Below are positions 1-64,000 of a DNA stretch of 64,000 nucleotides, piece after piece. The notes under the pieces were generated by a model. The model was not told where the DNA came from. It saw only the letters and a list, made by a program, of their open reading frames with translations, and searched no databases. The translations under genes were made by a program, and so were the position numbers. Within the stretch, counting starts at the first letter, position 1. Each line of letters opens with the position of its first letter. This stretch comes from a virus (taxonomy: Duplodnaviria; Caudoviricetes), in IMG/VR virus record IMGVR_UViG_3300027740_000003, positions 224,001 through 288,000 of that record; one strand, 5' to 3'.

Positions 1-349
1 CCGAATAAACACAATCAGTTGTTATATGAATCAGTTTTGATCCATTGTTTTCACACCAGTTAGCTAAATCCCACGGAAACACGGCATTTAGATATCTTGC
101 AGCTCTTGGGTTGGTTGACATAAATGGTTTAATTGTTCCGATACAATTAATTACATAATCATAAATTCCAACTTCACCTCCAAGGCATAAAAAAGTGGGG
201 CCTTTTGCCGCATCAAACCAAATACGATTTGTACCAAACGCCACAGACTCATCTCTGTGGGTTAATGTAATATTATGTTTTGTTTGCAAGAAATGCTTGG
301 ATACAGCATTTCCTAACATTCCAGTGCTTCCTAAAATTAGTATTTTCAT
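1..349 (-). CDS. rmlD: RmlD-family SDR reductase (dTDP-4-dehydrorhamnose reductase-like), 3' end runs off the window
   Basis: Not in the ORF track. Manual translation from ATG at 349 (ATGA overlap with the upstream stop) gives MKILILGSTGMLGNAV...YDYVINCIGTIK...LNAVFPWDLANWC...KLIHITTDCVYSG, i.e. the GxxGxLG and HI(S/T)TDCV(F/Y)xG motifs of the RmlD family. Confidence 0.85.
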   Translation of the reverse strand, partial: MKILILGSTGMLGNAVSKHFLQTKHNITLTHRDESVAFGTNRIWFDAAKGPTFLCLGGEVGIYDYVINCIGTIKPFMSTNPRAARYLNAVFPWDLANWCENNGSKLIHITTDCVYS

Positions 350-801
350 CGGTAGTCTTCCTTCCAAACGTTTAATGTTTCGTAATCAAATCTATAATCA
401 TCTCCTTTGCTTTCCTCTAATGTTGAGGTAGAATAAAATGTAATTATCGTACCTTGTTCCAAAGATTTAAACCCATTGGCGTATCCACTTGGAATAAACA
501 AAACCTTGGGACTAGTATCTGATAATACAAATTTATTTACTTCGTTAGATAAACGATAGCCACTAGGAAACACTTCATCTTCTATTAATTTTGCAATGAC
601 AATCAAAGCAGATCCTTTGCCTACATAAACATATTTGCTCTCGCACAAATGTCCATGAAAAGCGCGGACATAATTAACCTGATGATCTTTCACATGATAA
701 ACACGTCTGACACCACACATATAAGGATCAAAATCATTTATGAATCTAATTGTTCCTCTATCGTCAGTAAAAAGGTTGCCTTGAATTATTTTAGGGTCCA
801 T
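346..801 (-). CDS. Cupin sugar epimerase/isomerase (RmlC / WxcM-FdtA-like)
   Basis: DDRG near the N-terminus, RVYHV...VRAFHGH cupin motif, LFIPSGYANGF; sits among NDP-sugar genes. Confidence 0.8.
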   Translation of the reverse strand: MDPKIIQGNLFTDDRGTIRFINDFDPYMCGVRRVYHVKDHQVNYVRAFHGHLCESKYVYVGKGSALIVIAKLIEDEVFPSGYRLSNEVNKFVLSDTSPKVLFIPSGYANGFKSLEQGTIITFYSTSTLEESKGDDYRFDYETLNVWKEDYR

Positions 802-803
802 TT

Positions 804-1748
804 TTAGAATTTTCCTTTGCCTAGCTTTGAAAGAAATGCAGCATTTGAATATACAGGATCATTCATATCCACTACTCTATTTTGCTCGAAGACTTCTTTC
901 AATTCTAATATTCCGTCCTCAATAGTATAAAGTGGTTTCCAACCAGTGTTGAGAATTTTAGAATTATCAACCCTATAATTTCTTAAATCTTCAAAACTCA
1001 TATTTTTAAATTCAACCTCTGTCCCTGGAATAATAGATTGTATCTTGGTGGCAATTTCATGAATTCTCATGTTGCTTTCAGATAGATTATATAATCCAGT
1101 TATGTTGTTTTTAAATCCATAAAGAAAAGCGTTGGCAACATCTTTTACATGAAGCAAAGGACGCCACTGGTCCCCACCAAAAACAGATAGCTTTTCCCCG
1201 GCCACAGCTTTCTTTGTAAGAACATTTACCACCAGGTCAAGCCTGAGCCTAGAGTAAGTATCAGAAAGCCCGTAGAGGGTTCCTAAACGGAACACAAGTG
1301 AGTTCTTGTGATTGGCCAGGATATATTGCTCAGCTAGTAGTTTTGTTGAAGCATATGCAGAAAGAGGATTAGGAGCCGCTGTTTCATCTATAAGATCGTT
1401 GTTAACACCATAACAGCTACAAGTGCTAGGGAAATTTATACCGCCACTGTAATTATCCACCAACCATTTAACTGCCTCAAAATTAATTTCATTAGTTAAC
1501 TCAACATTAACTTGGCAAGCACCGTCCCCAACAATTCCCGCCAACCAAATAACAGAATCATATTCTTTTAATACTTTGGAAAGCTTATCTCTATCCCGAA
1601 CGTCCCCATAAATATATTTAACCTCTTTAAGAAACCTAGTTTCATAAAGCAAATTATCATAAATAGCAACATCATAACCATTTTTAATAAACAGATCGGT
1701 TAGATAGCCTCCAACATAACCGGCACCACCTACAATCAATACTTTCAT
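804..1748 (-). CDS. NAD-dependent epimerase/dehydratase (extended SDR)
   Basis: GGAGYVGG Rossmann motif, catalytic YASTK (YxxxK), WRPLLHVKDVA. Confidence 0.9.
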   Translation of the reverse strand: MKVLIVGGAGYVGGYLTDLFIKNGYDVAIYDNLLYETRFLKEVKYIYGDVRDRDKLSKVLKEYDSVIWLAGIVGDGACQVNVELTNEINFEAVKWLVDNYSGGINFPSTCSCYGVNNDLIDETAAPNPLSAYASTKLLAEQYILANHKNSLVFRLGTLYGLSDTYSRLRLDLVVNVLTKKAVAGEKLSVFGGDQWRPLLHVKDVANAFLYGFKNNITGLYNLSESNMRIHEIATKIQSIIPGTEVEFKNMSFEDLRNYRVDNSKILNTGWKPLYTIEDGILELKEVFEQNRVVDMNDPVYSNAAFLSKLGKGKF

Positions 1749-2831
1749 TTAATACCTCTTAAGTTGATTACTTAGCAAAAAATTAATAACTTTATCGGAA
1801 ACATTATCTTCTTTATATCCAATTGGGAATTTCCAATCTTTAGATGACGACAATGCTCTATCAAAACAATTTAATATATCACTTGTTTCCAATCCTGAAA
1901 CAATATTACTTCCACATTCTACAGTTTCTGGTCTTTCTGTGGAATCTCTAATGGTGACGGCTGGAGTATGAAATAAACAGCATTCTTCTTGGACCGTTCC
2001 AGAATCTGACACAACACACTTGGCCCAAGATTCCAATTTGATAAAATCAAAAAACCTCATTGGTTCCAACACAATAATTCTATCGTCAAATGTAAAATCG
2101 AATTTTCTTAATTTATTTCTAGTTCTAGGATGACAAGACACCACTACAGTAAACTTTTTTGATATTTGTTCCAAAGCTGTTTTTATATTAAATAGTCTTT
2201 TTGAATCATCTACATTTTCTTCTCTATGAGCCGTCACCAAAACGATATCTTTGCCTTGTATCCCTAGGTTTTTTATAATACTTGATTTAGACCATTTGTC
2301 TTGGTAAAAAGTAATCACCTCATTAATAGGATTCCCTGTTTCAAAAATACAATGTTTTTGTATGCCGTCTCGTAAAAGATTTTCTCTACTACCTGGAGTA
2401 TATGGAAGATTAAACGAAGAGGCTTGATCGATAATACGTCTATTAACTTCTTCTGGAACCTTCATGTCAAAGCATCTATTGCCAGCTTCCATATGGTATA
2501 CTGGATACCCAAGTCTTTCTACAATAATTGCACAAAGAGAAGTGTTAGTATCTCCAAGAATTAAGACTTTGTCTGGTTTATATTTATTTAAAGCAGATTC
2601 AATACCAATAAATATTTTAGCAAGTTGTTGACCTACTGTGTCTGATTTTGAATCAATAAAGAAATCAGGTTGGCGTAGCTGTAAATCTTCAAAGAAAACA
2701 CCATTAAGATTATTATCATAGTTCTGTCCTGTATGAATAACAATATGTTCGCAACATTTATCTAGTTTTGGAATTATTCTAGATAAACGAATTATTTCAG
2801 GACGAGTTCCAAGTATTGTTAATATTTTCAT
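1749..2831 (-). CDS. wecB: UDP-N-acetylhexosamine 2-epimerase (non-hydrolysing), Cap5G/WbjD/FnlC-like subfamily
   Basis: GTRPEIIR, HTGQNYD, LGDTNT, HMEAGNRCFD..VPEE.NR, SDSGTVQEE, RDSTERPE. Confidence 0.92.
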   Translation of the reverse strand: MKILTILGTRPEIIRLSRIIPKLDKCCEHIVIHTGQNYDNNLNGVFFEDLQLRQPDFFIDSKSDTVGQQLAKIFIGIESALNKYKPDKVLILGDTNTSLCAIIVERLGYPVYHMEAGNRCFDMKVPEEVNRRIIDQASSFNLPYTPGSRENLLRDGIQKHCIFETGNPINEVITFYQDKWSKSSIIKNLGIQGKDIVLVTAHREENVDDSKRLFNIKTALEQISKKFTVVVSCHPRTRNKLRKFDFTFDDRIIVLEPMRFFDFIKLESWAKCVVSDSGTVQEECCLFHTPAVTIRDSTERPETVECGSNIVSGLETSDILNCFDRALSSSKDWKFPIGYKEDNVSDKVINFLLSNQLKRY

Positions 2832-3422
2832 TTATTTGCTAGCCTTACAAAATTCCAATTAAATTGATAATCAGAATTCCTCCATTTAATTGAAGGGATG
2901 TCATTTTTTATTATTTTTTTATTTGTACATAAAACAATTTTTTTCCATACGTTCTTTTGAATAAAAGAATTGTTCTCCGTTATTAAAATCATCAACCATA
3001 ACTTTTGTTAAAATACAATCATAATCTATTGTTGAAAATTGAAAAGAAGCAATTCCGATATCTGTTAAATTAATATCATTAAATAATCTTGTTATTTCAT
3101 CCACATGATTATGCTGAAGTACCAAATTGCATAAAACCAAATCTACCGGTTCAATTTCTTTTAATTGATATGACATATATGTTTTAGAAGCCCCTTGTTC
3201 TTTAGCTTCTTCTAATAGAATTTTTGACACATCAACAGCATACACAGTATTGCTTTTACATAGATTTTTTACCTCATCGCTTCTACCCACCCCTAAAACA
3301 ATTATTTTTTTATCAGTTGGAAAGTCTAGCTGATGAAAAGATAATGTTTCTAATAATGATTGAGAGCTTATATATCTATTATTTTTGCCAGCATACTCAT
3401 TCCATTTTTCGTAAATATCCAT
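2828..3422 (-). CDS. Class I SAM-dependent methyltransferase, apparently frameshifted near the 3' end
   Basis: IIVLGVGRS (motif I), VYAVDVS (motif II), VDLVLCNLVLQH. The annotated frame stops at 2919; removing one A from the A7 run (T7 at 2938-2944) extends it to a TGA overlapping the next ATG at 2828-2831. Confidence 0.7.
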
Positions 3423-3431
3423 TATATCTCC

Positions 3432-3869
3432 TTATGCTCTTTTTCTCATAATAAGTCTTAACATATCACAATGTGGAACTGAGCTTCTGCTTTCACTTTC
3501 CAATGTAAAAGCTATTTTTGGACCAAAATAATAATCATCTTTTCCTCCACGAAAAATAATTTCAAATGATACCTTTTCTAAAAATGATTTATGATCTATT
3601 TCGTATGTTATACCAACTGGAAACAACAGATCTAGCATTCCATTGTTGGAAAGTTTATTATAACATTCAGATAAAAATTGTATAATTTCATCTTTAGTAA
3701 GGTGTTCTATAAAATGCCAAGCCCTAATTTCATCTAATTTATCGAAAGGCAGTCCATTTCTTACATCTAAAACCAAATCAGGTTCCCAAATTGGGTTTTT
3801 ATCTATATTAACAAACCCATCATATTTATAGGGGCCACAACCAACATTTATTTTTTTAACATTACTCAT
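3432..3869 (-). CDS. Small SAM-dependent methyltransferase (Methyltransf_11-like, glycan-cluster type)
   Basis: INVGCG, FVNIDK...PDLVLDV..GLPF, HFIEHL. Confidence 0.8.
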   Translation of the reverse strand: MSNVKKINVGCGPYKYDGFVNIDKNPIWEPDLVLDVRNGLPFDKLDEIRAWHFIEHLTKDEIIQFLSECYNKLSNNGMLDLLFPVGITYEIDHKSFLEKVSFEIIFRGGKDDYYFGPKIAFTLESESRSSVPHCDMLRLIMRKRA

Positions 3870-4614
3870 CCATTTCTCCTTCCTTAAAATGATAAACCAA
3901 ACTATCTAATGCAGTAATATGAGAAACCCCAATCTCTTCTAATTTCTTTCCCGTATAAACATCACCATAATCTATAACTTCTTCAAATGTGTTTCCAGCA
4001 AGATTTCCTTCAGGATACATTCCTACTTTTAACATAATGTCTTTATAAATTGCACAAGGCATATAAGCCCCACCTCCCTTTATTTGATTTAAAAGAATAT
4101 TAGATTTTGCAAATTCTTCAAACCCGGCTTTATTAAATGAAGCAGGAGATGCTCCGAAATTTTTAACGATGCAGCCCGGAAAAGCTATTCCGTGGCGGGG
4201 ATGAATTCTTTCTACCAACTGTGAACATACAAATTTGGTTTTATCTAAATGTTTTAGTAAATTTTCTAACCAATTATCTGAGAACATCATATCAGAATTT
4301 ACCAAAACAACAATTTCTCCCTGTGATAACTCTATTGCTTTGTTCCATGCACAATAAACGCCATGTAAATAATTAGGCCAACCTATCCCCATAGCAAATA
4401 ATTCTTCATTTGTTTTTTTTTCATTTGTATGAATGTAATGTTTATAATTTTTCTCTTTAAGATGATTTAAAACTTTATCAGTGGCATCGTTTGCTATAAA
4501 GAAGAATTCCGTATCATTATTCTGTAATAATGGAGTGTGTTCATACAAAGAATTATAAACCGCATCAGCAAAAACGGTTGATTTATATATTAATGATGCT
4601 ATTGAAATTTTCAT
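3862..4614 (-). CDS. GT2-family (GT-A) glycosyltransferase
   Basis: MKISIASL start (ATG 4614, ATGA overlap), WNKAIELSQGEIVVLVNSDMMF, late VYH motif. Confidence 0.75.
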   Translation of the reverse strand: MKISIASLIYKSTVFADAVYNSLYEHTPLLQNNDTEFFFIANDATDKVLNHLKEKNYKHYIHTNEKKTNEELFAMGIGWPNYLHGVYCAWNKAIELSQGEIVVLVNSDMMFSDNWLENLLKHLDKTKFVCSQLVERIHPRHGIAFPGCIVKNFGASPASFNKAGFEEFAKSNILLNQIKGGGAYMPCAIYKDIMLKVGMYPEGNLAGNTFEEVIDYGDVYTGKKLEEIGVSHITALDSLVYHFKEGEMDE

Positions 4615-5435
4615 TGTATACCTATATATCTCTTCCAAAGATTTATTGAAGACTTTCTGTCCCAGTTTAGTTTAAATATATCGTCTCGTGTATTCAATGA
4701 TGGAACAAAATCTTTTTTAATTCCATCTAATATAACCATCGGCAAATTACAAGCCATAGCTTCCCATTCAACCATAAAAAATGGTCTAAGTAGTCCACAA
4801 GATAAAAAGAAATCTGAACAAGCTAATAATTCAGATAGTTGCAACTGAGATACATGAGTAAAATTAGAAGCTCCATCTAAATGTCCAGCCTCTTCTTGTT
4901 GTTTCCAAACCACAATCCAATATATATCAGGATTATCATTTTTATATTGTAATAATTTATTATATCCTTTCATTGGGTGCGTTGTTCCACACCAAATCCC
5001 AATTTTTTTATCAACTGGCAAATTGTATTTTGTTTTTATTTCTAATTTATTATCAATTGGTTTGAACAAATCAGTATCTACGCCTATTGGCAAAACATCA
5101 ATTGTACCAAAGTCTTTATAAAATTCTATCATTATGCTACTAGCTACAGTTCTTTTAATTGATTTTCTAGCACTATCTGCAATGATATTTATAATAGGAT
5201 CTATGGCAGGATCTCCTAAAGCGCGTTTCATTTCAGGATGAAGTTCCCATAATAACGATATTGTATTGTTTGGGAATTTATTTGCTCCCAAAGTAGAATA
5301 TTGCAAAATAATATCATTTGATTTAATACTAGCAGGCAATCCAAAAGATGAAACGTCTCCCATTTCCCTTTTCATCCATGTCCAAAAAGTATCTTCTCCT
5401 AATCCCGAAATCACTTGAGCATTTAAATATAACAT
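4611..5435 (-). CDS. GT4-like (GT-B) glycosyltransferase
   Basis: LPIGVDTDLFKP, HPMKGY, LSELLACSDFFL, EWEAMACNLPMV. Probable start ATG 5435 (TAATG overlap). Confidence 0.75.
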   Translation of the reverse strand: MLYLNAQVISGLGEDTFWTWMKREMGDVSSFGLPASIKSNDIILQYSTLGANKFPNNTISLLWELHPEMKRALGDPAIDPIINIIADSARKSIKRTVASSIMIEFYKDFGTIDVLPIGVDTDLFKPIDNKLEIKTKYNLPVDKKIGIWCGTTHPMKGYNKLLQYKNDNPDIYWIVVWKQQEEAGHLDGASNFTHVSQLQLSELLACSDFFLSCGLLRPFFMVEWEAMACNLPMVILDGIKKDFVPSLNTRDDIFKLNWDRKSSINLWKRYIGIQ

Positions 5436-6187
5436 TATATTAATTCTCCCCAATTTTTATCAACATTTCTTTTTATAATGCTTTTTCTAGACATAAATAA
5501 TTTTTCATTATATTTATATCTTTCAGCATTATTACCTTCTAAAGTTAATCTTGGATGATACAAATGAACAACTTTGCAATTTACTTTAAAGTGTTTATTA
5601 CCAACGCTACACATTCTCTCTACAATATCATTATCATCATATCCTGTTCCAATAAAATCCTCATCATATCCACCTATATCTACAAAATCTTTCCTATTCA
5701 TTCCCATAAAAAAAGGCAAATGCATATTATATAATGTTTGCAAGGAATTATAATCAGTAGATATTAGCTCTCTACCAGTACGTAATATTCGTAAAAACCT
5801 TCCTATTTCATCATCTTTAATATCAGGTATAGTTAATAGTTTTTTATTAACATTTAATATGTTCAACATGTCCTGTACAGTATTATCCAAATGATACATT
5901 TCAGCACATGAAATAAATATAAAATCACTATCTGTTCTCTTTACCCCATAATTTACAGCGTATCCTGGAATTCTCCATTGTGTAGAATTTTTACCAGTAT
6001 GAAAATATTTTATATTTAATTTATTTTCATAAGACATACATATATTTTCAGTATCATCATTTCCCCCATCATTTAAAACCACTACCTCTATTTCAGATTG
6101 TGAAAAAGATTGTTTGGCCAATGAGGCCAATCCATAATTTAATAGTTCGGATCTGTTAAAAGATGTAATTAATATTGTTGCTTTCAT
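5435..6187 (-). CDS. GT2 / GT7-C glycosyltransferase
   Basis: TILITSFNR, EVVVLNDGG, IGGYDEDFIGTGYDDNDI, VVHLYH. The DxD position reads CAE. Confidence 0.85.
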   Translation of the reverse strand: MKATILITSFNRSELLNYGLASLAKQSFSQSEIEVVVLNDGGNDDTENICMSYENKLNIKYFHTGKNSTQWRIPGYAVNYGVKRTDSDFIFISCAEMYHLDNTVQDMLNILNVNKKLLTIPDIKDDEIGRFLRILRTGRELISTDYNSLQTLYNMHLPFFMGMNRKDFVDIGGYDEDFIGTGYDDNDIVERMCSVGNKHFKVNCKVVHLYHPRLTLEGNNAERYKYNEKLFMSRKSIIKRNVDKNWGELI

Positions 6188-6792
6188 TAGTATTGTTTCC
6201 CCAGAACCGCATCATAATAATAAATAACCTTATCAATCCGCACTTGATGTTTTATTTTTGGCCAAGCTTGTTTTACCCAAGCAAAATCCTCACCAGTATT
6301 GGTTTGTGGAAAAATACAAGTTTTTGCAATTCTTGATGCCCAAACCATATTGTGAGACGGTTTTCCATACCACAATTCTGGAATTTCATTTTTAACACTG
6401 CAATTTTCTATTGTCCATGGTGCCAATTTGGTATAATCATATTCTATGCCAAATTTGGAATGTATTTTTCTACAGCCACTAATTACACAAATCATATCAT
6501 AAACAATACAATCAGCATTAGGATTGCAATCTATAGCATTTAATATCTCAAATAGAAAGTCCTCGGAAATCCTATCATCATCATCTACAAATACAATAAA
6601 ACTTCCGGAGGCCATATTTAATAATATATTTCTTTTTTCACCTATTGTTTTTTTATAATTGTCTAACAAACCCAAAACCTCAACATCGTTCCTGTTATTT
6701 TTTATAATTTGATTATTTATATTTTCTATCATATTAGTAAAAAACCGCTCGCATCTTTTTGTTGTAGTTGGAACTAATATACTAAGTTTCAT
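6187..6792 (-). CDS. GT2-family glycosyltransferase
   Basis: LSILVPT, IGEKRNILL..ASGSFIVFVDDDDRI, GEDFAW. Confidence 0.85.
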   Translation of the reverse strand: MKLSILVPTTTKRCERFFTNMIENINNQIIKNNRNDVEVLGLLDNYKKTIGEKRNILLNMASGSFIVFVDDDDRISEDFLFEILNAIDCNPNADCIVYDMICVISGCRKIHSKFGIEYDYTKLAPWTIENCSVKNEIPELWYGKPSHNMVWASRIAKTCIFPQTNTGEDFAWVKQAWPKIKHQVRIDKVIYYYDAVLGKQY

Positions 6793-9566
6793 TTTGCACC
6801 AATATATTTTACTACCTTTCCAATAAAGGTAGTTTTATCTCCGTTTAATGTTGTTATTGTATTTTCTAAATTTGCTGTTTTTGGATGCCCTCCATACCAA
6901 TGAAATCCAATAGCATTATAATAATCCTCTACATTTAAATTATAATTAAGAAAGAAATCAATATTCTGTATCGAATATACGGTCTGTACATTTATATGTA
7001 ATGCATTTTCATTTCTTGTAAACAATTTATTTCCCATACTTTGATAATCTTTTGCTTTAAATTTTTTTATTGCTAAGTTTGATATTTTTTTATAAAAATC
7101 ATTATTTTGACTAGACATCAAAAATCCTATGGCATAAATTCCATCATCATAACAACAAACGCCAGTATGTGTTTTATTATTTAAATCATTATTATCAATC
7201 ATATAATTTATAGGTTGAACATAAAGAATATCCATATCTGACCAAACGCCACCTTCCCCTGATAATAAAATCCATCTCAAAAAATCAGACTTATGTACTT
7301 CATGGGCAGTATTGGAAAATCCATATTTATCAAAATTATGTTTAACAAATTCTACATTTAAATCATGTATTAAATCAAAACAATTACTAACATTATTTTG
7401 AATTGATTTAGATATTTTTTGTTCAAGCGTTTTCCAAGTAGGAACAATTGTTCCTAAAACTTCAGGAATATGTAATTTTATTTTCCAATCCGGATTTTGT
7501 TTTCTAAAAGAATATATACTTAAATATCTTAAAAAAGATAATTTTTCTCCTCCCCAGTAAAAATGGGCTACTTTAGGTATATTTTCAAACTTCCATTCAT
7601 TAGACCTATTTATAATAGCAACATTTCCCCAGCCTTTATTATTTCTAACTATAATATTCTCTCTTTCTTTATATAGTTTTCTATTATAATCTACTCTTTG
7701 TTGAACATATTGATTTTCTATTTTAAGAGTTTTTCCATTTATTAATAATCTTTCATGATATAAATGTATTATTCTGTCATTCGTGTAATGATATTTACAG
7801 CCATATTTTTTTAATCTTTCAGACAAATCGTTATCATCTGCAACAAGTCCAATAAAATCTTCATCATATCCACCAATATCAATAAAATATTGTCTATTTA
7901 AACCTAGAAAATATGGCAGCTGCATTGTTGCTGGATCATTCTCCATTATTTTTTCTTTATTAAAATCATTTTCAATATTTATAGATCCATCTTTCAATTT
8001 ATTTAGAAAGTTTCCAGAACCTTCTTTTCCAACACATGTGGTTATAATTTTCTCATTATTATTTTCTAAAACATTTAACATCGAAGATATAGTATTATCT
8101 AAATGATATATTTCTGCACATGAAATAAATATAAATTTTCCTTTAGCTATTTTGACACCAATGTTTATAGCATATCCGGGAATTCTCGAAACAATACTAT
8201 TTAAATTTCTCTGACCAGTAAAAATATATTTTATATCCAAATCAGTAAATTCTGAACATATTCTCTCAGTATCATCAGGAAGATAATCATTGATAACTAT
8301 TATTTCTACATCGTTTTTATTAAAATCCTGTTTTGCAATTGAAGACAATCCAAACTTTAACAATTCCGATCTGTTGTAGGTACTAATTAAAATTGATGCT
8401 TTTTTACATTCCGTATTGTTATTTACAAACAATGGCACAACAACTTTCCAAGGCAAATTAATATCGAAATTTTGTGTGGTTATAGGTTGTAATGTGTTTT
8501 CATGTATATTATAATTAGAACTACTTGTTTTTACTATTTTTATATTATTTATTACCAAACTTCCAGTAGACATCTTTGCCGGCCGATAAACATTTAATAT
8601 ATACGTCTCCCCATATCCTTTATTTCCAGAATATATATCAACATTTATATTATTATTTCCTACTATGTTTTGATATACTACGCCTACATTATTTAATAAT
8701 TGTACTCCTAACCTTCCATTTCCATTAATAACTCTAGATGAAAGAGAAATATTATATGTTGTGTTTGGTTCTAATAATGCCAACGGGATAGAAAACTTTC
8801 CCATACTAGACATCACTATTCCCCCGGATACTTTATTACACTTTTCTAACGAAGAAGCTAAAGTATCAACGGAAGCATCAATGATTATATTACTCATAGT
8901 TCTCTCTTCATTAACTAACTCACAGACCGTATGTTTTTGTATTGCTTGTTCTTCTTTAACAGCTTGTATCTTTGATGCAACAACAATATCATTTGGAACA
9001 TGATTCTCTATAACAGCGCTGGTGTTCATCGTAATATCAAAAATTCTACATTGATAAATAAATACTATCTTTCCATTCTTCCTAATCCACCCATTAGGAG
9101 GATCTGTCTGCAAATCTAAAATGTCAGCTTCATTATCTATCTCTGCTGCCTCTGAAGCAAATACACCAAAATCTGTTTTGTTTATCCCCGAAGACTTTCC
9201 AATTTTACGCAAAAATAAATCCATATCGTTAGATATAAACGTGGGAATCTCAACAGGCTCACTCACAATAATATCTTCAACAAATAATTTAGAAACAAGA
9301 ATATGTCCCGTTGCTCCACGAGGCCTAGAAATAACTACATCACTGGCCGTCTTTATTAGTGTTGGTTTTGTAGGATTTAATACATGAGTCGCCCCGTTTA
9401 CAATAATGTTTACATCAGATCCTCGGACTCGAAAAAATTCAACAAATCCTTCACGGGGCAATAAAAACCTTACAGAGCTTCTTTCTCCATTTAATCGTAA
9501 ACTGGCACCAACTTTACAACAATATTGCTGAGAAATTATCACACTGTGTAGGTCTAACTGCTTCAC
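6789..9566 (-). CDS. Multidomain glycosyltransferase: N-terminal beta-sandwich-like repeats + GT2/GT7-C + GT32 (DxD) domain
   Basis: GTG start. Central ASILISTYNR...IGGYDEDF...HLYH; C-terminal IPKVAHFYW...SDFLRWILLSGEGGVWSDMDI (GT32 consensus SDxxRxxxLxxxGGxYxDxD). Confidence 0.85.
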   Translation of the reverse strand: MKQLDLHSVIISQQYCCKVGASLRLNGERSSVRFLLPREGFVEFFRVRGSDVNIIVNGATHVLNPTKPTLIKTASDVVISRPRGATGHILVSKLFVEDIIVSEPVEIPTFISNDMDLFLRKIGKSSGINKTDFGVFASEAAEIDNEADILDLQTDPPNGWIRKNGKIVFIYQCRIFDITMNTSAVIENHVPNDIVVASKIQAVKEEQAIQKHTVCELVNEERTMSNIIIDASVDTLASSLEKCNKVSGGIVMSSMGKFSIPLALLEPNTTYNISLSSRVINGNGRLGVQLLNNVGVVYQNIVGNNNINVDIYSGNKGYGETYILNVYRPAKMSTGSLVINNIKIVKTSSSNYNIHENTLQPITTQNFDINLPWKVVVPLFVNNNTECKKASILISTYNRSELLKFGLSSIAKQDFNKNDVEIIVINDYLPDDTERICSEFTDLDIKYIFTGQRNLNSIVSRIPGYAINIGVKIAKGKFIFISCAEIYHLDNTISSMLNVLENNNEKIITTCVGKEGSGNFLNKLKDGSINIENDFNKEKIMENDPATMQLPYFLGLNRQYFIDIGGYDEDFIGLVADDNDLSERLKKYGCKYHYTNDRIIHLYHERLLINGKTLKIENQYVQQRVDYNRKLYKERENIIVRNNKGWGNVAIINRSNEWKFENIPKVAHFYWGGEKLSFLRYLSIYSFRKQNPDWKIKLHIPEVLGTIVPTWKTLEQKISKSIQNNVSNCFDLIHDLNVEFVKHNFDKYGFSNTAHEVHKSDFLRWILLSGEGGVWSDMDILYVQPINYMIDNNDLNNKTHTGVCCYDDGIYAIGFLMSSQNNDFYKKISNLAIKKFKAKDYQSMGNKLFTRNENALHINVQTVYSIQNIDFFLNYNLNVEDYYNAIGFHWYGGHPKTANLENTITTLNGDKTTFIGKVVKYIGAK

Positions 9567-10315
9567 TAGTCTTCCTTATATGATACATATATTGGCAACT
9601 TGCCCTGTGAATATAATGCACAATTATTCCGGAACTCACTAACTTTACTATCATGCTCAAATGTTTTAAATTTCCTATACTCCCCCGTGTCATATTCTCC
9701 TACTCCCAGATGAATTCCCGGCTCTTTCAGATATCCTAGTTTAAATCCAAAAAACCTAGCTCTCATACCATAGTCGCTATCTTCTAAACCATAAAATCCA
9801 GTGTTTTTACCAGGAACATTATATTGTTTAAAAAATCCAAGAGCTTTATGCAACGGTTTCCCAAACACCATACAAGCAGTACCCAAATTCCCCTGAGGCT
9901 TATTCTGAAACTCATGCCCTCCCAGCTTAACCAAAGGATATGTTGTTGCCTCAAAATTGACTCCTACGGCACCGTAAACAGGATTGGCCTTGAGTATCCC
10001 AAGGCACTCTCCAAGCCATCCTGAAGGCACCTCGACATCATTATCAATGGTACAATACCAATCCGCCCCCATCTGGTCAGCTGCCCATAATGCTTGGTTC
10101 CTTCCTTTGCAAATACCTAGATTATCTGAATTTAATATCAACCTACCCTTCCCAACCAAATAATCATTTAGGAATTCCACAGTCCCATCTGTAGAACAAT
10201 TATCAACAACAACTAGCTCATAATCCAAATCTGTATTTTTTTCTAATGAAGCTAATGTTAATTTTGTAAGCTCCAGCCTGTTATAAGTTATCATCATTAG
10301 AACTATTTTTTCCAT
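9566..10315 (-). CDS. GT2-family glycosyltransferase
   Basis: ITYNRLELT, VVVDNCSTDGT, NLGICKGRNQAL, TIDNDVEV, YGLEDSDY. Confidence 0.9.
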   Translation of the reverse strand: MEKIVLMMITYNRLELTKLTLASLEKNTDLDYELVVVDNCSTDGTVEFLNDYLVGKGRLILNSDNLGICKGRNQALWAADQMGADWYCTIDNDVEVPSGWLGECLGILKANPVYGAVGVNFEATTYPLVKLGGHEFQNKPQGNLGTACMVFGKPLHKALGFFKQYNVPGKNTGFYGLEDSDYGMRARFFGFKLGYLKEPGIHLGVGEYDTGEYRKFKTFEHDSKVSEFRNNCALYSQGKLPIYVSYKED

Positions 10316-11274
10316 TTTAATACCTCAAACATCTCCAACGGAGTCAAGTTTTTACTGGTTATTATTTTCTTGTTTGGATTTATAAATTTCTTATTTCTTA
10401 TCAAACAGCATTCATTATAAAGTTTTAATGCACATGGCGTTGTGTTCCCAATAAACAACCCCGCCAAAACAAAATCTGGTTCCTTTGATAAAACAAAACT
10501 CGACTCTTTAATCAGATAAACAATATTCTCTACGTCCAACGAAATAGTTAATGCCCCCGTTCCATAATACTTTTGTGGATTAGGTGAGGCTATTATTAAA
10601 TTATAATTTGTTTTAGTTAACATTGCGGCAAATGATCTAACTTCGTTTATCCCCCATGTAAGACTTAAACTGTTATGATCAGACCATCCCGTTATATCAG
10701 GGAATAATAATACAAACCTTTTTTTCAAATCAAACCTAGATGTATTTGCTATCTTTAGTAATTTCTCAGGCAACTCTATCCTTCTTAATTGTGGAATATA
10801 TTTTTCATTCCATGTTATCATTAAATTATTAAATAATTGTTTTAATAATGGCTTGTCATTTCTATATTTAAATTCCCCCCAATAAGTATAAACATCAATA
10901 TAATTATTTAAACAATTCATAATTGCTGCCGTTTTGTTCTTATTAAAAAATACAGGAACAGTATATTGGTGAAGAACAGATGCTGAAATACGTTTGGTTG
11001 GTTTGGCCAAACCCTGAATATCATTAAGTTTTTTAAATAATGAGTTGCCACACCATTCCATTGGATAACGTGAATATATTGTATTCAACGCTTCAAAATA
11101 AGATAATGAAAATAAATTTTCAATAAACCCTCCGTTAAGACAAAGCACGCCGGTTTTATCACGAAATAAATGGTTCCACCTATCAGAGTTCATTTCTGGA
11201 ATAATGAATTTATGATTCCCTAACGTATAAGGAACTCCTTCAGCAAAAGGAAATATCTTAGTGCTTTGGTACAT
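10303..11274 (-). CDS. Divergent GT-B protein, GT9 (heptosyltransferase)-like
   Basis: GGFIENLFSLSYFEAL, FVLLFP...W...FAAML and LDVENIVYLIKESSFVL resemble GT9 segments, but the DSG-H motif is degenerate. Confidence 0.45.
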   Translation of the reverse strand: MYQSTKIFPFAEGVPYTLGNHKFIIPEMNSDRWNHLFRDKTGVLCLNGGFIENLFSLSYFEALNTIYSRYPMEWCGNSLFKKLNDIQGLAKPTKRISASVLHQYTVPVFFNKNKTAAIMNCLNNYIDVYTYWGEFKYRNDKPLLKQLFNNLMITWNEKYIPQLRRIELPEKLLKIANTSRFDLKKRFVLLFPDITGWSDHNSLSLTWGINEVRSFAAMLTKTNYNLIIASPNPQKYYGTGALTISLDVENIVYLIKESSFVLSKEPDFVLAGLFIGNTTPCALKLYNECCLIRNKKFINPNKKIITSKNLTPLEMFEVLKWKK

Positions 11275-12097
11275 ACAACATGTAGTTTGGATTGTTTTGA
11301 TATATTTCTAAATCCATCTGGAATGTTTTTCCCCACTTATCTTTAAATAGTTTTACATTGCTCTGAACAAATAACTTATTTACAGGGTTTAACTTTAATG
11401 AAGAACTTTCGTTATGATAAAATAACGTATCTCCGCAATAAACAATTTTCTTTCCCATATTATATTTAATTGACAAATTCATATCAATGTCATCAAATGA
11501 CCATATAAATGATTCACACATTCCGGATATTCCAGATTTGTTTGCTGTACATACTTGTTTAAAATATTTAGATTTAGTTAAACAAACGGCAGCAGTACAA
11601 GCCTGAAATTCTCTATTAACATTATCTTGTTTATTTACTTTGTCTCCGCGGCGATAATGAAAAGGCATAAAATTATACTTAGCAGATCCTATTACCCCAA
11701 CATGAGTTATCGTATCTCCATCCGGATATAATATCTTTCCTCCAACTAATCCTACCCAAGAATCCTTTTCCATAATATTTATCATATTCTTTAATGATTT
11801 GTCGTCTATAACCCACAGATCATTATTAAGCAATAAAATATAATCATCATCGGCCGGTCTTGCTAAATCAAAAAGAATATTCATTCCTTCTGCAAAATTA
11901 TGTCTGTTATGTCCAGTATAATATGGAACAATATTGTTTGATTTAATAGATTCTAGAAACTCTTTCGAACCATCATTGCTACCATTGTCTTTTATATACC
12001 AACAATAATCTAATCCTTTTAATGCTGGAAGCAAAGATACATATAATCTTTCCAACAAAGGTTTGGCATTCCAGTGAAGAGTAAATATCTTAATCAT
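11258..12097 (-). CDS. GT2-family glycosyltransferase
   Basis: IKDNGSNDGS, NFAEGMN, LLLNNDLW, FDDIDMNL. Probable start ATG 12097 (ATGA overlap). Confidence 0.9.
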   Translation of the reverse strand: MIKIFTLHWNAKPLLERLYVSLLPALKGLDYCWYIKDNGSNDGSKEFLESIKSNNIVPYYTGHNRHNFAEGMNILFDLARPADDDYILLLNNDLWVIDDKSLKNMINIMEKDSWVGLVGGKILYPDGDTITHVGVIGSAKYNFMPFHYRRGDKVNKQDNVNREFQACTAAVCLTKSKYFKQVCTANKSGISGMCESFIWSFDDIDMNLSIKYNMGKKIVYCGDTLFYHNESSSLKLNPVNKLFVQSNVKLFKDKWGKTFQMDLEIYQNNPNYMLYVPKH

Positions 12098-12834
12098 CTC
12101 TTGGTCCACTTTGTTATAAATGTTCTTTTAGATTCTAAATACATATTAGACAAACCTAGCTTTTTAGATGTCATCTTCCCAAAATGAACAACCGGAACAG
12201 GAATAATTTTAAATGGTATTCTTAGTTCTGTAGCACGAAATGACAAATCAACGTCTTCATAATACGAAAAAAATTCCTGTGAAAACGGACCTTTAACAGT
12301 ATTCTCTGTAGGTATAAGTTTATCAAATACTTCTTTTCTAGCGCAAAGGCACCAACCAGACATATAGAAATTGCCGGACTCCATTGTGGTTGTTTCCCTA
12401 ATGAAGTTAAAATGTTCATCCAACAATCCTCCATTAGGCCCAACAATGCTTCCATCAGCAGCTGCATCAATAAGTTTCTGAGTCCATGTAGAATGGTCTT
12501 TCTGTACCCTTATATCGTTATTTAAAAAGAGAACGTATTCTCCTCGGGCTATCTGGTACCCTCGGTTAGAAGCTTCCCCAAACCCCCTATTATCTTTATT
12601 AATAATAGCTATGAGGTTCCTAGGACGATCTAATCCCGTCGGATGATCCGGATGAACACAATCTACCATAATAAATGGATTGGCCCAAAGATGGCAGCTG
12701 TCTTTGGTTCTATCTGTGCTTCCGTTATCTATCAAAATAACCTCATGATCCTCTGGCAACTTGGCAAGATCTTTCAGAGCAGATTTGGTAAAGTTCCAAT
12801 TATTGTGAACGGGTATTATTATACTTAGTTTCAT
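12094..12834 (-). CDS. GT2-family glycosyltransferase
   Basis: LSIIIPVHN, LIDNGSTD, GFGEASNRG, LFLNNDI, YYEDVDLS. Confidence 0.92.
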   Translation of the reverse strand: MKLSIIIPVHNNWNFTKSALKDLAKLPEDHEVILIDNGSTDRTKDSCHLWANPFIMVDCVHPDHPTGLDRPRNLIAIINKDNRGFGEASNRGYQIARGEYVLFLNNDIRVQKDHSTWTQKLIDAAADGSIVGPNGGLLDEHFNFIRETTTMESGNFYMSGWCLCARKEVFDKLIPTENTVKGPFSQEFFSYYEDVDLSFRATELRIPFKIIPVPVVHFGKMTSKKLGLSNMYLESKRTFITKWTKR

Positions 12835-14035
12835 TTATTTTTCTCATTTCTTTATTATTTTTTCTAGTTTCAATCATTTTTTTATAAGCACAAATAGGAC
12901 AAAAATGTCCTTTTTTTATTGAAGACGGAACTGCGAACCACCTATGCCCAATTTCACATTCCCATTCTAATTTTTGACGACATCCCAAATAAACAGAAGA
13001 AATACATTTTCCACCTTTTTCTTCAGCTGACTTTTTATATTCTTCGAATTTGTTATAATAAATATTGTGCATATACGCCTGCGACAAATCTATTTCTTTA
13101 TTTTCAACATTATACCCAAATTCTCTACATTTATTTATAATAAAATCTTTTAATCTAGGAAAACTTAATTTATTAAATAAGGTTGGAATGACTACAAGAT
13201 TGATTCCTTCTAATTTACACTGTTCTAGTTTTAATTTATCATTTCTTTGAACCTCTTCTAATCTATTATTTGATTTGCCAAATGAATTATTTTCATAATG
13301 ATGAGCTCCCTGATGTTCAAAAGCTAAATTTAATTCTTCACAATATCCGTCCAATTCAAGTTTAAAACCTTTGTCAGAACGCAAACAACCCAACCTAATA
13401 GTTTTAAATTCTTTATTAAAAAGTTGTTCAAAATGAGTCCTGCATACTTCTTCACTTAAATTATTATTTCTAGAACATTTTTGACACCAATGTCCTAAAC
13501 TTACAACATCAAAATATTTAATATAAAAAATATGTCCAAAATTACACATCATTTTTATTTTTGACAAACTTGTGTCATATTTTTTAGACAAACATTTTCC
13601 ACCATATTTTTCGACAATTTTTACCAAAACATCATAGTGTTTTTTATTATAACACTCTCGGCATTTGATCAAATCTCTACTTTGTGAATTAAAACTTTTA
13701 TTAAATTCACATCCACATTTTAAACATTTCCAATTTAATTTCTTTTTATTATAAATGTATTCTTTTGATACACAAATTACACCTGTGTCTTTTAATTGTT
13801 CATTTATATTTTCTATAGATCTTTTTTTATTAGTACAATAATTTTTTGAACAATATTGACATTTTATCAAAGATTTATTTTGACAATCTAAAGTTCTTTC
13901 AAATTCATTATTACATTTGAAACATTTCCATTTAAGCACTTGTCTATTATATTCATAATGATCTGATATACATATTACATCAAAATTTTTAAATTTTTCA
14001 TTTATGTTTTTAATTGTTAATTTATTTTTATACAT
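12800..14035 (-). CDS. Free-standing zinc-ribbon + PD-(D/E)xK endonuclease (homing-endonuclease-like)
   Basis: Four CxxC/CxxxH...CxxC zinc-ribbon repeats; SEEVCR...LELDGY...LAFEHQGAHHY nuclease core; visibly more AT-rich than its neighbours; overlaps both flanking genes. Confidence 0.8.
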   Translation of the reverse strand: MYKNKLTIKNINEKFKNFDVICISDHYEYNRQVLKWKCFKCNNEFERTLDCQNKSLIKCQYCSKNYCTNKKRSIENINEQLKDTGVICVSKEYIYNKKKLNWKCLKCGCEFNKSFNSQSRDLIKCRECYNKKHYDVLVKIVEKYGGKCLSKKYDTSLSKIKMMCNFGHIFYIKYFDVVSLGHWCQKCSRNNNLSEEVCRTHFEQLFNKEFKTIRLGCLRSDKGFKLELDGYCEELNLAFEHQGAHHYENNSFGKSNNRLEEVQRNDKLKLEQCKLEGINLVVIPTLFNKLSFPRLKDFIINKCREFGYNVENKEIDLSQAYMHNIYYNKFEEYKKSAEEKGGKCISSVYLGCRQKLEWECEIGHRWFAVPSSIKKGHFCPICAYKKMIETRKNNKEMRKINETKYNNTRSQ

Positions 14036-15233
14036 TTGTTAAACTTGTAATCTGTTGTGCCACATTATCCCAACTCATTATTTTTAACTGTTCTTTAATC
14101 ACTGGTCGGAACCTGTTCATTATGTCATCATAATTGCTAACTGCATATCTGAGTTTAGCAACTGCATCATCTATGTCCGGCTCAAACATCTCTGCAAATG
14201 GAGAATTTGTCCAGTATTGCATTTCTTTTGGAGCACGAATCATTTTGCCATCAATTAAAATAGAGTTGTTATTATTTAGGAAGTCTAGCTGCCCCCCATA
14301 GTTGGAATTAATTACCAAAATATTTGTGGCTAACGCTTGGGCCGAAGGCAGATGGAACCCTTCAGCATGAGTCATCGCAAATAAAATATTACAAGCATTA
14401 TATAGCGGAGTCATTGTGTCTAAGAATTCTGGAATAATTTCAACTTCAGCATGTTTTGGATACTTTTTATAAAAATCTTCTACAATTCTCCAAAAATCAA
14501 TATTAAATGGCATTGCTTTTTCTTTGGTCTGCTCTGGAGAATTCCTTTGATTCAGCTTCTTTGCAGCCCTAAGATTTCTAACCTGTTTCTGAACAATTGC
14601 TTTTGGTGAAGGTTTAACACTTATTTTGCACACCAAACAAACATCATCTTCTTTTGTGAACGCTTTTCCAAACGCTTCAAATAATCCTGGTATATTCTTT
14701 CTTATATGTGGTTGAGCTATATCTGATAATATTTTATATTTCTTTTTAGTCTTTAATTGATAAACCTTTTTGGAAGAATACTCTTCTACATTTATTCCAT
14801 GAGGCACAACTATAAGTTTTTCTTCTGGAATACCACTATTAGCAAATATTCTTTTTGAAAACTCTGAAGAAGGAAGCATCTTATCACAAAATTTATGAAG
14901 TTTAGCAAACCCTTCAGGAATAATCGTGGTTTCATAATTCCATATTCCAAATCTATTTTTATTTCCATTATTAAGATAACGTGGAAAGTTTGTCATTGCC
15001 GTATAAGATAATTGCATATCATAATTTTTATCTATATATTTCCACGGAGTCGAATCCTCTTGCTCTTTCCATTCTCGCAAATATGGTTTTAAATCTTCTG
15101 GAAAATATTTAATTCCATTTGTTGAAAACAAATGAACGTCATGATTTTGTTTTATTAATGCCCTGGCAATATTCGTGCCAACGATTTGCCAGCTGTGATT
15201 TTGAGCTAGGAACTGTTGAATTTTAATTTTCAT
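14028..15233 (-). CDS. GT4-family (GT-B) glycosyltransferase
   Basis: VVPHGIN, PHIRKNIPGL.EAF, EGFHLPSAQALA, NYGGQLDFL, FEPDIDD. Confidence 0.9.
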   Translation of the reverse strand: MKIKIQQFLAQNHSWQIVGTNIARALIKQNHDVHLFSTNGIKYFPEDLKPYLREWKEQEDSTPWKYIDKNYDMQLSYTAMTNFPRYLNNGNKNRFGIWNYETTIIPEGFAKLHKFCDKMLPSSEFSKRIFANSGIPEEKLIVVPHGINVEEYSSKKVYQLKTKKKYKILSDIAQPHIRKNIPGLFEAFGKAFTKEDDVCLVCKISVKPSPKAIVQKQVRNLRAAKKLNQRNSPEQTKEKAMPFNIDFWRIVEDFYKKYPKHAEVEIIPEFLDTMTPLYNACNILFAMTHAEGFHLPSAQALATNILVINSNYGGQLDFLNNNNSILIDGKMIRAPKEMQYWTNSPFAEMFEPDIDDAVAKLRYAVSNYDDIMNRFRPVIKEQLKIMSWDNVAQQITSLTNV

Positions 15234-15244
15234 AACTTGCCTTC

Positions 15245-15275
15245 AATAAAAGAAAGGCTAGGACAAGCCTAGCCT
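15245..15275 (-). terminator. Rho-independent terminator between the virion genes and the glycosylation cluster
   Basis: Minus strand AGGCTAGG-cttgt-CCTAGCCT (perfect 8-bp stem, 15255-15275) followed by TTCTTTT. Confidence 0.75.
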
Positions 15276-15299
15276 CGAATATTTCTTTCTTTTCTTTAA

Positions 15300-18200
15300 T
15301 TATGGATAGGTTGTTCCAAGACCAGCCATCTCACTTGGCGTTATGGTCAATACTTGGTTCTTCCATCCAGCTTTCTTCAAATATATTACAACCTGTATCT
15401 TGGAAACCATTGTTGCAAATAACGGGTTTTCATCAAGATCCCTTATCGTTAATCTAAGGAAGCCTGTAGAATGATCCATATACGTTCCAACTATATCATC
15501 AATTATTATTCCATAGCCGTCAACTAAGTCATATCCATCTAAAGAAGGAATGAAGCTTTGAATAGAAACATTGAATCTAACTTTGTTCCCAGCCAAATCT
15601 TCTGGCTGCACTGTTGTACAATCAGCATACCTCATGGCTGGATAATTAGCATTAGTCATTCCATCACCACGGTCTGATACAAAATCTCCAAATATATCAA
15701 ATGAGGTTTCTGAAAATATCTGTGTTCCCAGTTCTAAGTTTATTATTCCTACCTCAATATCTACAGGAAGAGGAGTTCCATCAGGACGAATTAAAGAACC
15801 TGACCCAATAATTAGATTACCAGGAACATAGAAATCATTTCTACCAGGATCACAATCCGGAATCTCATTAGACCTTTCGGTACAATCAAATTGTGCAGAT
15901 TGTGTACAGTCTGCCGCATCTATACTTGTAGGATAAGTAAAAGCACATGGCACAGCTCTTGCTTCTGCATTTAATGACAACATCCAATCAGCCCAGAAAG
16001 GAACATATATTATATCATAGTCTACAGAAACAAATGGAGCCACCTGATATACACCAGAATTGTCGTCATCAATTGTAGAAGACGTTATATTTCCATAATA
16101 TGTTTTTTCTATATCTGATAATGAAGACGGATCAACTGTAGTAGGACAAGTATAAATTGGACCATCTGATTTTATATATCCATCACAAGTAAGTGTAATC
16201 GGATTCTCTGTTTGATAGCAAACCCAATATCCATCACTTCTAGCAACGGCCGGTTGAACTTCTAATTCTAAATGTGTAAAATAAGATCCTACTGGGAAAT
16301 ATCTATACCCATCTTCTCTATTAACATATCTTTGAATTAAATCGACATCAATTGCAGAAACAATTCCGTCTCCATCAACGTCAGCTCTGAGTATTTCTAA
16401 AGTAGTAAAATATCCGTCTAGAATATCTTGCTGAGTAGCTGCGCTGGTTATATCGCAGCCTATTAGTTGTGCTGCCCTTGCTACGTCTGCTGATGTAATA
16501 TAACCGTCTCCATTTACATCTCCATAGCCGTCATTGCACAAAGTTTCTTTATATATTCTGTATTCATATGCTGCCGTATTATCTGGTACAATTTTTCTTC
16601 CAACTAATCTGTTTGCTAGAAGATCCCCGTCGGGATTAATAATAATGAAAGAATTATCATTGGCAAGACCTGGATAAGTTTGTGTTTTTGTTATTGTTTC
16701 TCTGGTTTTTGGATTGATATCGGCCATACAACCGATTGTTAAAGGTTCGGAAGTTTGCCTTAATGTAGTTAATGTAGCCGATGTTGCAAAGCTAAAAGAA
16801 GGAACATACTGTTTTCTTGAATAAACATTATTTCCAGTTCTCTCATCTTGTGTAGTAATTGACTTTTCTATTGCTGCCTCTATAACTCCGATATTATTTA
16901 TGCCCTCGCCGTTTGAAACGAAGTTATAGAATCTATTATAATTATCTATAGTTGCACCAGTAGTCTCATCTATTTCGGTTTTCTCTATAGCAATACCATT
17001 TCCTCTATCATATGCTTGGCCAGAAGCAAACTTGGCAGAATTTGACCAAACCTGGAACCACATATCTTCTTCAAGAGAATCAACCCAGATTGCATTAAAT
17101 ACAGTGAGTCTTGAATTGTCTAGAGTGTCAGTGCCCACTTCCATATATATTGTTCCAAGATCAGCGCTTCCACTTCTCCTCACAGTAAAAGCATAATATT
17201 TACCATTCTCAACACCACCAGCGGCAGCAATAACAGAATTAGTAAAAACGAAATCTACAGGCTGAGGAACATCAGTTAACACATAACCTGCATCTCTTAA
17301 CTCTGATTGACTAAAACTAAGTTCAGTTAATGGCCTTTCTTCTGGGTCAAAGTCGATAGCTAATTCGGGGAGAATATCTGTAGGACAAGCTGTAGTTGTT
17401 TGTAGTCTATAAACCGATACAATAAGATCTCCGTTCCAATTAAATCTATCTTCTATATCAGCAGTATAATCTCCAGACACAGACATAAGCAAAGTAATCT
17501 TTTGAATATTATTTGTACTAGCCAAGAATTTTTGACCAATCTGTGTAGTGACGTCATTGGGAAGAATGGCTCTCTGTGGCTGCCTTGATGTAATATTTAT
17601 TTCAAGATCATCTGCGTCATAAGCGGATCCAATACCATTTTGGATAACGTTCCAAATTGACAGGTGGCAATCTGCTGGTCTAATATCACGAATAAATATA
17701 TTAGGTTCGATATCTTGACCAACCACCATTGCGTCTCTGTTTAGCTCAAGAGGCAATGCTTCTCTGATAATTATTCTTCCGCCCCAACAAGCAGAACAGT
17801 TATTGTTTCCATCAAACCCGCTTAATAAAATTGTTAATATATTTGTATAATGTCTAAATGTGGTTTGTGTTTCTTTTTTATGAAACTCGAATCTATCATA
17901 TTGTAAATTACCCTCGAAATCTAAACCTATAATAAGAACTTTAACATTATATCTACCAAAAGCTTTTGCTAAGGAGGGTTTTGTGGTCTGTGCAATACTT
18001 GAATCGGCATATTCTATAGACAATTGATTACCAAGAAGAGTGTCGCTTGGTTGGGTTGCGGGAGAAAGACCTGTTCCATCAAGGTTATTAGCTGCTTGTA
18101 ATTGGGCCTGGACAGCAGATAAATTATCTGTATCAAATAATACAGTTGGTATGGGGTTCTCTAAAAGAACACCAGACCCAAACATATTTTGAACAATAGC

Positions 18201-18311
18201 AGAAAAGTTCCCATTTGTATTATCTTGTTCTACGTTCATATCAGACAGATCCACTTTCTGGCCATCTGCCCAATTATTTTGTAATGATGATACTGGTATT
18301 CTTGTTGTCAT
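15300..18311 (-). CDS. Baseplate-peripheral / fibre-type virion protein with a dockerin-like double EF-hand module
   Basis: N-terminal WADGQKV..SDMNVEQ resembles fibre/baseplate attachment N-termini; dockerin-like repeat pair; follows the wedge genes; 8 DGY motifs. Confidence 0.6.
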   Translation of the reverse strand: MTTRIPVSSLQNNWADGQKVDLSDMNVEQDNTNGNFSAIVQNMFGSGVLLENPIPTVLFDTDNLSAVQAQLQAANNLDGTGLSPATQPSDTLLGNQLSIEYADSSIAQTTKPSLAKAFGRYNVKVLIIGLDFEGNLQYDRFEFHKKETQTTFRHYTNILTILLSGFDGNNNCSACWGGRIIIREALPLELNRDAMVVGQDIEPNIFIRDIRPADCHLSIWNVIQNGIGSAYDADDLEINITSRQPQRAILPNDVTTQIGQKFLASTNNIQKITLLMSVSGDYTADIEDRFNWNGDLIVSVYRLQTTTACPTDILPELAIDFDPEERPLTELSFSQSELRDAGYVLTDVPQPVDFVFTNSVIAAAGGVENGKYYAFTVRRSGSADLGTIYMEVGTDTLDNSRLTVFNAIWVDSLEEDMWFQVWSNSAKFASGQAYDRGNGIAIEKTEIDETTGATIDNYNRFYNFVSNGEGINNIGVIEAAIEKSITTQDERTGNNVYSRKQYVPSFSFATSATLTTLRQTSEPLTIGCMADINPKTRETITKTQTYPGLANDNSFIIINPDGDLLANRLVGRKIVPDNTAAYEYRIYKETLCNDGYGDVNGDGYITSADVARAAQLIGCDITSAATQQDILDGYFTTLEILRADVDGDGIVSAIDVDLIQRYVNREDGYRYFPVGSYFTHLELEVQPAVARSDGYWVCYQTENPITLTCDGYIKSDGPIYTCPTTVDPSSLSDIEKTYYGNITSSTIDDDNSGVYQVAPFVSVDYDIIYVPFWADWMLSLNAEARAVPCAFTYPTSIDAADCTQSAQFDCTERSNEIPDCDPGRNDFYVPGNLIIGSGSLIRPDGTPLPVDIEVGIINLELGTQIFSETSFDIFGDFVSDRGDGMTNANYPAMRYADCTTVQPEDLAGNKVRFNVSIQSFIPSLDGYDLVDGYGIIIDDIVGTYMDHSTGFLRLTIRDLDENPLFATMVSKIQVVIYLKKAGWKNQVLTITPSEMAGLGTTYP
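16315..16535 (-). other. Dockerin type I-like domain
   Basis: GDVNGDGYITSADVARAAQLIG and RADVDGDGIVSAIDVDLIQRYV, two DxxxDGxxxxxD Ca-binding loop-helix repeats. Confidence 0.75.
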
Positions 18312-18314
18312 AAA

Positions 18315-21300
18315 TTACTCTATTATATTAATTGTTGCTTTTGCGTGAGCTGGTTTTAATGTCAAAATTAGCTCTCTTAGTATTTGGTTTATTTTTGCAC
18401 TGCCAGAAACAATATCAAAAGAATCAATTACATTAAGAATAAAACTAAATATTCCATATTGTTCATCTCTTAAAATTGCAAAGTCTTCATTTTCTGCAAA
18501 TATTTGGTCAAAGTTCATTAAATATAATGTGTAAAGATCTTCGACCACAGGTCTTACTATATCAATGTTTGATTGATAATTTTCATCTATCGGCACTCCG
18601 GCAGAAACAAGTGGAGCTCTTGCAATATTACTAATCTTCAAATTGTCAAATCTTGCAGCTGCTAGACTATAACTCCGATAAGTTGAACCAATATATAATT
18701 TATTAACCATATCTAGGAAGTCTATATTGGCTATCAATTTAGAACTATCTATACTAGCCCCTTCTCCAAACACAATGCCTGAACCAAATACAAACCCTTG
18801 GCCAAATCTAATTGAAGCTTGTTCCCTTCCATCAACAAACATTCTTAACTCATCAAGGTTATCTCTACGGTTAAATTTAAATGTTGCACAAATTCTGTGC
18901 CATGTATCTCTTTGCCAAAATATTGGTTGTCGTACTTCAAACACATTATTATCCGCATAAACTCTAAAGTTTACGTATCCATATCTATCCTTAAATATAG
19001 AAATTCTATCTCCATTAAAACCACTAGAAATATATGAGATTTTAACTGGTGTTCTTGCAGATGGCAGAGCTGTTCCTAAATGAACAGTCATATAATCATT
19101 AGCAATACTTCCTCCCGCATAATACTCTTTTCCAATTTCATTAACATCAGTTAATAACCTTACACTTAATACTTGGTTTATTCTTCCTGCTGTTTTGATG
19201 GTTGTAGGCGTTAGACTTACGATCTCTTCAATAACAGAAGATGTAGCATCAAAATAATATCTTTCTACCGGATCATTATATGTATCGAACCGCGGGCTTA
19301 TCCAAAATTCTATAGTTCCTTCCGATTTTGTTGACAAATAACCATTATTATCTATAACAAATGGCCTTTCTGTTATTACTAAACTTTGATTGAAATATTC
19401 ATTTAAACTAGCAGATGACTGTAAATATTCTTTATAAAACATTTTATAAATGCTGGCTTCATTTGTAAATAACAAATCATCGAAATGAAGAAGCATTAAT
19501 GTATTTTGATCTGGTCTAAAAGCTCTTAGAGTATTAAAATCGGTCGTAATTGTGTCTTCTGTTGCGGCAGCAGTTTCTCCAATTCTAATATCTGTTAGCA
19601 TGGTGGACAATACTTTAAATTCATCTATTACCGCTTTTGCTTGATTTGTTCCATTAAAGTCAGATCCAATATATCCCATATGTCCATCAACATTAGTAAA
19701 GGGGATCTCTAACCAAGCAGCATAATCAAACTCATATCTTCCTTGAGGAAGATCATATGGGGTTCCAATAGAACCAGCTAATTCAAACATAAAGAAACCG
19801 TTTTGGAACCCCGACCTTCCAATGGTAGCATTATATACTTTAAACACACCGCTGGTAAATACTACTCCAGGAACAGGATCTAATAAAATAGTTCCATCAA
19901 CATACACTTCATCAATTGTATACGTTCCGGCAACAGACAATGGAGAACTGATAACAATATAATTTCCAACATCTGTGTCTATAAAATGTCCACCTGAAAC
20001 AATAGTTCCATCAGCACTAGCTAGATTGTTTCCACTCTTCTCTTGAAATGTAAATCTGATTATTGGGAACGCATTATTACCATCCGGATCAGTTAAAGAA
20101 TAAGCTTCCTTTACCTCAATAGATGTAGTGTATTTATTAATTATAACTGGCACAACGGTTATAGTAATGTCAGAAATTGTCATCCACCAATATGTAGTTG
20201 TTATTGTGGTTGCCGAAGTAAACGCTAGAGTTTCGGTTGCTCCTCCAGAGGACGTTCCTGTAATGACAACTTGTACCGGAGTAGTAAAATCAACATTATC
20301 GCTGGTTATTCTAACAGCTAATCTCCTTCCTTCAACGGTATTAGATACTGCCGTTGGAACAATTCCACTTATTACCGCTGGAGAAGATGAAGCATACCCG
20401 TCATATAAAGGCAATATTATCGAATAAACATCAACCTCGTCAAGGTTTATTGGAGGAGGCATTTGTGTTTTAATAATACTTACATAACCATCACTGCTGC
20501 TTCCCCATAAATAAACATTATCCCTGCACCTTCTATGATTGATTCCGAGCGTTCTTATATATATTTGATCTCCAATATCTGCGGGACCATAAAGTTGTAA
20601 AACCGTTTGTAATAAAGCGTTCTTGTAAACTCTATATGCTGGGAAGTTAGCCCTCTGTCCAGCAATTTCTGTTTCAACATATCCGTCATATAACGAAACC
20701 GCAATATTAGCAGACAAATTTACCTCATCAGATACAACTGCCGAGAAGGGATTAATTGAATATCTGGCATCATTTAGTGTTGTATATGACGGCTGGTCTA
20801 ATGTAAGTGTATGTCCGCTTACAATAGTAATGTTTGCGTCCACAAATCCCAGTTCTAATATAGAAATAGTATTTCCTGGTACAACGCCATCAATAGCAAA
20901 ATTTATTGTTGGAGAATATACTGTATATGTTCCAGCAACTGTTTGTAAATCATCTCCACGGAATATTTGATTTGAAATTGTTCCTACTACGATTTCTGGT
21001 TTGACTATCCTAAACCTATCACCAGTGGCAACAATTGGTCTTCCACCATACTTTAATATATTAGGAACTTCAACTCCATCTATAAATAGATGTAATTCGT
21101 CTGCCCGGTCATATGTATCTATTTTCCAAGCCGTTGAAACCAAATGTGTTTGTCCTGATTGCCAACTTGAAATATCAGCACTTACTTTATATAATCTATA
21201 ATTACTATCAAATACTTCAAAATTAAGATATCCTTTTCCATCTTTATAAATAGACATCCTATTTTTTGCCTTGGTTCTTCTTGCAGATATCTCAGCAGGA

Positions 21301-24300
21301 TGTTCTCTTCGTGAAGTAATGGTTCCAATAAGACCAGTCGGAACCTCTACAGGTTCTGCCATATCAAATAGATAATGAGAATCATCCGACATGAAAGTTA
21401 TTCCGTCAAAAGAATATCCGTCTACATAACCATCTCCAGTCGTATATCCGTCATATGATACATCGTTCCCCAAATTCCATTCAAATTTAATCTCGTTAGT
21501 TATGCTTCTTAAAATATCACCCGATTCTCCAAGATCTTGAATAAACTTGACATCATAAAATTCACCAGACGTAAATACTTTGCCAGAATACTCATGGGAA
21601 ACAGTTGTAATGTCTTTTGCCAAGAAATTCCAGCGTTTAGTTGTATCATCATAATATATAAACACACCACTGTTTGATAGATAAATTGCAGAAGGAACGC
21701 CAACAGGACTTAGATCATCTAATCTATTTACTGTAAAAGATCCATTTGTTATTGTTGGATGATGGCTGCCTGATCCAATATAAATATTATTAGATGACAC
21801 TGCATATCCGTCCAACATCAAATTAACAAAAGTTAATGTCGCATCATTATCTAAACCATCCCATTCTGGGATAACAAACATTTCCATTGTTCCTTCACTG
21901 ATTCTTATATTATCAGAAATTGGAAATGAAATTGTTTGATCTGGTTCGTTTATTAAAATACCGTAATCAAATTTGCCAACTACTAGTTCTGGTTCCCCAG
22001 TATAATTTATTTGATTATTATATAGTGTGCTAATTCCTAGCGTCCAAATATCAAAAATTGATTCTATTATCTCAGGGTCAACTTTTGTTATATTTTTTAC
22101 AAGATTTTTAATTGAAGGAATTGTTGGGCCTTGTGGGAAAGATTGCAAAGCTCCTTTTAATGCATCTCTGTAATTCTCCCTAGGAAGAGAAGTATCAAAA
22201 CTCTGCATTATTGGAAGATCAACTAATGTTCCAAAGTTGGCCAACAAAGCATCACGTAAAGCCCCAACTCTATAAGAGACATAATATTCTGTTCCCTCAT
22301 CAATAGATGTGCTTTCTCTAAAGTCAATAGAGTTATCTCCCCATTCATAACTAACCAATATTTCATCAGCCAAATATGAATAGTCTACGAAATAATCCCC
22401 TCTGTTATAATCAACAACAGGAGTGGACCCTCCATTCAAATTCACATTATAATTAACTGAAACAATGTCCCCAACGACCGGGGCTCCAATACCAGATAAT
22501 GTTAAAACATAGTCAACTATTGTACCGCTTGAATCCCAAAGCTCTACACCATCTGATATTCTTAAAACACTACTTACAGAAACAACACTTATTCCATCAC
22601 TTATAAATGTAAGGTTAACTTCGTTTCCAGCGCTGACAGCACATATTTCTTGAATATTATATCCAGCACTGTCTATTGTTATTATATTGCCACTTATCGT
22701 ACTTCCTGTAGCAAAATTTATCGGATCTGCATTGTTGTTCAAATCATATAAATCAAATATTCCACGGACATCCTTTGGGTTGTCAGAAACAGTTATATTA
22801 TCAGCTACACAAACATATGGCAACGTAGTATCTTCATTTAAAAACCGCTCATCTGATCTGCCAAAAGTATTTGGAATAATTTCTGTATCAGTAAAACTTG
22901 AATAATCAAGCGTAATAGACACTCCAGCATTTGGATTTAAACTATGATAAACTTCAGAAACGCTAATTATATGTTTGTTTTCCGTTGTTATGGCGGCTTT
23001 TTTATAATTAATTGTTCCTAAATCAAAAGTCTGTGCAACAGAAACTCCAACATATACAATGCCATTTATATAATCTACTAAATAATCTCCGACAGTAAGC
23101 TTGTTGATATTTTGAGGAACAGTATATGTTTGACCATCAAAATATAATTCATTTATAAAAATATCATTTCTACTAAACTGTACGCTAGTATTGAAGCTAG
23201 ATCCTATAACATCTTCAGTAGAACTTATTATAGTGTCATTTAATAGCTCTATAGTAAAAATTCTAACCAAAGATACGTTTGTTGTCTCAGAAGATACCAA
23301 AAGCGTTTCATTTAATACATCAAAAAATGTTGCACGTTCTCTGGTTATATCAAATATTCTCGGATATTGATTGGCTGAAAAATATATTGCTGTATCACTG
23401 AATCTATTTACAACATATCTTTCTCCAGTTGTTTCATTATATAATCTAAACACGTTGGTTATAGGATAATGTTCTGTATGTAAAGAAGTAAGAGAATCTA
23501 GTCTATTATCTATTCTTTCATCTAATTCTTCTACATGAACGTTTCCATTGTAATCAGTGCCAGGAACAAAAACCTCTTCGTAATCAAAAGATATGGTTAT
23601 TTCTCTTTCGGCAAGATCTCTTAATGGATTGGCTACTACTTCCATAAGCTCTGGATTATAAGTGTAGTCTAAATTGTTCCTGTATACTTTTCTATAATTA
23701 TAATTCATCACTGGTGGAAATACACCAGTACCATCATTCGTTGTTGCTCCATATACAAATACTCTTCCATTCTCATAATCAATTGCATAATCACCAGGAT
23801 TGCTTGGTAGCCCTTCCATTTTAAATGTAATTTCATTTAAAAAGGCCGGATGTGTTTGTGAGAAAGGAACAACAGATCTTGGATTGAGAAAATCTACGCC
23901 TCCTGAATCTGGTATGTTATCAAGAGTAGTGACTACAGGAGCATAATCTAAAGAAAATTCGGTTATAATTGCGGGAGCAACCTCTCTCAAAACAGGAATA
24001 ACTTCGCTGACAACTACCGTATCTTCACTAATTTCTCTGCCAAGAGACTTGTATTCATATTCTATTATAATTGTATCTCCGGCCACCAGAGGATCTATTA
24101 TGTCTAAAATATCATCACTTAATTTAAATTGATTATTTTCTAATAAAAGATATGTAGAAGCATAATCTGTATCATAAACAGAATTTAATATTTGATAACC
24201 ATACTGTTCAATATCATAATCAACTACGGTTCCATTATAATAATGTATTTCTACTGAAGACAGTTTCGTTGTTGGACTATGATTAACTGTTAACGTCAAT

Positions 24301-25007
24301 CCATCAAATGTTCCAGGTCCAGTACCAGCTATTAGTTGTTCATTTATAACAACCGTCCTCTGTAATGTAATTCTGTCTAATGGGAAACTATCATAATTAA
24401 ATCTTAATGAATTAGAGTAGTTAGATTCATTAAGCCCAACCCTAAGTATTTCAAATGCCCCTTCTTGATTAAGCCTATCAAACGGCCCTGTCCCACGAAT
24501 ATGCTTTTCGTTTTCTACGGTATTATCTAAATAATTGTCGTTTGCTAACTGGCCTATATCACGTAATGCTTTTGATAAAAATTCACCCTGACTCTCTATT
24601 GTCTTTGATACAAGATTTGTTCCATCTAAATTATATATATTGTCTTTTAAATATTGTTTAAGAGTGTCTGTAATTGTATTGTCTTGTGCCAACCCTTGAA
24701 TAAAAGCAATATTATTTTTACCATCTTCTAATAAGAATTCGTTTCCAGATTCCGATCTAAATCTTTGTGTTTGCGAAGACTGAAATGTAATTTTATAAGA
24801 AGCATAAGGTGTAAGATAATTTGTTGTAATATACAATAAATCTTCTTTTACCAACAAATCTAAAACTTCTGGTTTCGGTAATGAAGACAATATTGGTTCT
24901 ACATCTATGTTAGACGTATTTATAAGAGTATCTAATGAAGCAGAAAATTCTGCCCTGACAGCATTGTTAGCATTTACTCTTATTCTGGTTAATCTAAGAT
25001 TTGCCAT
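18315..25007 (-). CDS. Giant baseplate wedge subunit (P2 gpI / Mu gp48-like termini) with two LamG-like domains
   Basis: RENYRDALKGALQSFPQGPTIPSI and C-terminal LKPAH wedge signatures; LamG elements GTIEFWI, WHRICATF, LRMFVDG, LYIGS, FDNLKIS; directly follows baseplate J. Confidence 0.7.
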   Translation of the reverse strand: MANLRLTRIRVNANNAVRAEFSASLDTLINTSNIDVEPILSSLPKPEVLDLLVKEDLLYITTNYLTPYASYKITFQSSQTQRFRSESGNEFLLEDGKNNIAFIQGLAQDNTITDTLKQYLKDNIYNLDGTNLVSKTIESQGEFLSKALRDIGQLANDNYLDNTVENEKHIRGTGPFDRLNQEGAFEILRVGLNESNYSNSLRFNYDSFPLDRITLQRTVVINEQLIAGTGPGTFDGLTLTVNHSPTTKLSSVEIHYYNGTVVDYDIEQYGYQILNSVYDTDYASTYLLLENNQFKLSDDILDIIDPLVAGDTIIIEYEYKSLGREISEDTVVVSEVIPVLREVAPAIITEFSLDYAPVVTTLDNIPDSGGVDFLNPRSVVPFSQTHPAFLNEITFKMEGLPSNPGDYAIDYENGRVFVYGATTNDGTGVFPPVMNYNYRKVYRNNLDYTYNPELMEVVANPLRDLAEREITISFDYEEVFVPGTDYNGNVHVEELDERIDNRLDSLTSLHTEHYPITNVFRLYNETTGERYVVNRFSDTAIYFSANQYPRIFDITRERATFFDVLNETLLVSSETTNVSLVRIFTIELLNDTIISSTEDVIGSSFNTSVQFSRNDIFINELYFDGQTYTVPQNINKLTVGDYLVDYINGIVYVGVSVAQTFDLGTINYKKAAITTENKHIISVSEVYHSLNPNAGVSITLDYSSFTDTEIIPNTFGRSDERFLNEDTTLPYVCVADNITVSDNPKDVRGIFDLYDLNNNADPINFATGSTISGNIITIDSAGYNIQEICAVSAGNEVNLTFISDGISVVSVSSVLRISDGVELWDSSGTIVDYVLTLSGIGAPVVGDIVSVNYNVNLNGGSTPVVDYNRGDYFVDYSYLADEILVSYEWGDNSIDFRESTSIDEGTEYYVSYRVGALRDALLANFGTLVDLPIMQSFDTSLPRENYRDALKGALQSFPQGPTIPSIKNLVKNITKVDPEIIESIFDIWTLGISTLYNNQINYTGEPELVVGKFDYGILINEPDQTISFPISDNIRISEGTMEMFVIPEWDGLDNDATLTFVNLMLDGYAVSSNNIYIGSGSHHPTITNGSFTVNRLDDLSPVGVPSAIYLSNSGVFIYYDDTTKRWNFLAKDITTVSHEYSGKVFTSGEFYDVKFIQDLGESGDILRSITNEIKFEWNLGNDVSYDGYTTGDGYVDGYSFDGITFMSDDSHYLFDMAEPVEVPTGLIGTITSRREHPAEISARRTKAKNRMSIYKDGKGYLNFEVFDSNYRLYKVSADISSWQSGQTHLVSTAWKIDTYDRADELHLFIDGVEVPNILKYGGRPIVATGDRFRIVKPEIVVGTISNQIFRGDDLQTVAGTYTVYSPTINFAIDGVVPGNTISILELGFVDANITIVSGHTLTLDQPSYTTLNDARYSINPFSAVVSDEVNLSANIAVSLYDGYVETEIAGQRANFPAYRVYKNALLQTVLQLYGPADIGDQIYIRTLGINHRRCRDNVYLWGSSSDGYVSIIKTQMPPPINLDEVDVYSIILPLYDGYASSSPAVISGIVPTAVSNTVEGRRLAVRITSDNVDFTTPVQVVITGTSSGGATETLAFTSATTITTTYWWMTISDITITVVPVIINKYTTSIEVKEAYSLTDPDGNNAFPIIRFTFQEKSGNNLASADGTIVSGGHFIDTDVGNYIVISSPLSVAGTYTIDEVYVDGTILLDPVPGVVFTSGVFKVYNATIGRSGFQNGFFMFELAGSIGTPYDLPQGRYEFDYAAWLEIPFTNVDGHMGYIGSDFNGTNQAKAVIDEFKVLSTMLTDIRIGETAAATEDTITTDFNTLRAFRPDQNTLMLLHFDDLLFTNEASIYKMFYKEYLQSSASLNEYFNQSLVITERPFVIDNNGYLSTKSEGTIEFWISPRFDTYNDPVERYYFDATSSVIEEIVSLTPTTIKTAGRINQVLSVRLLTDVNEIGKEYYAGGSIANDYMTVHLGTALPSARTPVKISYISSGFNGDRISIFKDRYGYVNFRVYADNNVFEVRQPIFWQRDTWHRICATFKFNRRDNLDELRMFVDGREQASIRFGQGFVFGSGIVFGEGASIDSSKLIANIDFLDMVNKLYIGSTYRSYSLAAARFDNLKISNIARAPLVSAGVPIDENYQSNIDIVRPVVEDLYTLYLMNFDQIFAENEDFAILRDEQYGIFSFILNVIDSFDIVSGSAKINQILRELILTLKPAHAKATINIIE

Positions 25008-25008
25008 A

Positions 25009-28000
25009 TCACCTTTGTTCTATATTTATAACCACATCATTTGCTTGTAGATACTGATTTTTTTGAGCTGATATACTTAATACGTTCCCCGCACTTTCCG
25101 AAGTATTAAAATATAATACCCTGGCCCTATCTACTCCTGCAACGCTTTGAGCAACTGCAATTAAATCAGAAGAATCAACCGTGGTATTTAATGCATTTGC
25201 ATTTAACGCACCAATTATTGCATCCTGAACGTTCTGTTTTACTGTCGCTGTATTATTGGTAAACTCTGATAAAACAACTATATTCATTGTAATGTCTATC
25301 AATATAGCTTGAGCTTCTTTTGTTAATACATCTGCTGTTATTGGTCTTGTATTCTCTATTGCTAATTGACTGTCTCCAATAAGTTTATTCAAATTATATC
25401 TTAATGAAATTCTTTCATTTTGTTTCGGGGCCAAATAGTCATAATAAGACTGGTATCTACTTCCAGTATTTGGTTGGTTTAAAGCATAAACTGTTAAGGT
25501 TGCTGCCTGTGATGCTCCTGAAGAAAATCCACTTGAAATAATTATAGAATTAACTATAGCAAATATTTTATCCGTATATAACGTTCCACTCTTTGAGAAA
25601 GATACATTTTCAATATCGCTATCTAGTGTATAATAAAAAGTAATTCTAACTTTATTACCAGCCTCTGGAGGATTAGCTTCATTTGTAATTGTTGCCGGCA
25701 GTCTGAATTCATTATATGTAAGTACGTTTCTTCCTTGACTTATCGCAATTGTTGTACTATCCTCAATTGATTCACTTCTAAAATATGTATTGTCTCTTAA
25801 AATATATCCTTTAATATCATATTCTTGTTCAACACTAAGAACATCGTTGCCAGTTGTCGCTTCAACCTTTTCTACAGACACAACTCTTGCAACTTTCAAA
25901 TTGCTTGGAATTGATTCTGTAGAATTTAATCCTAAAGACGCTCTTATTGCCACTCCTAGATTTATTGTAAGTTCCTGATTTAATTGCGGAGCCACAGCAA
26001 ATACTGCATCTTTTACTTTATGAATAGTTGTTCCAGTTATTGTAAATATGCCTGGTGAAATTGATCCGGATACGCTTAATACTAAACTGCTTGGTGCTTG
26101 ACGCAAATTTTGTATTGCAACAAATGTTGATGGTTGACACCCTACCCCTACAGCAGTTAATGTATCAAAAGCATTTAAATTCTTTAAAGCAGGAAGATTT
26201 GCTAAAACAGTTGCTGGAAGTAAAGTTTTAATATTTGCTATATAATTTGCCTCAACAATATATCCATCAGCAGCATCTGTTGATGGAACAATTGTAATTA
26301 TATTATTATCAAAACTACCTTGAAGCCCAGTAGCATTATACACATCTATATAATTATAAATAACATCTACTAATTGCCCGCTACTACCTAAACCATCTGT
26401 TGGTAAAAAGATTGTGAACCCAGTAAATGTTCCATCTGCTACGCTAGTATTCCACAAGTCTGTTCCGTCTACTAATCTAACTATAGAAACAACATTTTGA
26501 ACGGCCAGTGGCACAACAACAGCAGACCTTCCATTTATTGACGTAATTATACCAGAATAATTTCTTGTAGTGTTTACAGACACTACAGCAGAAACCGGAT
26601 GAGCAACTGTAGCCAATAACACAGATCCAGAAGCAGACAATGTTGCCTCTTCTCTCCTAACTGCATTAGAATATCCCCAATCAACACTGTCTAATACATC
26701 ACGTGGATTAGGATTAATATTTGATATTCTTCCGTCAAAATCTATAAATGGATCGAATTCTTTAATCCAAGTATAATCAACTTGTAATATATCGCTTATT
26801 GATGGTAAACTGCTTCCGGATATCGTTATCCTTCCAGTATTATTGACATCACCTGTTCCATCTGGGTTCTGACTGGTTATTACGTATCTCTCGCCAGTTG
26901 TTGCATTAAATACTCTGGTGACGTTAGTGATGGGCACATGCGCAAGCTGAATAGACGCTCTATTGGTTCTGTTTACAGAGCTGTTCTCATTTACTACATT
27001 TATCCTTTGTTTACTGGAGCTGATATTAACAATATCAGTAAACGATAACGTATCTTGCCCATTAAATATTCCTTTTGTCTTATCTTCTGATAAATCTTCT
27101 ATAGTATCAGATATCCAACGTAATTTATCAAACCCCCAAGCGGAACCAGCATATGCTCCAGTGTCTTTAACAAGCTCATAATTGCCAGAAATTCTGCCAA
27201 GAGAGTCTACAGATTTCTCTTTAAAATTGTTTCCACTGACAGAACCGCTTATATTAAGAATATTATTTACAGGCTGGTTTGGTAAAATACCCGTTTCTAG
27301 ATCGTCTAGTCTTTTCCTAGTGACGGTTTTACCTGCGTCAGCTGGTATCTGCCCAATAACATAATCATTTGCAATGTTATCAGGGCTTCCAGTGTTGCTT
27401 TTATCTATATAGATAAAACTTTCTATAATTTCTTGCAATCTAGTTCCATAAACAATAACATCTACTCTTCCACCAGTCCCTTCTGATATTATTGTTCTTT
27501 CTCCCGTTTCCGGATTAACATAGACTTGAGTTCCATCTCTGGTCATTAGGTCATCACCAGGCTCAATAACTAAAGCGTCTAAGGCGGCTGGGTCAGTCAA
27601 CACGGCGTTTCTGTATCCTAAAGAGGTTCCCGTATTAGACCCGGAGAAAACCGCTAGCATACGGCTCCTAAACGCCGCATCATCCTCTGCTAATGTCCCC
27701 CCGCTAAACGATACCACATTCGTTATATTCGATATTCCCGTTATAGAAACATTTCTTAAACTATACTTTGATATATTCCCCTGTAATCCGGCTATTGAAC
27801 ATTCTGTTAATACTTCGACGGCATAAATGTCTGTAATTCCAGCGGTATCCAATTCTGCTCTATATTGTGAAGCAATTGCTCGATAATTATTTGCTAAAGA
27901 CTGACTAATAACAAATGATGACTTAATTAAAAAAGATGTTCCATTACGGGCACTTACAACATCTCCTCTATTTACTGGTATATTAGCATCAATAGAATTA

Positions 28001-28281
28001 AAAGTAAGAAGTGCTGGCCCGGTAGATTTTGTACCAGTTTTTCTAGTAAGTCCAAAGTTTGCGCCCAATTTATCTAGGTCAGCACCCAAAGCAAGCCTAA
28101 TAGATTGTAAAGTAGATATCCGTTGTAATTCCTGATATAGTCTAGATAATTGTGCTGCGGGGGCATCTACAAGAAGATCTCTAGAAACAGTTCCAGGTTT
28201 TGTGTCCAAATCCGGCTGAGCTGTTCTAAAAAAATCAAGCAATGATAAAATAATTTCGTTTTGGGACCTAATCCTTACCAT
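25009..28281 (-). CDS. Baseplate J-like wedge protein (P2 gpJ / T4 gp6 family), expanded
   Basis: LGADLDKLGANFGLTRK..TKSTG, GNI...ITGISNITN..SFSGG..AEDDAAFRSR...GT..GY, C-terminal VAGVDRARV. Confidence 0.88.
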   Translation of the reverse strand: MVRIRSQNEIILSLLDFFRTAQPDLDTKPGTVSRDLLVDAPAAQLSRLYQELQRISTLQSIRLALGADLDKLGANFGLTRKTGTKSTGPALLTFNSIDANIPVNRGDVVSARNGTSFLIKSSFVISQSLANNYRAIASQYRAELDTAGITDIYAVEVLTECSIAGLQGNISKYSLRNVSITGISNITNVVSFSGGTLAEDDAAFRSRMLAVFSGSNTGTSLGYRNAVLTDPAALDALVIEPGDDLMTRDGTQVYVNPETGERTIISEGTGGRVDVIVYGTRLQEIIESFIYIDKSNTGSPDNIANDYVIGQIPADAGKTVTRKRLDDLETGILPNQPVNNILNISGSVSGNNFKEKSVDSLGRISGNYELVKDTGAYAGSAWGFDKLRWISDTIEDLSEDKTKGIFNGQDTLSFTDIVNISSSKQRINVVNENSSVNRTNRASIQLAHVPITNVTRVFNATTGERYVITSQNPDGTGDVNNTGRITISGSSLPSISDILQVDYTWIKEFDPFIDFDGRISNINPNPRDVLDSVDWGYSNAVRREEATLSASGSVLLATVAHPVSAVVSVNTTRNYSGIITSINGRSAVVVPLAVQNVVSIVRLVDGTDLWNTSVADGTFTGFTIFLPTDGLGSSGQLVDVIYNYIDVYNATGLQGSFDNNIITIVPSTDAADGYIVEANYIANIKTLLPATVLANLPALKNLNAFDTLTAVGVGCQPSTFVAIQNLRQAPSSLVLSVSGSISPGIFTITGTTIHKVKDAVFAVAPQLNQELTINLGVAIRASLGLNSTESIPSNLKVARVVSVEKVEATTGNDVLSVEQEYDIKGYILRDNTYFRSESIEDSTTIAISQGRNVLTYNEFRLPATITNEANPPEAGNKVRITFYYTLDSDIENVSFSKSGTLYTDKIFAIVNSIIISSGFSSGASQAATLTVYALNQPNTGSRYQSYYDYLAPKQNERISLRYNLNKLIGDSQLAIENTRPITADVLTKEAQAILIDITMNIVVLSEFTNNTATVKQNVQDAIIGALNANALNTTVDSSDLIAVAQSVAGVDRARVLYFNTSESAGNVLSISAQKNQYLQANDVVINIEQR

Positions 28282-28305
28282 GAATGTTTTCCTCTATTTA
28301 ATGCC

Positions 28306-28737
28306 TCATAATGCAACGTCTAAAGTGGCTTCTGATCCTCTAAGGCCTTTTGATAAAACTTTTACTGTAATTGTCCAATAAGTTGGGTCCGTAATATTTC
28401 TTCTAATAAAAACAGACTGTATTGCTGCAAGCATTTCTCCTGCTGTTATTCTTTGTCCACTGGCAGCCTGTTGTTTTTGTAGCTTTTGTAATGTTTCTAA
28501 ATTAGAACTTATAATTTGTTTAATCATTGTATCGATAAATTTCTTATCTAATACTTGTCCAATTGATGCGTCTGTAAGAGGAGAGCCGTACCAAGGGAAA
28601 GATACATTTGATCCCAGTGGCGTCATAAGTATTTTTAAAATATCTTGAATTAATTTTTCTAAATCATTTATTTGATCAAGATCTCCATCTTGTCCTATTA
28701 CTAAATCACCATTATTAATTCTTAAATCAAATGACAT
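28306..28737 (-). CDS. Baseplate wedge / sheath initiator (gp25, gpW-like)
   Basis: DL..NNGDL...L.QDILKILMTPLGSN..FPWYGS; size and position just upstream of baseplate J. Confidence 0.82.
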   Translation of the reverse strand: MSFDLRINNGDLVIGQDGDLDQINDLEKLIQDILKILMTPLGSNVSFPWYGSPLTDASIGQVLDKKFIDTMIKQIISSNLETLQKLQKQQAASGQRITAGEMLAAIQSVFIRRNITDPTYWTITVKVLSKGLRGSEATLDVAL

Positions 28738-30446
28738 TATGTTCCCCTAATTGAACCCTTCCGTGCTTTTATCGGGGTTTGAGAAGTGATTATAATTAAA
28801 CTATCTGCAAAGGCTAATATATTAAAAAATATCTTTTCAAACTCTTTAAGACAATCTAAAATTGGTGGCCTATTCCCAGCTAGTTGAGTAAAAACCTCAT
28901 TATTTACCAATTCATGAAAATTTTCATCCAATCTGGTTAATGAATTATTATCCAAAAAACCAATTAGATACTTCATATCTATGGTATATAATGCAGTGTA
29001 TATTGCTAAAATATCAACAATTCCAATTCCGGCTATTTCTCCAGTTATTTTTTCTATTGTTGCTAAATAATTCAAAGCCCTTCTTGCAATCTCATCCTCT
29101 TCTTTTTTTAAATTATCTATTGGGTTTGTTAGATTTTTCGTTAAATCAACAGAAATTCCGCTTACATATGAATTATCACCAACTCTGCTATCTTGTTTTG
29201 AATTTAATCTATTATTAACTAATTCTTTTAATTGCATTAATGCGATTTTTTGTCTTGTTTCTGATGTGTCAGTTAGGCCTCCGGATGTTTTTATCTTTCC
29301 GTTTTGCGGAAATTCCGGGCCGTTTGTTCCAACAATTGGTTGTAAATTTGATTTTGCACGCAAATATTCTAACACTTGAACTGACGCTATCAATTCTAAA
29401 ACTGCTACTTTAATTCCTTTTATTAACGTATTTACTATAGCCACTTCTAAAGTTGTAAAATCTTGTATTGTTTCTATTACCTCTGTCCCTACATTTTCTA
29501 ATGAATCCTTTCCAGATATTGCTAATAAAGTATATTTTATTTCATCACTGGTTTCCGCAGATGTTTTATTATCTAATATATACTTTGCTGATTTTATAAA
29601 AGTATCATCAATCTCTTTTACTTGTAATCTGTTTATTATTATTTGTTCCAAAATTGGACGGGAAACTTTTATATCACTTCCGCCTTCATCCTTTCCTGTT
29701 ATCAATTCTTTTGGAGAACCAAGGAACGGAACAGCAACTCTCCTTGATTGCTCTGGCATAACAGCCAACTCAATAACAGGATCAACAACAAACGGTTTTA
29801 ATATATGAGGAACGTTAGTTATTATATCAGGAATTGTACTTGTAATATTTAAATCATTTAATTCTTGTTTTCTGCTATCAATTGGTGTTCTTTGCTCATC
29901 AATAAAAAAAGGATCTTTGCCAGTTTGAGCAGATAAAAAAGGTCTTGTTTTTCTAAGCAATAACGCATATACAGAAGCCACTTCATCCTGTCTGGCAAAA
30001 ATATCTCTCCTGTCATAGAACTGTGTCTCTCGTTCCGCAGTTAAAATAAAATTAGCCGAACTGCTATATATTTTATTCTTTACAGCTGTTCTGTGTGCTA
30101 TCGTTTCACTCTGTTTAGGATCGTGCCCAGGATTAAAAAATGTTCCATCCGGAGCAACAACAGGAAATCCTACATTCCTATAAAATGCATGACATCGGCT
30201 TTCATTATATCTTAATACGTCTATGCTTCCACCAGACAATGCCTGGCTAGCAAATTGTTCTTGTTCACTTCTGTCAGTTCTTTCATTCTGAGACACCGTT
30301 CCCATTCCAGAAGAGTTCTGAAAAGACCTTATATTTTGATCAATAGGTTTAACAAAAGTATTATACATCTGTTCAACAGAGCTAATGCTTTGTATATCAT
30401 CAGTCTTATCTGTCCTAACAAGATTTGGTTTTACTTTAATTGTCAT
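28737..30446 (-). CDS. Uncharacterised baseplate-region protein
   Basis: 569-aa ORF translationally coupled within the baseplate operon; no motif recognised. Confidence 0.6.
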   Translation of the reverse strand: MTIKVKPNLVRTDKTDDIQSISSVEQMYNTFVKPIDQNIRSFQNSSGMGTVSQNERTDRSEQEQFASQALSGGSIDVLRYNESRCHAFYRNVGFPVVAPDGTFFNPGHDPKQSETIAHRTAVKNKIYSSSANFILTAERETQFYDRRDIFARQDEVASVYALLLRKTRPFLSAQTGKDPFFIDEQRTPIDSRKQELNDLNITSTIPDIITNVPHILKPFVVDPVIELAVMPEQSRRVAVPFLGSPKELITGKDEGGSDIKVSRPILEQIIINRLQVKEIDDTFIKSAKYILDNKTSAETSDEIKYTLLAISGKDSLENVGTEVIETIQDFTTLEVAIVNTLIKGIKVAVLELIASVQVLEYLRAKSNLQPIVGTNGPEFPQNGKIKTSGGLTDTSETRQKIALMQLKELVNNRLNSKQDSRVGDNSYVSGISVDLTKNLTNPIDNLKKEEDEIARRALNYLATIEKITGEIAGIGIVDILAIYTALYTIDMKYLIGFLDNNSLTRLDENFHELVNNEVFTQLAGNRPPILDCLKEFEKIFFNILAFADSLIIITSQTPIKARKGSIRGT

Positions 30447-30449
30447 TTA

Positions 30450-32645
30450 TTAAACCTCAGAAACGTTATTTGCCACATCAGTTGCATCACGACGCACCTT
30501 GCCAACATCAACTCCACCAGCAATACCCTTAACACTACTAACAAATGTATATGGTAAAAATCTTTCTTGTGTTGCTGTGTCTATATCCGGATTGTCTGTG
30601 TTCAATTTCTCTAAAAACATATTGTTCTGCCAAGAAATCCTAAGCTCACCATCTCCACCTTCATCACTTGAAATGTAAGCTTCAAAAACACTTATGTCTT
30701 TATTATATGTGAATTTAGATAGTTCACCCAAAGAAACCTCTCCACTCAAAGCATCAGCTGCTGCCCCTGAACAACTATCTGGAATATTATCAGATAACAC
30801 AACTCCGGCCTTATCCTTTAAAACAACAGATACTTTAATCTTCTCAGATATAAATTGCAAATCTGGTTCGATAGAAAATGTGCTACCATAAACATCAGCA
30901 CCTGCAAATAATGCCCTACAGAAAGTGTCCTCCGCTTCTGTTTTTAATTGTTCCAAACAAGCAATCATATCTGTTTGGGCCGCCCTAACATTATCCGGAC
31001 TAATATCATCTCTTAACTTTTTAATAACATTTGCCACACACTCCTGGGCCCTAGCTATATCAGGCATTGCTCCAACTCTTGTTATAACCGGATCAAATGA
31101 TGAAGCCAATTCATCATTCAACCGGGTCGTCTCTATGGAAATATCTGGAGTACAACCTAATGTTATTAAATTATATCCAAGCAACGATGCGTGGTTTATA
31201 TTTAATGTAAATATAATATCGTTAAAATAATATCCATCATCAAAACTTGGAACGGAACCTGCCTCTCCATAATTATAATGAATTAGATTTTCTATTGTTA
31301 GTTGAACTCCATTGGAAGTAATTGGGGTAATTCCATCTGCTTCATATGCCAACCCACCAACCAAACTTAATGTCCCATATAAATTATCTACTTGTTGGAT
31401 TGCTCCTGTTTCATCTCTTACACCAATATATGGTTTAGATTCAACTATAGCATTTTTAACAATTACTGTTCTGGTTCCAGAATTATCGCCATTATCAAAT
31501 TCATCAACATTCAAATCTATAAATGTAAGATTAACTGTATATGGAGCTTTCCTTAATGATGTTGTTGCACTATAAGTTTGTCCATCTGGCCAGAATATAT
31601 CTCCATATTCAAAATCAGAAGAGTTTGATCTGCTTCCTCCATCAGCATTTCTCTGTGTTGTTGTGTCTTGATATTGTGTAATTATGTCTTTAAATGAATA
31701 AGGCTGCTCCGGATCGTCATTTACAAATTGCCACCATTCCCGGCGCAATGTGTTCCCAGTAATTTTGTCTCCAAAAATAGAAGAAAACATAGGATTATCA
31801 ACTACAGACGGATCTATAATTTGTTTGTAATATATTAGCTTTCCCTGTATCCCTTGTATTCCGTTCGGATTATTCCTTATGAAGGGAGGACAAACATCGT
31901 CTCCACAACAACCAGAATCTTCCTCGCCATCCCTGCCACTGCTACAAATTCCAACTCCACCAAGTTGAGACAAGGCTTCAATGATTGCCATTATAACAGC
32001 AATGGCAGATAACATTGCCATTAAATTCTCAATAATACATAACAAACTCGCTAGTTTAAATGCAATTGCCGCTGTTGCTTCGGCATCCTGTGAAGTGACA
32101 CACTTGCCAAGCAACTCCAAGTTCTCCAAAATATCATTTATAAGCTCAAGTATTCTTGCTATAATATATGAAATTAATGCAATTAATAAAAGAATTATTG
32201 ACAATATCATTGCAATTAAAGCCAGCCATGGAAACAGATTTAAAAATGGAGGCAAACATTCTTTTATTAATTTCCTAACTGCTTTGATTAATTTATATGG
32301 ATTAGGTATTGCACACAACACATCTATAATACACAGAATCATATTTAACAAAGCTGTTATAAAACTATACATAGATAAAAATGGACTTAACATACTAAAT
32401 AGGTTCATTATGCCATTTAGTAATGTTGCGGCAAAGTTATCTATTTGTGGGTTAAGAATGCCTCCTGGCCAATTTATTTTTAATGCATTAAGTATCTCTA
32501 ATACTTTTTCTGGAAATCCTTCTGGAAGTTTAAATCCTGGAATAGGCAACTGTATCGGAGAAAATGGTATACCAAATCCGGGTATAGGAATGCCTGGAAC
32601 AACAGGAGGATGAAGATTGTTTGTAGAAGGTGAGCAAGGCGCCAT
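30450..32645 (-). CDS. Baseplate-region protein with a long hydrophobic helical N-terminus and a C-terminal invasin/Big_1-like Ig domain
   Basis: Pro-rich start, about 160 hydrophobic helical residues, STFSIEP...IKVSVVLKDKAG...LGELS...FEAYISS..GGDGELRI. Confidence 0.55.
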   Translation of the reverse strand: MAPCSPSTNNLHPPVVPGIPIPGFGIPFSPIQLPIPGFKLPEGFPEKVLEILNALKINWPGGILNPQIDNFAATLLNGIMNLFSMLSPFLSMYSFITALLNMILCIIDVLCAIPNPYKLIKAVRKLIKECLPPFLNLFPWLALIAMILSIILLLIALISYIIARILELINDILENLELLGKCVTSQDAEATAAIAFKLASLLCIIENLMAMLSAIAVIMAIIEALSQLGGVGICSSGRDGEEDSGCCGDDVCPPFIRNNPNGIQGIQGKLIYYKQIIDPSVVDNPMFSSIFGDKITGNTLRREWWQFVNDDPEQPYSFKDIITQYQDTTTQRNADGGSRSNSSDFEYGDIFWPDGQTYSATTSLRKAPYTVNLTFIDLNVDEFDNGDNSGTRTVIVKNAIVESKPYIGVRDETGAIQQVDNLYGTLSLVGGLAYEADGITPITSNGVQLTIENLIHYNYGEAGSVPSFDDGYYFNDIIFTLNINHASLLGYNLITLGCTPDISIETTRLNDELASSFDPVITRVGAMPDIARAQECVANVIKKLRDDISPDNVRAAQTDMIACLEQLKTEAEDTFCRALFAGADVYGSTFSIEPDLQFISEKIKVSVVLKDKAGVVLSDNIPDSCSGAAADALSGEVSLGELSKFTYNKDISVFEAYISSDEGGDGELRISWQNNMFLEKLNTDNPDIDTATQERFLPYTFVSSVKGIAGGVDVGKVRRDATDVANNVSEV

Positions 32646-34774
32646 TATATAGCCTTTCCAGGAGTTCTTTCAACAAACCTGGGACAATTTTTGTAATAAA
32701 ATCCAATATTTGGAGCTTCAAAAAGTATATTAGTATGCGAATTAAAAACCATATCTTGCTCAGACATTATCTCAACCCTGCCAGGACAAGCAACTGTTGT
32801 TCCTTTTTCATCAATTCTTACCACAGTAAGTTGCCCATCGCTCTTTAATACCCTTATATCTAACACACCTGACTGAGCCAAACTAATCTCTTTTTCAAAT
32901 CTAGTATCGGTTTTCTTGTCAGATTGAGTGTCTATGTTTAACCCACCTATCTGAACAAGAACATGCCCGTCAAATTGGCCAAGATAACTTACTCCCCTTC
33001 TATCTCTTCCAATTGTAGATACCATACCACCAGCCGTATCAAGCCACATAGATTGTCTATCTACTGTATTTGCTCCAACACTACAAGAAATAAAACCATC
33101 TAAATTAATCGTTCCGCTTCTTCCACCAGCATTAGCATTTGGCCCAGCTATGTTTATTTCAGATGTTATAAACTTCTCATATTGTATTTCGTTTTGTCTT
33201 GTATTTATAGATGAATCTAATTGATATCTAATTAATTTTCCACCAGAGTCATCTGTAATTCTCTTTTTAGTAAACTGATATCCTGCTGATAAAATATCAT
33301 GATATACAAGGTTAAGTTTTGTTGTGTCTCCAGTAAACCTATCTATTGGACCAACTTGACCCTCTTGTCCCATCAATGATATTCCAGAAGAGTTATTTGT
33401 ATAATTCTCAATATAAATATCTCTACCCTCATCTTCCAAAACAAAATCATTAGGCCCTGGAGTATCTTTTTCAGAAAACGCTAATACAGAAGAGTTTACA
33501 TATCTTGTATGTAAAGGTATGTTTCCAATTTCCGATGACATTGGAACATTAAGTTTAAATTGGCCTTCTTTATCAATATCTAAAAATAGCCTAGATCTAT
33601 CACGAGCATAATTATCTACATCAGATACATCTAATGGTTCATATGCTCCAAGAATTGATCCTTCAGTTATTGAGGGTTCTGGCAAACCATCTAATCCCCT
33701 CGGAAGTTTTTGCGCCGCTCCATTCTCTTTTCTTGCATTTAATTCAAAATGATAAGCTATTGATTTTCTATGTTCATTTCTTATTTTGATAAATGCATCT
33801 GAGGTATCAGCATTATCTATAAATGACAAGTCTCCTTTTCCAATTTGTAGAATAGATCTGTTTATGTCTAGAATATTTCCAAATGTATCAACCCCTGTTC
33901 CTAAAACTTCTTCAAATAAATGATTTGGATAATATAAATTTAATCCAAATGAAACAGATCTCATTTGTTGTCTTTGAACAATAGTTTGATTTGTTCTTTT
34001 ATAATTTGGGTCTAATTTTAATAACTCAATATTGTCCAGTTCAAAATCTACTTCATTAGAAGAAGATCCAAACTCATAAATAATTTTTCTATTTTCTATT
34101 AAAGGTAAATTTCTAACCAACCCTAAAGACGTAGAAATAGAAGGTTGTATGGTTGGTTCCATTCCAACAGTCCACAAATTATCATCATATTCTCTGTCAT
34201 TTAAAGATGAATATTCGATATTTCTAAATGAATTATCGTTAATATCTCTTTTTATTTCACCTATTATTTCTCTATGAGCTGATGTAAAAGAATATTGTTT
34301 TGCAAAATCGTGAGAAATAATATCTCTTTTTATATCTAATTGCAAAGATGATAGTGAATTGCCTGCCACAATTTCATTTGAAGAATTTGGGTCATTATCA
34401 TTTGGGGCTTCTAGATATATTCTATTGGCAGCTTTTTTACTTTGAATAAGTATTCTGTTTGGCTTAAAATCAGCCATTAAATTTCCGAACACACCACTTA
34501 GACCAGAAGTATTTGTATTACTAAAAATATCATCTGGTCTCAAAAAACCAGAAATAAACCAACTTCCCTGGCCCTGTTCAACCATAACAGCAGTATTTTC
34601 TTCAGGATATCCGGCAATAACTGCGCCATCAGGAGAAGCAAAAGCCAATGGCAGATCTACAACGTATTCGTTATCTTGATTAGCTGGACCCGTGCCATCA
34701 TCAAGAACAACATGGGCCTTACCATTTCCCACATATTTTATTATTCTTCCTCTGCGTTTAATACTAACTGACAT
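32645..34774 (-). CDS. Baseplate central spike (gpV / gp5 / VgrG C-terminal-like)
   Basis: N-terminal OB-fold pattern RGRII..VGNGKAHVV...YP..NTAVMV..G.G.WFISGF; C-terminal short beta-strand repeats (TVVRIDEKGTTV..PGRVEIMSEQDMVFNS); follows the hub gene. Confidence 0.7.
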   Translation of the reverse strand: MSVSIKRRGRIIKYVGNGKAHVVLDDGTGPANQDNEYVVDLPLAFASPDGAVIAGYPEENTAVMVEQGQGSWFISGFLRPDDIFSNTNTSGLSGVFGNLMADFKPNRILIQSKKAANRIYLEAPNDNDPNSSNEIVAGNSLSSLQLDIKRDIISHDFAKQYSFTSAHREIIGEIKRDINDNSFRNIEYSSLNDREYDDNLWTVGMEPTIQPSISTSLGLVRNLPLIENRKIIYEFGSSSNEVDFELDNIELLKLDPNYKRTNQTIVQRQQMRSVSFGLNLYYPNHLFEEVLGTGVDTFGNILDINRSILQIGKGDLSFIDNADTSDAFIKIRNEHRKSIAYHFELNARKENGAAQKLPRGLDGLPEPSITEGSILGAYEPLDVSDVDNYARDRSRLFLDIDKEGQFKLNVPMSSEIGNIPLHTRYVNSSVLAFSEKDTPGPNDFVLEDEGRDIYIENYTNNSSGISLMGQEGQVGPIDRFTGDTTKLNLVYHDILSAGYQFTKKRITDDSGGKLIRYQLDSSINTRQNEIQYEKFITSEINIAGPNANAGGRSGTINLDGFISCSVGANTVDRQSMWLDTAGGMVSTIGRDRRGVSYLGQFDGHVLVQIGGLNIDTQSDKKTDTRFEKEISLAQSGVLDIRVLKSDGQLTVVRIDEKGTTVACPGRVEIMSEQDMVFNSHTNILFEAPNIGFYYKNCPRFVERTPGKAI

Positions 34775-37700
34775 TATTGAGCCTTAGGTTTAAATGATAC
34801 CCAAACATCTAGCACTGTCTTATATAACACCTTTTCTTCTACTGTAGCTACGGATTGTAAACTAGAATTCATAGTATCTGATAGAGACGCCCAAGGAGCT
34901 GGCCCATCCATGGATCCTTGAGTAATATCATTATACGTTCCTAAAGTGTCTATGGCTTCTCCAGATGATTCCCTTGCTGCTAACCATGCCCTGCCTGATG
35001 GGCCTTGTGCTTCAATTGATGTTATGTTTCGTATGCTTACAAGCCTGTCAATATCATCTATTTTTAGACCTTCTGATATTCCGCTATCAGGAACCTCCTT
35101 GCTCTTTCCTAATAATTTATTTAATCCTGAAGAAGTCATATCACTAAAACTATTTGTTCCTGGTGGGAATTTAAGGGAATCTCCCTCTGCCAACCCATCA
35201 ATTCCAAAAGTTTTTCTTGACGGATTTTTTAACCATGTTTTTATTAATTCTGCTTTATTTTTAATATTTTGATCTTCGGGGAAACCTTTTTCTGGATTTG
35301 AATAATATCTAATTTCTACAAATGCCTCATCATCTGTTGATGCCTGAGATCCTTTCAGAGCTAATATAACCTGTGTTAATGTTGCCCGGTTCTGGTCTCC
35401 ATATTTTCCAACCACAATAGAATTTATACCAGAATTATTATCTATTACAATTATTCCAAGATGCTGATCTCCATTAGAATATCCATGTCTTGCATTACGA
35501 ATCTTATTTGCTTGATTTCTTTTTGAATATAATCCTTTACCAATAATATCAAGCATTGTTGGGAAATATTCTCCAGGATTATGACCATATGTTAAAGTGA
35601 GATTAGTTGTAAAACTGCTTCCGAAATTAAAATTATGACTAACAGATTCTACATAGAAAAGAAGATCTCTATCTTCCATATAGATTACTTCTCCTGGTTG
35701 CATAAATTCATTCCCGGCAATTTGCATATTGCCCGAAATAAGTTTCCTTCTTTGCTCTGTTAATAACCAATTTGCCAATGGCGCTGCTTGAGCATCTGCA
35801 TCTGAAATATATGGAGCAGAAACATTGCTGCCTACTTTAAATCCATACATTCTCCACAAATCATAATCAACAGCAATTGCTGAAGACTGCATGTTTCCAT
35901 TGAATCCAATTTCTCCAACCGGAGGTACAAATCCTTCTCCTACCAAACCGTTAACTTCTATTGTTGTAAAGTCTGGCTTGTTCTCACTTATTGAAAATGA
36001 TATTATTTGATTGTCTTTAATTATATATCTTCCACCAGAACCAGGTCCTAAATCATCTTCATCCTCATTCTCTATTAAATGCTGAATTACTGAAGGAGCC
36101 TCTTTCTTACCTTGGAAACTGGGGAATATTGCATTCCTCCTTGTTGTAGGATCATTGTCTATCAACGATGCTTGTTCAAGATTCTTTAATGAATTTTTTA
36201 ATAATTTCAATACGCTCTGTCTTTCAGAAACATAAGAAGAAATTTCTTTTGTTAATTTAAGAATAGATGTTTGCGAATTTACGCTGCCTAACCCTTGATT
36301 TATTCTTTCTCCAACAAGATCTTTAATTGTTGGAACGGGCTGACCTGTTGTATTGTGTATTCTTGTACTAACTCTATCAAAAGCAGTTTTTATAACATCA
36401 TCTGCGGGCATAAATCTGGTGCTATCAAAAACAGCAGATACTTGAGACGATGTATCAAATAATGCTCTGTTCCTTATTTGCTCTGCTATCTTTCCAGTTG
36501 TTTCTTTTAATGCTTTAAATTCATTTTCTTCTCTTTGAGAAGCAGAATCCTGTGCTACTAAAGCCCTTATTGTAGAGGGCTTTACTCCAAATTGCCCACG
36601 TTCATTTGTTATAAATTTAAAAGAGAAAGATGCGTCTCCAAAATTTGCACCACTTAAAAACTTCTGAGCTTCAAAATCATCAGTTAGTCCCATAACTAAT
36701 GTTCTTAATCTAATCTGATCTTCAACAATACACAGTCTGTCAATTAGCCCATCCGCCTGATCTATAAATAATGTCTCTAATGTTTTTGGATATATTTTTC
36801 TTCCATCAGAAATCATTTTATAAAATACAGAACTTGGAACTTTATTGTATCCTGGCGGTTTAATTTCAACATGTCCTTGTGAATTTGCAAATACTTCTAA
36901 ACCAAGAATCTTAGCAACGCTACTTATTTGTGTTGCAATATCTGTATAATCAGATTTTAGCAAACTCATCTTGTCAGCCAAAGCTCTTTCAAAAGCCTGT
37001 ATGTCATAATCTTTATCATACTGATCGTCAATAATAAGAAGATTTTGATCGTCATTTGCACTTACTTTCCACAGCCTTCTCTGTGTCAAAAGCTTCATTT
37101 TTCTTCGCATCAAGGCTCTTGTCTGTTCTTTCTCTTCTTCTCCAACCTGATTCCCAAGCCCATCTAAATCTGGAGAATATGATATATCATCTCCAAATAC
37201 TTGCATAGAACCGTCTTCTATTGTTTTATATACTTGGTTTTGTAAACTGTTTATTTTTGTATCTAGTTCAAATAAGGAAGTAGATGCCGCCGCTACTAAA
37301 CCTCTATCATCTTGATTTGTTAAAGAAGTTTGCGGCATATTGTCTTTATTCATTTCTCCATTAAGAGATAATCCATAAATATTTGGGTTGCCAGCAAATA
37401 CCGCATCTGCCATAGATAATGTGTCATATAATTTTGCCCTCTCTGACAACAGCCGGTCAAGCTCAGCACTGTTTTGCTGATAACTAAACTGTCCTGATAT
37501 TGAGAACCTTAATGCAGCATCATCCATTACAAGACGTTTGAACGGAACAAAGTTTCCCCATAACGTATTATCTATCTGCAAATCAGAAATAAAACTACGG
37601 AAAAATGACCTGGCCATTTCTGTATTTGATAATCCGTCTTTGTTTTCTAAAAATGATAGATTTGAATTCTTAACAGAAGAAGTAATAAAAGTATTATAAT

Positions 37701-39777
37701 TATATGGAACTCCAGAAATTAATAATGACAAAACATTCATTACATCTTGTCCAGCAAATGGATTTTTAGTCAATAATGGAGATGCAGACTTTCTAAATGC
37801 ATTATTGGGATGTCTAGAACTATTGTATGTAAATGTTCCTATTCCAGACTTCCATCTATAAACAAATCCATCAGGATCAAAAAATACTCGCTGTGTTTGA
37901 TTAACCCCATTGGCTGCTTTAATATTTGTATCCCCTAATAAATACAAAAATTCAGTCATCGGAGAACCGATAAATCTAGAGCCGTTTTTAAATTTAGCAA
38001 TTCCACTAAATAATAACCTCTCATTTTCAGACAACAATTTAGGATGATCATTTACTAAAAATCCCGTAGCTCCATCAAATTCTAAATCAAATGGTGTTAA
38101 TGGATCAAATATAGACCTCTCAGGAACATCTACCGCAGGCTTTATATTTATCTGGCCCATTTTGAAATATTCTGTATTGTCAGCACAACTAACACTTAAT
38201 TCATATTTACCCGAATTATAACTTTCATTAACACTTATTACTAATCCACCAAATACATGCGTCCCAGCCGCCTGCCTAGTAAAATCATTCCTTATCGCTA
38301 CCCATAACCATGTAGGGAAATCTGCTCCAACAATTGCTTCTTTTTCTACATCTGTATAAGAATACTTGCTGCCTCCACCAAAGAACCCACCAATATTATT
38401 AAATGATTGTTCTAGATTTTCTATAGAACTATTTAACATTGATAATATGTTGTTTCCAGGATCTACAATAGACCTAGAATCAAATCCAATTATCTTATTA
38501 TCAACCATTGTTTTTGATGTCATAAAAATATGAACGCTATCCATTATCTGAATCATATTTTTATTAACATAATGTAATCTCATTTTTGATCTTAAATAAT
38601 CTATTTCTCCCTGGTTGTCTTGATTTATTACATCGTCTATTTCTTCTTCTTTTTGTCTTTGTAAATTGATAATCAAATATATGTTTTTAGTTATTCTGTC
38701 AAATAAAATTTCTTCTGATCTAATAAGACCGTTTTCTCCTTCGGTTGCAGAAGGATCCAAATTAACTTTTGCTCCAATTCCCATAACACCAGGATCAAAA
38801 CTAAATATTAATTCTCTTCCTTCCTCATCAATAAAAGCTCTTACCTTTGCACTGATAATTGCATTGTCATTTACCCTCCAAACAATTGGAGCAGCTCCAC
38901 GCAGAAGCCTTGCTTTGTTCAATTGTGCCCGCATATCATTATTCTGCTTGGATAATTCACTTTCAGAAAATTGGAATAATGAAGAAGATTGTTTTCTATT
39001 GTAAATATCTGCAATAGCTCTATCTATATCTAACTCACTAATGCTCATTAAATGATAAGGATCTTCTATTGTTATATTACATTTGCCAGCACCAAATTGA
39101 ACAGAAGATGTTGTGTTGCAAGAAGCTGCCATTGTTAGAGAAAATGTTCCCGTTCCTTCCCCTAAATCATACGGCATATCAGGACTAACAAACCATGTTG
39201 TTAAATTCCCAGGATCTGAAAATGCCTGCATTTTTCTTACTGTCTCTATTGTTCTCTTTGTCTTTTGATCTACTATGTTTACACCAAATGCCTCTAATGT
39301 CTCTATGCCTGAAATAAGAAGTGGTGTGAAAAAATCATCAGCAATACCACGGTTCTGAATTACTTTCTCTATCTTTGCTAATCTTTCATATGTGGCAACA
39401 ACTTGACATTTGTTCTGAAATAATCTTTTACTTGCTTTAATAAAGTTTCTTTCAGCTTGTTCCATCATGTCAATTCTATAATTATCAACAAGAGATGAAA
39501 ACATTCTCTTTTTAATAATTATCGTCATGTCAGGCTCTTGCAATAATGCTTCAAAAGACCTGGGACGAATATTACTAATATATCCACTTTCTACATAAGA
39601 CCGTTGTGCAGAATGATCTATCTTGTTTGCAAATTCTCCCAATAAACCAACGTCAGCAACCTGATCTGGATTGTTAGGATCAGGAGTATACAAACTGCGC
39701 GGAGTATTCTCCCCAGCATTTGCATATGTGTTCATTTGTTTAATGAACTGATTTCCAACGTCCTTTAAAAAACTCAT
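34774..39777 (-). CDS. Baseplate hub (T4 gp27 / late control D-like), expanded
   Basis: GNMQIAGNEFMQPGEVIY...FYVESVSHNFNFGSSFTTNLTLTYG, preceded by IISFSISE and YDLWRMYGFK; GKCNITIEDP near the N-terminus. Confidence 0.75.
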   Translation of the reverse strand: MSFLKDVGNQFIKQMNTYANAGENTPRSLYTPDPNNPDQVADVGLLGEFANKIDHSAQRSYVESGYISNIRPRSFEALLQEPDMTIIIKKRMFSSLVDNYRIDMMEQAERNFIKASKRLFQNKCQVVATYERLAKIEKVIQNRGIADDFFTPLLISGIETLEAFGVNIVDQKTKRTIETVRKMQAFSDPGNLTTWFVSPDMPYDLGEGTGTFSLTMAASCNTTSSVQFGAGKCNITIEDPYHLMSISELDIDRAIADIYNRKQSSSLFQFSESELSKQNNDMRAQLNKARLLRGAAPIVWRVNDNAIISAKVRAFIDEEGRELIFSFDPGVMGIGAKVNLDPSATEGENGLIRSEEILFDRITKNIYLIINLQRQKEEEIDDVINQDNQGEIDYLRSKMRLHYVNKNMIQIMDSVHIFMTSKTMVDNKIIGFDSRSIVDPGNNILSMLNSSIENLEQSFNNIGGFFGGGSKYSYTDVEKEAIVGADFPTWLWVAIRNDFTRQAAGTHVFGGLVISVNESYNSGKYELSVSCADNTEYFKMGQINIKPAVDVPERSIFDPLTPFDLEFDGATGFLVNDHPKLLSENERLLFSGIAKFKNGSRFIGSPMTEFLYLLGDTNIKAANGVNQTQRVFFDPDGFVYRWKSGIGTFTYNSSRHPNNAFRKSASPLLTKNPFAGQDVMNVLSLLISGVPYNYNTFITSSVKNSNLSFLENKDGLSNTEMARSFFRSFISDLQIDNTLWGNFVPFKRLVMDDAALRFSISGQFSYQQNSAELDRLLSERAKLYDTLSMADAVFAGNPNIYGLSLNGEMNKDNMPQTSLTNQDDRGLVAAASTSLFELDTKINSLQNQVYKTIEDGSMQVFGDDISYSPDLDGLGNQVGEEEKEQTRALMRRKMKLLTQRRLWKVSANDDQNLLIIDDQYDKDYDIQAFERALADKMSLLKSDYTDIATQISSVAKILGLEVFANSQGHVEIKPPGYNKVPSSVFYKMISDGRKIYPKTLETLFIDQADGLIDRLCIVEDQIRLRTLVMGLTDDFEAQKFLSGANFGDASFSFKFITNERGQFGVKPSTIRALVAQDSASQREENEFKALKETTGKIAEQIRNRALFDTSSQVSAVFDSTRFMPADDVIKTAFDRVSTRIHNTTGQPVPTIKDLVGERINQGLGSVNSQTSILKLTKEISSYVSERQSVLKLLKNSLKNLEQASLIDNDPTTRRNAIFPSFQGKKEAPSVIQHLIENEDEDDLGPGSGGRYIIKDNQIISFSISENKPDFTTIEVNGLVGEGFVPPVGEIGFNGNMQSSAIAVDYDLWRMYGFKVGSNVSAPYISDADAQAAPLANWLLTEQRRKLISGNMQIAGNEFMQPGEVIYMEDRDLLFYVESVSHNFNFGSSFTTNLTLTYGHNPGEYFPTMLDIIGKGLYSKRNQANKIRNARHGYSNGDQHLGIIVIDNNSGINSIVVGKYGDQNRATLTQVILALKGSQASTDDEAFVEIRYYSNPEKGFPEDQNIKNKAELIKTWLKNPSRKTFGIDGLAEGDSLKFPPGTNSFSDMTSSGLNKLLGKSKEVPDSGISEGLKIDDIDRLVSIRNITSIEAQGPSGRAWLAARESSGEAIDTLGTYNDITQGSMDGPAPWASLSDTMNSSLQSVATVEEKVLYKTVLDVWVSFKPKAQ

Positions 39778-39784
39778 TTCTTCC

Positions 39785-40708
39785 TTAAATCATAAATGCA
39801 TCTATAGTGTCAAACGATGTTAGCATATCTAATCTAGATTGATTAGAGCCTTGTAGAGGCGGAGAACTTGCAGGCAACCCGTCTGTTAAAACGCCATAAC
39901 TTAATGGAGGCCCACCTTCTCTCCAATTGCTCTGACCATATGACGGATGATGGTGCCATGGCATAAAATTGTTCCTAAATCCTCTACGCTGTGTTGCACT
40001 AAATGTAAAATTATAATCAAATAACCCAAGCCTGTCTACAGAATCTTTATAATCAAAGTCTTCAAAAAATCCCCTAAATACCTCTCCCATCCAATACATC
40101 TCTACCGTAAATGCTAAAGATGCAAGTGTAGGCTTGTTCCTAGCATTTATAGCATTAGATGTTAAAGAACTGTCTATTTGATCTGCAACAAATGGAACCG
40201 CTCCGAGAAATGGAATGCTTCCAATTCCAAATGGCCCGCTTCCACCAAATATGGTGTTATCAAATGATTCTTGGTTTTTCTTGTCTCTCTCAGCTTGCAA
40301 CAAAAGAGCATACGGATCAAACATAACTTGTTCATTTCTATATACATCTAATAAAACATTTATTCCTTCAATGCCAGATGTTCCAGTGGTTCCATTAACC
40401 GAAATTCCTATCAAATCCTCGCCCCAATATTGTAAAGAATATCCTCCTTTTACTCGGGTTTTTGTAGTTAGTTTTTTATACTTGTAAGACACTTGCTGTG
40501 GGTTAATATACATCTCAACAATAGGCTGCTCTGGCACAAGCCATCTCATAACTTGTCTGGTTGTCCTTCCGTCTATTCTAGGAGGAACTTGTGCTTGCCG
40601 AGACATTGCTCCACTCTGAGCAGGTGGCAACTTCCCAGTTAGATTGCTGGCCATTGAAGTGGCTGTATTTGCAATAGAATCAAAAAATTCAAAAGGTAGT
40701 TTCGCCAT
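39785..40708 (-). CDS. Tail tube initiator / hub-associated protein (gpU, T4 gp48/54-like)
   Basis: EMYINPQQVSYKYKK...GGYSLQYWGEDL..ISVNGTTG, GEVFRGFFEDF; between tape measure and hub. Confidence 0.6.
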   Translation of the reverse strand: MAKLPFEFFDSIANTATSMASNLTGKLPPAQSGAMSRQAQVPPRIDGRTTRQVMRWLVPEQPIVEMYINPQQVSYKYKKLTTKTRVKGGYSLQYWGEDLIGISVNGTTGTSGIEGINVLLDVYRNEQVMFDPYALLLQAERDKKNQESFDNTIFGGSGPFGIGSIPFLGAVPFVADQIDSSLTSNAINARNKPTLASLAFTVEMYWMGEVFRGFFEDFDYKDSVDRLGLFDYNFTFSATQRRGFRNNFMPWHHHPSYGQSNWREGGPPLSYGVLTDGLPASSPPLQGSNQSRLDMLTSFDTIDAFMI

Positions 40709-42912
40709 TATCTAACCCCGCTTGATGCCCTAGAGGCCTCTATTTGTGCTAATTCCATGCTCAATTGCTGAGTGTCTATAACCTTTCCTTCAGTATTCTT
40801 TACTATTACAGTTAAAGGATCAATTGTAAAATTTATTCCCGTTGTTCCAGATGCCCTCGGCGCCATTCCTGGCAATGTAGGTCCTATACCTACTTCTTTT
40901 GGTGCCGACGGAAGAACAGGGCCGGCTGGAATTTCTGGAACAATATTCTCCATTGCCTCTGTATCTGGAGCATTCTTTGCCGCAGTCATTCCAGAAACAT
41001 ATTGGTTTATTTTTCCTATTGTGTCAGATACTGTTGCCATTACTGCTGATGCCGGAGTTTCTGTTGCTAAAAACCCTTTCCCAGCCGTGCCAGCCAAATC
41101 CATCGCTTTACCCCTTTCTCCAGCATATAATTCTCTCAGCTGGGATCCTTCAAGATTCATTCCTCCAGCCAAACTCCTAATATACAAAGCATTTCCTATT
41201 TGCTGCTCTTGCAATAATTGTCCAATAGTATTCTGAATATTTATCAATGCATTAGCCTGCTTCTCCTGCATCTTTTCATCTGTCTTAAGAACACTAGACA
41301 TTGCATCACCAGTTTCTCTTCCAATTGCTTCTGTATCAATCCCGCCAGGACCAGCTGTTTTAAATGCTTCTAATAATCTATAAGCCTGATCTGCGTTCTT
41401 TACAACAGCTCCAAATGGTCCTTGTGTTAAAAATTGAACTTGCCTTGTTAACTCAGCAGCCGCTGTATCTGATTTTGAGCCCTCTTCGAGGGTAGTCACT
41501 CCACCAAATTGTCCTTTTAATGACTGCTCCATCTTTTTATAAACTTCATCAAGCTTTCCTTGACGCATTAACATGTCTACTTCAAAAGCCCCTCTTAACC
41601 CTCCTGCCCCTCCAGTCTGTTGAGACATAAACGCTTTCTGAGCTAAACTCATATTACCAATAGATTGTGTAATGCTCTCTATTATTGCCTTAGTAGGTTC
41701 TATACCTAGCCCTGTACTTTTTAAAGCACCAGCTAGTGCTCCAACCAGATTAATAGATGAAGACATGTTGTCTCCAAGCATAGCAAATTGCTTTACAACC
41801 CCACCAATTATATTATCTACATCTTTAAATCCTATTCCCAATCTCTGAGACAAATCATATGTTTTTGTCATAAGATCTAAAGCGTGTTCGTTGGTGGTTC
41901 CAAATTGCCTAAATTGTAAATTCAAATCATTAACAACGTCTTTAAAATCTCCAGTGGTTCCTCTGGCTACTCGAATTGCTCCTTCTAACATTGACATTTG
42001 ACCACCAGCAGCTCCAGAAAGCTGAACTGTTGAATTAAATGCTCCAGGCAACTTCATTAGTTCTTGGCCAAATTTATTAACCTCATCTATTGCTAAGTTG
42101 GTAGACTGAGCAACGGCAGTGTTCTGGTCTACTATTCTTATTAACTGGTTTTCTAAATTGCCGGTAAAATTCATTCTATTAATGTTTTGGAACCCAGCAA
42201 ATTGGCCAAACAATCCCATTATTGAACTTTCAAATTTTCTTACACCGGCTGTTTCTTTTACAAGTTCTTCAACTCCGCTACCCATTGCTCCTGCTACTTT
42301 GGTAAATGGAGCCAATACTTGGTCTATAATTCCTTTCCCACCAGTGAATTTTTTAAATACACCTTCTAGTTTTTCTATTCCTTCTTTTGTGGATTCAAAT
42401 AGTTTAGTAGAGCTTTCTATTCCAATAGCAGATGTTTCTCTAGATACTTGCCCATAATTTCCTACAGCGTCTCCAAGACCTACAACAACACTGGCAAGAA
42501 GCCCCCCAACTTGGGCGGTTTTCTCCATTTTATCTCTAAAATCAATATTCTCTTTTCCAGCTTTATTTATAGCATCTGACATTCCTAAGACGTCCATGGC
42601 TCCAGACTTCATTCTTTGTGCAAATTTTCCAAGAACAGAGTCTGAATTTGAAGCGCCAGATGTGTATGCTTTTAATATGCTATCCTGATCTTCTACTGAT
42701 TTTGAAAATATATCAAAGTTTCCCGCTGTTTTTTTGGCAGTTTCTCCTGCTTTTTCAGTTGCTTCTGTTGCCTTTCCGGCCGACGTGGTTAATTGGTCTA
42801 ATTTTTCAGGAGCTCCAGTAAATAAATCTGTTATTCTTGTGCTTACTGATGCTAAATTTGCCTCAATACTCTTTAATAACGCATTTATCTTTGCTAATAG
42901 TTCCGGATCCAT
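40708..42912 (-). CDS. Tape measure protein
   Basis: Ala/Gly/Gln-rich, predicted helical, 734 aa; directly downstream of the G/GT chaperone pair. Confidence 0.75.
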   Translation of the reverse strand: MDPELLAKINALLKSIEANLASVSTRITDLFTGAPEKLDQLTTSAGKATEATEKAGETAKKTAGNFDIFSKSVEDQDSILKAYTSGASNSDSVLGKFAQRMKSGAMDVLGMSDAINKAGKENIDFRDKMEKTAQVGGLLASVVVGLGDAVGNYGQVSRETSAIGIESSTKLFESTKEGIEKLEGVFKKFTGGKGIIDQVLAPFTKVAGAMGSGVEELVKETAGVRKFESSIMGLFGQFAGFQNINRMNFTGNLENQLIRIVDQNTAVAQSTNLAIDEVNKFGQELMKLPGAFNSTVQLSGAAGGQMSMLEGAIRVARGTTGDFKDVVNDLNLQFRQFGTTNEHALDLMTKTYDLSQRLGIGFKDVDNIIGGVVKQFAMLGDNMSSSINLVGALAGALKSTGLGIEPTKAIIESITQSIGNMSLAQKAFMSQQTGGAGGLRGAFEVDMLMRQGKLDEVYKKMEQSLKGQFGGVTTLEEGSKSDTAAAELTRQVQFLTQGPFGAVVKNADQAYRLLEAFKTAGPGGIDTEAIGRETGDAMSSVLKTDEKMQEKQANALINIQNTIGQLLQEQQIGNALYIRSLAGGMNLEGSQLRELYAGERGKAMDLAGTAGKGFLATETPASAVMATVSDTIGKINQYVSGMTAAKNAPDTEAMENIVPEIPAGPVLPSAPKEVGIGPTLPGMAPRASGTTGINFTIDPLTVIVKNTEGKVIDTQQLSMELAQIEASRASSGVR

Positions 42913-43263
42913 TTATTCCTCAATAACTCTTCTGGCCCTTCTGTGTAATTTTTGATCTGCTATGTCGTTGAATTTACTAACCATTTCATATGACTTCTCA
43001 TATTCCTCGTCAGATGTAGCATAATCTGGGTTATCTTGCTTAGATGCCCTGTTAGCCATTTCCCAATTAAAAAATGACCCCATATATAATGCATAACTTT
43101 TATATATTTTGTGCATATCTTCTTGATCCTGGAGCCAGCTCTGATACATCCACATCCATGTGAATTCATCCATATCCTCAAAAAATGAGTCGCCTGGCAA
43201 GAATTTGTAGGTTTTACATAAAAACCATATAAACCTATGATCCGGCTCCTTTATTATTTTTTT
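42913..43263 (-). CDS. Tail assembly chaperone GT extension (reached by -1 frameshift)
   Basis: The frame of the 95-aa TTG ORF is open back to the A7 run at 43257-43263 and reads KIIKEPDHRFIWFLCKTYKFLPGDSFFEDMDEFTWMWMY. Confidence 0.75.
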   Translation of the reverse strand, partial: KKIIKEPDHRFIWFLCKTYKFLPGDSFFEDMDEFTWMWMYQSWLQDQEDMHKIYKSYALYMGSFFNWEMANRASKQDNPDYATSDEEYEKSYEMVSKFNDIADQKLHRRARRVIEE

Positions 43264-43862
43264 ATGTTTTCAACTATCTCCTTTGGCTCTCCTCCCAGAT
43301 CTTCCACCATGGCCTTCCTGTGCTCTACAATCATATTAGAATACTCTTCCCATAGTCTTCCAATAACTGACTCCTCCATCTCATCAATCACATCCTCGGC
43401 CGTCTCAGACCCCAAGAAATGCATGAACGGAACTCCATCTATTTCAAAGATGGATCTTGCTAATGTGCACTTTCTTATTGTAAGAGCTTCTCCTACATTT
43501 GTTTGAGATAATGCCGCAGCTTCAATAACTTCTCTTGTTTCTTTATTCTTTAATGATCTTAATGAGAATGTAATTCCTTCTATATCTACATCCTTTACTA
43601 ATCTTCCAATTCCTGTTAATATCTCTAATCTATTAACTGCATTCTTTGGAGCTCTATTTGTTCTTTTTTCTTCCCTTGCTCGTTTTATTTCTTCTTCTAA
43701 TTCTGCATTTGTTTTAAATGTTTCTTCTGGTTCTGAAGAAGAAAAACTTAAAATAGGTTGTGGCTCTGGCTCTTCTACTCGTAATACTTCTTTATTCTTA
43801 GCTTCGCCTAAATCAATACGACCTAGGGAAGATGATATAGCTCTTCTCCTATTAATCTCCAT
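43254..43862 (-). CDS. Tail assembly chaperone (gpG-like)
   Basis: Acidic small protein between tail tube and tape measure; ends in a slippery sequence. Confidence 0.75.
   Translation of the reverse strand: MEINRRRAISSSLGRIDLGEAKNKEVLRVEEPEPQPILSFSSSEPEETFKTNAELEEEIKRAREEKRTNRAPKNAVNRLEILTGIGRLVKDVDIEGITFSLRSLKNKETREVIEAAALSQTNVGEALTIRKCTLARSIFEIDGVPFMHFLGSETAEDVIDEMEESVIGRLWEEYSNMIVEHRKAMVEDLGGEPKEIVENIKK
43257..43263 (-). other. Programmed -1 ribosomal frameshift site A_AAA_AAA
   Basis: Minus strand AAC ATA AAA AAA TAA; X XXY YYZ heptamer immediately before the stop; the -1 frame is open into the downstream ORF. Confidence 0.75.
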
Positions 43863-43909
43863 ACACTTTCTCCTATGTTAATAAACCTACTCGGCTTATA
43901 TATCACTGG

Positions 43910-44557
43910 TTATAGAGCACTGCCATCAAATGCATTAATAAGGCCAGCTGCATCCAAAGCACCACGGTAAATGCCAACATCCGCTTGCTGCTCAAATGGA
44001 TTAACCACAAGTCTTGTAGGATCTGAAATGGCCGACTGCCCACCAGAACGGAAGCTCTTTATCGCTTCTGCTTCAAGATTCATATTATCCACAATAACAA
44101 AGTTGTCAGAATCATATGTATAACTAATCTGTGTAATCCAACAGTTCTGGATAACGGTCACTACCGTAGCCCCAGCTACCGCCATTCCTCCAGATCCTAT
44201 CGCCCCACCTTGAATTAAATCATATATCTCAATATCAAATGGAACCCGCTGAGATCCCACATGAACATATGATCGGTAGAAACCTTCCGCAATTCTCTTG
44301 CCATCAAAACGGGTTCTCTGACAGGTCACGTTATATTCTGCTGACTTATTAGGAGCGGAATCTATAACGCCATCTGTCCCAACTTCAGAAATCCTAGTGA
44401 CCGATCTTTGTTCTGTCACCTGAAGTTGTTTTACCGCCGCAATTGGGTTTCCAGCAATAGCAAGAATTATGTTTGTTGATAAATGCGTGCCAGTCCGGTT
44501 CCTACCTTGAAGCGTAATCTGAGTGGCATTTGCTGATTGAACATTTCTTAATGGCAT
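43910..44557 (-). CDS. Tail tube protein (T4 gp19-like)
   Basis: Directly downstream of the sheath gene; AVKQLQVTEQRSVTRISEVG, PFDIEI, VIQNCWITQISY. Confidence 0.82.
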   Translation of the reverse strand: MPLRNVQSANATQITLQGRNRTGTHLSTNIILAIAGNPIAAVKQLQVTEQRSVTRISEVGTDGVIDSAPNKSAEYNVTCQRTRFDGKRIAEGFYRSYVHVGSQRVPFDIEIYDLIQGGAIGSGGMAVAGATVVTVIQNCWITQISYTYDSDNFVIVDNMNLEAEAIKSFRSGGQSAISDPTRLVVNPFEQQADVGIYRGALDAAGLINAFDGSAL

Positions 44558-44600
44558 TTTTATTTCCTTAAGGTTAATCCTACTTATTTGTTTTTATAAT

Positions 44601-47075
44601 TTACTCTAGTAATCCAACAGAAACTCTAATGAAGATAAAATTAACCCCGTAAACAGGCTGTATTTTTACCGTAATATTCCATTGAGTTGGATCTACTGTA
44701 TCCCTAGCAATCTTAAGATCCTTCCATGTTGTTATCAGGCCTTGTCCAACAAAGCTTGACAAAGCAGATTGTCCACGAGTTTGTAAGGCGCTCTCAAACA
44801 CTGGAGAATCAGTTAATCCAATAAATCCATCAAATGCTGTTCTGAGCTGCTTAGCAACACTGTCCCTAATAAAGATAATAGAGATTTCTCTTTCCTCTAC
44901 GAAACCACTATTGGTTGTGGTCTGGCCTCTAATAACTTTTCCACCACCAGTTATTGGCTGAAGAACAGTAATGCCTGCTGCTGTTAAATTCTGTAGAATT
45001 ATTGGACGATATGTCTTGTCTCTGAGAATTGTAAACCCAGTTAATGACTTTCTTGTCAATGGCATTGCTATGTTGGTCACTCCTGAGAGATATCCTGCTG
45101 CTGCCGCGGCCTGATAGAATCCGTCAATTAATGTGTTGTCCGCCCCTATCTGAACCACAATCTCATCAGGATAGAAATAAACAACACGATATGTGGTTCC
45201 ATAAGAATTCTGGACACCATAATCAGCAAGATCTTCTACAGACCCTGCTAGAATCTCAGTGACATCGTCTCCTTGAATTCCTTCAAGAACGCCAATGTTC
45301 TCAACTGCTGCATCTTCTGTTCCTATAACGTTGGCTGGTGTCAATCCTGCAATTGCCCCAATAAACAGAACTCTTTCTTTTCTATTCTTAATATTACTCA
45401 TATATCTAACATGGGCAACACCATTCTGGAATATTGCAGAAATTGTTTGTCTTGGAAGAGGAACGACTATATCAACATCAATTCGCTCCAATTCCTCATA
45501 AGCTGATATCCATCCTGCATCAAAGAAATCCGCATCGCGAGTATCAACTACTGTTGCCCTAATCTGGGTTCCAGCAGGAATTTGTGCAGCAAGATCCTCA
45601 GTAAACAGAATCTTTATTCCCTCTTCAATTGAATCAATTACCTCGAATTGCAAAGCTGTCTCATTAACGAAGGTTCCGCTAACTCTGCTGATTGTTAATA
45701 CGCCAGCACTAACTCCAGTAATTGCAAAAGTTCCGTTATTATCAGGATTAGTAGCGTTAAATACATGAACGCTTCTTGTGCCATTTATATCATCCTGACC
45801 AAAAATCTGACCAACACTTGAGAACGTTGCATGAGTTGCGTCAACAAAAGTAAGCACACCATCGTTGTCAAACTTTACAACAGCAGTATTTGTATCAACA
45901 ACTGCTGTGTATGAGAATGAAAACACTGGATTCAATATGAAGTTTGTATCCGGGTTTGCGGTAATTGTTGCATCATAGAAAGCAACCTTGTTTGGAACAA
46001 TCTGTGATTCCACACCTGTTATTGGATTTGTTAAAAAGAAGTTGATATTGCTATCAGCATCCGGAACAACTCCAAGTGGAAGAGGGAATGTTAAATCTTC
46101 AGGATCTGCATCTCCCGAAGCGCTTTCCATTATGATATAAGAAACTCTTCGTGGAATTGAAGGGGCTGCTTGAAGAGCCCAAACGCCAGGAGTTCCGTTT
46201 GCAAAGGCTAACTGAGCACCTAAAGACAAGGTATTGGTTGTACTTGGCGCACCATGCTTTGTCTGTAATTCATCAAAATCCGTAAAAAATTCAGGATCAT
46301 TTATATCCGTCACAGCAATGTAAGTGGCTGTCAAACTGTCTCCAGCAAGAAGCACGCCACCTTCCACTTCGATTATGAACCTATCTCCCTCACGGAAAGC
46401 AGTTGTTCCTTCGCTAATTGAGAAGGATAAGATTCCATTGCTAACCACGGTTCCATTTGACTGCCAGAAAACCACATTTCCATAACCATCAAGAGGACTT
46501 CCGCTAACAGAACCATTAGCAATAAATCTAGCATATCCATCAATTGGATTGCCATAACCATCTCTTATAATCGAGGATACACGAATTGACCAGGTTTCTG
46601 ATGGGGCATTAACGTCAACCAATGTAAGATTGCCAATTGTTCCATTTCCTGTATTCAATGAACTGGCGGAATAATACTGACCACCCTGATCAACAATAGA
46701 AGCTGTTTGCAGCTCAATTTGTCCGGTTTCAGGATCTACTCTGTAATCATAGCTGCTACTAAATGTTCCAGTTATAACACCTTCTGTTCCGGCAAGCAAA
46801 ATGCCATTTTTATAAAGACTTGTTCTGTTCTCAATAATAGGAGCATGGCTTAGCAAGAAATGACGGCCATCTGATCCATTTGGACCTGCATAAGTCGGAT
46901 CAAATCCATCATTACCGTCTCCGTTTGCCGAACTAACTAAAGTTTCTTTTCGGGCACCTTCTCCAACTAGAACAGCAAGCCGCGTTCCAGCTGGAATAGA
47001 CAAACCACTAGAGAAAGTCTCAATTGACGTATATACGCCGGGAAGTGCATTCTGCGATTCTGGGAAGCTAGGCAT
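44601..47075 (-). CDS. Contractile tail sheath protein
   Basis: PGVY at the N-terminus, LSLGAQLAFANG, AAAAAGYLSG...MPLT.K.L.GF, GITVL....GG..VIRGQTT, EISI..IRD.V, PVYGVNFIFIRV. Confidence 0.92.
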   Translation of the reverse strand: MPSFPESQNALPGVYTSIETFSSGLSIPAGTRLAVLVGEGARKETLVSSANGDGNDGFDPTYAGPNGSDGRHFLLSHAPIIENRTSLYKNGILLAGTEGVITGTFSSSYDYRVDPETGQIELQTASIVDQGGQYYSASSLNTGNGTIGNLTLVDVNAPSETWSIRVSSIIRDGYGNPIDGYARFIANGSVSGSPLDGYGNVVFWQSNGTVVSNGILSFSISEGTTAFREGDRFIIEVEGGVLLAGDSLTATYIAVTDINDPEFFTDFDELQTKHGAPSTTNTLSLGAQLAFANGTPGVWALQAAPSIPRRVSYIIMESASGDADPEDLTFPLPLGVVPDADSNINFFLTNPITGVESQIVPNKVAFYDATITANPDTNFILNPVFSFSYTAVVDTNTAVVKFDNDGVLTFVDATHATFSSVGQIFGQDDINGTRSVHVFNATNPDNNGTFAITGVSAGVLTISRVSGTFVNETALQFEVIDSIEEGIKILFTEDLAAQIPAGTQIRATVVDTRDADFFDAGWISAYEELERIDVDIVVPLPRQTISAIFQNGVAHVRYMSNIKNRKERVLFIGAIAGLTPANVIGTEDAAVENIGVLEGIQGDDVTEILAGSVEDLADYGVQNSYGTTYRVVYFYPDEIVVQIGADNTLIDGFYQAAAAAGYLSGVTNIAMPLTRKSLTGFTILRDKTYRPIILQNLTAAGITVLQPITGGGKVIRGQTTTNSGFVEEREISIIFIRDSVAKQLRTAFDGFIGLTDSPVFESALQTRGQSALSSFVGQGLITTWKDLKIARDTVDPTQWNITVKIQPVYGVNFIFIRVSVGLLE

Positions 47076-47153
47076 CTGATAATTCCTTATTACCTTGGTA
47101 AGAAAACTACTATCTTTTTATATGCAAAATTATTGCTTACTATTTTTAATCTA

Positions 47154-47954
47154 TTATTCCCCAATTTGTTCCTCCGAAAACGATACGTTTTCTAACTCAA
47201 GTTCCGTATGAACTTCAATATTTGGTGCGTAATTATCTGCACTTACATCTCCAAATTCTACACAAAATGTAATTAATTCAACAAAATTAGATATTGGGAT
47301 CTCTCTTCTCCATTCTCCACGTATATTTATTGTTATTATCCTATGGTGAAGCTTATCATTGCGGTCTTCCGATTCGCTAGCACCAGAAACGGAAATATCA
47401 GGTTTAATGGACACGCCAGCCCTATAAAGATTATTCCAATTAATATCAATTAAATAAATAGAAATAAGTTCAGCAAGATCATCAGCTTCCTGAATAGCTC
47501 TTGATTGCACCTCTATATTTATTGAACCTTCCCAAGCACCAGCCATTACAAATTTATCTGGTGTTGGTAAAAACCGTCTTTGATAACCATCAGTAAATTC
47601 AGTTATATTATTTTCTACATAATACAAGTTTCTATTTAAAGAAATTGGGACATAACGAAACGAACCTGCTTTTACAAGAATAGCAGGATATTGAATTATA
47701 TCATACCTGTTATTTTCTCCAATAAAAACGCGGGTAGTCAATTCATCATAAAGACCAGCATCGGCAGGAACATCAGTAAGATCTACAGTTTTATTATATC
47801 CGAAACTGTCTCCGTGCCAGGAATATTTGCTATCCTGCCCAAAAAAATCTTTTAAAGAAGCTACTATAAGATCTTTTGGATAGCGCAACATTGTATTTTG
47901 AACTATATAATAAAGATCATATAGTTCTGTATTATAAGAAAATCCGGCTGCCAT
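47154..47954 (-). CDS. Tail terminator / completion protein (putative)
   Basis: YPAILV, GAWEGSINIEV.SR...ADDLAELI; immediately upstream of the sheath gene. Confidence 0.55.
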   Translation of the reverse strand: MAAGFSYNTELYDLYYIVQNTMLRYPKDLIVASLKDFFGQDSKYSWHGDSFGYNKTVDLTDVPADAGLYDELTTRVFIGENNRYDIIQYPAILVKAGSFRYVPISLNRNLYYVENNITEFTDGYQRRFLPTPDKFVMAGAWEGSINIEVQSRAIQEADDLAELISIYLIDINWNNLYRAGVSIKPDISVSGASESEDRNDKLHHRIITINIRGEWRREIPISNFVELITFCVEFGDVSADNYAPNIEVHTELELENVSFSEEQIGE

Positions 47955-47984
47955 ATAAGAAATACTATAATATGCGGTAAGGGC

Positions 47985-48013
47985 TTGACAAAAGCTGATT
48001 CTAGACCTACACT
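47985..48013 (+). promoter_or_regulatory. Near-consensus sigma70 promoter
   Basis: TTGACA (47985-47990), 17-nt spacer, TACACT (48008-48013). Confidence 0.82.
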
Positions 48014-48022
48014 GTGGTCAGA

Positions 48023-48030
48023 TAAGGAGG
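48023..48030 (+). promoter_or_regulatory. Strong Shine-Dalgarno site
   Basis: TAAGGAGG 6 nt upstream of ATG 48037. Confidence 0.85.
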
Positions 48031-48036
48031 AACATC

Positions 48037-48630
48037 ATGACTCGCATTGCAACAATTACAACGATCCTACTGCTTTACGGCTGTGGGTCGTCTACGACCA
48101 TCGTAGAGGGCACTGCTGAACCAGGAGAAGCCGGCCAGGCTCCCATTGATGAAACAGGTGGGTTAGAAGAAACGGGCGGCACAGGAGGCTCCACAGGAGG
48201 AAATCTTCCTACTGGCGGATTTGCTACTGGTGGAGAGCTCCCCACTGGAGGAACAATTACTGGCGGTGCTGCCGGAGCTGTTTCTACTGGAGGTCAAGAA
48301 ACTGGTGGAACACCAGAAATTCCAGGATGTACAGTATTAAAAGAAACAGAAGGCGGAGCTTGCACACAATATAAAGCTTGGGATAACCCTCCAAGTCCAC
48401 GAACAGAATGGAACAACGAATTAAACTGCACAGAATCCACATATCTTTCTGATGAAAATTTCTGTAATGTAGGAGCTATTCCTGCCAATCCAAATATTTG
48501 TGAAGACGGAGATACAATTTTTCCATTAGAAAATTTAAAATGTATGTTGTTGGTACATACTTGGCAAATTACCGAACCAACTGTTATTACATATAAAGAA
48601 AAAAACTGGTGCTGTCAATGGTTGGTTTAG
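48037..48630 (+). CDS. Predicted lipoprotein with a Gly/Thr linker and an 8-Cys C-terminal domain
   Basis: MTRIATITTILLLYG|C lipobox-like signal; repeated (E/T)TGG linker; own promoter and RBS; the only credible plus-strand gene. Confidence 0.8.
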   Translation: MTRIATITTILLLYGCGSSTTIVEGTAEPGEAGQAPIDETGGLEETGGTGGSTGGNLPTGGFATGGELPTGGTITGGAAGAVSTGGQETGGTPEIPGCTVLKETEGGACTQYKAWDNPPSPRTEWNNELNCTESTYLSDENFCNVGAIPANPNICEDGDTIFPLENLKCMLLVHTWQITEPTVITYKEKNWCCQWLV

Positions 48631-51600
48631 AACCTATATTTAATTATAAGAGTAAGATTTATATCTGAAACAGCACTGGTTTGTAAATCAGCAAGAATTT
48701 CTATTTCAACATTTTCTTCAAGTTTTCTATTTATATCTATTGTTGCATTTGCTATAGTTGTGGCAGCAAAATTCATTGGGTTAGTACCAGAACTAGCAGT
48801 TGTAATAACGGTGCCATAATCTCCAGCGAGTTCATTATAAATTGCTCTTAATGTTATATTTCCTGTTGTTGCAAATATAACTGACGTCTCACCATAAATT
48901 GTTGCAGACATAATATATGCGCCACTTGGAATAAATCCTTTAAGTGGCAAACACCACCTTGATGTTGCTGCGCTTGTACTTATTGCAGAATCATATCTTA
49001 ATTGAATAGTCTCACTATTATTAGTTGCCGCTGTGTTTTTGCCCCAATAAATTGGGCTGTTATTCCAATGCGTCCATCTATATGTTCCATATGTCCATAT
49101 TGGCGTACCTTGGGTTGTTTTAACAGGGAATGTAATAACGTGATTTATATTTCTCTCAACTATAGTTGGTGAAGCTCTTCCCATTGCTACATCAATAGTA
49201 ATTTCACTTGTTCCGTCTACTGTAGTTTTATCTAAATAGTTGTCTGTAATTATACCTGCCCCGGATCCTACAATATAATAAGTTATGCTATTTGTTCCTC
49301 TGAACAAATAGTTGTTGCTTATTATTGATCCTGTTGCTTCAGTATATGTTGAAATAACAGTATATATTCCGTATGTTGTAAAGGCACGAATAGTATTTCC
49401 AGTAATTACACATGGGGACAGAGCTCTAATACCATATGTATATTCAAGAACAGTAGCGCTACTATAAGTGCTTCCTGACTGGAATGAGTTATTTATTATC
49501 TTGGCTGGGATAAGTTGCGGTGCTGCCGAAACATTATCATACACATTTATTCCATAATTAACATTTAAATGAGTATCATATGCACCAAACGTGGTTGTAA
49601 ATACAGATCTTGTTAGAATGTTCCCATCTAGTATTACTGCACTCTGCCCAGTTCTTGGTGTTGCATTAGAGGTGTAATTAAAATTAATAGTAGAACATGA
49701 GTTGTTTCTAACAATTGTAGATGCAAGTGTTTTTGGAACAGTAATATATATTTGACCATAAATATCTACTGCGCCATAAATTGCATTACATGCATTTTCA
49801 GATATAAATAACCCAGGCTGATTATTGCTATCTTCCGGATCAATGTTAGATCCGGCAGATACACCAATATATCCACATTTGTTCTTGCTGATATGAACAT
49901 TAATAGCTGTAATTGGTGGAAGAGCTGTAGAAGATGTTCCAACAATAAATATACCTTGTTCTTGTGCACAAATATTTTTTTCAATAAACACATTGTTTAA
50001 TATAGAGTGAACAAGGCCGTCTGTATTTGAATTTGCAATAACAATAGCAGCAGAAGTGGTTGCATAAGTATCAGAAAATGAGTTGCCAATAATTGAACAA
50101 TTTTCGACAATATTATTATTCAATATCATATAAATAAATGGATAACGATAAGGATTGCCGGCTCCAAAAAAACTACAGTTTTCAATATTTATATTATTTA
50201 TTGTAGAAGAAGAAAGTGTTGGTTTAATAAGAACACAGGCCAAAGGAGCCGACAAACTAATATTTACATTATTTCCCGTTGCTAAAGATGGCCCATATAT
50301 AAAATTAATGTTTCTTATAGAAACACTGTCAGCAACTTTAATTCCAACCGTAGAACTAATAACAATTGTTGCTGATTCTATGCCGTCAGCTTCTAAAACC
50401 AAATTTGGTATTGCTGAGAAATCTAACGCAGTAGATAATACTATTGTCCCTCTAACAATTACTTTTTGTTTAAATGACTGGCTTGTTGCTGTTGCAGCTA
50501 ATGTTATCCAGTTTTGTAAAGCTTCTGCGCTTCTAAACGAAGCTGAGAAGTTGGTTTCATCCTCTGCCCAAACAAATGGAATATTAAAAGATTCATCAGC
50601 GGCAAATCTTCTAATATCAAGAATGCTAGACAATAACGACCCTGATGCAGTCAGTGTTGCTAATGGCAAAAGATCTTTTCTTTCCGTAATTAGTTCTGTA
50701 AACGTGACGGAAGGAACAAAATAAGACGTTCCACCACCAGAACCAGCCTGTGCAAAGAATTGCTGTTTGGTTGCAGTTATAGGGAGAGATACAAGGGCGC
50801 CATCTTCGTTTACACAAACAACCCAATTAACAGCAGCGCTGCCGCCACTTTCTATTAATCTAGGAATAAGTATTTTACTGTTATTTACAGATACAATATT
50901 GCCATTAATAAAAGCCAGTCCTCCATTAAAATATAAAGCTCTTGTGTCTACAACATCTGTAGCTCCAAGACAATCCAGATCCCTAATTACCCCATTAGCG
51001 TGAAGGGCTCTATCACCGGCAGTTATAAAGCTTTTAGCCGATGCGGTGAATTCTTTTTCACTAATCGATCCTACTTGTCTTTGGTCCCGAACCCTTTCTA
51101 CCAGAAGTCCTCCAGACCAATTCATTTCACAAGTAGATATTAAAGTTAATTCATCATCCTCCATTAATGAAGGCATAACTTCAATATCTACAACTCTAAC
51201 CGGGACTATAGTTGTTGGTGAAGTAGACGTCTCTACATACTCTAGTTCAATATAATCATTCCCGGTCTCATCAAAAACCTTGAACGGAACATTCTTTTTT
51301 CCTGTTGCTGTAATACCAGTGTTAGCTATTGTTGTAGTGCTAGGAGGTTGTGTATCGCCAGCAACAGGCCTTCTGCCTATTCTTGCTGTAAATTCACCAG
51401 TGGTGATATCATATGTATCAATTGATAATCTTATGTATTTATTAAAATTAGCAGTATTATCTCGATATCCTCTTAGTTTCGACGAAACATAATTTATATG
51501 CCAATAAGTAGAATCCAAAGCCGTTGCGGTAGCTCCATGAATTGGCATTCTAGCTCTTTCATGAGAAACTGTCTTTGCGCCTTTGTTGGCATATATTTCA

Positions 51601-53813
51601 TGGAAACGATGATAGTTATAAGCTGATGGGGTAGAGCTGTCGATCATATTATTTAGATCGAAACCAACAGTATCGTTCCCAAAATGTATTCTTACTTGAA
51701 TTCCCATTCCAGGCCCAGTTGAAGAACTAGATGCGCTACCTGTTGCATGAATGCCATTTAATACAGTAATTATTGTATTTGAAGTATCACCTGGACAAGC
51801 TGGCTGATATACAACAGACTCTATAATAAATCTACCATAATCAGCACTATTATAACTAGCCGAATTCACACCGATATTTGGCAGAACGGTAATTGTCTTT
51901 CCTGGTTTTAGACCAGCCGTATTAAGACAATCATATATGGTGTATGTTGTGCTTACACCTACGCCAGAAACGGTTCTTGCTGTAATATCAGCAAGCCAAT
52001 ATCCATCATAAACGCCTATTGCCGATCTTAAATAATCTCTTGCAGAACCATCTGCAACATAATACCTTTGTTTTCTAGGCATTATTATTTTTGATGGATT
52101 TTGTGCATCGGTTGAATTTGTATAAGAAGACCTATATGCAGGGCTGGCCCAATTTCCAGCATTAAAACTTAGGCCTAAAGCGTCCCAATATTTATTATCT
52201 ACGTTATAATCGCCAATAACATTTTCAGTAAAACTTCCTTCAACTCCAGATCCGGAACTCCAATCTCCATTAATTATTGAGAAAGCTGCTCCATCAAAAG
52301 GATCAGTCATTGCTATTCCAAAATTCCCGGCATATTGGAATGCCAAGAATCTCATGTTGTATCCTGACTGTCTAAACACATTGTTTGTGGCCAACACAAC
52401 ACTGTCTAAAGTATACTGTCCAGGAGTAGCTCCAGAGTTGCCAGAAACATCTACAGCAGGCATAACTATAGCTTTTTCAGCCGGATTTCCTGTTGGATAC
52501 AATTCTAAATATAAATTGTAATGTGTAGAATCAATTTGGTTTGGATCAAATCCTATACCAAGAACAGATGCACATCTTGGATCTGCAACAGTGACGCTTG
52601 AATAAAATCCCGGGAAATATCCTGTCGGAGTGGCATTACATGGTGCAGATATTGCTATGCCGTACACATTTGGATCATAAAGAGCCCTGTCTATTCTTGC
52701 ATAGGCATCTGTTGTATCAAGAAGGTTGTTAGAATCTAATCTTACACAGAACTCAATTCCAGGACTATATCTTAAAGATTCTACAATATATTGTGCCTCA
52801 AAATTATAACCGTCTCCATATACAATTCTAAGAATATCTCCCGGTTTAACTTGAGAGAATTCTGAATCTAATTGATATAATTCTGTTGAACTAGTAGGAA
52901 CATTAAATCTGACAATTTGATCGCCATCATTTACATCATCAACCGGTCCTGTCCCAGGAAAAGCTGCCACATAAGCCTGAACTTGTCTCAAAGAAACAAC
53001 AGCATCTCCATAACCATCCGTAATTAAACTCGAAGACCTAGCGTCTCCTGGAACACCCGATGAATGTTGAATTGCCCTATGCAAACCTATTCTCAAATCT
53101 TCAGAGGCATCTAGCTCTTCAAGAGCTGTTTGAACATCTATAGCTTCCTCCGACAACTGCATAAAATTACTGGTATCTACAGATATGGCCGTCGCTGGAT
53201 GAGAACCAGTAATTGCTATTTCATGCCCAACTAATTCGTTATTAATTTGCTCTAAAGCTCTTCCAACATTAGTTGCACTACGTATATTGCCGCTGGTATC
53301 AAGCAGTCCTGACCAAACAAAAGAAGGGTCTCTAGAATCTGAAGGAATGGCATTAATATCAACATGACTTGCTACATGTCGAACCGAGGCAGAACCTCCA
53401 CCAATATGTAAACCAAGACTGGTAGTGAGACCATTAACCGCTGTTTGAAGAGATGTTATAAGTGAAGAATTTGTTGCAATTAAGGATCTTAAACTAGAAG
53501 TGCTATAATCTAGATTAAGTTTCGATTCAGCGATGCCAGCACTGACACCAACTTGAGCATTATCAATAGGAAGGGTGACCAAACCAATAGCGGTTAAAGC
53601 GGCGGCTTTAACCGTTCCATTTGTATTGAATGAAACATCAAGAAATTCTTTCAAAGAATCAAGTGTGCCAGACGGTTTTATGCCAAGCTCTTCTTCAATT
53701 TTAAATACAGCATCGCGCACCTGGTTAAAATTCTGACCACTTATCTCGGAAATGTTATCATTGACGACATAAATAGTAGAGTTGTCATCGTAGCTGTAAG
53801 GGTAGGTTGACAT
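48627..53813 (-). CDS. Tail fibre / tailspike with a C-terminal right-handed beta-helix (pectin-lyase-like)
   Basis: N-terminal YP...D...NQVRDAVFKIEEELG; repeated (I/V)xxNxF/C coils (NIENCSF, IIGNSF, FIEKNIC, ISKNKC, VRNNSC, LDGNIL, IINNSF, ITGNTI, ISNNYL, ITDNYL). Confidence 0.75.
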   Translation of the reverse strand: MSTYPYSYDDNSTIYVVNDNISEISGQNFNQVRDAVFKIEEELGIKPSGTLDSLKEFLDVSFNTNGTVKAAALTAIGLVTLPIDNAQVGVSAGIAESKLNLDYSTSSLRSLIATNSSLITSLQTAVNGLTTSLGLHIGGGSASVRHVASHVDINAIPSDSRDPSFVWSGLLDTSGNIRSATNVGRALEQINNELVGHEIAITGSHPATAISVDTSNFMQLSEEAIDVQTALEELDASEDLRIGLHRAIQHSSGVPGDARSSSLITDGYGDAVVSLRQVQAYVAAFPGTGPVDDVNDGDQIVRFNVPTSSTELYQLDSEFSQVKPGDILRIVYGDGYNFEAQYIVESLRYSPGIEFCVRLDSNNLLDTTDAYARIDRALYDPNVYGIAISAPCNATPTGYFPGFYSSVTVADPRCASVLGIGFDPNQIDSTHYNLYLELYPTGNPAEKAIVMPAVDVSGNSGATPGQYTLDSVVLATNNVFRQSGYNMRFLAFQYAGNFGIAMTDPFDGAAFSIINGDWSSGSGVEGSFTENVIGDYNVDNKYWDALGLSFNAGNWASPAYRSSYTNSTDAQNPSKIIMPRKQRYYVADGSARDYLRSAIGVYDGYWLADITARTVSGVGVSTTYTIYDCLNTAGLKPGKTITVLPNIGVNSASYNSADYGRFIIESVVYQPACPGDTSNTIITVLNGIHATGSASSSSTGPGMGIQVRIHFGNDTVGFDLNNMIDSSTPSAYNYHRFHEIYANKGAKTVSHERARMPIHGATATALDSTYWHINYVSSKLRGYRDNTANFNKYIRLSIDTYDITTGEFTARIGRRPVAGDTQPPSTTTIANTGITATGKKNVPFKVFDETGNDYIELEYVETSTSPTTIVPVRVVDIEVMPSLMEDDELTLISTCEMNWSGGLLVERVRDQRQVGSISEKEFTASAKSFITAGDRALHANGVIRDLDCLGATDVVDTRALYFNGGLAFINGNIVSVNNSKILIPRLIESGGSAAVNWVVCVNEDGALVSLPITATKQQFFAQAGSGGGTSYFVPSVTFTELITERKDLLPLATLTASGSLLSSILDIRRFAADESFNIPFVWAEDETNFSASFRSAEALQNWITLAATATSQSFKQKVIVRGTIVLSTALDFSAIPNLVLEADGIESATIVISSTVGIKVADSVSIRNINFIYGPSLATGNNVNISLSAPLACVLIKPTLSSSTINNINIENCSFFGAGNPYRYPFIYMILNNNIVENCSIIGNSFSDTYATTSAAIVIANSNTDGLVHSILNNVFIEKNICAQEQGIFIVGTSSTALPPITAINVHISKNKCGYIGVSAGSNIDPEDSNNQPGLFISENACNAIYGAVDIYGQIYITVPKTLASTIVRNNSCSTINFNYTSNATPRTGQSAVILDGNILTRSVFTTTFGAYDTHLNVNYGINVYDNVSAAPQLIPAKIINNSFQSGSTYSSATVLEYTYGIRALSPCVITGNTIRAFTTYGIYTVISTYTEATGSIISNNYLFRGTNSITYYIVGSGAGIITDNYLDKTTVDGTSEITIDVAMGRASPTIVERNINHVITFPVKTTQGTPIWTYGTYRWTHWNNSPIYWGKNTAATNNSETIQLRYDSAISTSAATSRWCLPLKGFIPSGAYIMSATIYGETSVIFATTGNITLRAIYNELAGDYGTVITTASSGTNPMNFAATTIANATIDINRKLEENVEIEILADLQTSAVSDINLTLIIKYRF

Positions 53814-53823
53814 TTTTTTCCTT

Positions 53824-54204
53824 CTATTTATTCATTTCGCCGGGGGTCTTTATTTGATTTCTAATATAATACATTATTCTAGGATAAGCCCAAGCAGAAA
53901 CAAACCCCGCAAATGTTCCAACAAACATCCTCGACCACATTGACACATTAAAAGGATCGGGATAAGGATATTCGGAAATAAAAGCACCAATTAAACAACC
54001 AAGAATAACTGGCGCCGCTGGAAGAGCCACCTCTCTCCATAACCATTGATTGGTTGGTTCCCATTTATCTGGGAAATAGTTAGCCACTCTTAATGCTATT
54101 TGTTCTACTAGAAATTTAAATCCTTGTATTATCAAACCAATTATGATAACCAAAATCCAAAAAGCCGGTGTAAACAAACTTGAAAATGCTTGTGTTGGGT
54201 CCAT
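53824..54204 (-). CDS. Holin-like membrane protein
   Basis: 126 aa, three hydrophobic segments, basic C-terminus; downstream of fibre genes. No endolysin seen in the window. Confidence 0.5.
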   Translation of the reverse strand: MDPTQAFSSLFTPAFWILVIIIGLIIQGFKFLVEQIALRVANYFPDKWEPTNQWLWREVALPAAPVILGCLIGAFISEYPYPDPFNVSMWSRMFVGTFAGFVSAWAYPRIMYYIRNQIKTPGEMNK

Positions 54205-54239
54205 AGCTTCCTCCGAATTAATGCTTGATTATGCATCCT

Positions 54240-54629
54240 TTAGTTTTCATTATCTTTTACATAAACATCAATCCAGGCTCGCCAATAAAATCCACTAAAA
54301 TTAATTGGTAAAGCAATAGAGAATCTTGCACATCCTGTCCCAGAAACATATGAGCTTGATAATGATGCTGACGTATATCCTCCATCATCCCAAACAACTG
54401 TAGCTCCAGCAAATACAACTGTCGTATTTCTTTTATTAAAACAATCAAATGCTTTCATGGCAAAATACTCAGTGGGCTCCCGACTATGTGCAACAATATT
54501 TATTTCAAACATATATGTTGCGTCTACCTCAAGAAGAGTGCCAGATGTAAGAGGAATATCTATAGTATTACCACTTGCATCGCTTGGAATATATCCGTCC
54601 ATTGTAAAATGTACAACTTTATCACTCAT
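54240..54629 (-). CDS. Small beta-rich protein, probably virion/fibre-associated
   Basis: 129 aa, coupled to the Gly-rich fibre gene; contains one DGY. Confidence 0.5.
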   Translation of the reverse strand: MSDKVVHFTMDGYIPSDASGNTIDIPLTSGTLLEVDATYMFEINIVAHSREPTEYFAMKAFDCFNKRNTTVVFAGATVVWDDGGYTSASLSSSYVSGTGCARFSIALPINFSGFYWRAWIDVYVKDNEN

Positions 54630-56440
54630 TATAATACCTCATATCCATGGTAATGCACCATCCTTACACTTCCAGATTTATATACTGATATTAACATTCT
54701 AGGATCATCTTCGCCCAAATGGTTAAATTGAAAATATCCGCTATTTGCAAGGTTAGATTTTAACGAAATTGGACCAGACGTTCCAGTTGAAGCTCTATAT
54801 CCTGTTATTAAATACATTTGACCAAATGCTCCGGCAGCACTACCATCACCACAAGAAATGCTAATATTTCCAGCGTTTCCAGAAGCCCCAGCATTACCAG
54901 TATAAATATTAACACTTCCGGCATCGTCCCCAGTTGCATCACCAGTATACATTGAAATGCTTCCAGAATCTCCAGATTGTCCACTATATGTATAAATAGA
55001 AATATCTCCAGAACTATAAGTTCCACCAGCCAAAGATCTGATAATAATATTACCAGACCCTCCACTAGAGGTTCCTTCACCGCTTTCTATTGTAATATTT
55101 CCTCCAGGAGCTGAAGTACCAGAGCTTCCACCGGTACCACCAGTTAACGTAATGCTTCCACCACCAGCAGATCCCCCTGCTCCATATCCACCAGTTAATG
55201 TAATGCTTCCACCAGCAAAACTACCACCTCCATATCCTGCAACCACTACAATATCACCAGGTTTTGTCGTTCCTCCACTGTTCCCAGTGGTTATTTCAAT
55301 ATCCCCAACGTTAGATCCTCCACCATCTCCTGTGGCCAATCTAATGTCTCCTGAAGCGCCTACACTCCCACCATCACCAGTTGTAAAAATTATATGGCCA
55401 GAACCACCGTACAAAGATCCGTGAGTTGATAGTGTAATGTCCCCAGAAGAGACGCCTTCTTCTGTAGAAATTGTTATATCTCCGGATGCAGCTCCAGTGA
55501 TGCCTGTTGCCGCAGATCCAGATGTAATAGTTATTGGCCCTCCAGTGCCACCACCGCCGGCCCCACCAGACCCACCAACAATACTTACAAAACCACCATT
55601 GCCTGTCCCAGCACCACCACTACCGGCCCAAACAAATATATTTCCACCAGCATATGCTCCAGAACCAGTCCCAGGATTTAATGTGATCTCACCAGTAGCT
55701 CCTGACCCACCATTATTTCCAGTAGTAATACTTACAGCCCCTGTACTATCAGAAACCGATGTCCCCGTTCTAATTGATATATTCCCGCTTGAACCAACAT
55801 CAGCGTTGCCAGAATATAAAGAAATCGCACCAGTTAATAATAACCCGTCTCCTGTATATAAAGATAATGTTCCCGAACCAAAAACTGAAAGTCCTGAAGA
55901 TAAAGAAACATCCCCCGACGCAGAAGATCCTCCATCTCCAGATTTCACAACCAAATCACCAGAACCACTTCCTGCTAAAGACCCCCCGGTTCTAAATGAA
56001 TATGTTGCCCCTTGTCCCGCAGAATAATAATTAGAACCAATTGTTGCTGTTAAAGATCCTGCGTGATAAAATCTTACAGCCCTAGACGTAATAGCTTTTA
56101 AATCTATATGCTCATTAGAGCTAGTTATATACGATCCATCATTAAGATCTATAAATTCACCATTTGCCTGATTGTCAACAAGAAGAACATCTTCCAATCC
56201 TGGATTAAATAAATATCCATCAAGAATAGAATTAACACTCTCTAATGCTTCTTGAACATTAATGCCAGGAATATTGATTAATTCTGGATTCATGTTGATG
56301 TCGTCAGCACAATGATTAAATTGCTCTCCAGATGCATGTGCTAAGAAATCACGCTTATGTACAGCAATATATCCACCCTCAGGGGTTCTTGATGTTGCGC
56401 TTGAAAATGGTGTCCTTGGCGGTGTGCAACCTGATGCCAT
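54629..56440 (-). CDS. Gly-rich repeat fibre-like virion protein
   Basis: About 26 repeats of G-x-I-x-(L/I)-x-(T/S)-G; N-terminal H..D.I...VQEALE motif shared with the 1728-aa fibre. Confidence 0.7.
   Translation of the reverse strand: MASGCTPPRTPFSSATSRTPEGGYIAVHKRDFLAHASGEQFNHCADDINMNPELINIPGINVQEALESVNSILDGYLFNPGLEDVLLVDNQANGEFIDLNDGSYITSSNEHIDLKAITSRAVRFYHAGSLTATIGSNYYSAGQGATYSFRTGGSLAGSGSGDLVVKSGDGGSSASGDVSLSSGLSVFGSGTLSLYTGDGLLLTGAISLYSGNADVGSSGNISIRTGTSVSDSTGAVSITTGNNGGSGATGEITLNPGTGSGAYAGGNIFVWAGSGGAGTGNGGFVSIVGGSGGAGGGGTGGPITITSGSAATGITGAASGDITISTEEGVSSGDITLSTHGSLYGGSGHIIFTTGDGGSVGASGDIRLATGDGGGSNVGDIEITTGNSGGTTKPGDIVVVAGYGGGSFAGGSITLTGGYGAGGSAGGGSITLTGGTGGSSGTSAPGGNITIESGEGTSSGGSGNIIIRSLAGGTYSSGDISIYTYSGQSGDSGSISMYTGDATGDDAGSVNIYTGNAGASGNAGNISISCGDGSAAGAFGQMYLITGYRASTGTSGPISLKSNLANSGYFQFNHLGEDDPRMLISVYKSGSVRMVHYHGYEVL
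54760..55975 (-). repeat. Protein-level tandem repeat array (G-x-I-x-L-x-T-G units with Gly/Ser linkers)
   Basis: e.g. SGDLVVKSG, SGDVSLSSG, SGNISIRTG, TGEITLNPG, GGSITLTGG (twice), AGSVNIYTG; degenerate at DNA level. Confidence 0.85.
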
Positions 56441-56489
56441 AATTCATTACCTCTCTATGCAATATACAATAATAAGCCCAATTGCCTTT

Positions 56490-58130
56490 TTAAGGCATAA
56501 TGATGTTGTGAACGTGGCCACGACCCTCAATTCCAGACATTACAGCTGGCATAATTTGGCCGTTAATCACATCATGCAAATGAGACTCAGATATATTTGT
56601 TGTATTATTAATCTGAGATAATGCAACAGTATTATTGCTAACAACAAGCTCGTGCGTGTGCGGTATAACCGTTCCGTTTGGTCCCCTTAGCAAACCAACT
56701 GTTGTTGTCAATACAACGGGGAAATCTGCTGTGCTTCTTAATGCTCTCCATTGATATATTGGACTTGTCTTCCTTATTCTCTGAACTCGGAAATGCTGGT
56801 TTCCTGTCTGGCCATACAACAACACACCCCTAGTGACGTCAAGAATCTCATATCTAAATTCTTCTGTTCCATCAGGATTAAATCGGATCAATACGTCTCT
56901 GTCCTTTAATGCCGGATAACTTAATGTCCAACAATCAAAATTAGCTGTGCTCTCCAATCCTGCGTCTTCCATCTTTAGGTCTTCTGCTGTTGGTGTAAAC
57001 CTAACTAAAATCCTACTATCTCCTCTACGCGGGTTATAATATTGCTCATACCCCCCGACAAATCCTACCCCAATACAGCTCGGGCATCTTGCATCAGGAT
57101 ATTCTTGGTTCACAGACATACAACTGCAAGTAATTCCTTTCCACAACCTTCTCAGCAACACACACAAAGAACCTGTTCCGAGTTGTTCCAAAAGAAATTC
57201 TTGCAACCTATCTGCTTGATCAGAGAAAGATACATTTCGAAGCTGTTGGTTAACTCCATTATAACCATCGGCGCAAAAAATCTCACCGCCAAGATAACTG
57301 TCCAAACAATTCCCACCAAATAACAAAGAAGGATCTGTTCTGTGCCATCCTACTTGATCATATGCTGGGAAATCTGATCTATCATCGTCATTCAAAGACA
57401 AATCAGCCATTAACATGCTTGTTCTGTCGATAACCCTATAGCCATCGGATTCAACAAATACTCCATTTGGCGGGCCGTATACGTTTTGTTCCTGAATAAT
57501 AAATGCATTATCTTCTTCGTATCCTTTCCAGAATGTTATTACAGGATTTCTATAACCATATCCGTCATAACCATCAGTTAAATGAAGCCTAGCATTTGAA
57601 TTTAAAAAGCCTCTTTGCCCTATTAGGGTACCGTTGCCTAAATCTCTTGAAGTATATCTAATAAGCTCGTAGCCTACCTGTATGACCCCATAATTAGGAA
57701 ATATATCTACATCAGTTATTGGAATAACCGTCTGAGTATCATCAATATCTTCTGATAATAATGTTTCTGGGTACACATACAAATTTGTATCAATTTGTGC
57801 CGGGTCTCTAGGAAGAGTGGTAATATCATACCAGGCCGGATCATATTCAGTTGCCCTAACAACAAAGTAATATGTGTCTCCAGGTTTAAAATCTACAATT
57901 TCTGCTAATAAACCACTTGTGTTAGTAGAGACAAATTTAGGACCTTCAGAAATTTCATGGTCTTGTATTGATGAGTAATAAATATTATATGCAAGAGAAT
58001 AGTCAGAAGGACTAGCAAAGGCCCGCCTAAAATGAACAACCATCTTGTAGCCGTCTGAATTTGAAGCCACAAGTTTTATTCCTGCACTTGTCCAAGGAAT
58101 ATAAAATGGTTTTGGTTGTTCACATGCCAT
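56490..58130 (-). CDS. Neck / head-closure-like protein with N-terminal FN3-like domain, Cys4 zinc site and C-terminal HxH repeats
   Basis: Start ATG 58130 with AGGAG RBS; AYNIYYS...FKPGDTYYFVVRA (FN3); LRRLWKGITCSC...RCPSCIGVGFVGGY; HTH, HLH and HVH near the C-terminus. Confidence 0.6.
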   Translation of the reverse strand: MACEQPKPFYIPWTSAGIKLVASNSDGYKMVVHFRRAFASPSDYSLAYNIYYSSIQDHEISEGPKFVSTNTSGLLAEIVDFKPGDTYYFVVRATEYDPAWYDITTLPRDPAQIDTNLYVYPETLLSEDIDDTQTVIPITDVDIFPNYGVIQVGYELIRYTSRDLGNGTLIGQRGFLNSNARLHLTDGYDGYGYRNPVITFWKGYEEDNAFIIQEQNVYGPPNGVFVESDGYRVIDRTSMLMADLSLNDDDRSDFPAYDQVGWHRTDPSLLFGGNCLDSYLGGEIFCADGYNGVNQQLRNVSFSDQADRLQEFLLEQLGTGSLCVLLRRLWKGITCSCMSVNQEYPDARCPSCIGVGFVGGYEQYYNPRRGDSRILVRFTPTAEDLKMEDAGLESTANFDCWTLSYPALKDRDVLIRFNPDGTEEFRYEILDVTRGVLLYGQTGNQHFRVQRIRKTSPIYQWRALRSTADFPVVLTTTVGLLRGPNGTVIPHTHELVVSNNTVALSQINNTTNISESHLHDVINGQIMPAVMSGIEGRGHVHNIIMP

Positions 58131-59349
58131 TAACTCTCCTTCTGTTAACACTTGTTACAATTCCAACCGCCGCTTTAACAGAAATTCCGAATTTTTTTGC
58201 CACCACTGAATAATCTTTCAAATCATTATATGCAAATCTTACATCCTCTAAAGAATATCCGTTAACTAAAGTATAAAATTCAGATTGTATTTTATATTTT
58301 CTAAGCCAAATATCTAAAGTTATTTCACTACAATTTAAAAATTTTACTATTATAGATTTAGATTTATATTCTTTAGCAAGATATAATATTTGATTTTTTT
58401 TAATTTCTATATTTTTTTCGGCATTTATTTTTTTTTCAAATTTTATATTTTCTCTATTTTTTTCAAATTCTTTATATTTTTCTGCAATTTCTTTTTTTCT
58501 ATTTAAAAATACCGTAGCATTAGCATATAAATAATTATATAAATTGTGAATCGACAACGTATCACTATAAACCAAATTATCAAATGCTAATTTTATTTTT
58601 CCATATCTTTTTTCTATGTTTCTTTTTTTCTTTAATCCTATGTTATTTTTTTTCATTATATTATTAAATGAATTTAAAAAATAAACATTCCCATAAATAC
58701 TAAATACAACAATTTTGTTATTTATGGAAAAACAACCATCACCACCTATATATCCTCTTATAAAATGTCTAACTAATTCGTGATTTTTTAACCATTCTGG
58801 AATATCATAGATATAAGTTTTAGCAGAAATAATTCCAAATCTTTCTAATGATTTACAAATATCTATGGAATTAATCATTAATGAGCACATATTTGAAGAA
58901 TTGCAATTTTTTTTAGTATTTTTTATTTTGTGTCCTTTTTTACATATTTTTCTTATTGGATGTTGTGATTTTATATCTTTTTTAAATTTATTTAAATGAT
59001 TTGCATCCTTTTCTGCCAACTCAATTCCTAAACGATGAGGTATCATTTTTGGTCCTATAACCCAACCATCAGCAGCTATAAACCCAGCCCAATAAAATGA
59101 TTCTTCTGTATCTCTATTAAAAAAATCAAAATCTACATTATAAATTCTTTTTTTAGAATAACAACATTTAGGGCACCAACTTCCACCAAGAATTTCTAAT
59201 GGTTTTGCTTTCCATTTATGTTCTTTATTACATTTAAAAAAGATTTTATCTTTGCCAGTTATATATTTTTCTAATACCTCTCCGCCTTTGCTATTAACAA
59301 TAGCTATTAATCTTTTTTCACATTCTTGTCTACGTTCTTCATTTGTCAT
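58120..59349 (-). CDS. Free-standing double-motif LAGLIDADG homing endonuclease with N-terminal zinc ribbon
   Basis: YWAGFIAADG and FIRGYIGGDG motifs; CNKEHKW...WCPKC; C-terminal HTH-like segments; very AT-rich. Confidence 0.88.
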   Translation of the reverse strand: MTNEERRQECEKRLIAIVNSKGGEVLEKYITGKDKIFFKCNKEHKWKAKPLEILGGSWCPKCCYSKKRIYNVDFDFFNRDTEESFYWAGFIAADGWVIGPKMIPHRLGIELAEKDANHLNKFKKDIKSQHPIRKICKKGHKIKNTKKNCNSSNMCSLMINSIDICKSLERFGIISAKTYIYDIPEWLKNHELVRHFIRGYIGGDGCFSINNKIVVFSIYGNVYFLNSFNNIMKKNNIGLKKKRNIEKRYGKIKLAFDNLVYSDTLSIHNLYNYLYANATVFLNRKKEIAEKYKEFEKNRENIKFEKKINAEKNIEIKKNQILYLAKEYKSKSIIVKFLNCSEITLDIWLRKYKIQSEFYTLVNGYSLEDVRFAYNDLKDYSVVAKKFGISVKAAVGIVTSVNRRRVNGM

Positions 59350-59359
59350 ATTCGCCTGC

Positions 59360-59381
59360 TTGTTAGATTAATATCTAACAA
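59360..59381. repeat. Inverted repeat upstream of the LAGLIDADG gene
   Basis: TTGTTAGAT-taat-ATCTAACAA, perfect 9-bp arms. Confidence 0.8.
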
Positions 59382-59401
59382 TTGTTCTTACAGATCTCGA
59401 T

Positions 59402-59920
59402 TTATTTGCCATTCTTAACCCTATTCATTCTCATTTTTGCGATATTCAATAATACTTCGGCTTTCTCTTCCCTTTCCTTACCTTTTATCTTATGTTTGTC
59501 AAGCACTCTTTTTACATATTGTTCTGCTTTATCTTGGCTATATTCATTTGCTATATATTCTGTCTGATTTTGAAATGCTTCTTGCTCATATTCGTTGTCT
59601 AAATAATTATCACCATCATTAGAGCCTTTTGTTGGCTTATCTCCTGTAGTTTGTTGAATAACATGAGATAGTTCATGAATTAGATAATGATCATTATCTA
59701 TATTAGGTTCTTTTTTATTTTCCAATACATTATATGATAAATAAATTATTCCATGATCTGTTCTTGCGGAGACATCAAGGTCGGCAAAAGCAATTGGAAC
59801 CAGATCTAATTCAGATGGGTCTAGGCCATATTCTTCATACATATTTCGAAGAACCTCATGACCTCTTATTTTATCCTTAAGATCATTAATATATTGCAAT
59901 AATTCTTGTCTTGATGTCAT
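59402..59920 (-). CDS. Zincin-like metallopeptidase (HExxH), DUF4157/eCIS-core-like
   Basis: YLIHELSHVIQQ followed by YLDNEYEQEAF (third zinc ligand Glu). Confidence 0.7.
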   Translation of the reverse strand: MTSRQELLQYINDLKDKIRGHEVLRNMYEEYGLDPSELDLVPIAFADLDVSARTDHGIIYLSYNVLENKKEPNIDNDHYLIHELSHVIQQTTGDKPTKGSNDGDNYLDNEYEQEAFQNQTEYIANEYSQDKAEQYVKRVLDKHKIKGKEREEKAEVLLNIAKMRMNRVKNGK

Positions 59921-59937
59921 ATCAATAATATGCAGAA

Positions 59938-60189
59938 TTATTCCACCTTAGGACAGGCTGAGGGAGATATCTTAAAAGCGCTAATAGTTAAACCACATTT
60001 TTTACAATGGGTTGCCATAAGCATTCCGGAGGCGCCGAAATTATTTGTGGATAACTGGGAAGCCCAATCGTGGGTTTTCTTCAATTGACCAATTTCAACA
60101 AGTTTTTTTCCTTGGGCCATTTTTCTATTCTGTGTATTTGATGCATATTCTTTCTTCCATGCATCAATTTGTTCTTTCGTCCATCCCAT
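59938..60189 (-). CDS. Small hypothetical protein with a C-terminal H-CxxC...C cluster
   Basis: Probable start ATG 60189 just after the upstream stop; HCKKCG...SACP. Confidence 0.5.
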   Translation of the reverse strand: MGWTKEQIDAWKKEYASNTQNRKMAQGKKLVEIGQLKKTHDWASQLSTNNFGASGMLMATHCKKCGLTISAFKISPSACPKVE

Positions 60190-60190
60190 T

Positions 60191-60523
60191 TTATTTATCC
60201 TCTCTTTCGTATATTGCTGCCGGGCTCCAAAAAGCATCACTGGGAATTTTCCTTTTCTTTGGTTTTTTTGAAATTAATTGGAACTTCTCATGGTTTCCAC
60301 GAAGGTGCATATCATCTACAATTTCATCATCTTTTTTTAAATAATATTTGTTCCTAGAAAAACCATCTCCAATTGAATAACCAAACTTATTTAATATTCT
60401 TTCAAATGCATCAAATCCTTTAACCTTAGATAAAAGACGATTGATCTCCAAAATCTTTGTTTCGGAAAATAATAAAGAGGATAGTTTAAGAAGAATATTA
60501 TACATAACAGATAATTTTGTCAT
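60191..60523 (-). CDS. Hypothetical protein
   Basis: 110-aa ORF tiling the gap between neighbours in the same orientation. Confidence 0.5.
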   Translation of the reverse strand: MTKLSVMYNILLKLSSLLFSETKILEINRLLSKVKGFDAFERILNKFGYSIGDGFSRNKYYLKKDDEIVDDMHLRGNHEKFQLISKKPKKRKIPSDAFWSPAAIYEREDK

Positions 60524-60526
60524 ATT

Positions 60527-61426
60527 TTACCAGATTTGACGCTGTCTTAAAAATCTTAAACGCCTTACTTGAGGGGATCCAGACATTCCAGAAATTCCAC
60601 AAAGGCCTAAAGGCGCACTTTTCATGTTGCTCTTAATCAACTGGCACTGATCCTTCCACATAGTATATTCATTTGAATACTGAGTCATCAACACATCCGA
60701 TACGGCAGGTGCTTGGAAACTTACCCCATTATCATTGATCTGAAATTCTCTTCCCCTCTCAATTAAAGCCTTGCTTGCCAAAGCCCATATTAAAGCAAAT
60801 CTTACAATTATTTCCCCGAATATTCTAAAGAATTCTGTATCCTCAAATGTATAATCAGTAAAATGAGGAATCATATTAAAAGCATCTAGTCCAGAAATAA
60901 GAAATATAACCAACTGAGGAATGGTATAAATATCACAATCGACCATCTGTTGGTTGCCATACTGATCTCTTATCAATGCTTTGCCAGCAGAGTTCAATCT
61001 TGCCTTTAACATTGCTAATAGTTTATTTATATTTTTTATTGCGTTTTGTGAAAAATCGAAACCCGGTTCCTCACCAAGTCCGACATAGCCATCAGAATTA
61101 ATAATAGGAGCCTGTGTAGCATGAACCACAAAGTTATGTGTATTATAAAGAGTATTGGATCCATATACGCCTCTCCAATAATCTGTCCATACACCAAGAG
61201 AAGGAGTTGCCCCTACAGAATAATCATATCCATAATAACCGACTTGTAGTCGATAAACACCTGTGCTAGAGAAGTCAGAAAGCACATTCCCGCTAGGTTC
61301 CTGGATTGAAATCTGTGGAAAATAATCTAGATCAACAGGCTCACCAGTAGTAGGAGAACGGAAGTAAGTTCTTAATTGTATAATATCGCCTAATGTAGCG
61401 ATTTGTCCTCTAGAAACTATTGCCAT
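60527..61426 (-). CDS. Neck / head-tail adaptor-like protein with N-terminal Ig-like domain
   Basis: beta-rich N-half (QISIQEPSG...GYYGYDYSV...GVWTDYW), helical C-half with REFQINDNGVSF; first gene of the neck block. Confidence 0.55.
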   Translation of the reverse strand: MAIVSRGQIATLGDIIQLRTYFRSPTTGEPVDLDYFPQISIQEPSGNVLSDFSSTGVYRLQVGYYGYDYSVGATPSLGVWTDYWRGVYGSNTLYNTHNFVVHATQAPIINSDGYVGLGEEPGFDFSQNAIKNINKLLAMLKARLNSAGKALIRDQYGNQQMVDCDIYTIPQLVIFLISGLDAFNMIPHFTDYTFEDTEFFRIFGEIIVRFALIWALASKALIERGREFQINDNGVSFQAPAVSDVLMTQYSNEYTMWKDQCQLIKSNMKSAPLGLCGISGMSGSPQVRRLRFLRQRQIW

Positions 61427-61440
61427 AATTTAATGGCAAA

Positions 61441-61785
61441 TTATTGCTCCTGGTCTTCATTCTCCATAATAACATCAGAAATATCTTCTGCTATTTGTTC
61501 ATCAGACTCAATTAGTTCCTCAAACTTCTCTTCTCTAATCTCTACTTTGGAATAAAGAGGTTTTCTGGCCCACTCTAAAGGATCTTTAGATATTTCAATG
61601 GTTTTCTGTAAATGAGGAGGAAGAACTTTTCTAACTTTAATTTTATCACGTTTTGCAAATATAGAACCTGATTCAGCAGATTTTTCTAATTGTTCCAAAG
61701 TATATTTATAATGTTGAGAATCCAAAAGATTAGCGTGAGATTTCGCTTTAACAGTTAATGCCAAATCTCTTAGACAAACATTCAT
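61441..61785 (-). CDS. Hypothetical protein (start uncertain)
   Basis: The 181-aa ORF overlaps the cold-shock gene; the non-overlapping part from ATG 61785 fills the gap. Confidence 0.45.
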   Translation of the reverse strand: MNVCLRDLALTVKAKSHANLLDSQHYKYTLEQLEKSAESGSIFAKRDKIKVRKVLPPHLQKTIEISKDPLEWARKPLYSKVEIREEKFEELIESDEQIAEDISDVIMENEDQEQ

Positions 61786-61822
61786 TTTAGAAATATTTGT
61801 TATCCAGAAATCTTTTTTATCA

Positions 61823-62038
61823 TCATTCAATAATTGAAACCTCAATTGCTTTTGGTTGTCCTCTGTTATTTTCACCAACCTGAAAATTAACTCGTTGGCC
61901 TTTTTTAACAGTTTTGAAACCTTCCATAGAAATATCTGAGAAATGTAGGAATAAATCTTCCCCACCTTCCCAATCAATAAAACCATATCCTGCTTTAGGA
62001 TTAAACCAAATTACTGTTCCTTGATATTCTTTCATCAA
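61823..62038 (-). CDS. cspA: Cold-shock domain protein (CspA family)
   Basis: GTVIWFN..AGYGFI (RNP1), LFLHFSDI (RNP2), GFKTV..GQRVNF; GGAGG RBS. Confidence 0.93.
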   Translation of the reverse strand: MMKEYQGTVIWFNPKAGYGFIDWEGGEDLFLHFSDISMEGFKTVKKGQRVNFQVGENNRGQPKAIEVSIIE

Positions 62039-62062
62039 ACTTCCTCCAACAAGGATATGATA

Positions 62063-62365
62063 TTATTGCCCATTTGGCGGAATTACTTCTACACCGTCTA
62101 CAGATAGTCCGCCTTGAACATTTAATAATCTATGTAATTCAGCAACGGCTAAAACAGTAATTTGTTTTCTTTCAATTAAATTAGAACAATTATATAGTAA
62201 TTTATCTGTTCTATCTAAAATTGCCAGCGCCTCACCTTTACACCCTTGTTTTTCTGCAAGGTCTAGCATATTTTTTCGGCTTTGCGCTTCATTTACAATA
62301 TGCTTTTCATTTTGTTTAATGAGTCTTTTATTTGTCTCCATCTGTCTTGCTATCTTTTCGTTCAT
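62063..62365 (-). CDS. Hypothetical helical protein
   Basis: 100-aa ORF overlapping the 3' end of the HNH gene. Confidence 0.55.
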   Translation of the reverse strand: MNEKIARQMETNKRLIKQNEKHIVNEAQSRKNMLDLAEKQGCKGEALAILDRTDKLLYNCSNLIERKQITVLAVAELHRLLNVQGGLSVDGVEVIPPNGQ

Positions 62366-62657
62366 GGATCCTCATCTCTTTCTTTTGTGGTTGTAAATAT
62401 GGAACATCAATATCGATATTCTTTTTTCCATATAATTCATATACCAAAGTAAACCCTGTTGGGTCCGTGCTAGGAAAAACGCCCAATATTTTTAAAGATC
62501 CTGAATGTAATTTGCTATGACAATTTGAACATAACACGGCAATATTCATATCATCATTGGTACAATTTAAATCTGTCCTTGGAATAATATGGTGTTTTTC
62601 AAGAATTTTAACATCCTTTTCTCCACAAACTTCACATTTAATCTTTGGTCTTGACAT
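62328..62657 (-). CDS. HNH endonuclease
   Basis: CEVCG...LEKHHIIP...N...LCSNCHSKLH. Probable start MSRPK at 62657; the upstream MNRAMNRA extension is a DNA repeat. Confidence 0.85.
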   Translation of the reverse strand: MSRPKIKCEVCGEKDVKILEKHHIIPRTDLNCTNDDMNIAVLCSNCHSKLHSGSLKILGVFPSTDPTGFTLVYELYGKKNIDIDVPYLQPQKKEMRIHERKDSKTDGDK

Positions 62658-62666
62658 AAATTTGCC

Positions 62667-62714
62667 GAATCGGGCCATAATTGCCCGATTCATTGCCCGA
62701 TTCATGGCCTGATT
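62667..62714. repeat. Direct plus inverted GCCCGATTC repeat array
   Basis: gaatcgggc (62667-75, inverted), gcccgattc (62683-91), gcccgattc (62695-703), gcctgatt (62707-14); 12-nt period. Confidence 0.85.
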
Positions 62715-62720
62715 ATTATT

Positions 62721-63668
62721 TTATACAAACCTGGTATATTCTATATGTTTATGTTCTGGAACAAACCTTCTTCTACTTCTAAAGCCTATTCTTTTTTGCT
62801 CGACATCTTCTCTACGAATTCTTCCTTTATCTGTTTCCATTCTTGGTGTTTGTCCTAGACTAATAAAATTCTTTTTATCACCTGGAAAAGCAGAATGTGT
62901 TTCTATTTCTTCTTGATTTCTAATTTTAGAACGTAAACTTGTCCACCATTCATATTTTACTTGAACAATCTCTGAAAACTTTGGTCTATTCAATCCAGAT
63001 GTTTTTGTAATAACTTGTTCTGTATAATCACCCGCTCCAACAGCAGGGCCCGGTTTGGAACAATCATCAGAAATAGTATTACTACAATATGTATCACTAA
63101 GTGAAAAACTATTCGAATCAAATGATTTTCTTTCTGACATTTTTTGATGATCAGATTTACAAATAACAGTTGTTTTTTTAAAATTATAACAATCTGGTTC
63201 ATAATGATAGTAATCTATTGGATTAATAACAATTGGATTAACAATAATTGGATTTCTAAATTTTATAAAATCAATTTGCTCTTCTTCAAATACAGCAACG
63301 GCGATTAATCCTTTTGCAGATAAATCGCCATGAGTATTTGCGGCCACTGAATTTTTTGTTTTTCCAAATAATAACTCGGCCCCTCCTTCATTTGTTTCCG
63401 GCCAAGCTTTAAGCTCCATTGAACAATATGCATTTACTACCCACATTCCATCAGCTATAGGTTCTGTATGTGCCAAATTTCCCGTTAATACGTCTGTCCC
63501 ATCTACCGATATTCTTACCTGAACTTTATTATATGTATTATTTTTAAACTTTATTATAAATGGTTCATTTTCATATACTCCAATTACTTTCTCTCCATCT
63601 ATATCGTACTTTTTAAATTGTCTATTATCTTCTTTATTAATAATTTCTAAACTATATTTGCTACTCAT
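62721..63668 (-). CDS. Uncharacterised conserved protein (beta-sandwich N-domain)
   Basis: EPFIIKFKNN...VQVRISVDGTDVLTG...WVV...ELKAW...GLIAVAVFEE resembles a DUF-type family of bacteria, phages and fungi; the family name is uncertain. Confidence 0.6.
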   Translation of the reverse strand: MSSKYSLEIINKEDNRQFKKYDIDGEKVIGVYENEPFIIKFKNNTYNKVQVRISVDGTDVLTGNLAHTEPIADGMWVVNAYCSMELKAWPETNEGGAELLFGKTKNSVAANTHGDLSAKGLIAVAVFEEEQIDFIKFRNPIIVNPIVINPIDYYHYEPDCYNFKKTTVICKSDHQKMSERKSFDSNSFSLSDTYCSNTISDDCSKPGPAVGAGDYTEQVITKTSGLNRPKFSEIVQVKYEWWTSLRSKIRNQEEIETHSAFPGDKKNFISLGQTPRMETDKGRIRREDVEQKRIGFRSRRRFVPEHKHIEYTRFV

Positions 63669-63670
63669 CT

Positions 63671-64000
63671 CTAATTGTCCTTATATTGTTTTAATAATTT
63701 AAAAATTTCATCGGCCAAATAAATAGCATCATTACCATTATAGTTTCCTTGCTGAGAAATTCTTAAAAAATCATGGGCATCTCCATTGATACCCAAAGTT
63801 GTCATTGTTTTAGAAGGCCCGGTGTGCATTGATCCACAAGCAGAACCCATTCCTACATATATTCCTTTTCTACTTAAATCATTTAAAATCATAAATGCTA
63901 AACCAGGAATCTGCACAAATGTGGTATTTGCCACTCTTGGAACTTCTTTTCCTATTATTTTCAAATTCATATCTTGAAGTCTATCTTCAAGAATAGTTTG
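63671..64000 (-). CDS. Cysteine desulfurase (NifS/IscS family), C-terminal part; 5' end outside the window
   Basis: Frame open to the window edge (QTILEDRLQDMNL...); RVANTTF...GIYVGMGSACGS with the catalytic Cys, then FLRIS. Confidence 0.8.
   Translation of the reverse strand, partial: QTILEDRLQDMNLKIIGKEVPRVANTTFVQIPGLAFMILNDLSRKGIYVGMGSACGSMHTGPSKTMTTLGINGDAHDFLRISQQGNYNGNDAIYLADEIFKLLKQYKDN

Follow-up and report, generated by a model that had tools for sequence, protein, structure and literature searches.

We showed that an uncultured soil phage (435-kb genome, rated 100% complete) carries, adjoining its tail-fibre genes, about 20 genes for soluble sugar-making and sugar-transferring proteins. 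Our best reading, and the leading hypothesis of this study, is that they form a membrane-independent glycan assembly line which decorates the outer proteins of the phage's own virion in late infection; we advance it tentatively, as the most probable of several explanations. The likeliest targets would be the acidic fibre-like proteins whose genes lie immediately upstream. Two features are newly recognised here: a near-universal, fibre-linked GT4-GT2-GT2 core of glycosyltransferase (GT) genes and a phage-restricted family of GT-B proteins.

The block comprises positions 1-15233 of the window (the whole 64,000-nucleotide stretch of DNA that was analysed) together with approximately 3 kb to the left of it, and lies at the junction of the structural genes and the tubulin/replication genes. 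All of its genes are on the minus strand and tightly packed, overlapping or abutting one another with the sole exception of one 87-bp gap. It contains 10 GT genes (11 GT domains in total), two genes for small methyltransferases, the gene for WecB, three genes that make up a 4-oxidase/3,5-epimerase/4-reductase set, and a mobile zinc-finger gene. All seven GT2 matches of the 435-kb genome fall inside the block, within 8.6 kb, and the clustering of GTs is therefore not due to chance. The coordinates and family assignments of the original prediction for 1-15233 were all confirmed, two of them through weak Pfam matches. The part of the block bordering the fibre genes, and these genes themselves, are arranged as follows:

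18315..25007, minus strand: fibre protein with a ConA-like lectin domain, 2230 aa (Pfam Laminin_G_3)
15300..18311, minus strand: acidic fibre-like protein with a dockerin-like calcium-loop domain, 1003 aa, pI 4.2 (Pfam Dockerin_1, 9e-10)
15254..15276, minus strand: terminator-like hairpin, 9-bp stem followed by a T-run (consensus scan and sequence reading)
14028..15233, minus strand: core GT4, 401 aa (Pfam Glyco_transf_4)
12800..14035, minus strand: basic zinc-finger protein, 411 aa, pI 9.2 (Pfam DUF4379)
12094..12834, minus strand: core GT2, 246 aa (Pfam, 1.7e-18)
11258..12109, minus strand: core GT2, 283 aa (Pfam, 6.7e-10)

Synteny was compared across about 70 related huge-phage contigs or loci, in which the identity of the fibre-like protein falls to 31%. 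The order fibre-like protein, GT4, GT2, GT2 recurs in nearly every relative with enough downstream sequence, the core GT4 always being the first GT after the fibre-like gene. Both core GT2s are found clade-wide; the one at 11258..12109 is present in “expanded” as well as “minimal” architectures, and in the latter an unassigned gene of about 340 aa lies between the two. The inner GT genes are approximately as conserved as the structural protein (40-58%), while the distal, outer part differs between lineages; a glycan whose attachment region is fixed and whose exterior varies should give this pattern. The core GT4 has 980 homologues (identity is 48% or more for the best 120 of these 980, whose contigs reach 460 kb), and the size and tight conservation of this family on huge-phage contigs argue for virion glycosylation. 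Its cultured-phage relatives are only Streptomyces and Microcystis phage genes (22-24% identity). The 411-aa DUF4379 protein was rejected as a member of the pathway: its gene is missing from most relatives, lies elsewhere in L011-13, L018, L024, L034 and L057, and is a mobile insertion.

The same linkage bears on the idea that the enzymes act on other cytoplasmic acceptors, such as non-virion phage or host proteins (e.g. to disable host factors), a free or secreted oligosaccharide, or a small acceptor. The solubility of the enzymes and the position of the block between structural and tubulin/replication genes would fit this idea, which we nevertheless consider improbable: it leaves the strict clade-wide linkage to one fibre-like gene unexplained, and ten GTs, tailored sugars and methylation suggest that the glycan is long and defined, and not one inactivating sugar.

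The 1003-aa fibre-like protein, for which 53 related loci were found, is a candidate acceptor of the glycan. AF2 models it with confidence only at about 540-690, and it contains eight DGY motifs against 0.3 expected. Throughout the genome this tripeptide was observed 85 times (18.7 expected), concentrated in five fibre-like proteins. It could be the glycosylation target motif of the neighbouring fibre proteins; alternatively, it may be structural rather than a sequon, since several copies in the fibre-like protein fall within conserved calcium loops of the dockerin type or within YVDGY fibre repeats. The gene next upstream of the 2230-aa fibre gene encodes a baseplate wedge subunit (phrog_6). 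The block had been described as lying directly downstream of the tail/baseplate genes in the same orientation, which is correct except that a 66-bp gap containing the hairpin separates the fibre-like gene from the core GT4 gene and that one of its genes is the insertion mentioned above. Hairpins with T-runs are also present at this spot in L004, L022, L051 and L066.

Beyond the core, the block encodes the following transferases:

10303..11274, minus strand: GT-B protein (“GT9-like”), 323 aa (predicted fold)
9566..10315, minus strand: GT2, 249 aa (Pfam, 2.7e-20)
6789..9566, minus strand: three-part enzyme, 925 aa (beta-rich N-terminal 390 aa without family; GT2 + 7C at 391-604 and GT32 at 704-841, Pfam)
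6187..6792, minus strand: small GT2, 201 aa (Pfam Glycos_transf_2, 25.2 bits; cut-off 23.3)
5435..6187, minus strand: GT2 with a GT7-C-like tail, 250 aa (Glycos_transf_2, 3.5e-15; Glyco_transf_7C, 1.2e-7)
4611..5453, minus strand: short GT-B (GT4-type), 280 aa (weak Pfam Glycos_transf_1, E 0.0017; EWEAMACNLPMV motif, EAMAC-LP)
3862..4638, minus strand: GT2, 258 aa (Pfam Glycos_transf_2, 32 bits)

The 925-aa enzyme, a candidate chain-extending bifunctional transferase, has full-length relatives at 43-75% identity and PDB neighbours among TarS/TarP, chondroitin synthase and Och1; its N-terminal part gave weak CBM/Asp3-like leads, all below 0.85. The 250-aa protein is a paralogue of its middle domain. 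The 249-aa GT2 is kept in the “expanded” sub-clade (40-66% identity in relatives), and the 201-aa GT2 is 62-69% identical in L004 and L005.

The 323-aa protein (pI 9.4) has no sequence match in Pfam, NCBIfam or PDB. Its AF2 model (pLDDT 96.6) has a GT-B fold, for which Foldseek placed WaaF/WaaC closest (E 3e-8 to 1e-5; TM about 0.5, the best about 0.52), and the label “GT9-like” given to it earlier is thus borne out at the level of the predicted fold. Identity to the GT9 heptosyltransferases WaaC/WaaF is nevertheless 8-10%, and a Pfam GT9 match is lacking. GT9 heptosyltransferases include the protein-modifying TibC/Aah branch. The family of the 323-aa protein comprises 168 representative clusters, and a search of 185,579 species genomes gave one match, a phage fragment. 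It is an uncatalogued, phage-restricted GT-B family whose predicted fold is nearest GT9 heptosyltransferases. Its occurrence only in phage contexts indicates that the module was not captured recently from host envelope genes.

None of the block proteins contains a transmembrane segment (no 19-residue window reaches 1.6 on the Kyte-Doolittle scale), as had been predicted. The step from this observation to protein glycosylation was the weak part of the original argument, because soluble or peripheral GT2, GT4 and GT9 enzymes also build LPS core, O-antigen, teichoic acid and capsule on lipid carriers; the lipid-linked assembly of envelope glycans is just as typical a setting for such enzymes. The tie to the fibre gene, kept across a deep phage clade, speaks for the original reading.

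Remodelling of the host envelope therefore has to be weighed. The soluble GTs would act at the inner membrane face on lipid-linked acceptors (lipid A-core, Und-PP-linked O-antigen or capsule, teichoic-acid intermediates), and host WecA-type initiation, MsbA/Wzx/ABC export and ligase would bring the altered glycan to the surface, so that superinfection is blocked or progeny are kept from sticking to debris; the GT genes would lie beside the fibre genes since both concern the receptor. Envelope-polysaccharide pathways classically contain GT2, GT4, GT9-like and GT32 folds, WecB and RmlC/D-type enzymes, and the relatives of solved structure that come closest are TarS/TarP, PglI, WaaC/WaaF and a capsular heptose enzyme. 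The core GT4 (pI 9.1) and the GT9-like protein are basic, like many membrane-peripheral GTs, modification of core-lipid A requires no new flippase, and the hairpin separates the block from the fibre transcript. The GTs of pelagimyophage tail-fibre regions have been read as host O-chain modifiers (PMC7029224). We still regard this explanation as rather unlikely: the inner GTs belong to the core gene set of a deep phage clade, conserved like structural proteins and not hypervariable, the GT9-like family was met only in phage contexts, and the phage appears lytic, which makes the benefit of about 18 kb of surface-conversion genes hard to see.

The gene content of the complete genome also argues for virion glycosylation. 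The absence of a flippase/Wzx, Wzy/ligase and initiating phosphoglycosyl transferase (Bac_transf), reported earlier for the window, extends to the whole genome, in which no exporter for a lipid-linked glycan was found either; parts to start, flip, polymerise, ligate and export such a glycan are thus lacking, and for each membrane step the phage would depend on borrowed machinery, which would have to accept a foreign glycan. The cluster was expected to continue past the left edge of the window, where membrane components had been named beforehand as a possible refutation. It does so for about 3 kb, via a 622-aa protein of no assigned family to a decayed RmlB-like gene, followed by two small unassigned ORFs (one with an IKDII tag) and tubZ; this sequence contains no flippase, membrane GT or base-modifying enzyme.

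Hypermodification of DNA, in which the GTs would add sugars to modified phage bases as a protection against restriction, is very improbable. Phage GTs akin to LPS and teichoic-acid enzymes do place mono- to trisaccharides on 5hmC, and such clusters can adjoin structural genes (bioRxiv 10.1101/2023.12.21.572611). The complete genome, however, lacks a ThyA-type hydroxymethylase and a C5 cytosine methylase, and hence the parts for hydroxymethyl-pyrimidine DNA; a TET/JBP search, whose control was itself silent, gave no candidate. No DNA-modification genes lie within or beside the block, and a set of ten GTs with methyltransferases and a bifunctional extender goes beyond any DNA glycan described.

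The sugar-nucleotide and methylation genes occupy the remaining part of the block:

3432..3869, minus strand: small methyltransferase-like protein, the second of the block, 145 aa (language-model neighbours: phage Methyltransf_11 clusters, 0.96)
2919..3422, minus strand: small class I SAM methyltransferase, 167 aa (Pfam Methyltransf_11, 22.2 bits, barely over the cut-off)
1749..2831, minus strand: WecB, non-hydrolysing UDP-GlcNAc 2-epimerase (Pfam Epimerase_2, 8e-88; TIGR00236, 251.5 bits against an equivalog cut-off of 210)
804..1748, minus strand: SDR, putative NDP-sugar C4-oxidase/epimerase, 314 aa (Pfam Epimerase, 1e-30)
346..801, minus strand: RmlC-like cupin, putative NDP-4-keto-sugar 3,5-epimerase, 151 aa (Pfam dTDP_sugar_isom, 32.5 bits; cut-off 27)
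1..367, continuing to genome position 223534, minus strand: RmlD-like NDP-sugar 4-reductase, 277 aa, N-terminal part in the window (Pfam RmlD_sub_bind, 36 bits, and Epimerase)

The 145-aa protein has no significant Pfam match, and a GCG motif is readable in its sequence. The cupin scores far under the rmlC equivalog cut-off and its PDB match (7pvi) is weak; the closest solved relative of the reductase is dTDP-4-dehydrorhamnose reductase 2ggs (E 5.6e-10). That of the SDR is 6vo6/6vo8 (E 1.7e-47; entry title “putative sugar-nucleotide epimerase/dehydratease”), which we take to be Cj1427. A role of the SDR as a 4,6-dehydratase was rejected: YxxxK is kept (YASTK), but STCSCYG replaces the dehydratase motif STDEVYG.

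For virion glycosylation, the following route can be proposed. Synthesis would start from host-made NDP-sugars, since the phage lacks a nucleotidyltransferase. WecB would supply UDP-ManNAc, and the SDR, cupin and reductase would invert centres via a 4-keto intermediate. The conserved core GTs would place an inner linker on the protein and build it up, which the GT9-like protein, the further GT2/GT4 enzymes and the bifunctional GT2-GT32 enzyme could extend into a longer, lineage-specific chain, modified or capped by the methyltransferases. The hairpin 3' of the fibre gene might allow partial read-through of late transcripts, giving low enzyme and high structural-protein levels; with this hairpin on one side of the block and replication genes on the other, its late co-expression is an assumption.

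Glycosylated virions have precedents. The jumbo phage XacN1 has glycoproteins in its virions (PMC5852040), and mycobacteriophages are described as using GTs of their own to glycosylate capsid and tail tube (PMC12363180). Che8, Corndog and Myrna (Freeman et al. 2023, as summarised in PMC12363180 and PMC12619734) are likewise tailed, with soluble GTs, a methyltransferase in some and structural-protein targets; these summaries give them two or three GTs, no sugar-nucleotide enzymes, and the C-termini of capsid and tail-tube proteins as targets. In contrast, the soil phage has about ten GTs and a sugar pathway to go with them, linked to a fibre-like gene; homology to the mycobacteriophage GTs was not detected, which counts against virion glycosylation. 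In Megavirinae, clusters of 6-33 genes (dehydratase, reductase, 2-epimerase, giant multidomain GTs) glycosylate fibrils (PMC10117803). The systems of Mimivirus, Megavirus and Moumouvirus (PMC10117803, PMC9614988) share with ours a virus-encoded, membrane-independent set of sugar-nucleotide enzymes (an SDR, a 4-reductase and a 2-epimerase of about 320, 270 and 370 aa, respectively) and several GTs, very large multidomain GTs, lineage-specific content and host NDP-sugars as precursors. They belong, however, to eukaryotic giant viruses whose fibril glycans were shown chemically, whereas ours belongs to a tailed particle of a bacterial host; moreover, their SDR is a CapE/Mg534-type 4,6-dehydratase/5-epimerase, a type not among the solved relatives of the SDR described here.

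The host recognition cluster of pelagimyophages and cyanomyophages, also large myophages, has several genes for LPS-type GTs and deoxy-sugars in or near the tail-fibre region, but it is hypervariable and GT8-dominated (PMC7029224); the block has conserved inner GTs, no GT8 Pfam match and a phage-only GT-B family. The SDR oxidase, cupin epimerase and SDR reductase follow the same logic as the capsular heptose trio of Campylobacter jejuni (Cj1427 C4-dehydrogenase, Cj1430 3,5-epimerase, Cj1428 4-reductase; PMC10680097), which differs in that neither GDP-heptose synthesis genes nor a nucleotidyltransferase were found in the phage and the cupin and reductase are only distant relatives of RmlC and RmlD. 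The homologue of the 314-aa SDR in L004 carries an intein.

We showed that the minus-strand gene block at window 1-15233 belongs to an extensive glycosylation cluster of a huge soil phage. The source record represents a single 435,004-bp virus (35% G+C, completeness rating 100%) from a soil metagenome; two sequencing runs, both of DNA from a single soil sample, are available for it, and the minus strand carries approximately 90% of its large ORFs. Comparison with Pfam and NCBIfam profiles upheld all of the family assignments of the original prediction. The cluster contains ten glycosyltransferase (GT) genes with eleven GT domains, i.e. seven GT2, two of GT4 type, one GT32 and one GT-B protein. 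No GT2 match was obtained elsewhere in the genome, the seven here being confined to an 8.6-kb stretch of the cluster. Two small methyltransferases (one recognised by Pfam, the other by a language-model lead of 0.96 alone) are accompanied by four sugar-nucleotide enzymes: WecB (above the equivalog cut-off), a 314-aa SDR, an RmlC-like cupin and an RmlD-like reductase. The genes overlap or abut one another, with the single exception of one 87-bp gap. The features discussed below are as follows.

Window 6789-9566, minus strand: multidomain GT2 and GT32 enzyme of 925 aa
Window 9566-10315, minus strand: GT2 of 249 aa
Window 10303-11274, minus strand: GT-B protein of 323 aa
Window 11258-12109, minus strand: GT2 of 283 aa (core)
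Window 12094-12834, minus strand: GT2 of 246 aa (core)
Window 12800-14035, minus strand: DUF4379 zinc-finger protein of 411 aa
Window 14028-15233, minus strand: GT4 (core)
Window 15300-18311, minus strand: acidic fibre-like protein of 1003 aa
Window 18315-25007, minus strand: fibre of 2230 aa

To the right of the cluster, and earlier in transcription, lies a contractile-tail module encoding the sheath, baseplate wedge subunits, the fibre (with a ConA-like lectin domain) and the fibre-like protein (with a dockerin-like domain). The fibre-like gene is separated from the start of the cluster by 66 bp, and the GT genes are thus embedded at the tail-fibre region. To the left, the cluster extends for approximately 3 kb beyond the window, as had been anticipated, with the remainder of the RmlD-like gene, a gene for a 622-aa protein (leads at chance level only; not conserved in the closest relative, L005) and an RmlB-like gene (L001:16903-17682, genome 220903-221682). 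Two small ORFs follow, and then tubZ/phuZ and the genes of a UvsW-like helicase, DnaB, a sigma factor and ribonucleotide reductase, so that replication genes border the cluster on the side opposite to the fibre genes. One of these two ORFs, of 136 aa (L001:15942-16352, genome 219942-220352), has the C-terminus ...DEAIIKDIIQ, with an IKDII tag. The G+C content of the cluster is 27-33% (window 1-14000), versus 33-41% in the adjoining structural genes; a similar drop is seen in bacterial O-antigen and capsule loci.

The gene content permits a tentative outline of the chemistry. WecB should yield UDP-ManNAc, the 925-aa enzyme may extend a glycan chain, and the two methyltransferases may cap it; a multidomain GT accompanied by methyltransferases is a feature shared with ABC-transporter-dependent pathways for methyl-capped O-polysaccharides or S-layer glycans. 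The closest solved structure to the 314-aa SDR is PDB 6vo6/6vo8 (E 1.7e-47), which we take to be Cj1427 of C. jejuni. Cj1427 is a GDP-heptose C4-dehydrogenase whose partners are a cupin 3,5-epimerase and a 4-reductase (PMC10680097). Since the phage SDR retains YxxxK and is missing the dehydratase Asp-Glu pair, the trio of SDR, cupin and reductase would fit an oxidation, epimerisation and reduction route.

Another phenomenon observed in this region was connected with the RmlB-like protein. At 259 aa (versus 316-330 aa), it no longer contains the segment in which the TDE and YxxxK motifs reside, and in the closest relative (L005:14531-15481) these residues are point-mutated, while RmlB of more distant relatives keeps STDEVYG and YSASK. 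This loss of catalytic motifs suggests that an old dehydratase is decaying in the branch in which WecB and the trio were gained; the protein looks like a pseudo-enzyme left after replacement of the sugar pathway.

Both the cluster and the whole genome were searched for membrane and lipid-carrier functions. Hydropathy analysis of every cluster protein revealed no 19-residue hydrophobic window of at least 1.6, and no transmembrane segment in any of them, in agreement with the earlier view of the enzymes as soluble. In the same analysis of all ORFs of the genome, the only one with at least four transmembrane segments was a BPD_transp_1 ABC importer permease, and a polytopic 6-TM exporter of the Wzm/Wzt type was absent. 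No other polytopic protein is encoded in the 435 kb; the permease gene (L003:1239-2024, genome 33239-34024) probably serves an auxiliary role in nutrient uptake. Genome-wide profile searches, in which the positive controls fired, gave no Bac_transf, Wzx, Wzy/ligase or NTP_transferase. Neither a Gtr-type set (GtrA flippase, GtrB and polytopic serotype GT) or Wzx/Wzy, nor the combination of an initiating phosphoglycosyl transferase with a Wzm/Wzt exporter (ABC-transporter-dependent O-polysaccharide or S-layer assembly), was found in the genome. The predicted absence of a flippase, Wzy, ligase and initiating transferase from the window can therefore be extended to the complete genome, and the sequence left of the window encodes neither a membrane protein nor a base-modifying enzyme. 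Because NTP_transferase was not among the genome-wide matches, the phage would need NDP-sugars of its host.

Glycosylation of the phage DNA is very improbable, given that no ThyA-family enzyme or C5 methylase is encoded in the genome: PF00303 (a search that takes in the dCMP and dUMP hydroxymethylases) and PF00145 had no match, with working positive controls. The search with PF12851 (TET/JBP) also gave zero matches in the genome, but its control was silent too. Judging from its sequence, the phage is without lipid-carrier initiation, flipping, export and ligation machinery of its own, and without the machinery for hydroxymethyl-pyrimidine DNA.

The distribution of the cluster was examined in related IMG/VR loci (contigs of up to 459 kb), of which profiles of the 323-aa family and of the fibre-like protein retrieved 20 and 53, respectively; a single-protein search of viral contigs with the 925-aa enzyme found nothing. 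Almost wherever there is sufficient downstream sequence, the order is a fibre of the 2230-aa type, the fibre-like protein, GT4, the 246-aa GT2 and the 283-aa GT2. Inserts of 0-6 kb (homing endonucleases, an Ig-like protein) may follow the fibre-like gene, and in one phage the insert reaches at least 9.5 kb. The exceptions are L078 (30% identity), with no GT within 9.8 kb, and L055 (31%), with a GT4-like gene only. The distal part is variable, whereas the core of GT4 and two GT2 is found in nearly all relatives with enough sequence. Two plans can be distinguished: an “expanded” one, represented by this phage, with the GT-B protein, the 249-aa GT2, a large multidomain GT and lineage-specific sugar enzymes, and a “minimal” one, with GT4, GT2, a protein of approximately 340 aa, GT2 and intact RmlB, followed by tubZ. 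Identity of the core GTs is 40-58% where that of the fibre-like protein is 31-60%, and at least 120 distinct relatives of GT4 reach an identity of 48% or higher. Among GenBank phages, megablast with the cluster gave no match, and a tblastn search of 50,697 phage records with GT4 and one core GT2 retrieved nothing from mycobacteriophages; GT4 matched only GTs of Streptomyces and Microcystis phages (22-24% identity, uninformative context).

The 323-aa protein encoded within the “expanded” cluster deserves separate mention. It had no sequence match in Pfam (including Glyco_transf_9), NCBIfam or PDB, although 168 representative relatives of the same length were found. An AF2 model built from an alignment of 54 of them (pLDDT 96.6) was assigned by Foldseek to the GT-B fold, nearest to the GT9 heptosyltransferases WaaF/WaaC (E 3e-8 to 1e-5, TM approximately 0.5, 8-10% identity). 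The modelled fold is thus GT9-like, yet the protein is better placed in a GT-B family of its own. Distant members again have WecB, SDR, GT2 and GT4 genes as neighbours. When 185,579 species genomes were scanned by pattern, one match was obtained, in a “Thioploca sp.” bin (L082, JAAUSR010000131.1); this 6.8-kb contig (2x coverage, 30% G+C) has the order GT2, GT2, GT-B, GT2, large GT, at 29-52% identity. The phage gene order on a low-coverage contig makes it likely that this is a mis-binned huge-phage fragment. The family has been seen only in phage contexts and appears to be phage-restricted; by tblastn, neither it nor the fibre-like protein had a match in GenBank phages, and no cultured phage there carries either. 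The approximately 340-aa protein of the “minimal” relatives was considered as a diverged copy of the GT-B protein, which was ruled out (hhalign probability 0.3).

The glycosylation cluster itself was thus confirmed and extended. Virion proteins, proposed in the original prediction as the target, remain a putative acceptor: theirs is the best-supported reading, which we favour tentatively and at somewhat less than an even chance. It is favoured by the association with one fibre-like gene throughout the clade, by the fixed core with a variable periphery, by the phage-only GT-B family and by the lack of encoded membrane or DNA routes. As in giant viruses, clustered sugar-nucleotide enzymes occur here together with several virus-encoded GTs, and the enzymes are soluble, with no lipid-carrier or export machinery among the cluster proteins or in the genome. 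Precedents for virion glycosylation exist in mycobacteriophages (summarised in PMC12363180), the jumbo phage XacN1 (PMC5852040) and giant viruses (PMC10117803). The phage differs from the mycobacteriophage type in that GTs homologous to Che8 gp110 or Corndog gp38 were not found by tblastn, and it shares with the pelagimyophage host recognition cluster the location of GT genes in the tail-fibre region. The pelagimyophage GTs have been interpreted as modifiers of the host O-chain (PMC7029224), which favours an alternative, remodelling of the host envelope. Soluble GT2, GT4 and GT9 enzymes are usual in lipid-linked envelope glycan assembly, modification of lipid A-core requires no new flippase, and the host may supply the initiating transferase and exporter. 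GT4 and the GT-B protein are basic. As a proxy for membrane association, pI was not discriminating. Moreover, the 66-bp gap before GT4 contains a hairpin with a 9-bp stem and a T-run (similar hairpins occur in some relatives), and this terminator-like element would at least partly insulate the cluster from the fibre transcript. Envelope remodelling is therefore a serious rival, although less probable than virion glycosylation; transfer to other cytoplasmic acceptors is less likely still.

The motif G/TTCGAG is present at window 15272-15279 and in the gaps before GT4 of seven relatives (L004, L011, L017, L022, L023, L033 and L038). In many relatives it precedes the start codon of GT4 by 35-45 nt, which suggests a promoter. 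GTCGAG as a shared promoter defining an expression class was rejected, as its intergenic enrichment in the genome (2.3-fold) is too weak.

If virion proteins are the acceptor, a more specific proposal concerns the tripeptide Asp-Gly-Tyr (DGY), which is over-represented (85 observed vs 18.7 expected); five fibre-like proteins account for 19, 8, 7, 7 and 5 of the copies. In a whole clade of huge phages from soil and sediment, the conserved, phage-only set (GT4, the two core GT2 and, in one branch, the GT9-like GT-B protein) might glycosylate the DGY tyrosines of the tail-fibre proteins, with individual lineages elaborating the glycan; we regard this as a long shot. Many of the motifs lie inside conserved dockerin-type calcium loops, in YVDGY fibre repeats or at strand starts, and a structural role is as likely as that of a sequon. 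On average, “expanded” relatives have 7.6 copies and “minimal” ones 5.0, a comparison limited to GT-bearing relatives and confounded by phylogeny. The AF2 model of the 1003-aa protein (16 sequences) was confident in the dockerin-like part only and, with a mean pLDDT of 53.5, is unfit for fold searches or for judging exposure of the tyrosines. The dockerin-like double calcium-loop segment at window 17300-17530 (residues ~590-665; DGYGDVNGDGYI ... DVDGDGIV) is nearly invariant across the clade, and may serve to anchor the protein either to a further component of the virion or to a cohesin-like host receptor.

GT clusters adjacent to fibre genes are a general pattern already present in the literature. 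Specific to this case, as far as sequence comparison can tell, are the nearly invariant three-GT core beside one fibre-like protein over a large huge-phage clade, the apparently phage-restricted GT9-like family, and sugar-pathway turnover with a decaying dehydratase. To this pattern the present analysis adds a core that extends across the clade, a GT-B family seen only in phages, and clean negatives for membrane and DNA routes (the TET/JBP control being silent). Should the virion carry the glycan, tailed bacteriophages would match giant viruses in the scale of their glycosylation machinery, with a bearing on host recognition by huge phages, protease and environmental resistance and evasion of binding; the soluble, carrier-independent GT set and the new GT-B family would also be of use in glyco-engineering. 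Glycosylation of DGY tyrosines, if true, would give the viruses of bacteria a novel sequon for protein glycosylation, together with a novel family of initiating enzymes. If the host envelope is remodelled instead, the cluster would represent a large, core-conserved superinfection exclusion system of a lytic megaphage.

The GT module also harbours genes of other kinds. The DUF4379 gene is missing from most relatives and occupies other positions in L011, L013, L018, L024, L034 and L057; by its distribution it is a mobile insertion. A GIY-YIG/NUMOD3 homing endonuclease gene was found at another slot of the module (L054:19781-20674), which on this comparison is a hot spot for mobile genes. In one “minimal” relative, a gene for an Fpg/Nei-type DNA glycosylase is inserted within the module (L073:16200-17042), and in L004, a relative at 43-68% identity, the SDR homologue (L004:18714-20801) reaches 695 aa and contains an intein (Pfam Intein_splicing).

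Follow-up and report, generated by a model that had tools for sequence, protein, structure and literature searches.

Over-representation of the tripeptide Asp-Gly-Tyr in the virion proteins of a clade of large phages and its possible role as a glycosylation sequon

The virion genes of this 435 kb phage raise the question of why a single tripeptide, Asp-Gly-Tyr (DGY), occurs in them so often, and whether it is recognized by the products of the glycosylation cluster encoded next to them. An earlier note on this DNA had reported the tripeptide and proposed that it is the acceptor site for that cluster. The window is the whole stretch of DNA that was analysed (64,000 nucleotides), and positions are counted from its first letter. 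In what follows we examine the size of the excess and its distribution over genes and relatives, and we then weigh what might read the motif.

The DGY excess in the genome and in the clade

The 25 virion ORFs between positions 15300 and 61426 of the window encode 15,116 aa, in which D, G and Y make up 6.6%, 8.2% and 4.0% of the residues, respectively. A recount found exactly the 32 DGY in 11 proteins that had been claimed, with 8, 7, 5, 3 and 3 in five of the proteins and one each in six more. A composition null predicts 3.2 (z 16.0) and a first-order dipeptide (Markov) null predicts 6.8 (z 9.6), and under either null no tripeptide scores higher than DGY. The over-representation also lies beyond every one of 5,000 within-protein shuffles (mean 3.1, maximum 14), so the enrichment survives the shuffled controls that the earlier note had called for as well as the Markov control. 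Tyr follows 32 of the 119 DG dipeptides in these ORFs and Asp precedes 32 of the 71 GY dipeptides. DGF (six occurrences), DGW (one), NGY, EGY and every permutation of the three residues show no enrichment. The codons used for DGY vary, and in the virion block of the genome the pattern GAYGGNTAY is found 82 times in the sense reading frame vs one to three times in each other frame or strand. Because the pattern is nearly restricted to the sense frame, the signal is at the protein level, which bears out the argument from varied codons that selection acts on the protein and not on a DNA repeat.

Virion genes located at 195-301 kb of the genome contain 82 of its 105 DGY (34,940 aa, 7.1 expected, 11.5-fold), and the remaining 99,384 aa contain 23 vs 14.2 expected (1.6-fold). 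A 1208-aa fibre encoded outside the window has 19 DGY, including three in each of three repeats of ~95 aa. The non-virion proteins of the phage are not depleted in DGY, an observation that counts against a sequon, since selection against stray sites might be expected if the cytoplasmic enzyme were promiscuous.

The same pattern is found in relatives. Virion homologues from 79 relatives contain 1035 DGY vs 80.9 expected, whereas the glycosyltransferase and replication homologues from the same loci contain 13 vs 12.3 expected. In the complete relative G001 there are 52 DGY in the virion genes, where 6.1 are expected, and 20 vs 11.0 in the rest of the genome. The excess in virion proteins is 11- to 13-fold. 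DGY occurs in 24 proteins and in 585 mutually diverged contexts, and the members of the clade range from 30 to 54% GC and come from many habitats. The DGY excess spans the clade and is limited to virion genes. It had been predicted that relatives with the glycosyltransferase cluster would show the excess, and all of them do. The converse expectation also held: neither the conserved GT4 glycosyltransferase of the cluster nor a dispersed DGY excess (10 DGY vs 11 expected, pooled) is present in five outgroup phages, one of which is Bacillus phage G, with a capsid protein 51% identical. Bacillus phage G has a small local excess that is explained by conserved paralogous sequence blocks. The co-occurrence of GT4 and DGY may reflect a single evolutionary origin and is statistically close to one observation.

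DGY sites along the virion genes and their turnover

The virion genes of the window listed here are all on the minus strand. The gene at 15300-18311 encodes a fibre-like protein of 1003 aa that has a type I dockerin domain (aa 596-664) and eight DGY (aa 594, 602, 632, 667, 693, 710, 925 and 931); its homologues in 69 relatives have 0-13 (mean 6.2). It is adjoined by the gene for a baseplate wedge-like protein of 2230 aa (18315-25007), which has a ConA-like lectin domain and seven DGY (aa 1066, 1186, 1192, 1196, 1441, 1506 and 1536); the homologues of this protein in 79 relatives have 2-16 (mean 6.2). Single sites are present in a 1090-aa baseplate J-like protein (25009-28281, aa 672) and in a 731-aa virion protein of unknown family (30450-32645, aa 470). 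The genes at 34774-44557 are free of DGY and encode a putative tape measure of 1667 aa, identified as such from its position and length, the 202-aa and 215-aa tube-region proteins, and proteins of 307 and 734 aa, whose families lack DGY in 44 of 44 and 7 of 7 homologues, respectively.

The 824-aa tail sheath (44601-47075) has three DGY (aa 172, 179 and 196), which are located in its lineage-specific N-terminal part, outside of the conserved core (aa 525-820), and are placed in loops in the structural model. In 29-31 of 43 homologues these columns retain DGY; in the others they read DSY, DAY or DEY, and DGY is found elsewhere in the alignment. The adjoining gene (47154-47954) encodes a 266-aa protein whose only DGY (aa 122) is conserved in 31 of 37 homologues. 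A 1728-aa virion protein of unknown family (48627-53813) has three DGY (aa 266, 334 and 603), and its G001 ortholog also has three, none of them at matching positions. The 129-aa (54240-54629, aa 11), 603-aa (54629-56440, aa 74) and 299-aa (60527-61426, aa 112) proteins have one each. In the 553-aa virion protein (56490-58151) five of the six DG dipeptides are DGY, as had been noted (aa 33, 193, 196, 236 and 295), and its four homologues have 5, 5, 5 and 3 in mostly different columns. Among the virion proteins only those that are likely exposed carry DGY: the fibres, the wedge, the outer part of the sheath, the products of genes that lie between those for the sheath and the capsid protein, and a cement-like neighbour of the capsid protein that has two DGY. 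The capsid protein itself (phrog_2522) has no DGY, like the putative tape-measure and tube-region proteins; for the most abundant protein at the surface this is an observation against a sequon.

The number of sites in a protein is better conserved than their location. Across 34 ortholog pairs of the two complete genomes G000 and G001 the DGY counts are strongly correlated (Spearman rho 0.88, p 1e-11), and only 6 of 34 sites share a position in the two genomes, with 13 of the 34 located in lineage-specific insertions vs a 10% baseline (p 2e-5). The sites are often tightly clustered with gaps of 3-8 residues, and tandem DGYDGY is present. Over the 585 diverged contexts the flanks are weak, with Lys depleted on both sides, Pro reduced to 0.2x directly after the Tyr, and V or I favoured after it. 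The motif itself is relaxed in the G001-like lineage, in which DAY (32 vs 5.4 expected) and DSY (17 vs 8.1 expected) are in excess; outside of this lineage both are at or under expectation. Such a lineage-wise relaxation to D-(G/A/S)-Y is what an altered reader specificity would produce. The best explanation is that selection holds the number of motifs per protein and not their position, and since sites are gained and lost while the number is kept, something probably reads DGY.

Candidate readers of the motif

The gene directly downstream of the fibre gene (14028-15233, minus strand) encodes a soluble 401-aa GT4 enzyme without DGY. It is the one conserved glycosyltransferase of the cluster. 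Of 59 relatives, 57 have it after the wedge and fibre genes and two have it at another place on the contig; within the clade, no case of its loss was found. The 75 homologues have invariant residues in common, including the first Glu of the EX7E motif of retaining GT4 enzymes, and its predicted structure is a GT-B fold (pLDDT 86.5) that matches many GT4 structures. The best PDB match, a chlorovirus NY-2A glycosyltransferase (3oy2), is barely better than many bacterial GT4 enzymes, and the family matches of the cluster glycosyltransferases are only generic. From its sequence and model the GT4 appears catalytically plausible, it is genetically linked to the DGY-rich genes, and it is a candidate for the initiating enzyme. 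The second Glu of EX7E is present in 70 of the 75 homologues and is Gln in this genome, an observation on the side against a sequon, as is the lineage of L176 and L178, in which the GT4 is intact, the fibre has no DGY and the locus excess is just 3.8-fold.

The cluster encodes about ten GT2/GT4 enzymes as well as sugar-nucleotide epimerases, an isomerase and a methyltransferase. Its variable part (2-14035, minus strand) is a mixture of glycosyltransferases and sugar enzymes that includes several GT2 enzymes, a 925-aa two-domain glycosyltransferase, GT1-like enzymes, a UDP-GlcNAc 2-epimerase, NAD-dependent epimerases, a dTDP-sugar isomerase-like protein and the methyltransferase, and its gene content differs between relatives. 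It had been noted that no glycosyltransferase of the cluster contains DGY; this stands for the glycosyltransferases, and the cluster does have one additional DGY in a 411-aa DUF4379 zinc-finger ORF (12800-14035). Transmembrane-like segments were found in none of the 17 cluster ORFs, and the complete genome has no flippase (Wzx, Polysacc_synt), Wzy/ligase-type transferase (Wzy_C) or initiating phosphoglycosyl transferase (Bac_transf), which fits direct glycosylation of proteins in the cytoplasm. The cluster glycosyltransferases could instead modify host polysaccharide or another substrate.

The proposal that DGY is the acceptor for the adjacent cluster gains from the enrichment, the co-occurrence in the clade and the absence of both from the outgroups, and what ties the motif to the enzymes is co-occurrence only. 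We regard DGY as a glycosylation sequon of the phage's own soluble pathway as a real but tentative possibility, consistent with the data and unproven. DGY, or in its more exact form D-(small residue)-Y with a strong preference for Gly, would be a short linear recognition motif displayed in loops of exposed virion proteins, and its likeliest reader would be this pathway. The conserved GT4 would add the first sugar to the motif, most simply at the hydroxyl of the Tyr, and the Asp at position -2 would serve as a specificity element. Elongation of the glycan by the lineage-variable set of GT2 and GT4 enzymes would follow in the cytoplasm, either ahead of assembly or while it proceeds, and the glycans would coat the outside of the tail and head. 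We infer all three of the central elements: protein as the substrate of the GT4, DGY as its acceptor site, and the identity of the modified atom. The fuller statement, that throughout a clade of 200-480-kb phages the GT4 glycosylates Tyr in D-(G/A/S)-Y at dozens of loops on fibres, baseplate, sheath and head cement while variable glycosyltransferases build differing glycans, is possible and somewhat doubtful. If true, it would be a virion-wide surface code; a tyrosine-directed glycosylation sequon would then be described for the first time, as would a glycan coat of a phage particle that is based on a sequon.

DGY might have no reader and instead be a building block, in which a tight turn at Asp-Gly places the Tyr where a beta-strand begins. 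It could stabilize exposed loops, through an Asp-Tyr hydrogen bond or calcium or another metal, or form many weak patches that bind glycans of the host surface. The sheath-model sites lie in loops right before beta-strands, V or I is favoured after the Tyr, and the sites in the 266-aa protein and the sheath (31 of 37 and about 30 of 43 homologues) are largely conserved in place. Asp and an aromatic residue are common as a sugar-binding pair, and the DGY-richest proteins are the fibres and the lectin-domain wedge, which are receptor-binding parts. However, a generic idiom should recur in the beta-rich tail proteins of other phages, and it is absent from the five outgroups; NGY, a better turn former, and DGF, DGW, DGV and DGI, which are equal strand starters, are not enriched; most sites are not conserved in place although the counts are; and the GC range and habitats of the clade make a single host ligand unlikely. 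Two sites of the 1003-aa protein are in or adjoin the first calcium-binding loop of its dockerin, but EF-hand-like loops account for only 1-2 of 33 window sites. The EF-hand/dockerin calcium loop (DxNxDGxI...D) was rejected as the source of the motif, as DGY falls at its positions 5-7 only in this dockerin and Asp is not enriched at -4 or -2. We consider the building block rather doubtful.

A reader other than a glycosyltransferase is fairly unlikely. It could be a conserved decoration, chaperone or assembly protein, or an enzyme that modifies Tyr or Asp otherwise (sulfation, phosphorylation, nucleotidylation, cross-linking and isoaspartate chemistry were considered), with the glycosyltransferase cluster as a bystander that has another substrate. 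The strict residues, kept counts with turnover, lineage relaxation and single clade are signatures that it has in common with a sequon. The propensity for succinimide and isoaspartate formation after Asp is highest for Gly, followed by Ala or Ser, the order of preference for the middle residue here, and the tight clusters resemble multivalent docking sites. However, no candidate was identified in a search that left aside the sulfotransferase, kinase and Fic families, the dockerin of the 1003-aa protein has no cohesin partner, and among conserved enzyme genes only those for glycosyltransferases are physically linked to the genes rich in DGY.

The suggestion that DGY is a maturation protease site is very improbable. 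A protease cleaving after Asp would prefer a small residue at the next position, and 5 of 82 sites fall in the first 20 residues of a protein vs 2.6 expected, but cuts at 19 sites in one fibre, at three within 25 residues of the sheath and at DGYDGY would shred the tail proteins, and the capsid protein, the classical substrate of head proteases, offers no site. The chance that the excess is an artefact is negligible, whether through composition, internal repeats, paralogy or a signal in the DNA. Repeats do supply part of the count in the 1208-aa fibre and paralogous blocks the local excess of phage G, but the nulls and shuffles, the frame test and the diverged contexts in 24 proteins at 30 to 54% GC refute it.

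Comparison with known glycosylation systems

Bacterial sequons include D-(S/T)-(A/I/L/V/M/T) in Bacteroidota, (D/E)-X-N-X-(S/T) for Campylobacter PglB and N-X-(S/T) for the cytoplasmic HMW1C-type enzymes. DGY resembles them in its shortness (such motifs have 3-5 residues), in an obligatory Asp two before or next to the acceptor, in the exclusion of adjacent Pro (here 0.2x at +1) and in the many sites per adhesin-like protein, and the cytoplasmic location of HMW1C-type enzymes is a further likeness. In contrast, their acceptors are Asn, Ser or Thr and not Tyr, and the Bacteroidota and PglB systems depend on lipid-linked glycans and on transferases in the periplasm, counterparts of which are missing from this genome.

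Tyr O-glycosylation is found in S-layer glycoproteins of Paenibacillus, Thermoanaerobacter and Thermoanaerobacterium (PMC2943079), where, as in our proposal, a bacterial surface-array protein bears glycans on Tyr. In these systems the glycan is made on a lipid carrier and transferred outside of the cytoplasm by an O-oligosaccharyltransferase, and the review gives no consensus motif and few sites per protein (PMC2943079). This lipid-carrier route does not fit the present genome, which is without Wzy_C, Bac_transf and Polysacc_synt and in which 17 of 17 cluster ORFs are without transmembrane-like segments.

In mycobacteriophages the virion glycans are attached to capsid and tail-tube subunits, at their C-terminal ends (Freeman et al. 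2023, as cited in PMC12619734). There, as here, genes for phage-encoded glycosyltransferases adjoin those for structural proteins, with the surface of the virion as the proposed target. Unlike those described there, the capsid and tube-region proteins here are DGY-free, so targets of the mycobacteriophage type do not apply, and the candidate sites are copies of one tripeptide scattered over fibres, wedge, sheath and cement-like protein, with Tyr or Asp as the putative acceptor.

Chloroviruses of the PBCV-1 type, in which virus-encoded enzymes glycosylate the capsid protein in the cytoplasm, differ in their eukaryotic algal hosts and in N-linked glycans on that protein at non-canonical sequons. 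The likeness lies in a large virus that encodes soluble glycosyltransferases together with the enzymes for sugar nucleotides, needs no lipid-linked or oligosaccharyltransferase step, and uses a short acceptor motif of an atypical kind, which here would be DGY. As in sequon-directed glycosylation in general, the putative targets here have a selected short motif and a dedicated transferase, the conserved GT4, is genetically linked to them.

Excess of Asp-Gly-Tyr in the virion proteins

The earlier note proposed that the tripeptide Asp-Gly-Tyr (DGY) is a glycosylation acceptor site on virion proteins, and its per-protein counts for the genes at window positions 15300-61426 were determined to be exact (32 DGY in 15,116 residues). 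An expectation of 3.2 is obtained from composition and of 6.8 from a dipeptide-aware model, DGY is the highest-scoring of the tripeptides under both nulls, and none of 5,000 shuffles gave more than 14, so the enrichment withstood the shuffled control that had been suggested for it. Tyrosine comes next after 27% of all DG dipeptides. Selection had been placed at the level of the protein, and this is borne out by the degenerate sequence GAYGGNTAY, which is found 82 times in frame in the virion block and one to three times in any of the other frames or on the other strand; an excess in the reading frame only indicates selection on the protein and rules out a DNA-level signal as the source of DGY. 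The control tripeptide DGF is indeed not enriched, and NGY, EGY (0 observed versus 6 expected), DGW, and all permutations of the three residues are likewise at or under expectation. The Asp codon of DGY in the virion block is GAC in 43% of cases versus 20-23% for the other Asp codons of these genes (p 0.001), but this bias was not reproduced in the relative G001 (23% versus 28%) and was therefore dropped as a clue.

Across 585 contexts of the clade that have diverged from one another, the flanks of DGY carry little information; the only clear features are a depletion of Lys on both sides, the near-exclusion of Pro right after Tyr and, at that same position, a slightly favoured Val. An EF-hand-type loop was rejected as the general context of DGY on the basis of the residue specificity and the flanking contexts.

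Genomic setting and the proteins that carry DGY

The window comes from a single-contig phage genome of 435,004 bp (35% GC) that is rated complete by CheckV and carries nearly all of its genes on the minus strand. The glycosylation cluster (window 2-15233) encodes NAD-dependent epimerases, a UDP-GlcNAc 2-epimerase, a dTDP-sugar isomerase-like protein, a methyltransferase, and glycosyltransferases, namely about eight GT2 enzymes including a 925-aa two-domain enzyme as well as GT1/GT4-type enzymes. The virion genes at 15300-61426 encode fibre-like, wedge-like, baseplate J, putative tape measure, sheath, and other proteins, several of the large ones without a family match. A lectin-type domain is found in the 2230-aa wedge-like protein of this block, and a type I dockerin domain in the 1003-aa fibre-like protein (15300-18311) at residues 596-664 (Pfam E 9e-10). 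Despite this dockerin no cohesin domain was found in the genome, so its partner, if any, would be host-encoded or unrecognisable. The structural module also contains a 409-aa HNH/homing-endonuclease gene (58120-59349; phrog_4645, E 2e-37) that is probably mobile, since its homologues also occur at other places, including the opposite strand within the glycosyltransferase clusters of relatives. Just past the window edge (genome 298570-299583, L002:10570-11583) lies the gene for the major capsid protein, which is 51% identical to that of the 497-kb Bacillus phage G; no closer cultured phage was found. The sheath matches that of phage G in its C-terminal fifth only, at 29%; taken with the capsid value, this indicates that the head and tail modules have very different divergence rates or different histories.

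The excess of DGY tracks virion proteins rather than genome position. Within 195-301 kb of the genome there are 82 of the 105 DGY (7.1 expected), and the remaining 99,384 residues hold 23 versus 14.2 expected. Replication and transcription genes lie between the fibre block and the glycosylation cluster (genome 209911-219666, L094), and DGY is absent from the ribonucleotide reductase, sigma-70-like factor, DnaB-like helicase, UvsW-like helicase, and TubZ/PhuZ-like tubulin encoded there. Where relatives have a small cluster, its glycosyltransferases are followed directly by the genes for the tubulin and UvsW. Outside the window, DGY is most abundant in a 1208-aa fibre (19 times), in a 943-aa beta-helix-like protein (7 times), and, with 15 occurrences, in the 1,861 aa of six divergent plus-strand ORFs of small or medium size (genome 290900-296540, L002:2900-8540). 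These six have no family match and no ortholog in G001, and may be lineage-specific head or tail appendages. A 222-aa protein that adjoins the capsid gene and resembles cement/decoration proteins has two DGY. The tripeptide is absent from the capsid, the tube-region proteins, the putative tape measure, and the 307-aa and 734-aa proteins, and the same was found in all homologues checked. The three DGY of the 824-aa sheath lie in its lineage-specific N-terminal part, outside the core common to other sheaths, and are placed in loops of the predicted model (pLDDT 83-87 there). The distribution of DGY fits the proteins and protein parts that are predicted to face outward.

Spread and turnover of DGY in the clade

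The excess of DGY is a trait of the clade. Searches with the sheath gave 58 loci (identity 41-77%, GC 30-54%), at which there are 303 DGY versus 42 expected. Searches for the wedge with a single sequence found nothing, and an alignment of wedge homologues as the query yielded 79 loci whose virion-gene homologues contain 1035 DGY versus 80.9 expected; the glycosyltransferase and replication homologues at the same loci contain 13 versus 12.3 expected. In G001, a complete genome of 441,904 bp (GC 44%) with a 45% identical sheath, the structural block has 52 DGY versus 6.1 expected and the rest of the genome 20 versus 11.0. The comparison proposed earlier, of related phages with and without the glycosyltransferase cluster, came out in favour of the proposal: the excess is seen in all relatives that have the cluster, and no dispersed excess is seen in five outgroups without a match to the 401-aa glycosyltransferase GT4: phage G (tail module 2 versus 2.7 expected; genome-wide 33 versus 21.3), Eggerthella phage LE2-3 (3 versus 3.5), LR745208 (0 versus 1.5), Tunturiibacter phage Tunturi_5 (4 versus 1.9), and Rctr197k (1 versus 1.4). 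Phage G does have 14 DGY versus about 2 at 316-347 kb (L208-L210), in a family of paralogs of 1000-2000 aa each. Most of these are held by two conserved blocks (..DGYWYVRG.. and ..VDGYxVKxGG..) and are thus copies of one motif, a local excess due to paralogy. It might echo the motif of the clade or have preceded it.

Comparison of 34 reciprocal-best pairs from the virion blocks of the genome that holds the window and of G001 determined that the number of DGY per protein is kept (8/5, 7/5, 5/5, 3/3, 3/3, 2/2, and many 0/0; Spearman rho 0.88, p 1e-11), whereas the positions turn over. Six of 34 sites are at the same position, still a minority, although tripeptides overall keep their position at only a third of that rate (5.6%), and 13 of 34 lie in insertions specific to the first genome versus a 10% baseline (p 2e-5). 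Four homologues of the 553-aa family have 5, 5, 5, and 3 DGY spread across eleven different alignment columns, and where a sheath homologue is without DGY at the three usual columns, other columns carry it. Kept counts with shifting positions are the behaviour of sequons or short linear motifs, unlike that of a fold-specific structural residue.

The motif is relaxed in the G001-like lineage, where DAY (32 versus 5.4 expected) and DSY (17 versus 8.1) are enriched alongside DGY (73 versus 6.1); in the other lineages, including that of the window, DAY and DSY are at or under expectation. The essential parts are therefore an Asp and a Tyr two positions apart with a small residue between, and the two face the same side of an extended chain. 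Such a relaxation is expected if the tolerance of a reader changed. The 754-aa GT4 of the G001 lineage was considered as the source of a new acceptor domain and rejected, since it is merely two fused GT4 units; the coincidence of this fusion with the relaxed motif is one single event.

The GT4 enzyme and the meaning of the motif

GT4 (window 14028-15233, minus strand), a soluble enzyme encoded directly downstream of the 1003-aa fibre gene, is the only glycosyltransferase near that gene with a clear ortholog in G001. Of the 59 relatives whose flanking sequence is long enough, 57 keep the order wedge-fibre-GT4, and from two or three up to about ten glycosyltransferases stand behind GT4 in relatives. 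The two exceptions (L128 and L181) have no GT4 beside the fibre gene; on a contig of the same phage type, GT4 and four GT2 are found elsewhere, about 75 kb from the fibre gene. No natural loss of GT4 was found inside the clade, the contigs of three relatives (G006, G007, and G010) stopping before its expected position. A GT4 profile found G001 at E 2.8e-153 and nothing in the five outgroups. Many residues are invariant among 75 homologues, one of them the first Glu of the EX7E motif expected of retaining GT4 enzymes; the second Glu is present in 70 of 75 and is Gln (residue 299) in the enzyme of the window. The model has a confident GT-B fold, and among solved structures it matches a glycosyltransferase from chlorovirus NY-2A best, by a narrow margin; cytoplasmic glycosylation of their own capsids is a feature of chloroviruses. 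None of the 17 ORFs of the cluster has transmembrane-like segments, and the genome is without a Wzx-type flippase, a Wzy/ligase-type transferase, or an initiating phosphoglycosyl transferase. Searches of PDB sequences, NCBIfam, Pfam, and PHROGs with the glycosyltransferases and DGY-rich proteins returned generic names or none. The linkage, the fold, and the soluble cluster fit a conserved initiating enzyme with variable extenders, in which GT4 would initiate on virion proteins and the variable enzymes would then extend.

That DGY is a glycosylation sequon is the likeliest reading, at somewhat under an even chance. GT4 and the DGY excess perhaps arose together once, which brings their perfect co-occurrence close to a single observation. 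Complex prediction for GT4 with sheath residues 140-240 (score 0.00) gave no verdict on binding either way. In the L176/L178 lineage GT4 is intact, yet there are 0 DGY in the fibre and only a 3.8-fold excess at the locus; DGY is not depleted in non-virion proteins, and the capsid protein is not a target. That DGY is an intrinsic turn or a metal-binding or sugar-binding micro-motif is rather unlikely; the sheath sites do fall in predicted loops, and the turnover of positions is unlike a residue tied to one fold. A different reader, or a modification other than glycosylation, would also accommodate the relaxed motif, and is given a low probability. Protease sites were rejected and, even jointly with artefacts, are very improbable.

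Modification at DGY would mean that a sequon-encoded glycan coat can be borne by phage particles, with consequences for host recognition, for the adhesion of virions to their surroundings or their shielding from them, and for tail evolution in giant phages; glycoengineering would also gain a tyrosine tag of three residues and a soluble enzyme to go with it. Should it not be glycosylated, DGY would nonetheless be a short, unexplained motif on which selection is strong and continuing across many unrelated folds within a single clade of viruses; apart from eukaryotic linear motifs we know of few such cases.

A 'DGY motif' was not found in any paper, and no relevant paper joins Asp-Gly-Tyr with glycosylation. 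Tyrosine O-glycosylation has been reported for S-layer proteins; the route of that system differs in being lipid-linked and extracytoplasmic, and the review gives no consensus motif (PMC2943079). A 2025 study of 'moraphages' (200-307 kb, predicted Bacteroidota hosts) described four core glycosyltransferase groups and raised virion glycosylation as a possibility (PMC12619734).

What the first reader, a model, noticed from the sequence alone, without database searches (positions are those of the whole stretch)
32645..44557. DGY is absent from the inner, injected tail components
Seen: spike (709 aa), hub (1667 aa, about 10 DG dipeptides), tube initiator, tape measure, chaperones and tail tube total nearly 4,000 residues with zero DGY, while sheath, wedges, fibres, neck and terminator candidates all carry it. 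Established: tube, tape measure, hub and spike are enclosed by the sheath or baseplate and are driven into the cell. Inference: the motif tracks surface exposure, as expected if a bulky group is attached that would shield the particle but hinder penetration.
Basis: partly seen in the sequence, partly recalled or inferred. Interest (0 to 1): 0.75.

Follow-up and report, generated by a model that had tools for sequence, protein, structure and literature searches.

The report
DGY tag avoids inner tail proteins
In a 435-kb uncultured phage and its many relatives, the tripeptide Asp-Gly-Tyr is about 15 times too frequent in outer tail proteins and about 10 times too rare in the tube, tape measure, core and hub proteins, which suggests that something reads it as a tag, although no chemical modification has been shown.

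Summary
The seven ORFs at 32645-44557 (3,929 aa) contain no DGY. The window as a whole has 33 against 4.2 expected.

In this genome alone the zero proves little. Composition predicts only 0.4-0.6 DGY for these seven proteins.

Relatives settle the question. In 64 dereplicated IMG/VR loci, sheath, the 266-aa, 731-aa and 1728-aa proteins carry 218 DGY against 14.7 expected. This makes DGY the top-ranked of 3,419 tripeptides. Tube, 95-aa chaperone, tape measure, 307-aa core protein and hub carry 2 against 21.4 by composition, or 16.3 by a Markov estimate. A wider set of 120 hub homologues has 2 DGY in 201,079 aa.

The pattern is therefore real avoidance, not just a lack of enrichment. Within the sheath, DGY lies only in the inserted segment, never in the conserved end segments.

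- The spike carries one conserved DGY in 51 of its 120 closest homologues.
- Parts that are not injected (gp25-like initiator, 569-aa protein, portal) and the exposed major capsid protein also lack DGY.
- No attached group has been shown.

So the discriminator is peripheral versus core location, not injection.

This scan has already noted the DGY pattern on other genomes of the clade. I found no paper describing it.

The parts
43910..44557 (-). Tail tube protein, 215 aa, 0 DGY
   Evidence: phrog_985, E 3e-6. Atlas nearest clusters score 0.98 with 220 shared features; 28% of their members carry Phi812_tail_tube. The gene lies directly after the sheath gene. 57 homologues: 0 DGY against 1.6 expected.
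43254..43862 (-). Tail assembly chaperone, G-like part, 202 aa, 0 DGY
   Evidence: Lies between the tube and tape measure genes and ends in a conserved slippery run. 6 of 55 relatives have one DGY at a single C-terminal column.
43257..43263 (-). A7 slippery heptamer for a -1 frameshift into the 95-aa frame
   Evidence: The frame of the 95-aa ORF is open from 43269 and is -1 relative to the 202-aa ORF. A7 is present in 34 of 53 relatives, and some XXXYYYZ run in 43 of 53.
42913..43200 (-). Chaperone T-like extension, 95 aa, 0 DGY
   Evidence: 49 homologues have 0 DGY.
40708..42912 (-). Tape measure candidate, 734 aa, Gly-rich, 8 Tyr, 0 DG, 0 DGY
   Evidence: Pfam TMP_3, E 0.0027, below the curated cutoff. 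Position after the chaperones. 56 homologues: 0 DGY against 2.8 expected.
39785..40708 (-). Baseplate-core protein, 307 aa (candidate tube initiator or Mu gp43-like), 0 DGY
   Evidence: Position between tape measure and hub. A profile of 59 homologues hits a phi812 baseplate component, 9euf_M, at E 0.015 only. No profile similarity to the tube family. 64 homologues: 0 DGY against 3.5 expected.
34774..39777 (-). Baseplate hub, 1667 aa, 9 DG, 0 DGY
   Evidence: The model of residues 850-1450 matches Mu gp44, the Milano and 7-7-1 baseplate hubs, the MuSo2 43-kDa tail protein, the pyocin R2 hub, VgrG and T4 gp27 (Foldseek E 2e-5 to 2e-2). phrog_1015. Atlas leads to GpP-like and Gp44-like families. 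Homologues: 2 DGY against 13.2 expected in 65, and 2 against 26.5 in 120, 201,079 aa.
32645..34774 (-). Central spike candidate, 709 aa, 0 DGY here
   Evidence: The gene follows the hub. Atlas leads to Gp5_OB and Phage_base_V. No Pfam, PHROG or PDB sequence hit. In relatives one conserved DGY lies at about 65% of the length: 8 of 46 and 51 of 120.
44601..47075 (-). Tail sheath, 824 aa, 3 DGY (outer comparison)
   Evidence: AF2 model, pLDDT 82. VIA Z 33.6 to the phage 812 sheath and 29.7 to the pyocin R2 sheath. 50 homologues: 114 DGY against 6.5 expected.
46482..46562 (-). Sheath DGY cluster (residues 172, 179, 196) in loops of a beta-rich inserted segment
   Evidence: These columns hold DGY in 24, 27 and 33 of 44 homologues. 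The alternatives are NNL, AGT, DAN and the like.
47154..47954 (-). 266-aa protein upstream of the sheath gene (identity unresolved), 1 DGY
   Evidence: DGY at residue 122 is kept in 33 of 38 homologues. No PDB or Pfam hit.
30450..32645 (-). 731-aa baseplate protein, 1 DGY
   Evidence: 41 homologues: 58 DGY against 3.2 expected.
28737..30446 (-). 569-aa baseplate protein, 0 DGY
   Evidence: 0 DGY in G001, G003 and G004.
28306..28737 (-). gp25-like sheath initiator, 143 aa, 0 DGY
   Evidence: Pfam Sheath_initiator, E 6.6e-8. 0 DGY in five relatives.
25009..28281 (-). Baseplate_J wedge protein, 1090 aa, 1 DGY
   Evidence: Pfam PF04865, E 4e-20. 0-1 DGY in five relatives.
15300..25007 (-). Peripheral baseplate or fibre proteins: 2230 aa (7 DGY) and 1003 aa (8 DGY)
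   Evidence: Laminin_G_3 and Dockerin_1 domains. Relatives carry 3-16 and 2-10 DGY.
56490..58151 (-). 553-aa neck or collar candidate, 5 DGY
   Evidence: Weak PHROG hits to virion structural proteins. 4-7 DGY in five relatives.

Best explanation
DGY is a functional tag that this phage clade places on loops of peripheral, lineage-specific domains: the sheath insertion, neck, outer baseplate and fibres. The same clade keeps DGY out of the tightly packed conserved core of the tail: tube, tape measure, 307-aa core protein and hub. In the genomes examined, the gp25-like initiator and the 569-aa protein are also free of it.

Shown: the enrichment, the depletion, their specificity for the ordered tripeptide, and the non-interchangeability of Tyr and Phe after Asp-Gly.

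Inferred: DGY is read in the cytoplasm, before or during assembly, by a factor made together with the late proteins. The most plausible reader is one of the soluble glycosyltransferases encoded next to the baseplate genes, acting on the Tyr hydroxyl. An adduct on a core protein would disturb the tube lumen, the tube-sheath interface or the hub channel, so DGY that arises there by mutation is removed by selection. Early, non-virion proteins stay at the neutral level.

The rule is peripheral versus core, not injected versus not injected.
For: Enrichment and specificity. In the virion module of this genome DGY is 82 against 8.0 expected. NGY is 1.07x, EGY 0.14x and DGF 1.5x. The rest of the genome has 20 against 13. 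The pattern GAYGGNTAY occurs 82 times in frame 0 and 1-3 times in the other frames or antisense, with varied synonymous sites. Inner and outer genes share one operon and strand, so mutation or codon bias cannot explain the split.

Clade replication in 64 dereplicated loci. Outer families hold 218 against 14.7 expected, rank 1 of 3,419 tripeptides. The five inner families hold 2 against 21.4, rank 20 from the bottom of 4,809. The Markov expectation is 16.3, P = 1.2e-5. Outer density exceeds inner in 47 of 50 loci and is never lower. In five near-complete relatives, tube, tape measure, core protein, hub, spike and gp25-like protein all have 0. An independent set of 120 hub homologues has 2 in 201,079 aa against 26.5, or 16.2 by Markov.

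Column-level tests, less affected by shared ancestry. Among the inner families, 2 of 27 DG[F/Y] columns hold Tyr, against 110 of 281 control xG[F/Y] columns (P = 6e-4). Among the outer families 31 of 41 do (inner against outer P = 1.6e-8). Phe and Tyr exchange in 1 of 23 DG columns against 47 of 115 controls (P = 5e-4).

Within the sheath, all DGY sites of 44 homologues fall at positions 144-467. None falls in 1-143 or 468-824. The fold matches minimal sheaths over about 320 residues. The three sites of this sheath lie in loops. At DGY columns the alternatives are NGT, DGV, AGT or DAN, not NGY or DGF.

GT2 and GT4 glycosyltransferases and sugar-nucleotide epimerases lie directly beside the fibre genes. 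A homologue of the GT4 gene was found in 8 of the 9 related records examined, and in the four where its neighbours were read it lies just after the fibre gene.
Against: No modification has been observed. The link to the glycosyltransferases is positional only.

The spike homologues carry a conserved DGY in 51 of 120 proteins. This is hard to reconcile with an adduct that hinders penetration, unless that loop is exposed.

The exposed major capsid protein has none in six genomes.

In the inner set NGY and EGY are also low (0.35-0.40x). Part of the depletion is therefore generic to x-G-Y, and the DGY-specific part is about 4-fold (P about 0.014).

Homologous sequences are not independent, so the Poisson P values are optimistic.

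The residue-level boundaries of the sheath core were not available and solvent exposure was not computed.

A distant subclade keeps GT4-like genes but shows only 2.6x DGY and none in its sheath.
Confidence: 0.5

Rival explanations
1. DGY is an unmodified surface motif. It would be a small Asp/Tyr sugar- or ligand-binding patch, or a stabilising turn, useful only on solvent-facing accessory domains. Inner proteins lack it because it gives no benefit there, and their low count reflects structural constraints on x-G-Y.
For: The sites lie in loops of accessory beta-rich domains. Peripheral proteins carry lectin-like and dockerin domains. x-G-Y is generally low in the inner proteins: NGY 0.35x, EGY 0.40x. 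The spike tolerates a conserved DGY.
Against: This predicts a neutral level in the inner proteins. The observed level is 0.09x by composition, 2 against 16 by the Markov estimate, and 2 of 27 columns against 39% in controls. Non-virion proteins lie at 1.3-1.5x. A passive turn motif should tolerate NGY or DGF, which are not enriched and do not exchange with DGY.
Confidence: 0.25
2. DGY is a docking site for another virion protein, such as a decoration, cement or fibre-anchoring protein that binds outer surfaces. Inner proteins avoid it to prevent mis-docking during assembly.
For: The same topology and avoidance would be expected. DGY often occurs in clusters of 2-3. A dockerin domain sits in the 1003-aa protein.
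Against: The sequence contexts around DGY are very diverse. Three residues are few for a protein interface. No candidate reader protein was identified.
Confidence: 0.12
3. The split is a by-product of fold class and history. The inner proteins are helical or ancient conserved folds that started without DGY, and the sample is too related to show otherwise.
For: The tape measure and chaperones are poor in Tyr and DG. The window alone expects only 0.4-0.6 DGY. Homologues share ancestry.
Against: The inner families hold 665 DG and 326 GY dipeptides, with DGF at 2.25x. Hub homologues are only 37-61% identical across 120 sequences, yet have 2 DGY in 201,079 aa. The column-level tests remain significant.
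Confidence: 0.08

Closest known systems
Virion glycosylation of mycobacteriophages by phage-encoded glycosyltransferases (Freeman et al. 2023, PMC10527164, as summarised in PMC12619734)
   Same: Glycosyltransferase genes lie next to the structural genes. The proposed targets are exposed virion proteins, and the proposed role is shielding.
   Different: In mycobacteriophages the glycans were shown by experiment. They sit at the C-termini of the capsid and tail tube subunits of siphoviruses. Here nothing has been shown, the candidate acceptor is an internal Asp-Gly-Tyr loop motif, the capsid protein lacks it, and the sheath-enclosed tube is kept free of it.
Short bacterial glycosylation sequons (Bacteroidota D-S/T-A/I/L/V/M/T; Campylobacter D/E-X-N-X-S/T); from my own knowledge
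   Same: A motif of three to five residues beginning with an acidic residue, scattered over many unrelated surface proteins and evolving by gain and loss.
   Different: Those systems act on Ser/Thr or Asn of exported proteins at the membrane. Here the candidate acceptor would be Tyr, and the substrates assemble in the cytoplasm.
Tyrosine O-glycosylation of S-layer proteins in Paenibacillus alvei and Thermoanaerobacter (PMC2943079)
   Same: A precedent for glycans O-linked to tyrosine on a bacterial surface array.
   Different: That process is co-secretional and uses a membrane oligosaccharyltransferase. Two to four sites are known per protein. No DGY sequon is reported in the text I could read.
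Baseplate core of contractile tails, for example phage 812 (PMC13433997), Mu gp43/gp44/gp45 and T4 gp27-gp5
   Same: The gene order is sheath, tube, chaperones, tape measure, core protein, hub, spike, then gp25-like and J-like wedge proteins. The hub and sheath folds match. [quoted passage not shown]
   Different: The hub is very large (1667 aa). Two extra proteins (731 and 569 aa) lie between the spike and the gp25-like gene. Identity to any solved protein is below 20%.

Membership tests
Contractile tail sheath (gp18-like) | Conserved sheath core fold | tested here: met
   VIA Z 33.6 (rmsd 2.6, 321 aligned) to the phage 812 sheath; Z 29.7 to pyocin R2. phrog_2839, E 5.5e-17.
gp27 / Mu gp44-like baseplate hub | Hub fold shared with Mu gp44, T4 gp27 and VgrG | tested here: met
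   Foldseek E 2e-5 to 2e-2, probability 0.99-1.00, 150-175 aligned columns, to 8fqc_C1, 9ki1_G, 1wru, 3cdd, 6u5h_A and 1k28_D. Only residues 850-1450 were modelled, at pLDDT 68.
Tail assembly chaperone pair (lambda G/GT type) | Two overlapping frames between the tube and tape measure genes, joined by a -1 slippery heptamer | tested here: met
   A7 at 43257-43263, with the -1 frame open from 43269. Conserved in 34-43 of 53 relatives. Frameshifting itself was not measured.
Tail tube (Phi812_tail_tube-like) | Sequence or fold membership | tested here: inconclusive
   phrog_985, E 3e-6. Atlas score 0.98, with the family present on 28% of cluster members. Pfam and PDB profile searches found nothing.
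gp5 / gpV / VgrG central spike | N-terminal OB fold and C-terminal beta-helix | tested here: inconclusive
   Atlas leads only. The PDB profile hit has E 0.38. Pfam and PHROG found nothing. Not folded.
Tube initiator (T4 gp48/gp54, phage 812 gp113) | Tube-like beta-barrel between tube and hub | tested here: inconclusive
   Only a hit at E 0.015 to a phi812 baseplate component whose role I could not identify. No profile similarity to the tube family.
Sequon-directed protein glycosylation | A short, ordered acceptor motif over-represented on surface proteins | tested here: met
   DGY at 10-15x; permutations and near-variants are not enriched.
Sequon-directed protein glycosylation | The acceptor residue cannot be replaced by a non-acceptor look-alike | tested here: met
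   Phe/Tyr exchange in 1 of 23 DG columns against 47 of 115 controls.
Sequon-directed protein glycosylation | A transferase encoded by the same genome | tested here: met
   GT2 and GT4 domains and epimerases at window 804-15233. Their substrate is unknown.
Sequon-directed protein glycosylation | A glycan covalently attached at the motif | not testable with these tools
   Needs mass spectrometry or a structure.
Bacteroidota general O-glycosylation | Motif D-(S/T)-(A/I/L/V/M/T) on exported proteins | tested here: not met
   The motif here is D-G-Y and the substrates are cytoplasmic virion proteins.

The most novel reading that the evidence does not exclude
DGY is the sequon of an undescribed cytoplasmic, tyrosine-directed protein glycosylation system of a large clade of huge phages. 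The system follows a topological rule written into the genome: peripheral virion domains acquire the sequon, and selection purges it from the tail core because the enzyme acts before assembly.
Probability: 0.35. Interest if true: 0.85.

Novelty: new variant of a known kind. Interest (0 to 1): 0.68.

Why it matters
The depletion in the core tail proteins works as an internal negative control. It turns the odd frequency of one tripeptide into evidence that a co-expressed factor reads DGY and that being read has a cost.

It would also be the first case in which the topology of a virion can be read from where a sequon is and is not found.

The finding gives concrete experimental targets: the sheath insertion loops at residues 172, 179 and 196, and the adjacent GT2 and GT4 genes. 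It also offers a simple sequence rule for predicting which proteins of uncultured huge phages are peripheral.

Tried and rejected
Sequence searches that found nothing useful:
- Profiles of the tube, spike, hub and 266-aa families against PDB sequences found nothing significant.
- Pfam and PHROG scans of the spike, tube and 266-aa family members found nothing.
- hhalign of the 307-aa family against the tube family found nothing, so 'tube initiator' stays a positional label.
- A single-protein scan of IMG/VR with the Baseplate_J protein found no relatives. I reached them through the records behind earlier loci instead.

DNA-level motif: rejected, because 82 of 87 pattern matches are in frame 0 of the sense strand.

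Repeat-domain artefact: rejected, because the sequence contexts are diverse.

Cultured model: Bacillus phage G, the nearest cultured giant phage by sheath similarity, shows no DGY enrichment around its tail genes, so it cannot serve.

Literature: searches for a DGY motif in phages and for Asp-Gly-Tyr with glycosylation found nothing relevant. The paper on tyrosine O-glycosylation in P. alvei (PMC4397588) is not held.

Not obtained: residue-level solvent exposure (no coordinates are returned) and the exact boundaries of the sheath core.
Full report
**What is there.** The window is part of a single 435,004-bp virus record, positions 224001-288000. The record reads well in the standard code, with 90% coding. 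Almost all window genes lie on the minus strand. In transcription order they are:
- neck and unknown proteins;
- a 1728-aa protein and a 266-aa protein;
- sheath and tube;
- two small ORFs;
- a Gly-rich 734-aa protein and a 307-aa protein;
- a 1667-aa protein and a 709-aa protein;
- 731-aa and 569-aa proteins;
- a gp25-like sheath initiator;
- a Baseplate_J protein;
- a 2230-aa protein with a lectin-like domain;
- a 1003-aa protein with a dockerin domain;
- a block of sugar-nucleotide epimerases and GT2/GT4 glycosyltransferases.

**The observation.** The seven ORFs at 32645-44557 total 3,929 aa and contain no DGY. The 48 ORFs of the window hold 33 DGY against 4.2 expected, the highest excess of any tripeptide. 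Genome-wide, 82 of 102 DGY lie in the 180-300 kb virion module, which is 10.2x expectation. There NGY is 1.07x, EGY 0.14x and DGF 1.5x. The remaining 92 kaa of proteins are at 1.5x.

The signal is at protein level. GAYGGNTAY occurs 82 times in frame 0 of the sense strand and 1-3 times in each other frame or antisense, and the synonymous positions vary.

The zero in the 15 ORFs at 1-12834 is explained. The ones I scanned are mostly sugar-nucleotide and glycosyltransferase enzymes, not virion parts.

**Is the zero more than chance?** In this genome alone, barely. From their own composition the seven proteins should contain 0.57 DGY, or 0.39 from DG x GY / G. The tape measure and chaperones have almost no Tyr or DG. 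Zero is significant only against the density of the virion module, where about 8.2 would be expected (P about 3e-4). At protein level the Fisher test gives P = 0.018. One genome can therefore show 'not enriched' but cannot show 'avoided'.

**Relatives.** The 307-aa protein and then a profile of it recovered 243 related stretches in IMG/VR. I held 85 loci, which became 64 after dereplication at 90% identity. Gene order is conserved. Observed against expected DGY per family:

| Family | Observed | Expected |
|---|---|---|
| sheath | 114 | 6.5 |
| 266-aa | 32 | 2.2 |
| 731-aa | 58 | 3.2 |
| 1728-aa | 14 | 2.8 |
| tube | 0 | 1.6 |
| 95-aa chaperone | 0 | 0.4 |
| tape measure | 0 | 2.8 |
| 307-aa core protein | 0 | 3.5 |
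| hub | 2 | 13.2 |
| spike | 8 | 6.6 |
| 202-aa chaperone | 6 | 0.8 |

- Among the outer families DGY ranks first of 3,419 tripeptides (14.9x).
- Among the five strictly inner families it ranks 20th from the bottom of 4,809 (0.09x).
- A first-order Markov expectation for the inner five is 16.3 against 2 observed.
- In 50 loci holding both classes, outer density exceeds inner in 47 and is never lower.
- In five near-complete relatives (321-459 kb), tube, tape measure, core protein, hub, spike and gp25-like protein have 0 DGY in every genome where a homologue was assigned; the 569-aa protein has 0 in the three where one was found. The neck protein has 4-7, the sheath 2-4, the 2230-aa protein 3-16 and the 1003-aa protein 2-10.
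- A separate search of the 5.8-billion-protein collection gave 120 hub homologues (37-61% identity). They hold 2 DGY in 201,079 aa against 26.5 by composition, or 16.2 by Markov.

**Controls for shared ancestry and generic bias.** In the inner set NGY and EGY are also low (0.35-0.40x). Part of the deficit is therefore generic, and the DGY-specific part is about four-fold.

I also counted alignment columns instead of sequences:
- In the inner families 27 columns hold DG followed by Phe or Tyr. Tyr occurs in 2 of them.
- Of 281 control columns with another residue before the Gly, Tyr occurs in 110 (P = 6e-4).
- In the outer families Tyr occurs in 31 of 41 such columns (inner against outer P = 1.6e-8).
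- Phe and Tyr exchange within 47 of 115 control columns but only 1 of 23 DG columns (P = 5e-4).

So after Asp-Gly the hydroxyl matters. At conserved DGY columns the other sequences carry NGT, DGV, AGT, DAN and the like, not NGY or DGF. The tripeptide is gained and lost as a unit on pre-existing turns.

**Topology within one protein.** The sheath model (pLDDT 82) matches the phage 812, pyocin R2, Mu and T4 sheaths at Z 25-34 over about 320 residues, spanning positions 29-824. All DGY sites of 44 sheath homologues map to window positions 144-467. None maps to 1-143 or 468-824, the segment that BLAST and PHROG align to other sheaths. The three sites of this sheath lie in loops between strands of a beta-rich segment.

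Published sheath structures, which I recall rather than re-read here, place such insertions on the outer surface. I could not obtain residue-level alignments or exposure values, so this step is an inference.

**Are the 'inner' labels right?**
- Sheath and hub are supported by fold.
- The tube is supported by PHROG and by language-model neighbours.
- The two small ORFs show the hallmark of tail assembly chaperones. An A7 slippery run at 43257-43263 leads into the -1 frame of the second ORF. It is kept in 34 of 53 relatives.
- The tape measure rests on a sub-threshold Pfam hit plus position.
- The spike rests on position and language-model leads to Gp5_OB and Phage_base_V.
- The 'tube initiator' has only an E 0.015 hit to a phage 812 baseplate component.

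That tube, tube initiator and hub are driven through the wall is described for phage 812 (PMC13433997).

1. The spike is not DGY-free in the clade. 51 of its 120 closest homologues carry DGY, 50 of them at one site at about 65% of the length. Seven of the 46 IMG/VR spike homologues carry DGY in that same region and an eighth elsewhere. In the family alignment the site falls in a gap-rich, variable stretch.
2. Parts that are not injected also lack DGY: the gp25-like protein, the 569-aa protein and the portal.
3. The exposed major capsid protein lacks DGY in six genomes. The roughly 230-aa protein encoded just upstream of it carries two in four of them.

The best summary is therefore 'peripheral accessory domains against conserved, tightly packed core'. 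It is not 'exposed against injected'.

**Mechanism.** Avoidance below the neutral level implies a cost of carrying DGY in core proteins. It therefore implies a reader that meets these proteins before they are buried.

A transferase co-expressed late fits this. GT2/GT4 genes and sugar-nucleotide enzymes abut the fibre genes. A homologue of the GT4 gene was found in 8 of the 9 related records examined, and in the four where its neighbours were read it lies just after the fibre gene. Tyrosine-linked glycans exist on S-layers (PMC2943079), and phage virion glycosylation is known in mycobacteriophages (PMC12619734, citing Freeman et al. 2023).

None of this shows a modification. A distant subclade keeps GT4-like genes with only 2.6x DGY. 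Binding-site and docking-site readings remain open.

**Prior notes.** This scan has recorded the DGY pattern in this genome and in several other genomes of the clade, including remarks that inner tail proteins lack it. I treated these as leads and re-derived everything above. New here, compared with the summaries of those notes that I was shown, are:
- the demonstration of depletion below baseline;
- the column-level and Phe/Tyr tests;
- the spike exception;
- the point that injection is not the discriminator.

I found no paper describing the motif.

Noticed in passing
window 43257-43263 (-), with ORFs 43254-43862 and 42913-43200: An A7 slippery heptamer lies at the end of the 202-aa ORF, and the -1 frame of the 95-aa ORF is open across it. 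This is the classic G/GT-type programmed frameshift of tail assembly chaperones. A7 is kept in 34 of 53 relatives.
   Followed up: yes
spike homologues P0001-P0120; equivalent to about residue 471 of window 32645-34774: About 40% of the closest spike homologues carry one conserved DGY at about 65% of their length. This window's spike does not. In the family alignment the site falls in a gap-rich, variable stretch.
   Followed up: partly
genome 298570-299583 (major capsid protein) and 299689-300357; L106-L110: The major capsid protein has no DGY in six genomes. The roughly 230-aa protein encoded just upstream has two DGY in four of them. Whether that protein is a decoration or a scaffold protein is unknown.
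   Followed up: partly
virion module, genome 180-300 kb: At DGY sites Asp is encoded by GAC in 43% of cases, against 21% for Asp overall in the same genes. Gly and Tyr codons follow normal usage.
   Followed up: no
window 58120-59349 (-): An HNH-type endonuclease (phrog_4645, E 2e-37) sits among the neck genes. It is missing at this place in several relatives, so it is probably a homing insertion.
   Followed up: no
window 15300-18311 (-), residues 596-664: The 1003-aa peripheral protein contains a type I dockerin domain (Pfam E 9e-10). Two of its DGY lie in the calcium-loop region.
   Followed up: no
window 54629-56440 (-) and 48037-48630 (+): Two glycine-rich ORFs of unknown role: a 603-aa protein with 22% Gly, and a 197-aa ORF with 16% Gly that is the only sizeable plus-strand ORF in the tail region.
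   Followed up: no
G006 (record behind L005), tail module of 74.5 kb: A distant subclade has two tube paralogues, a 1334-aa sheath without DGY and only 2.6x DGY overall, although it has GT4-like genes downstream of the fibre genes.
   Followed up: partly
L114 (Bacillus phage G, 88860-129363): The cultured giant phage G shares the sheath C-terminal domain at 29% identity but shows no DGY enrichment around its tail genes.
   Followed up: yes
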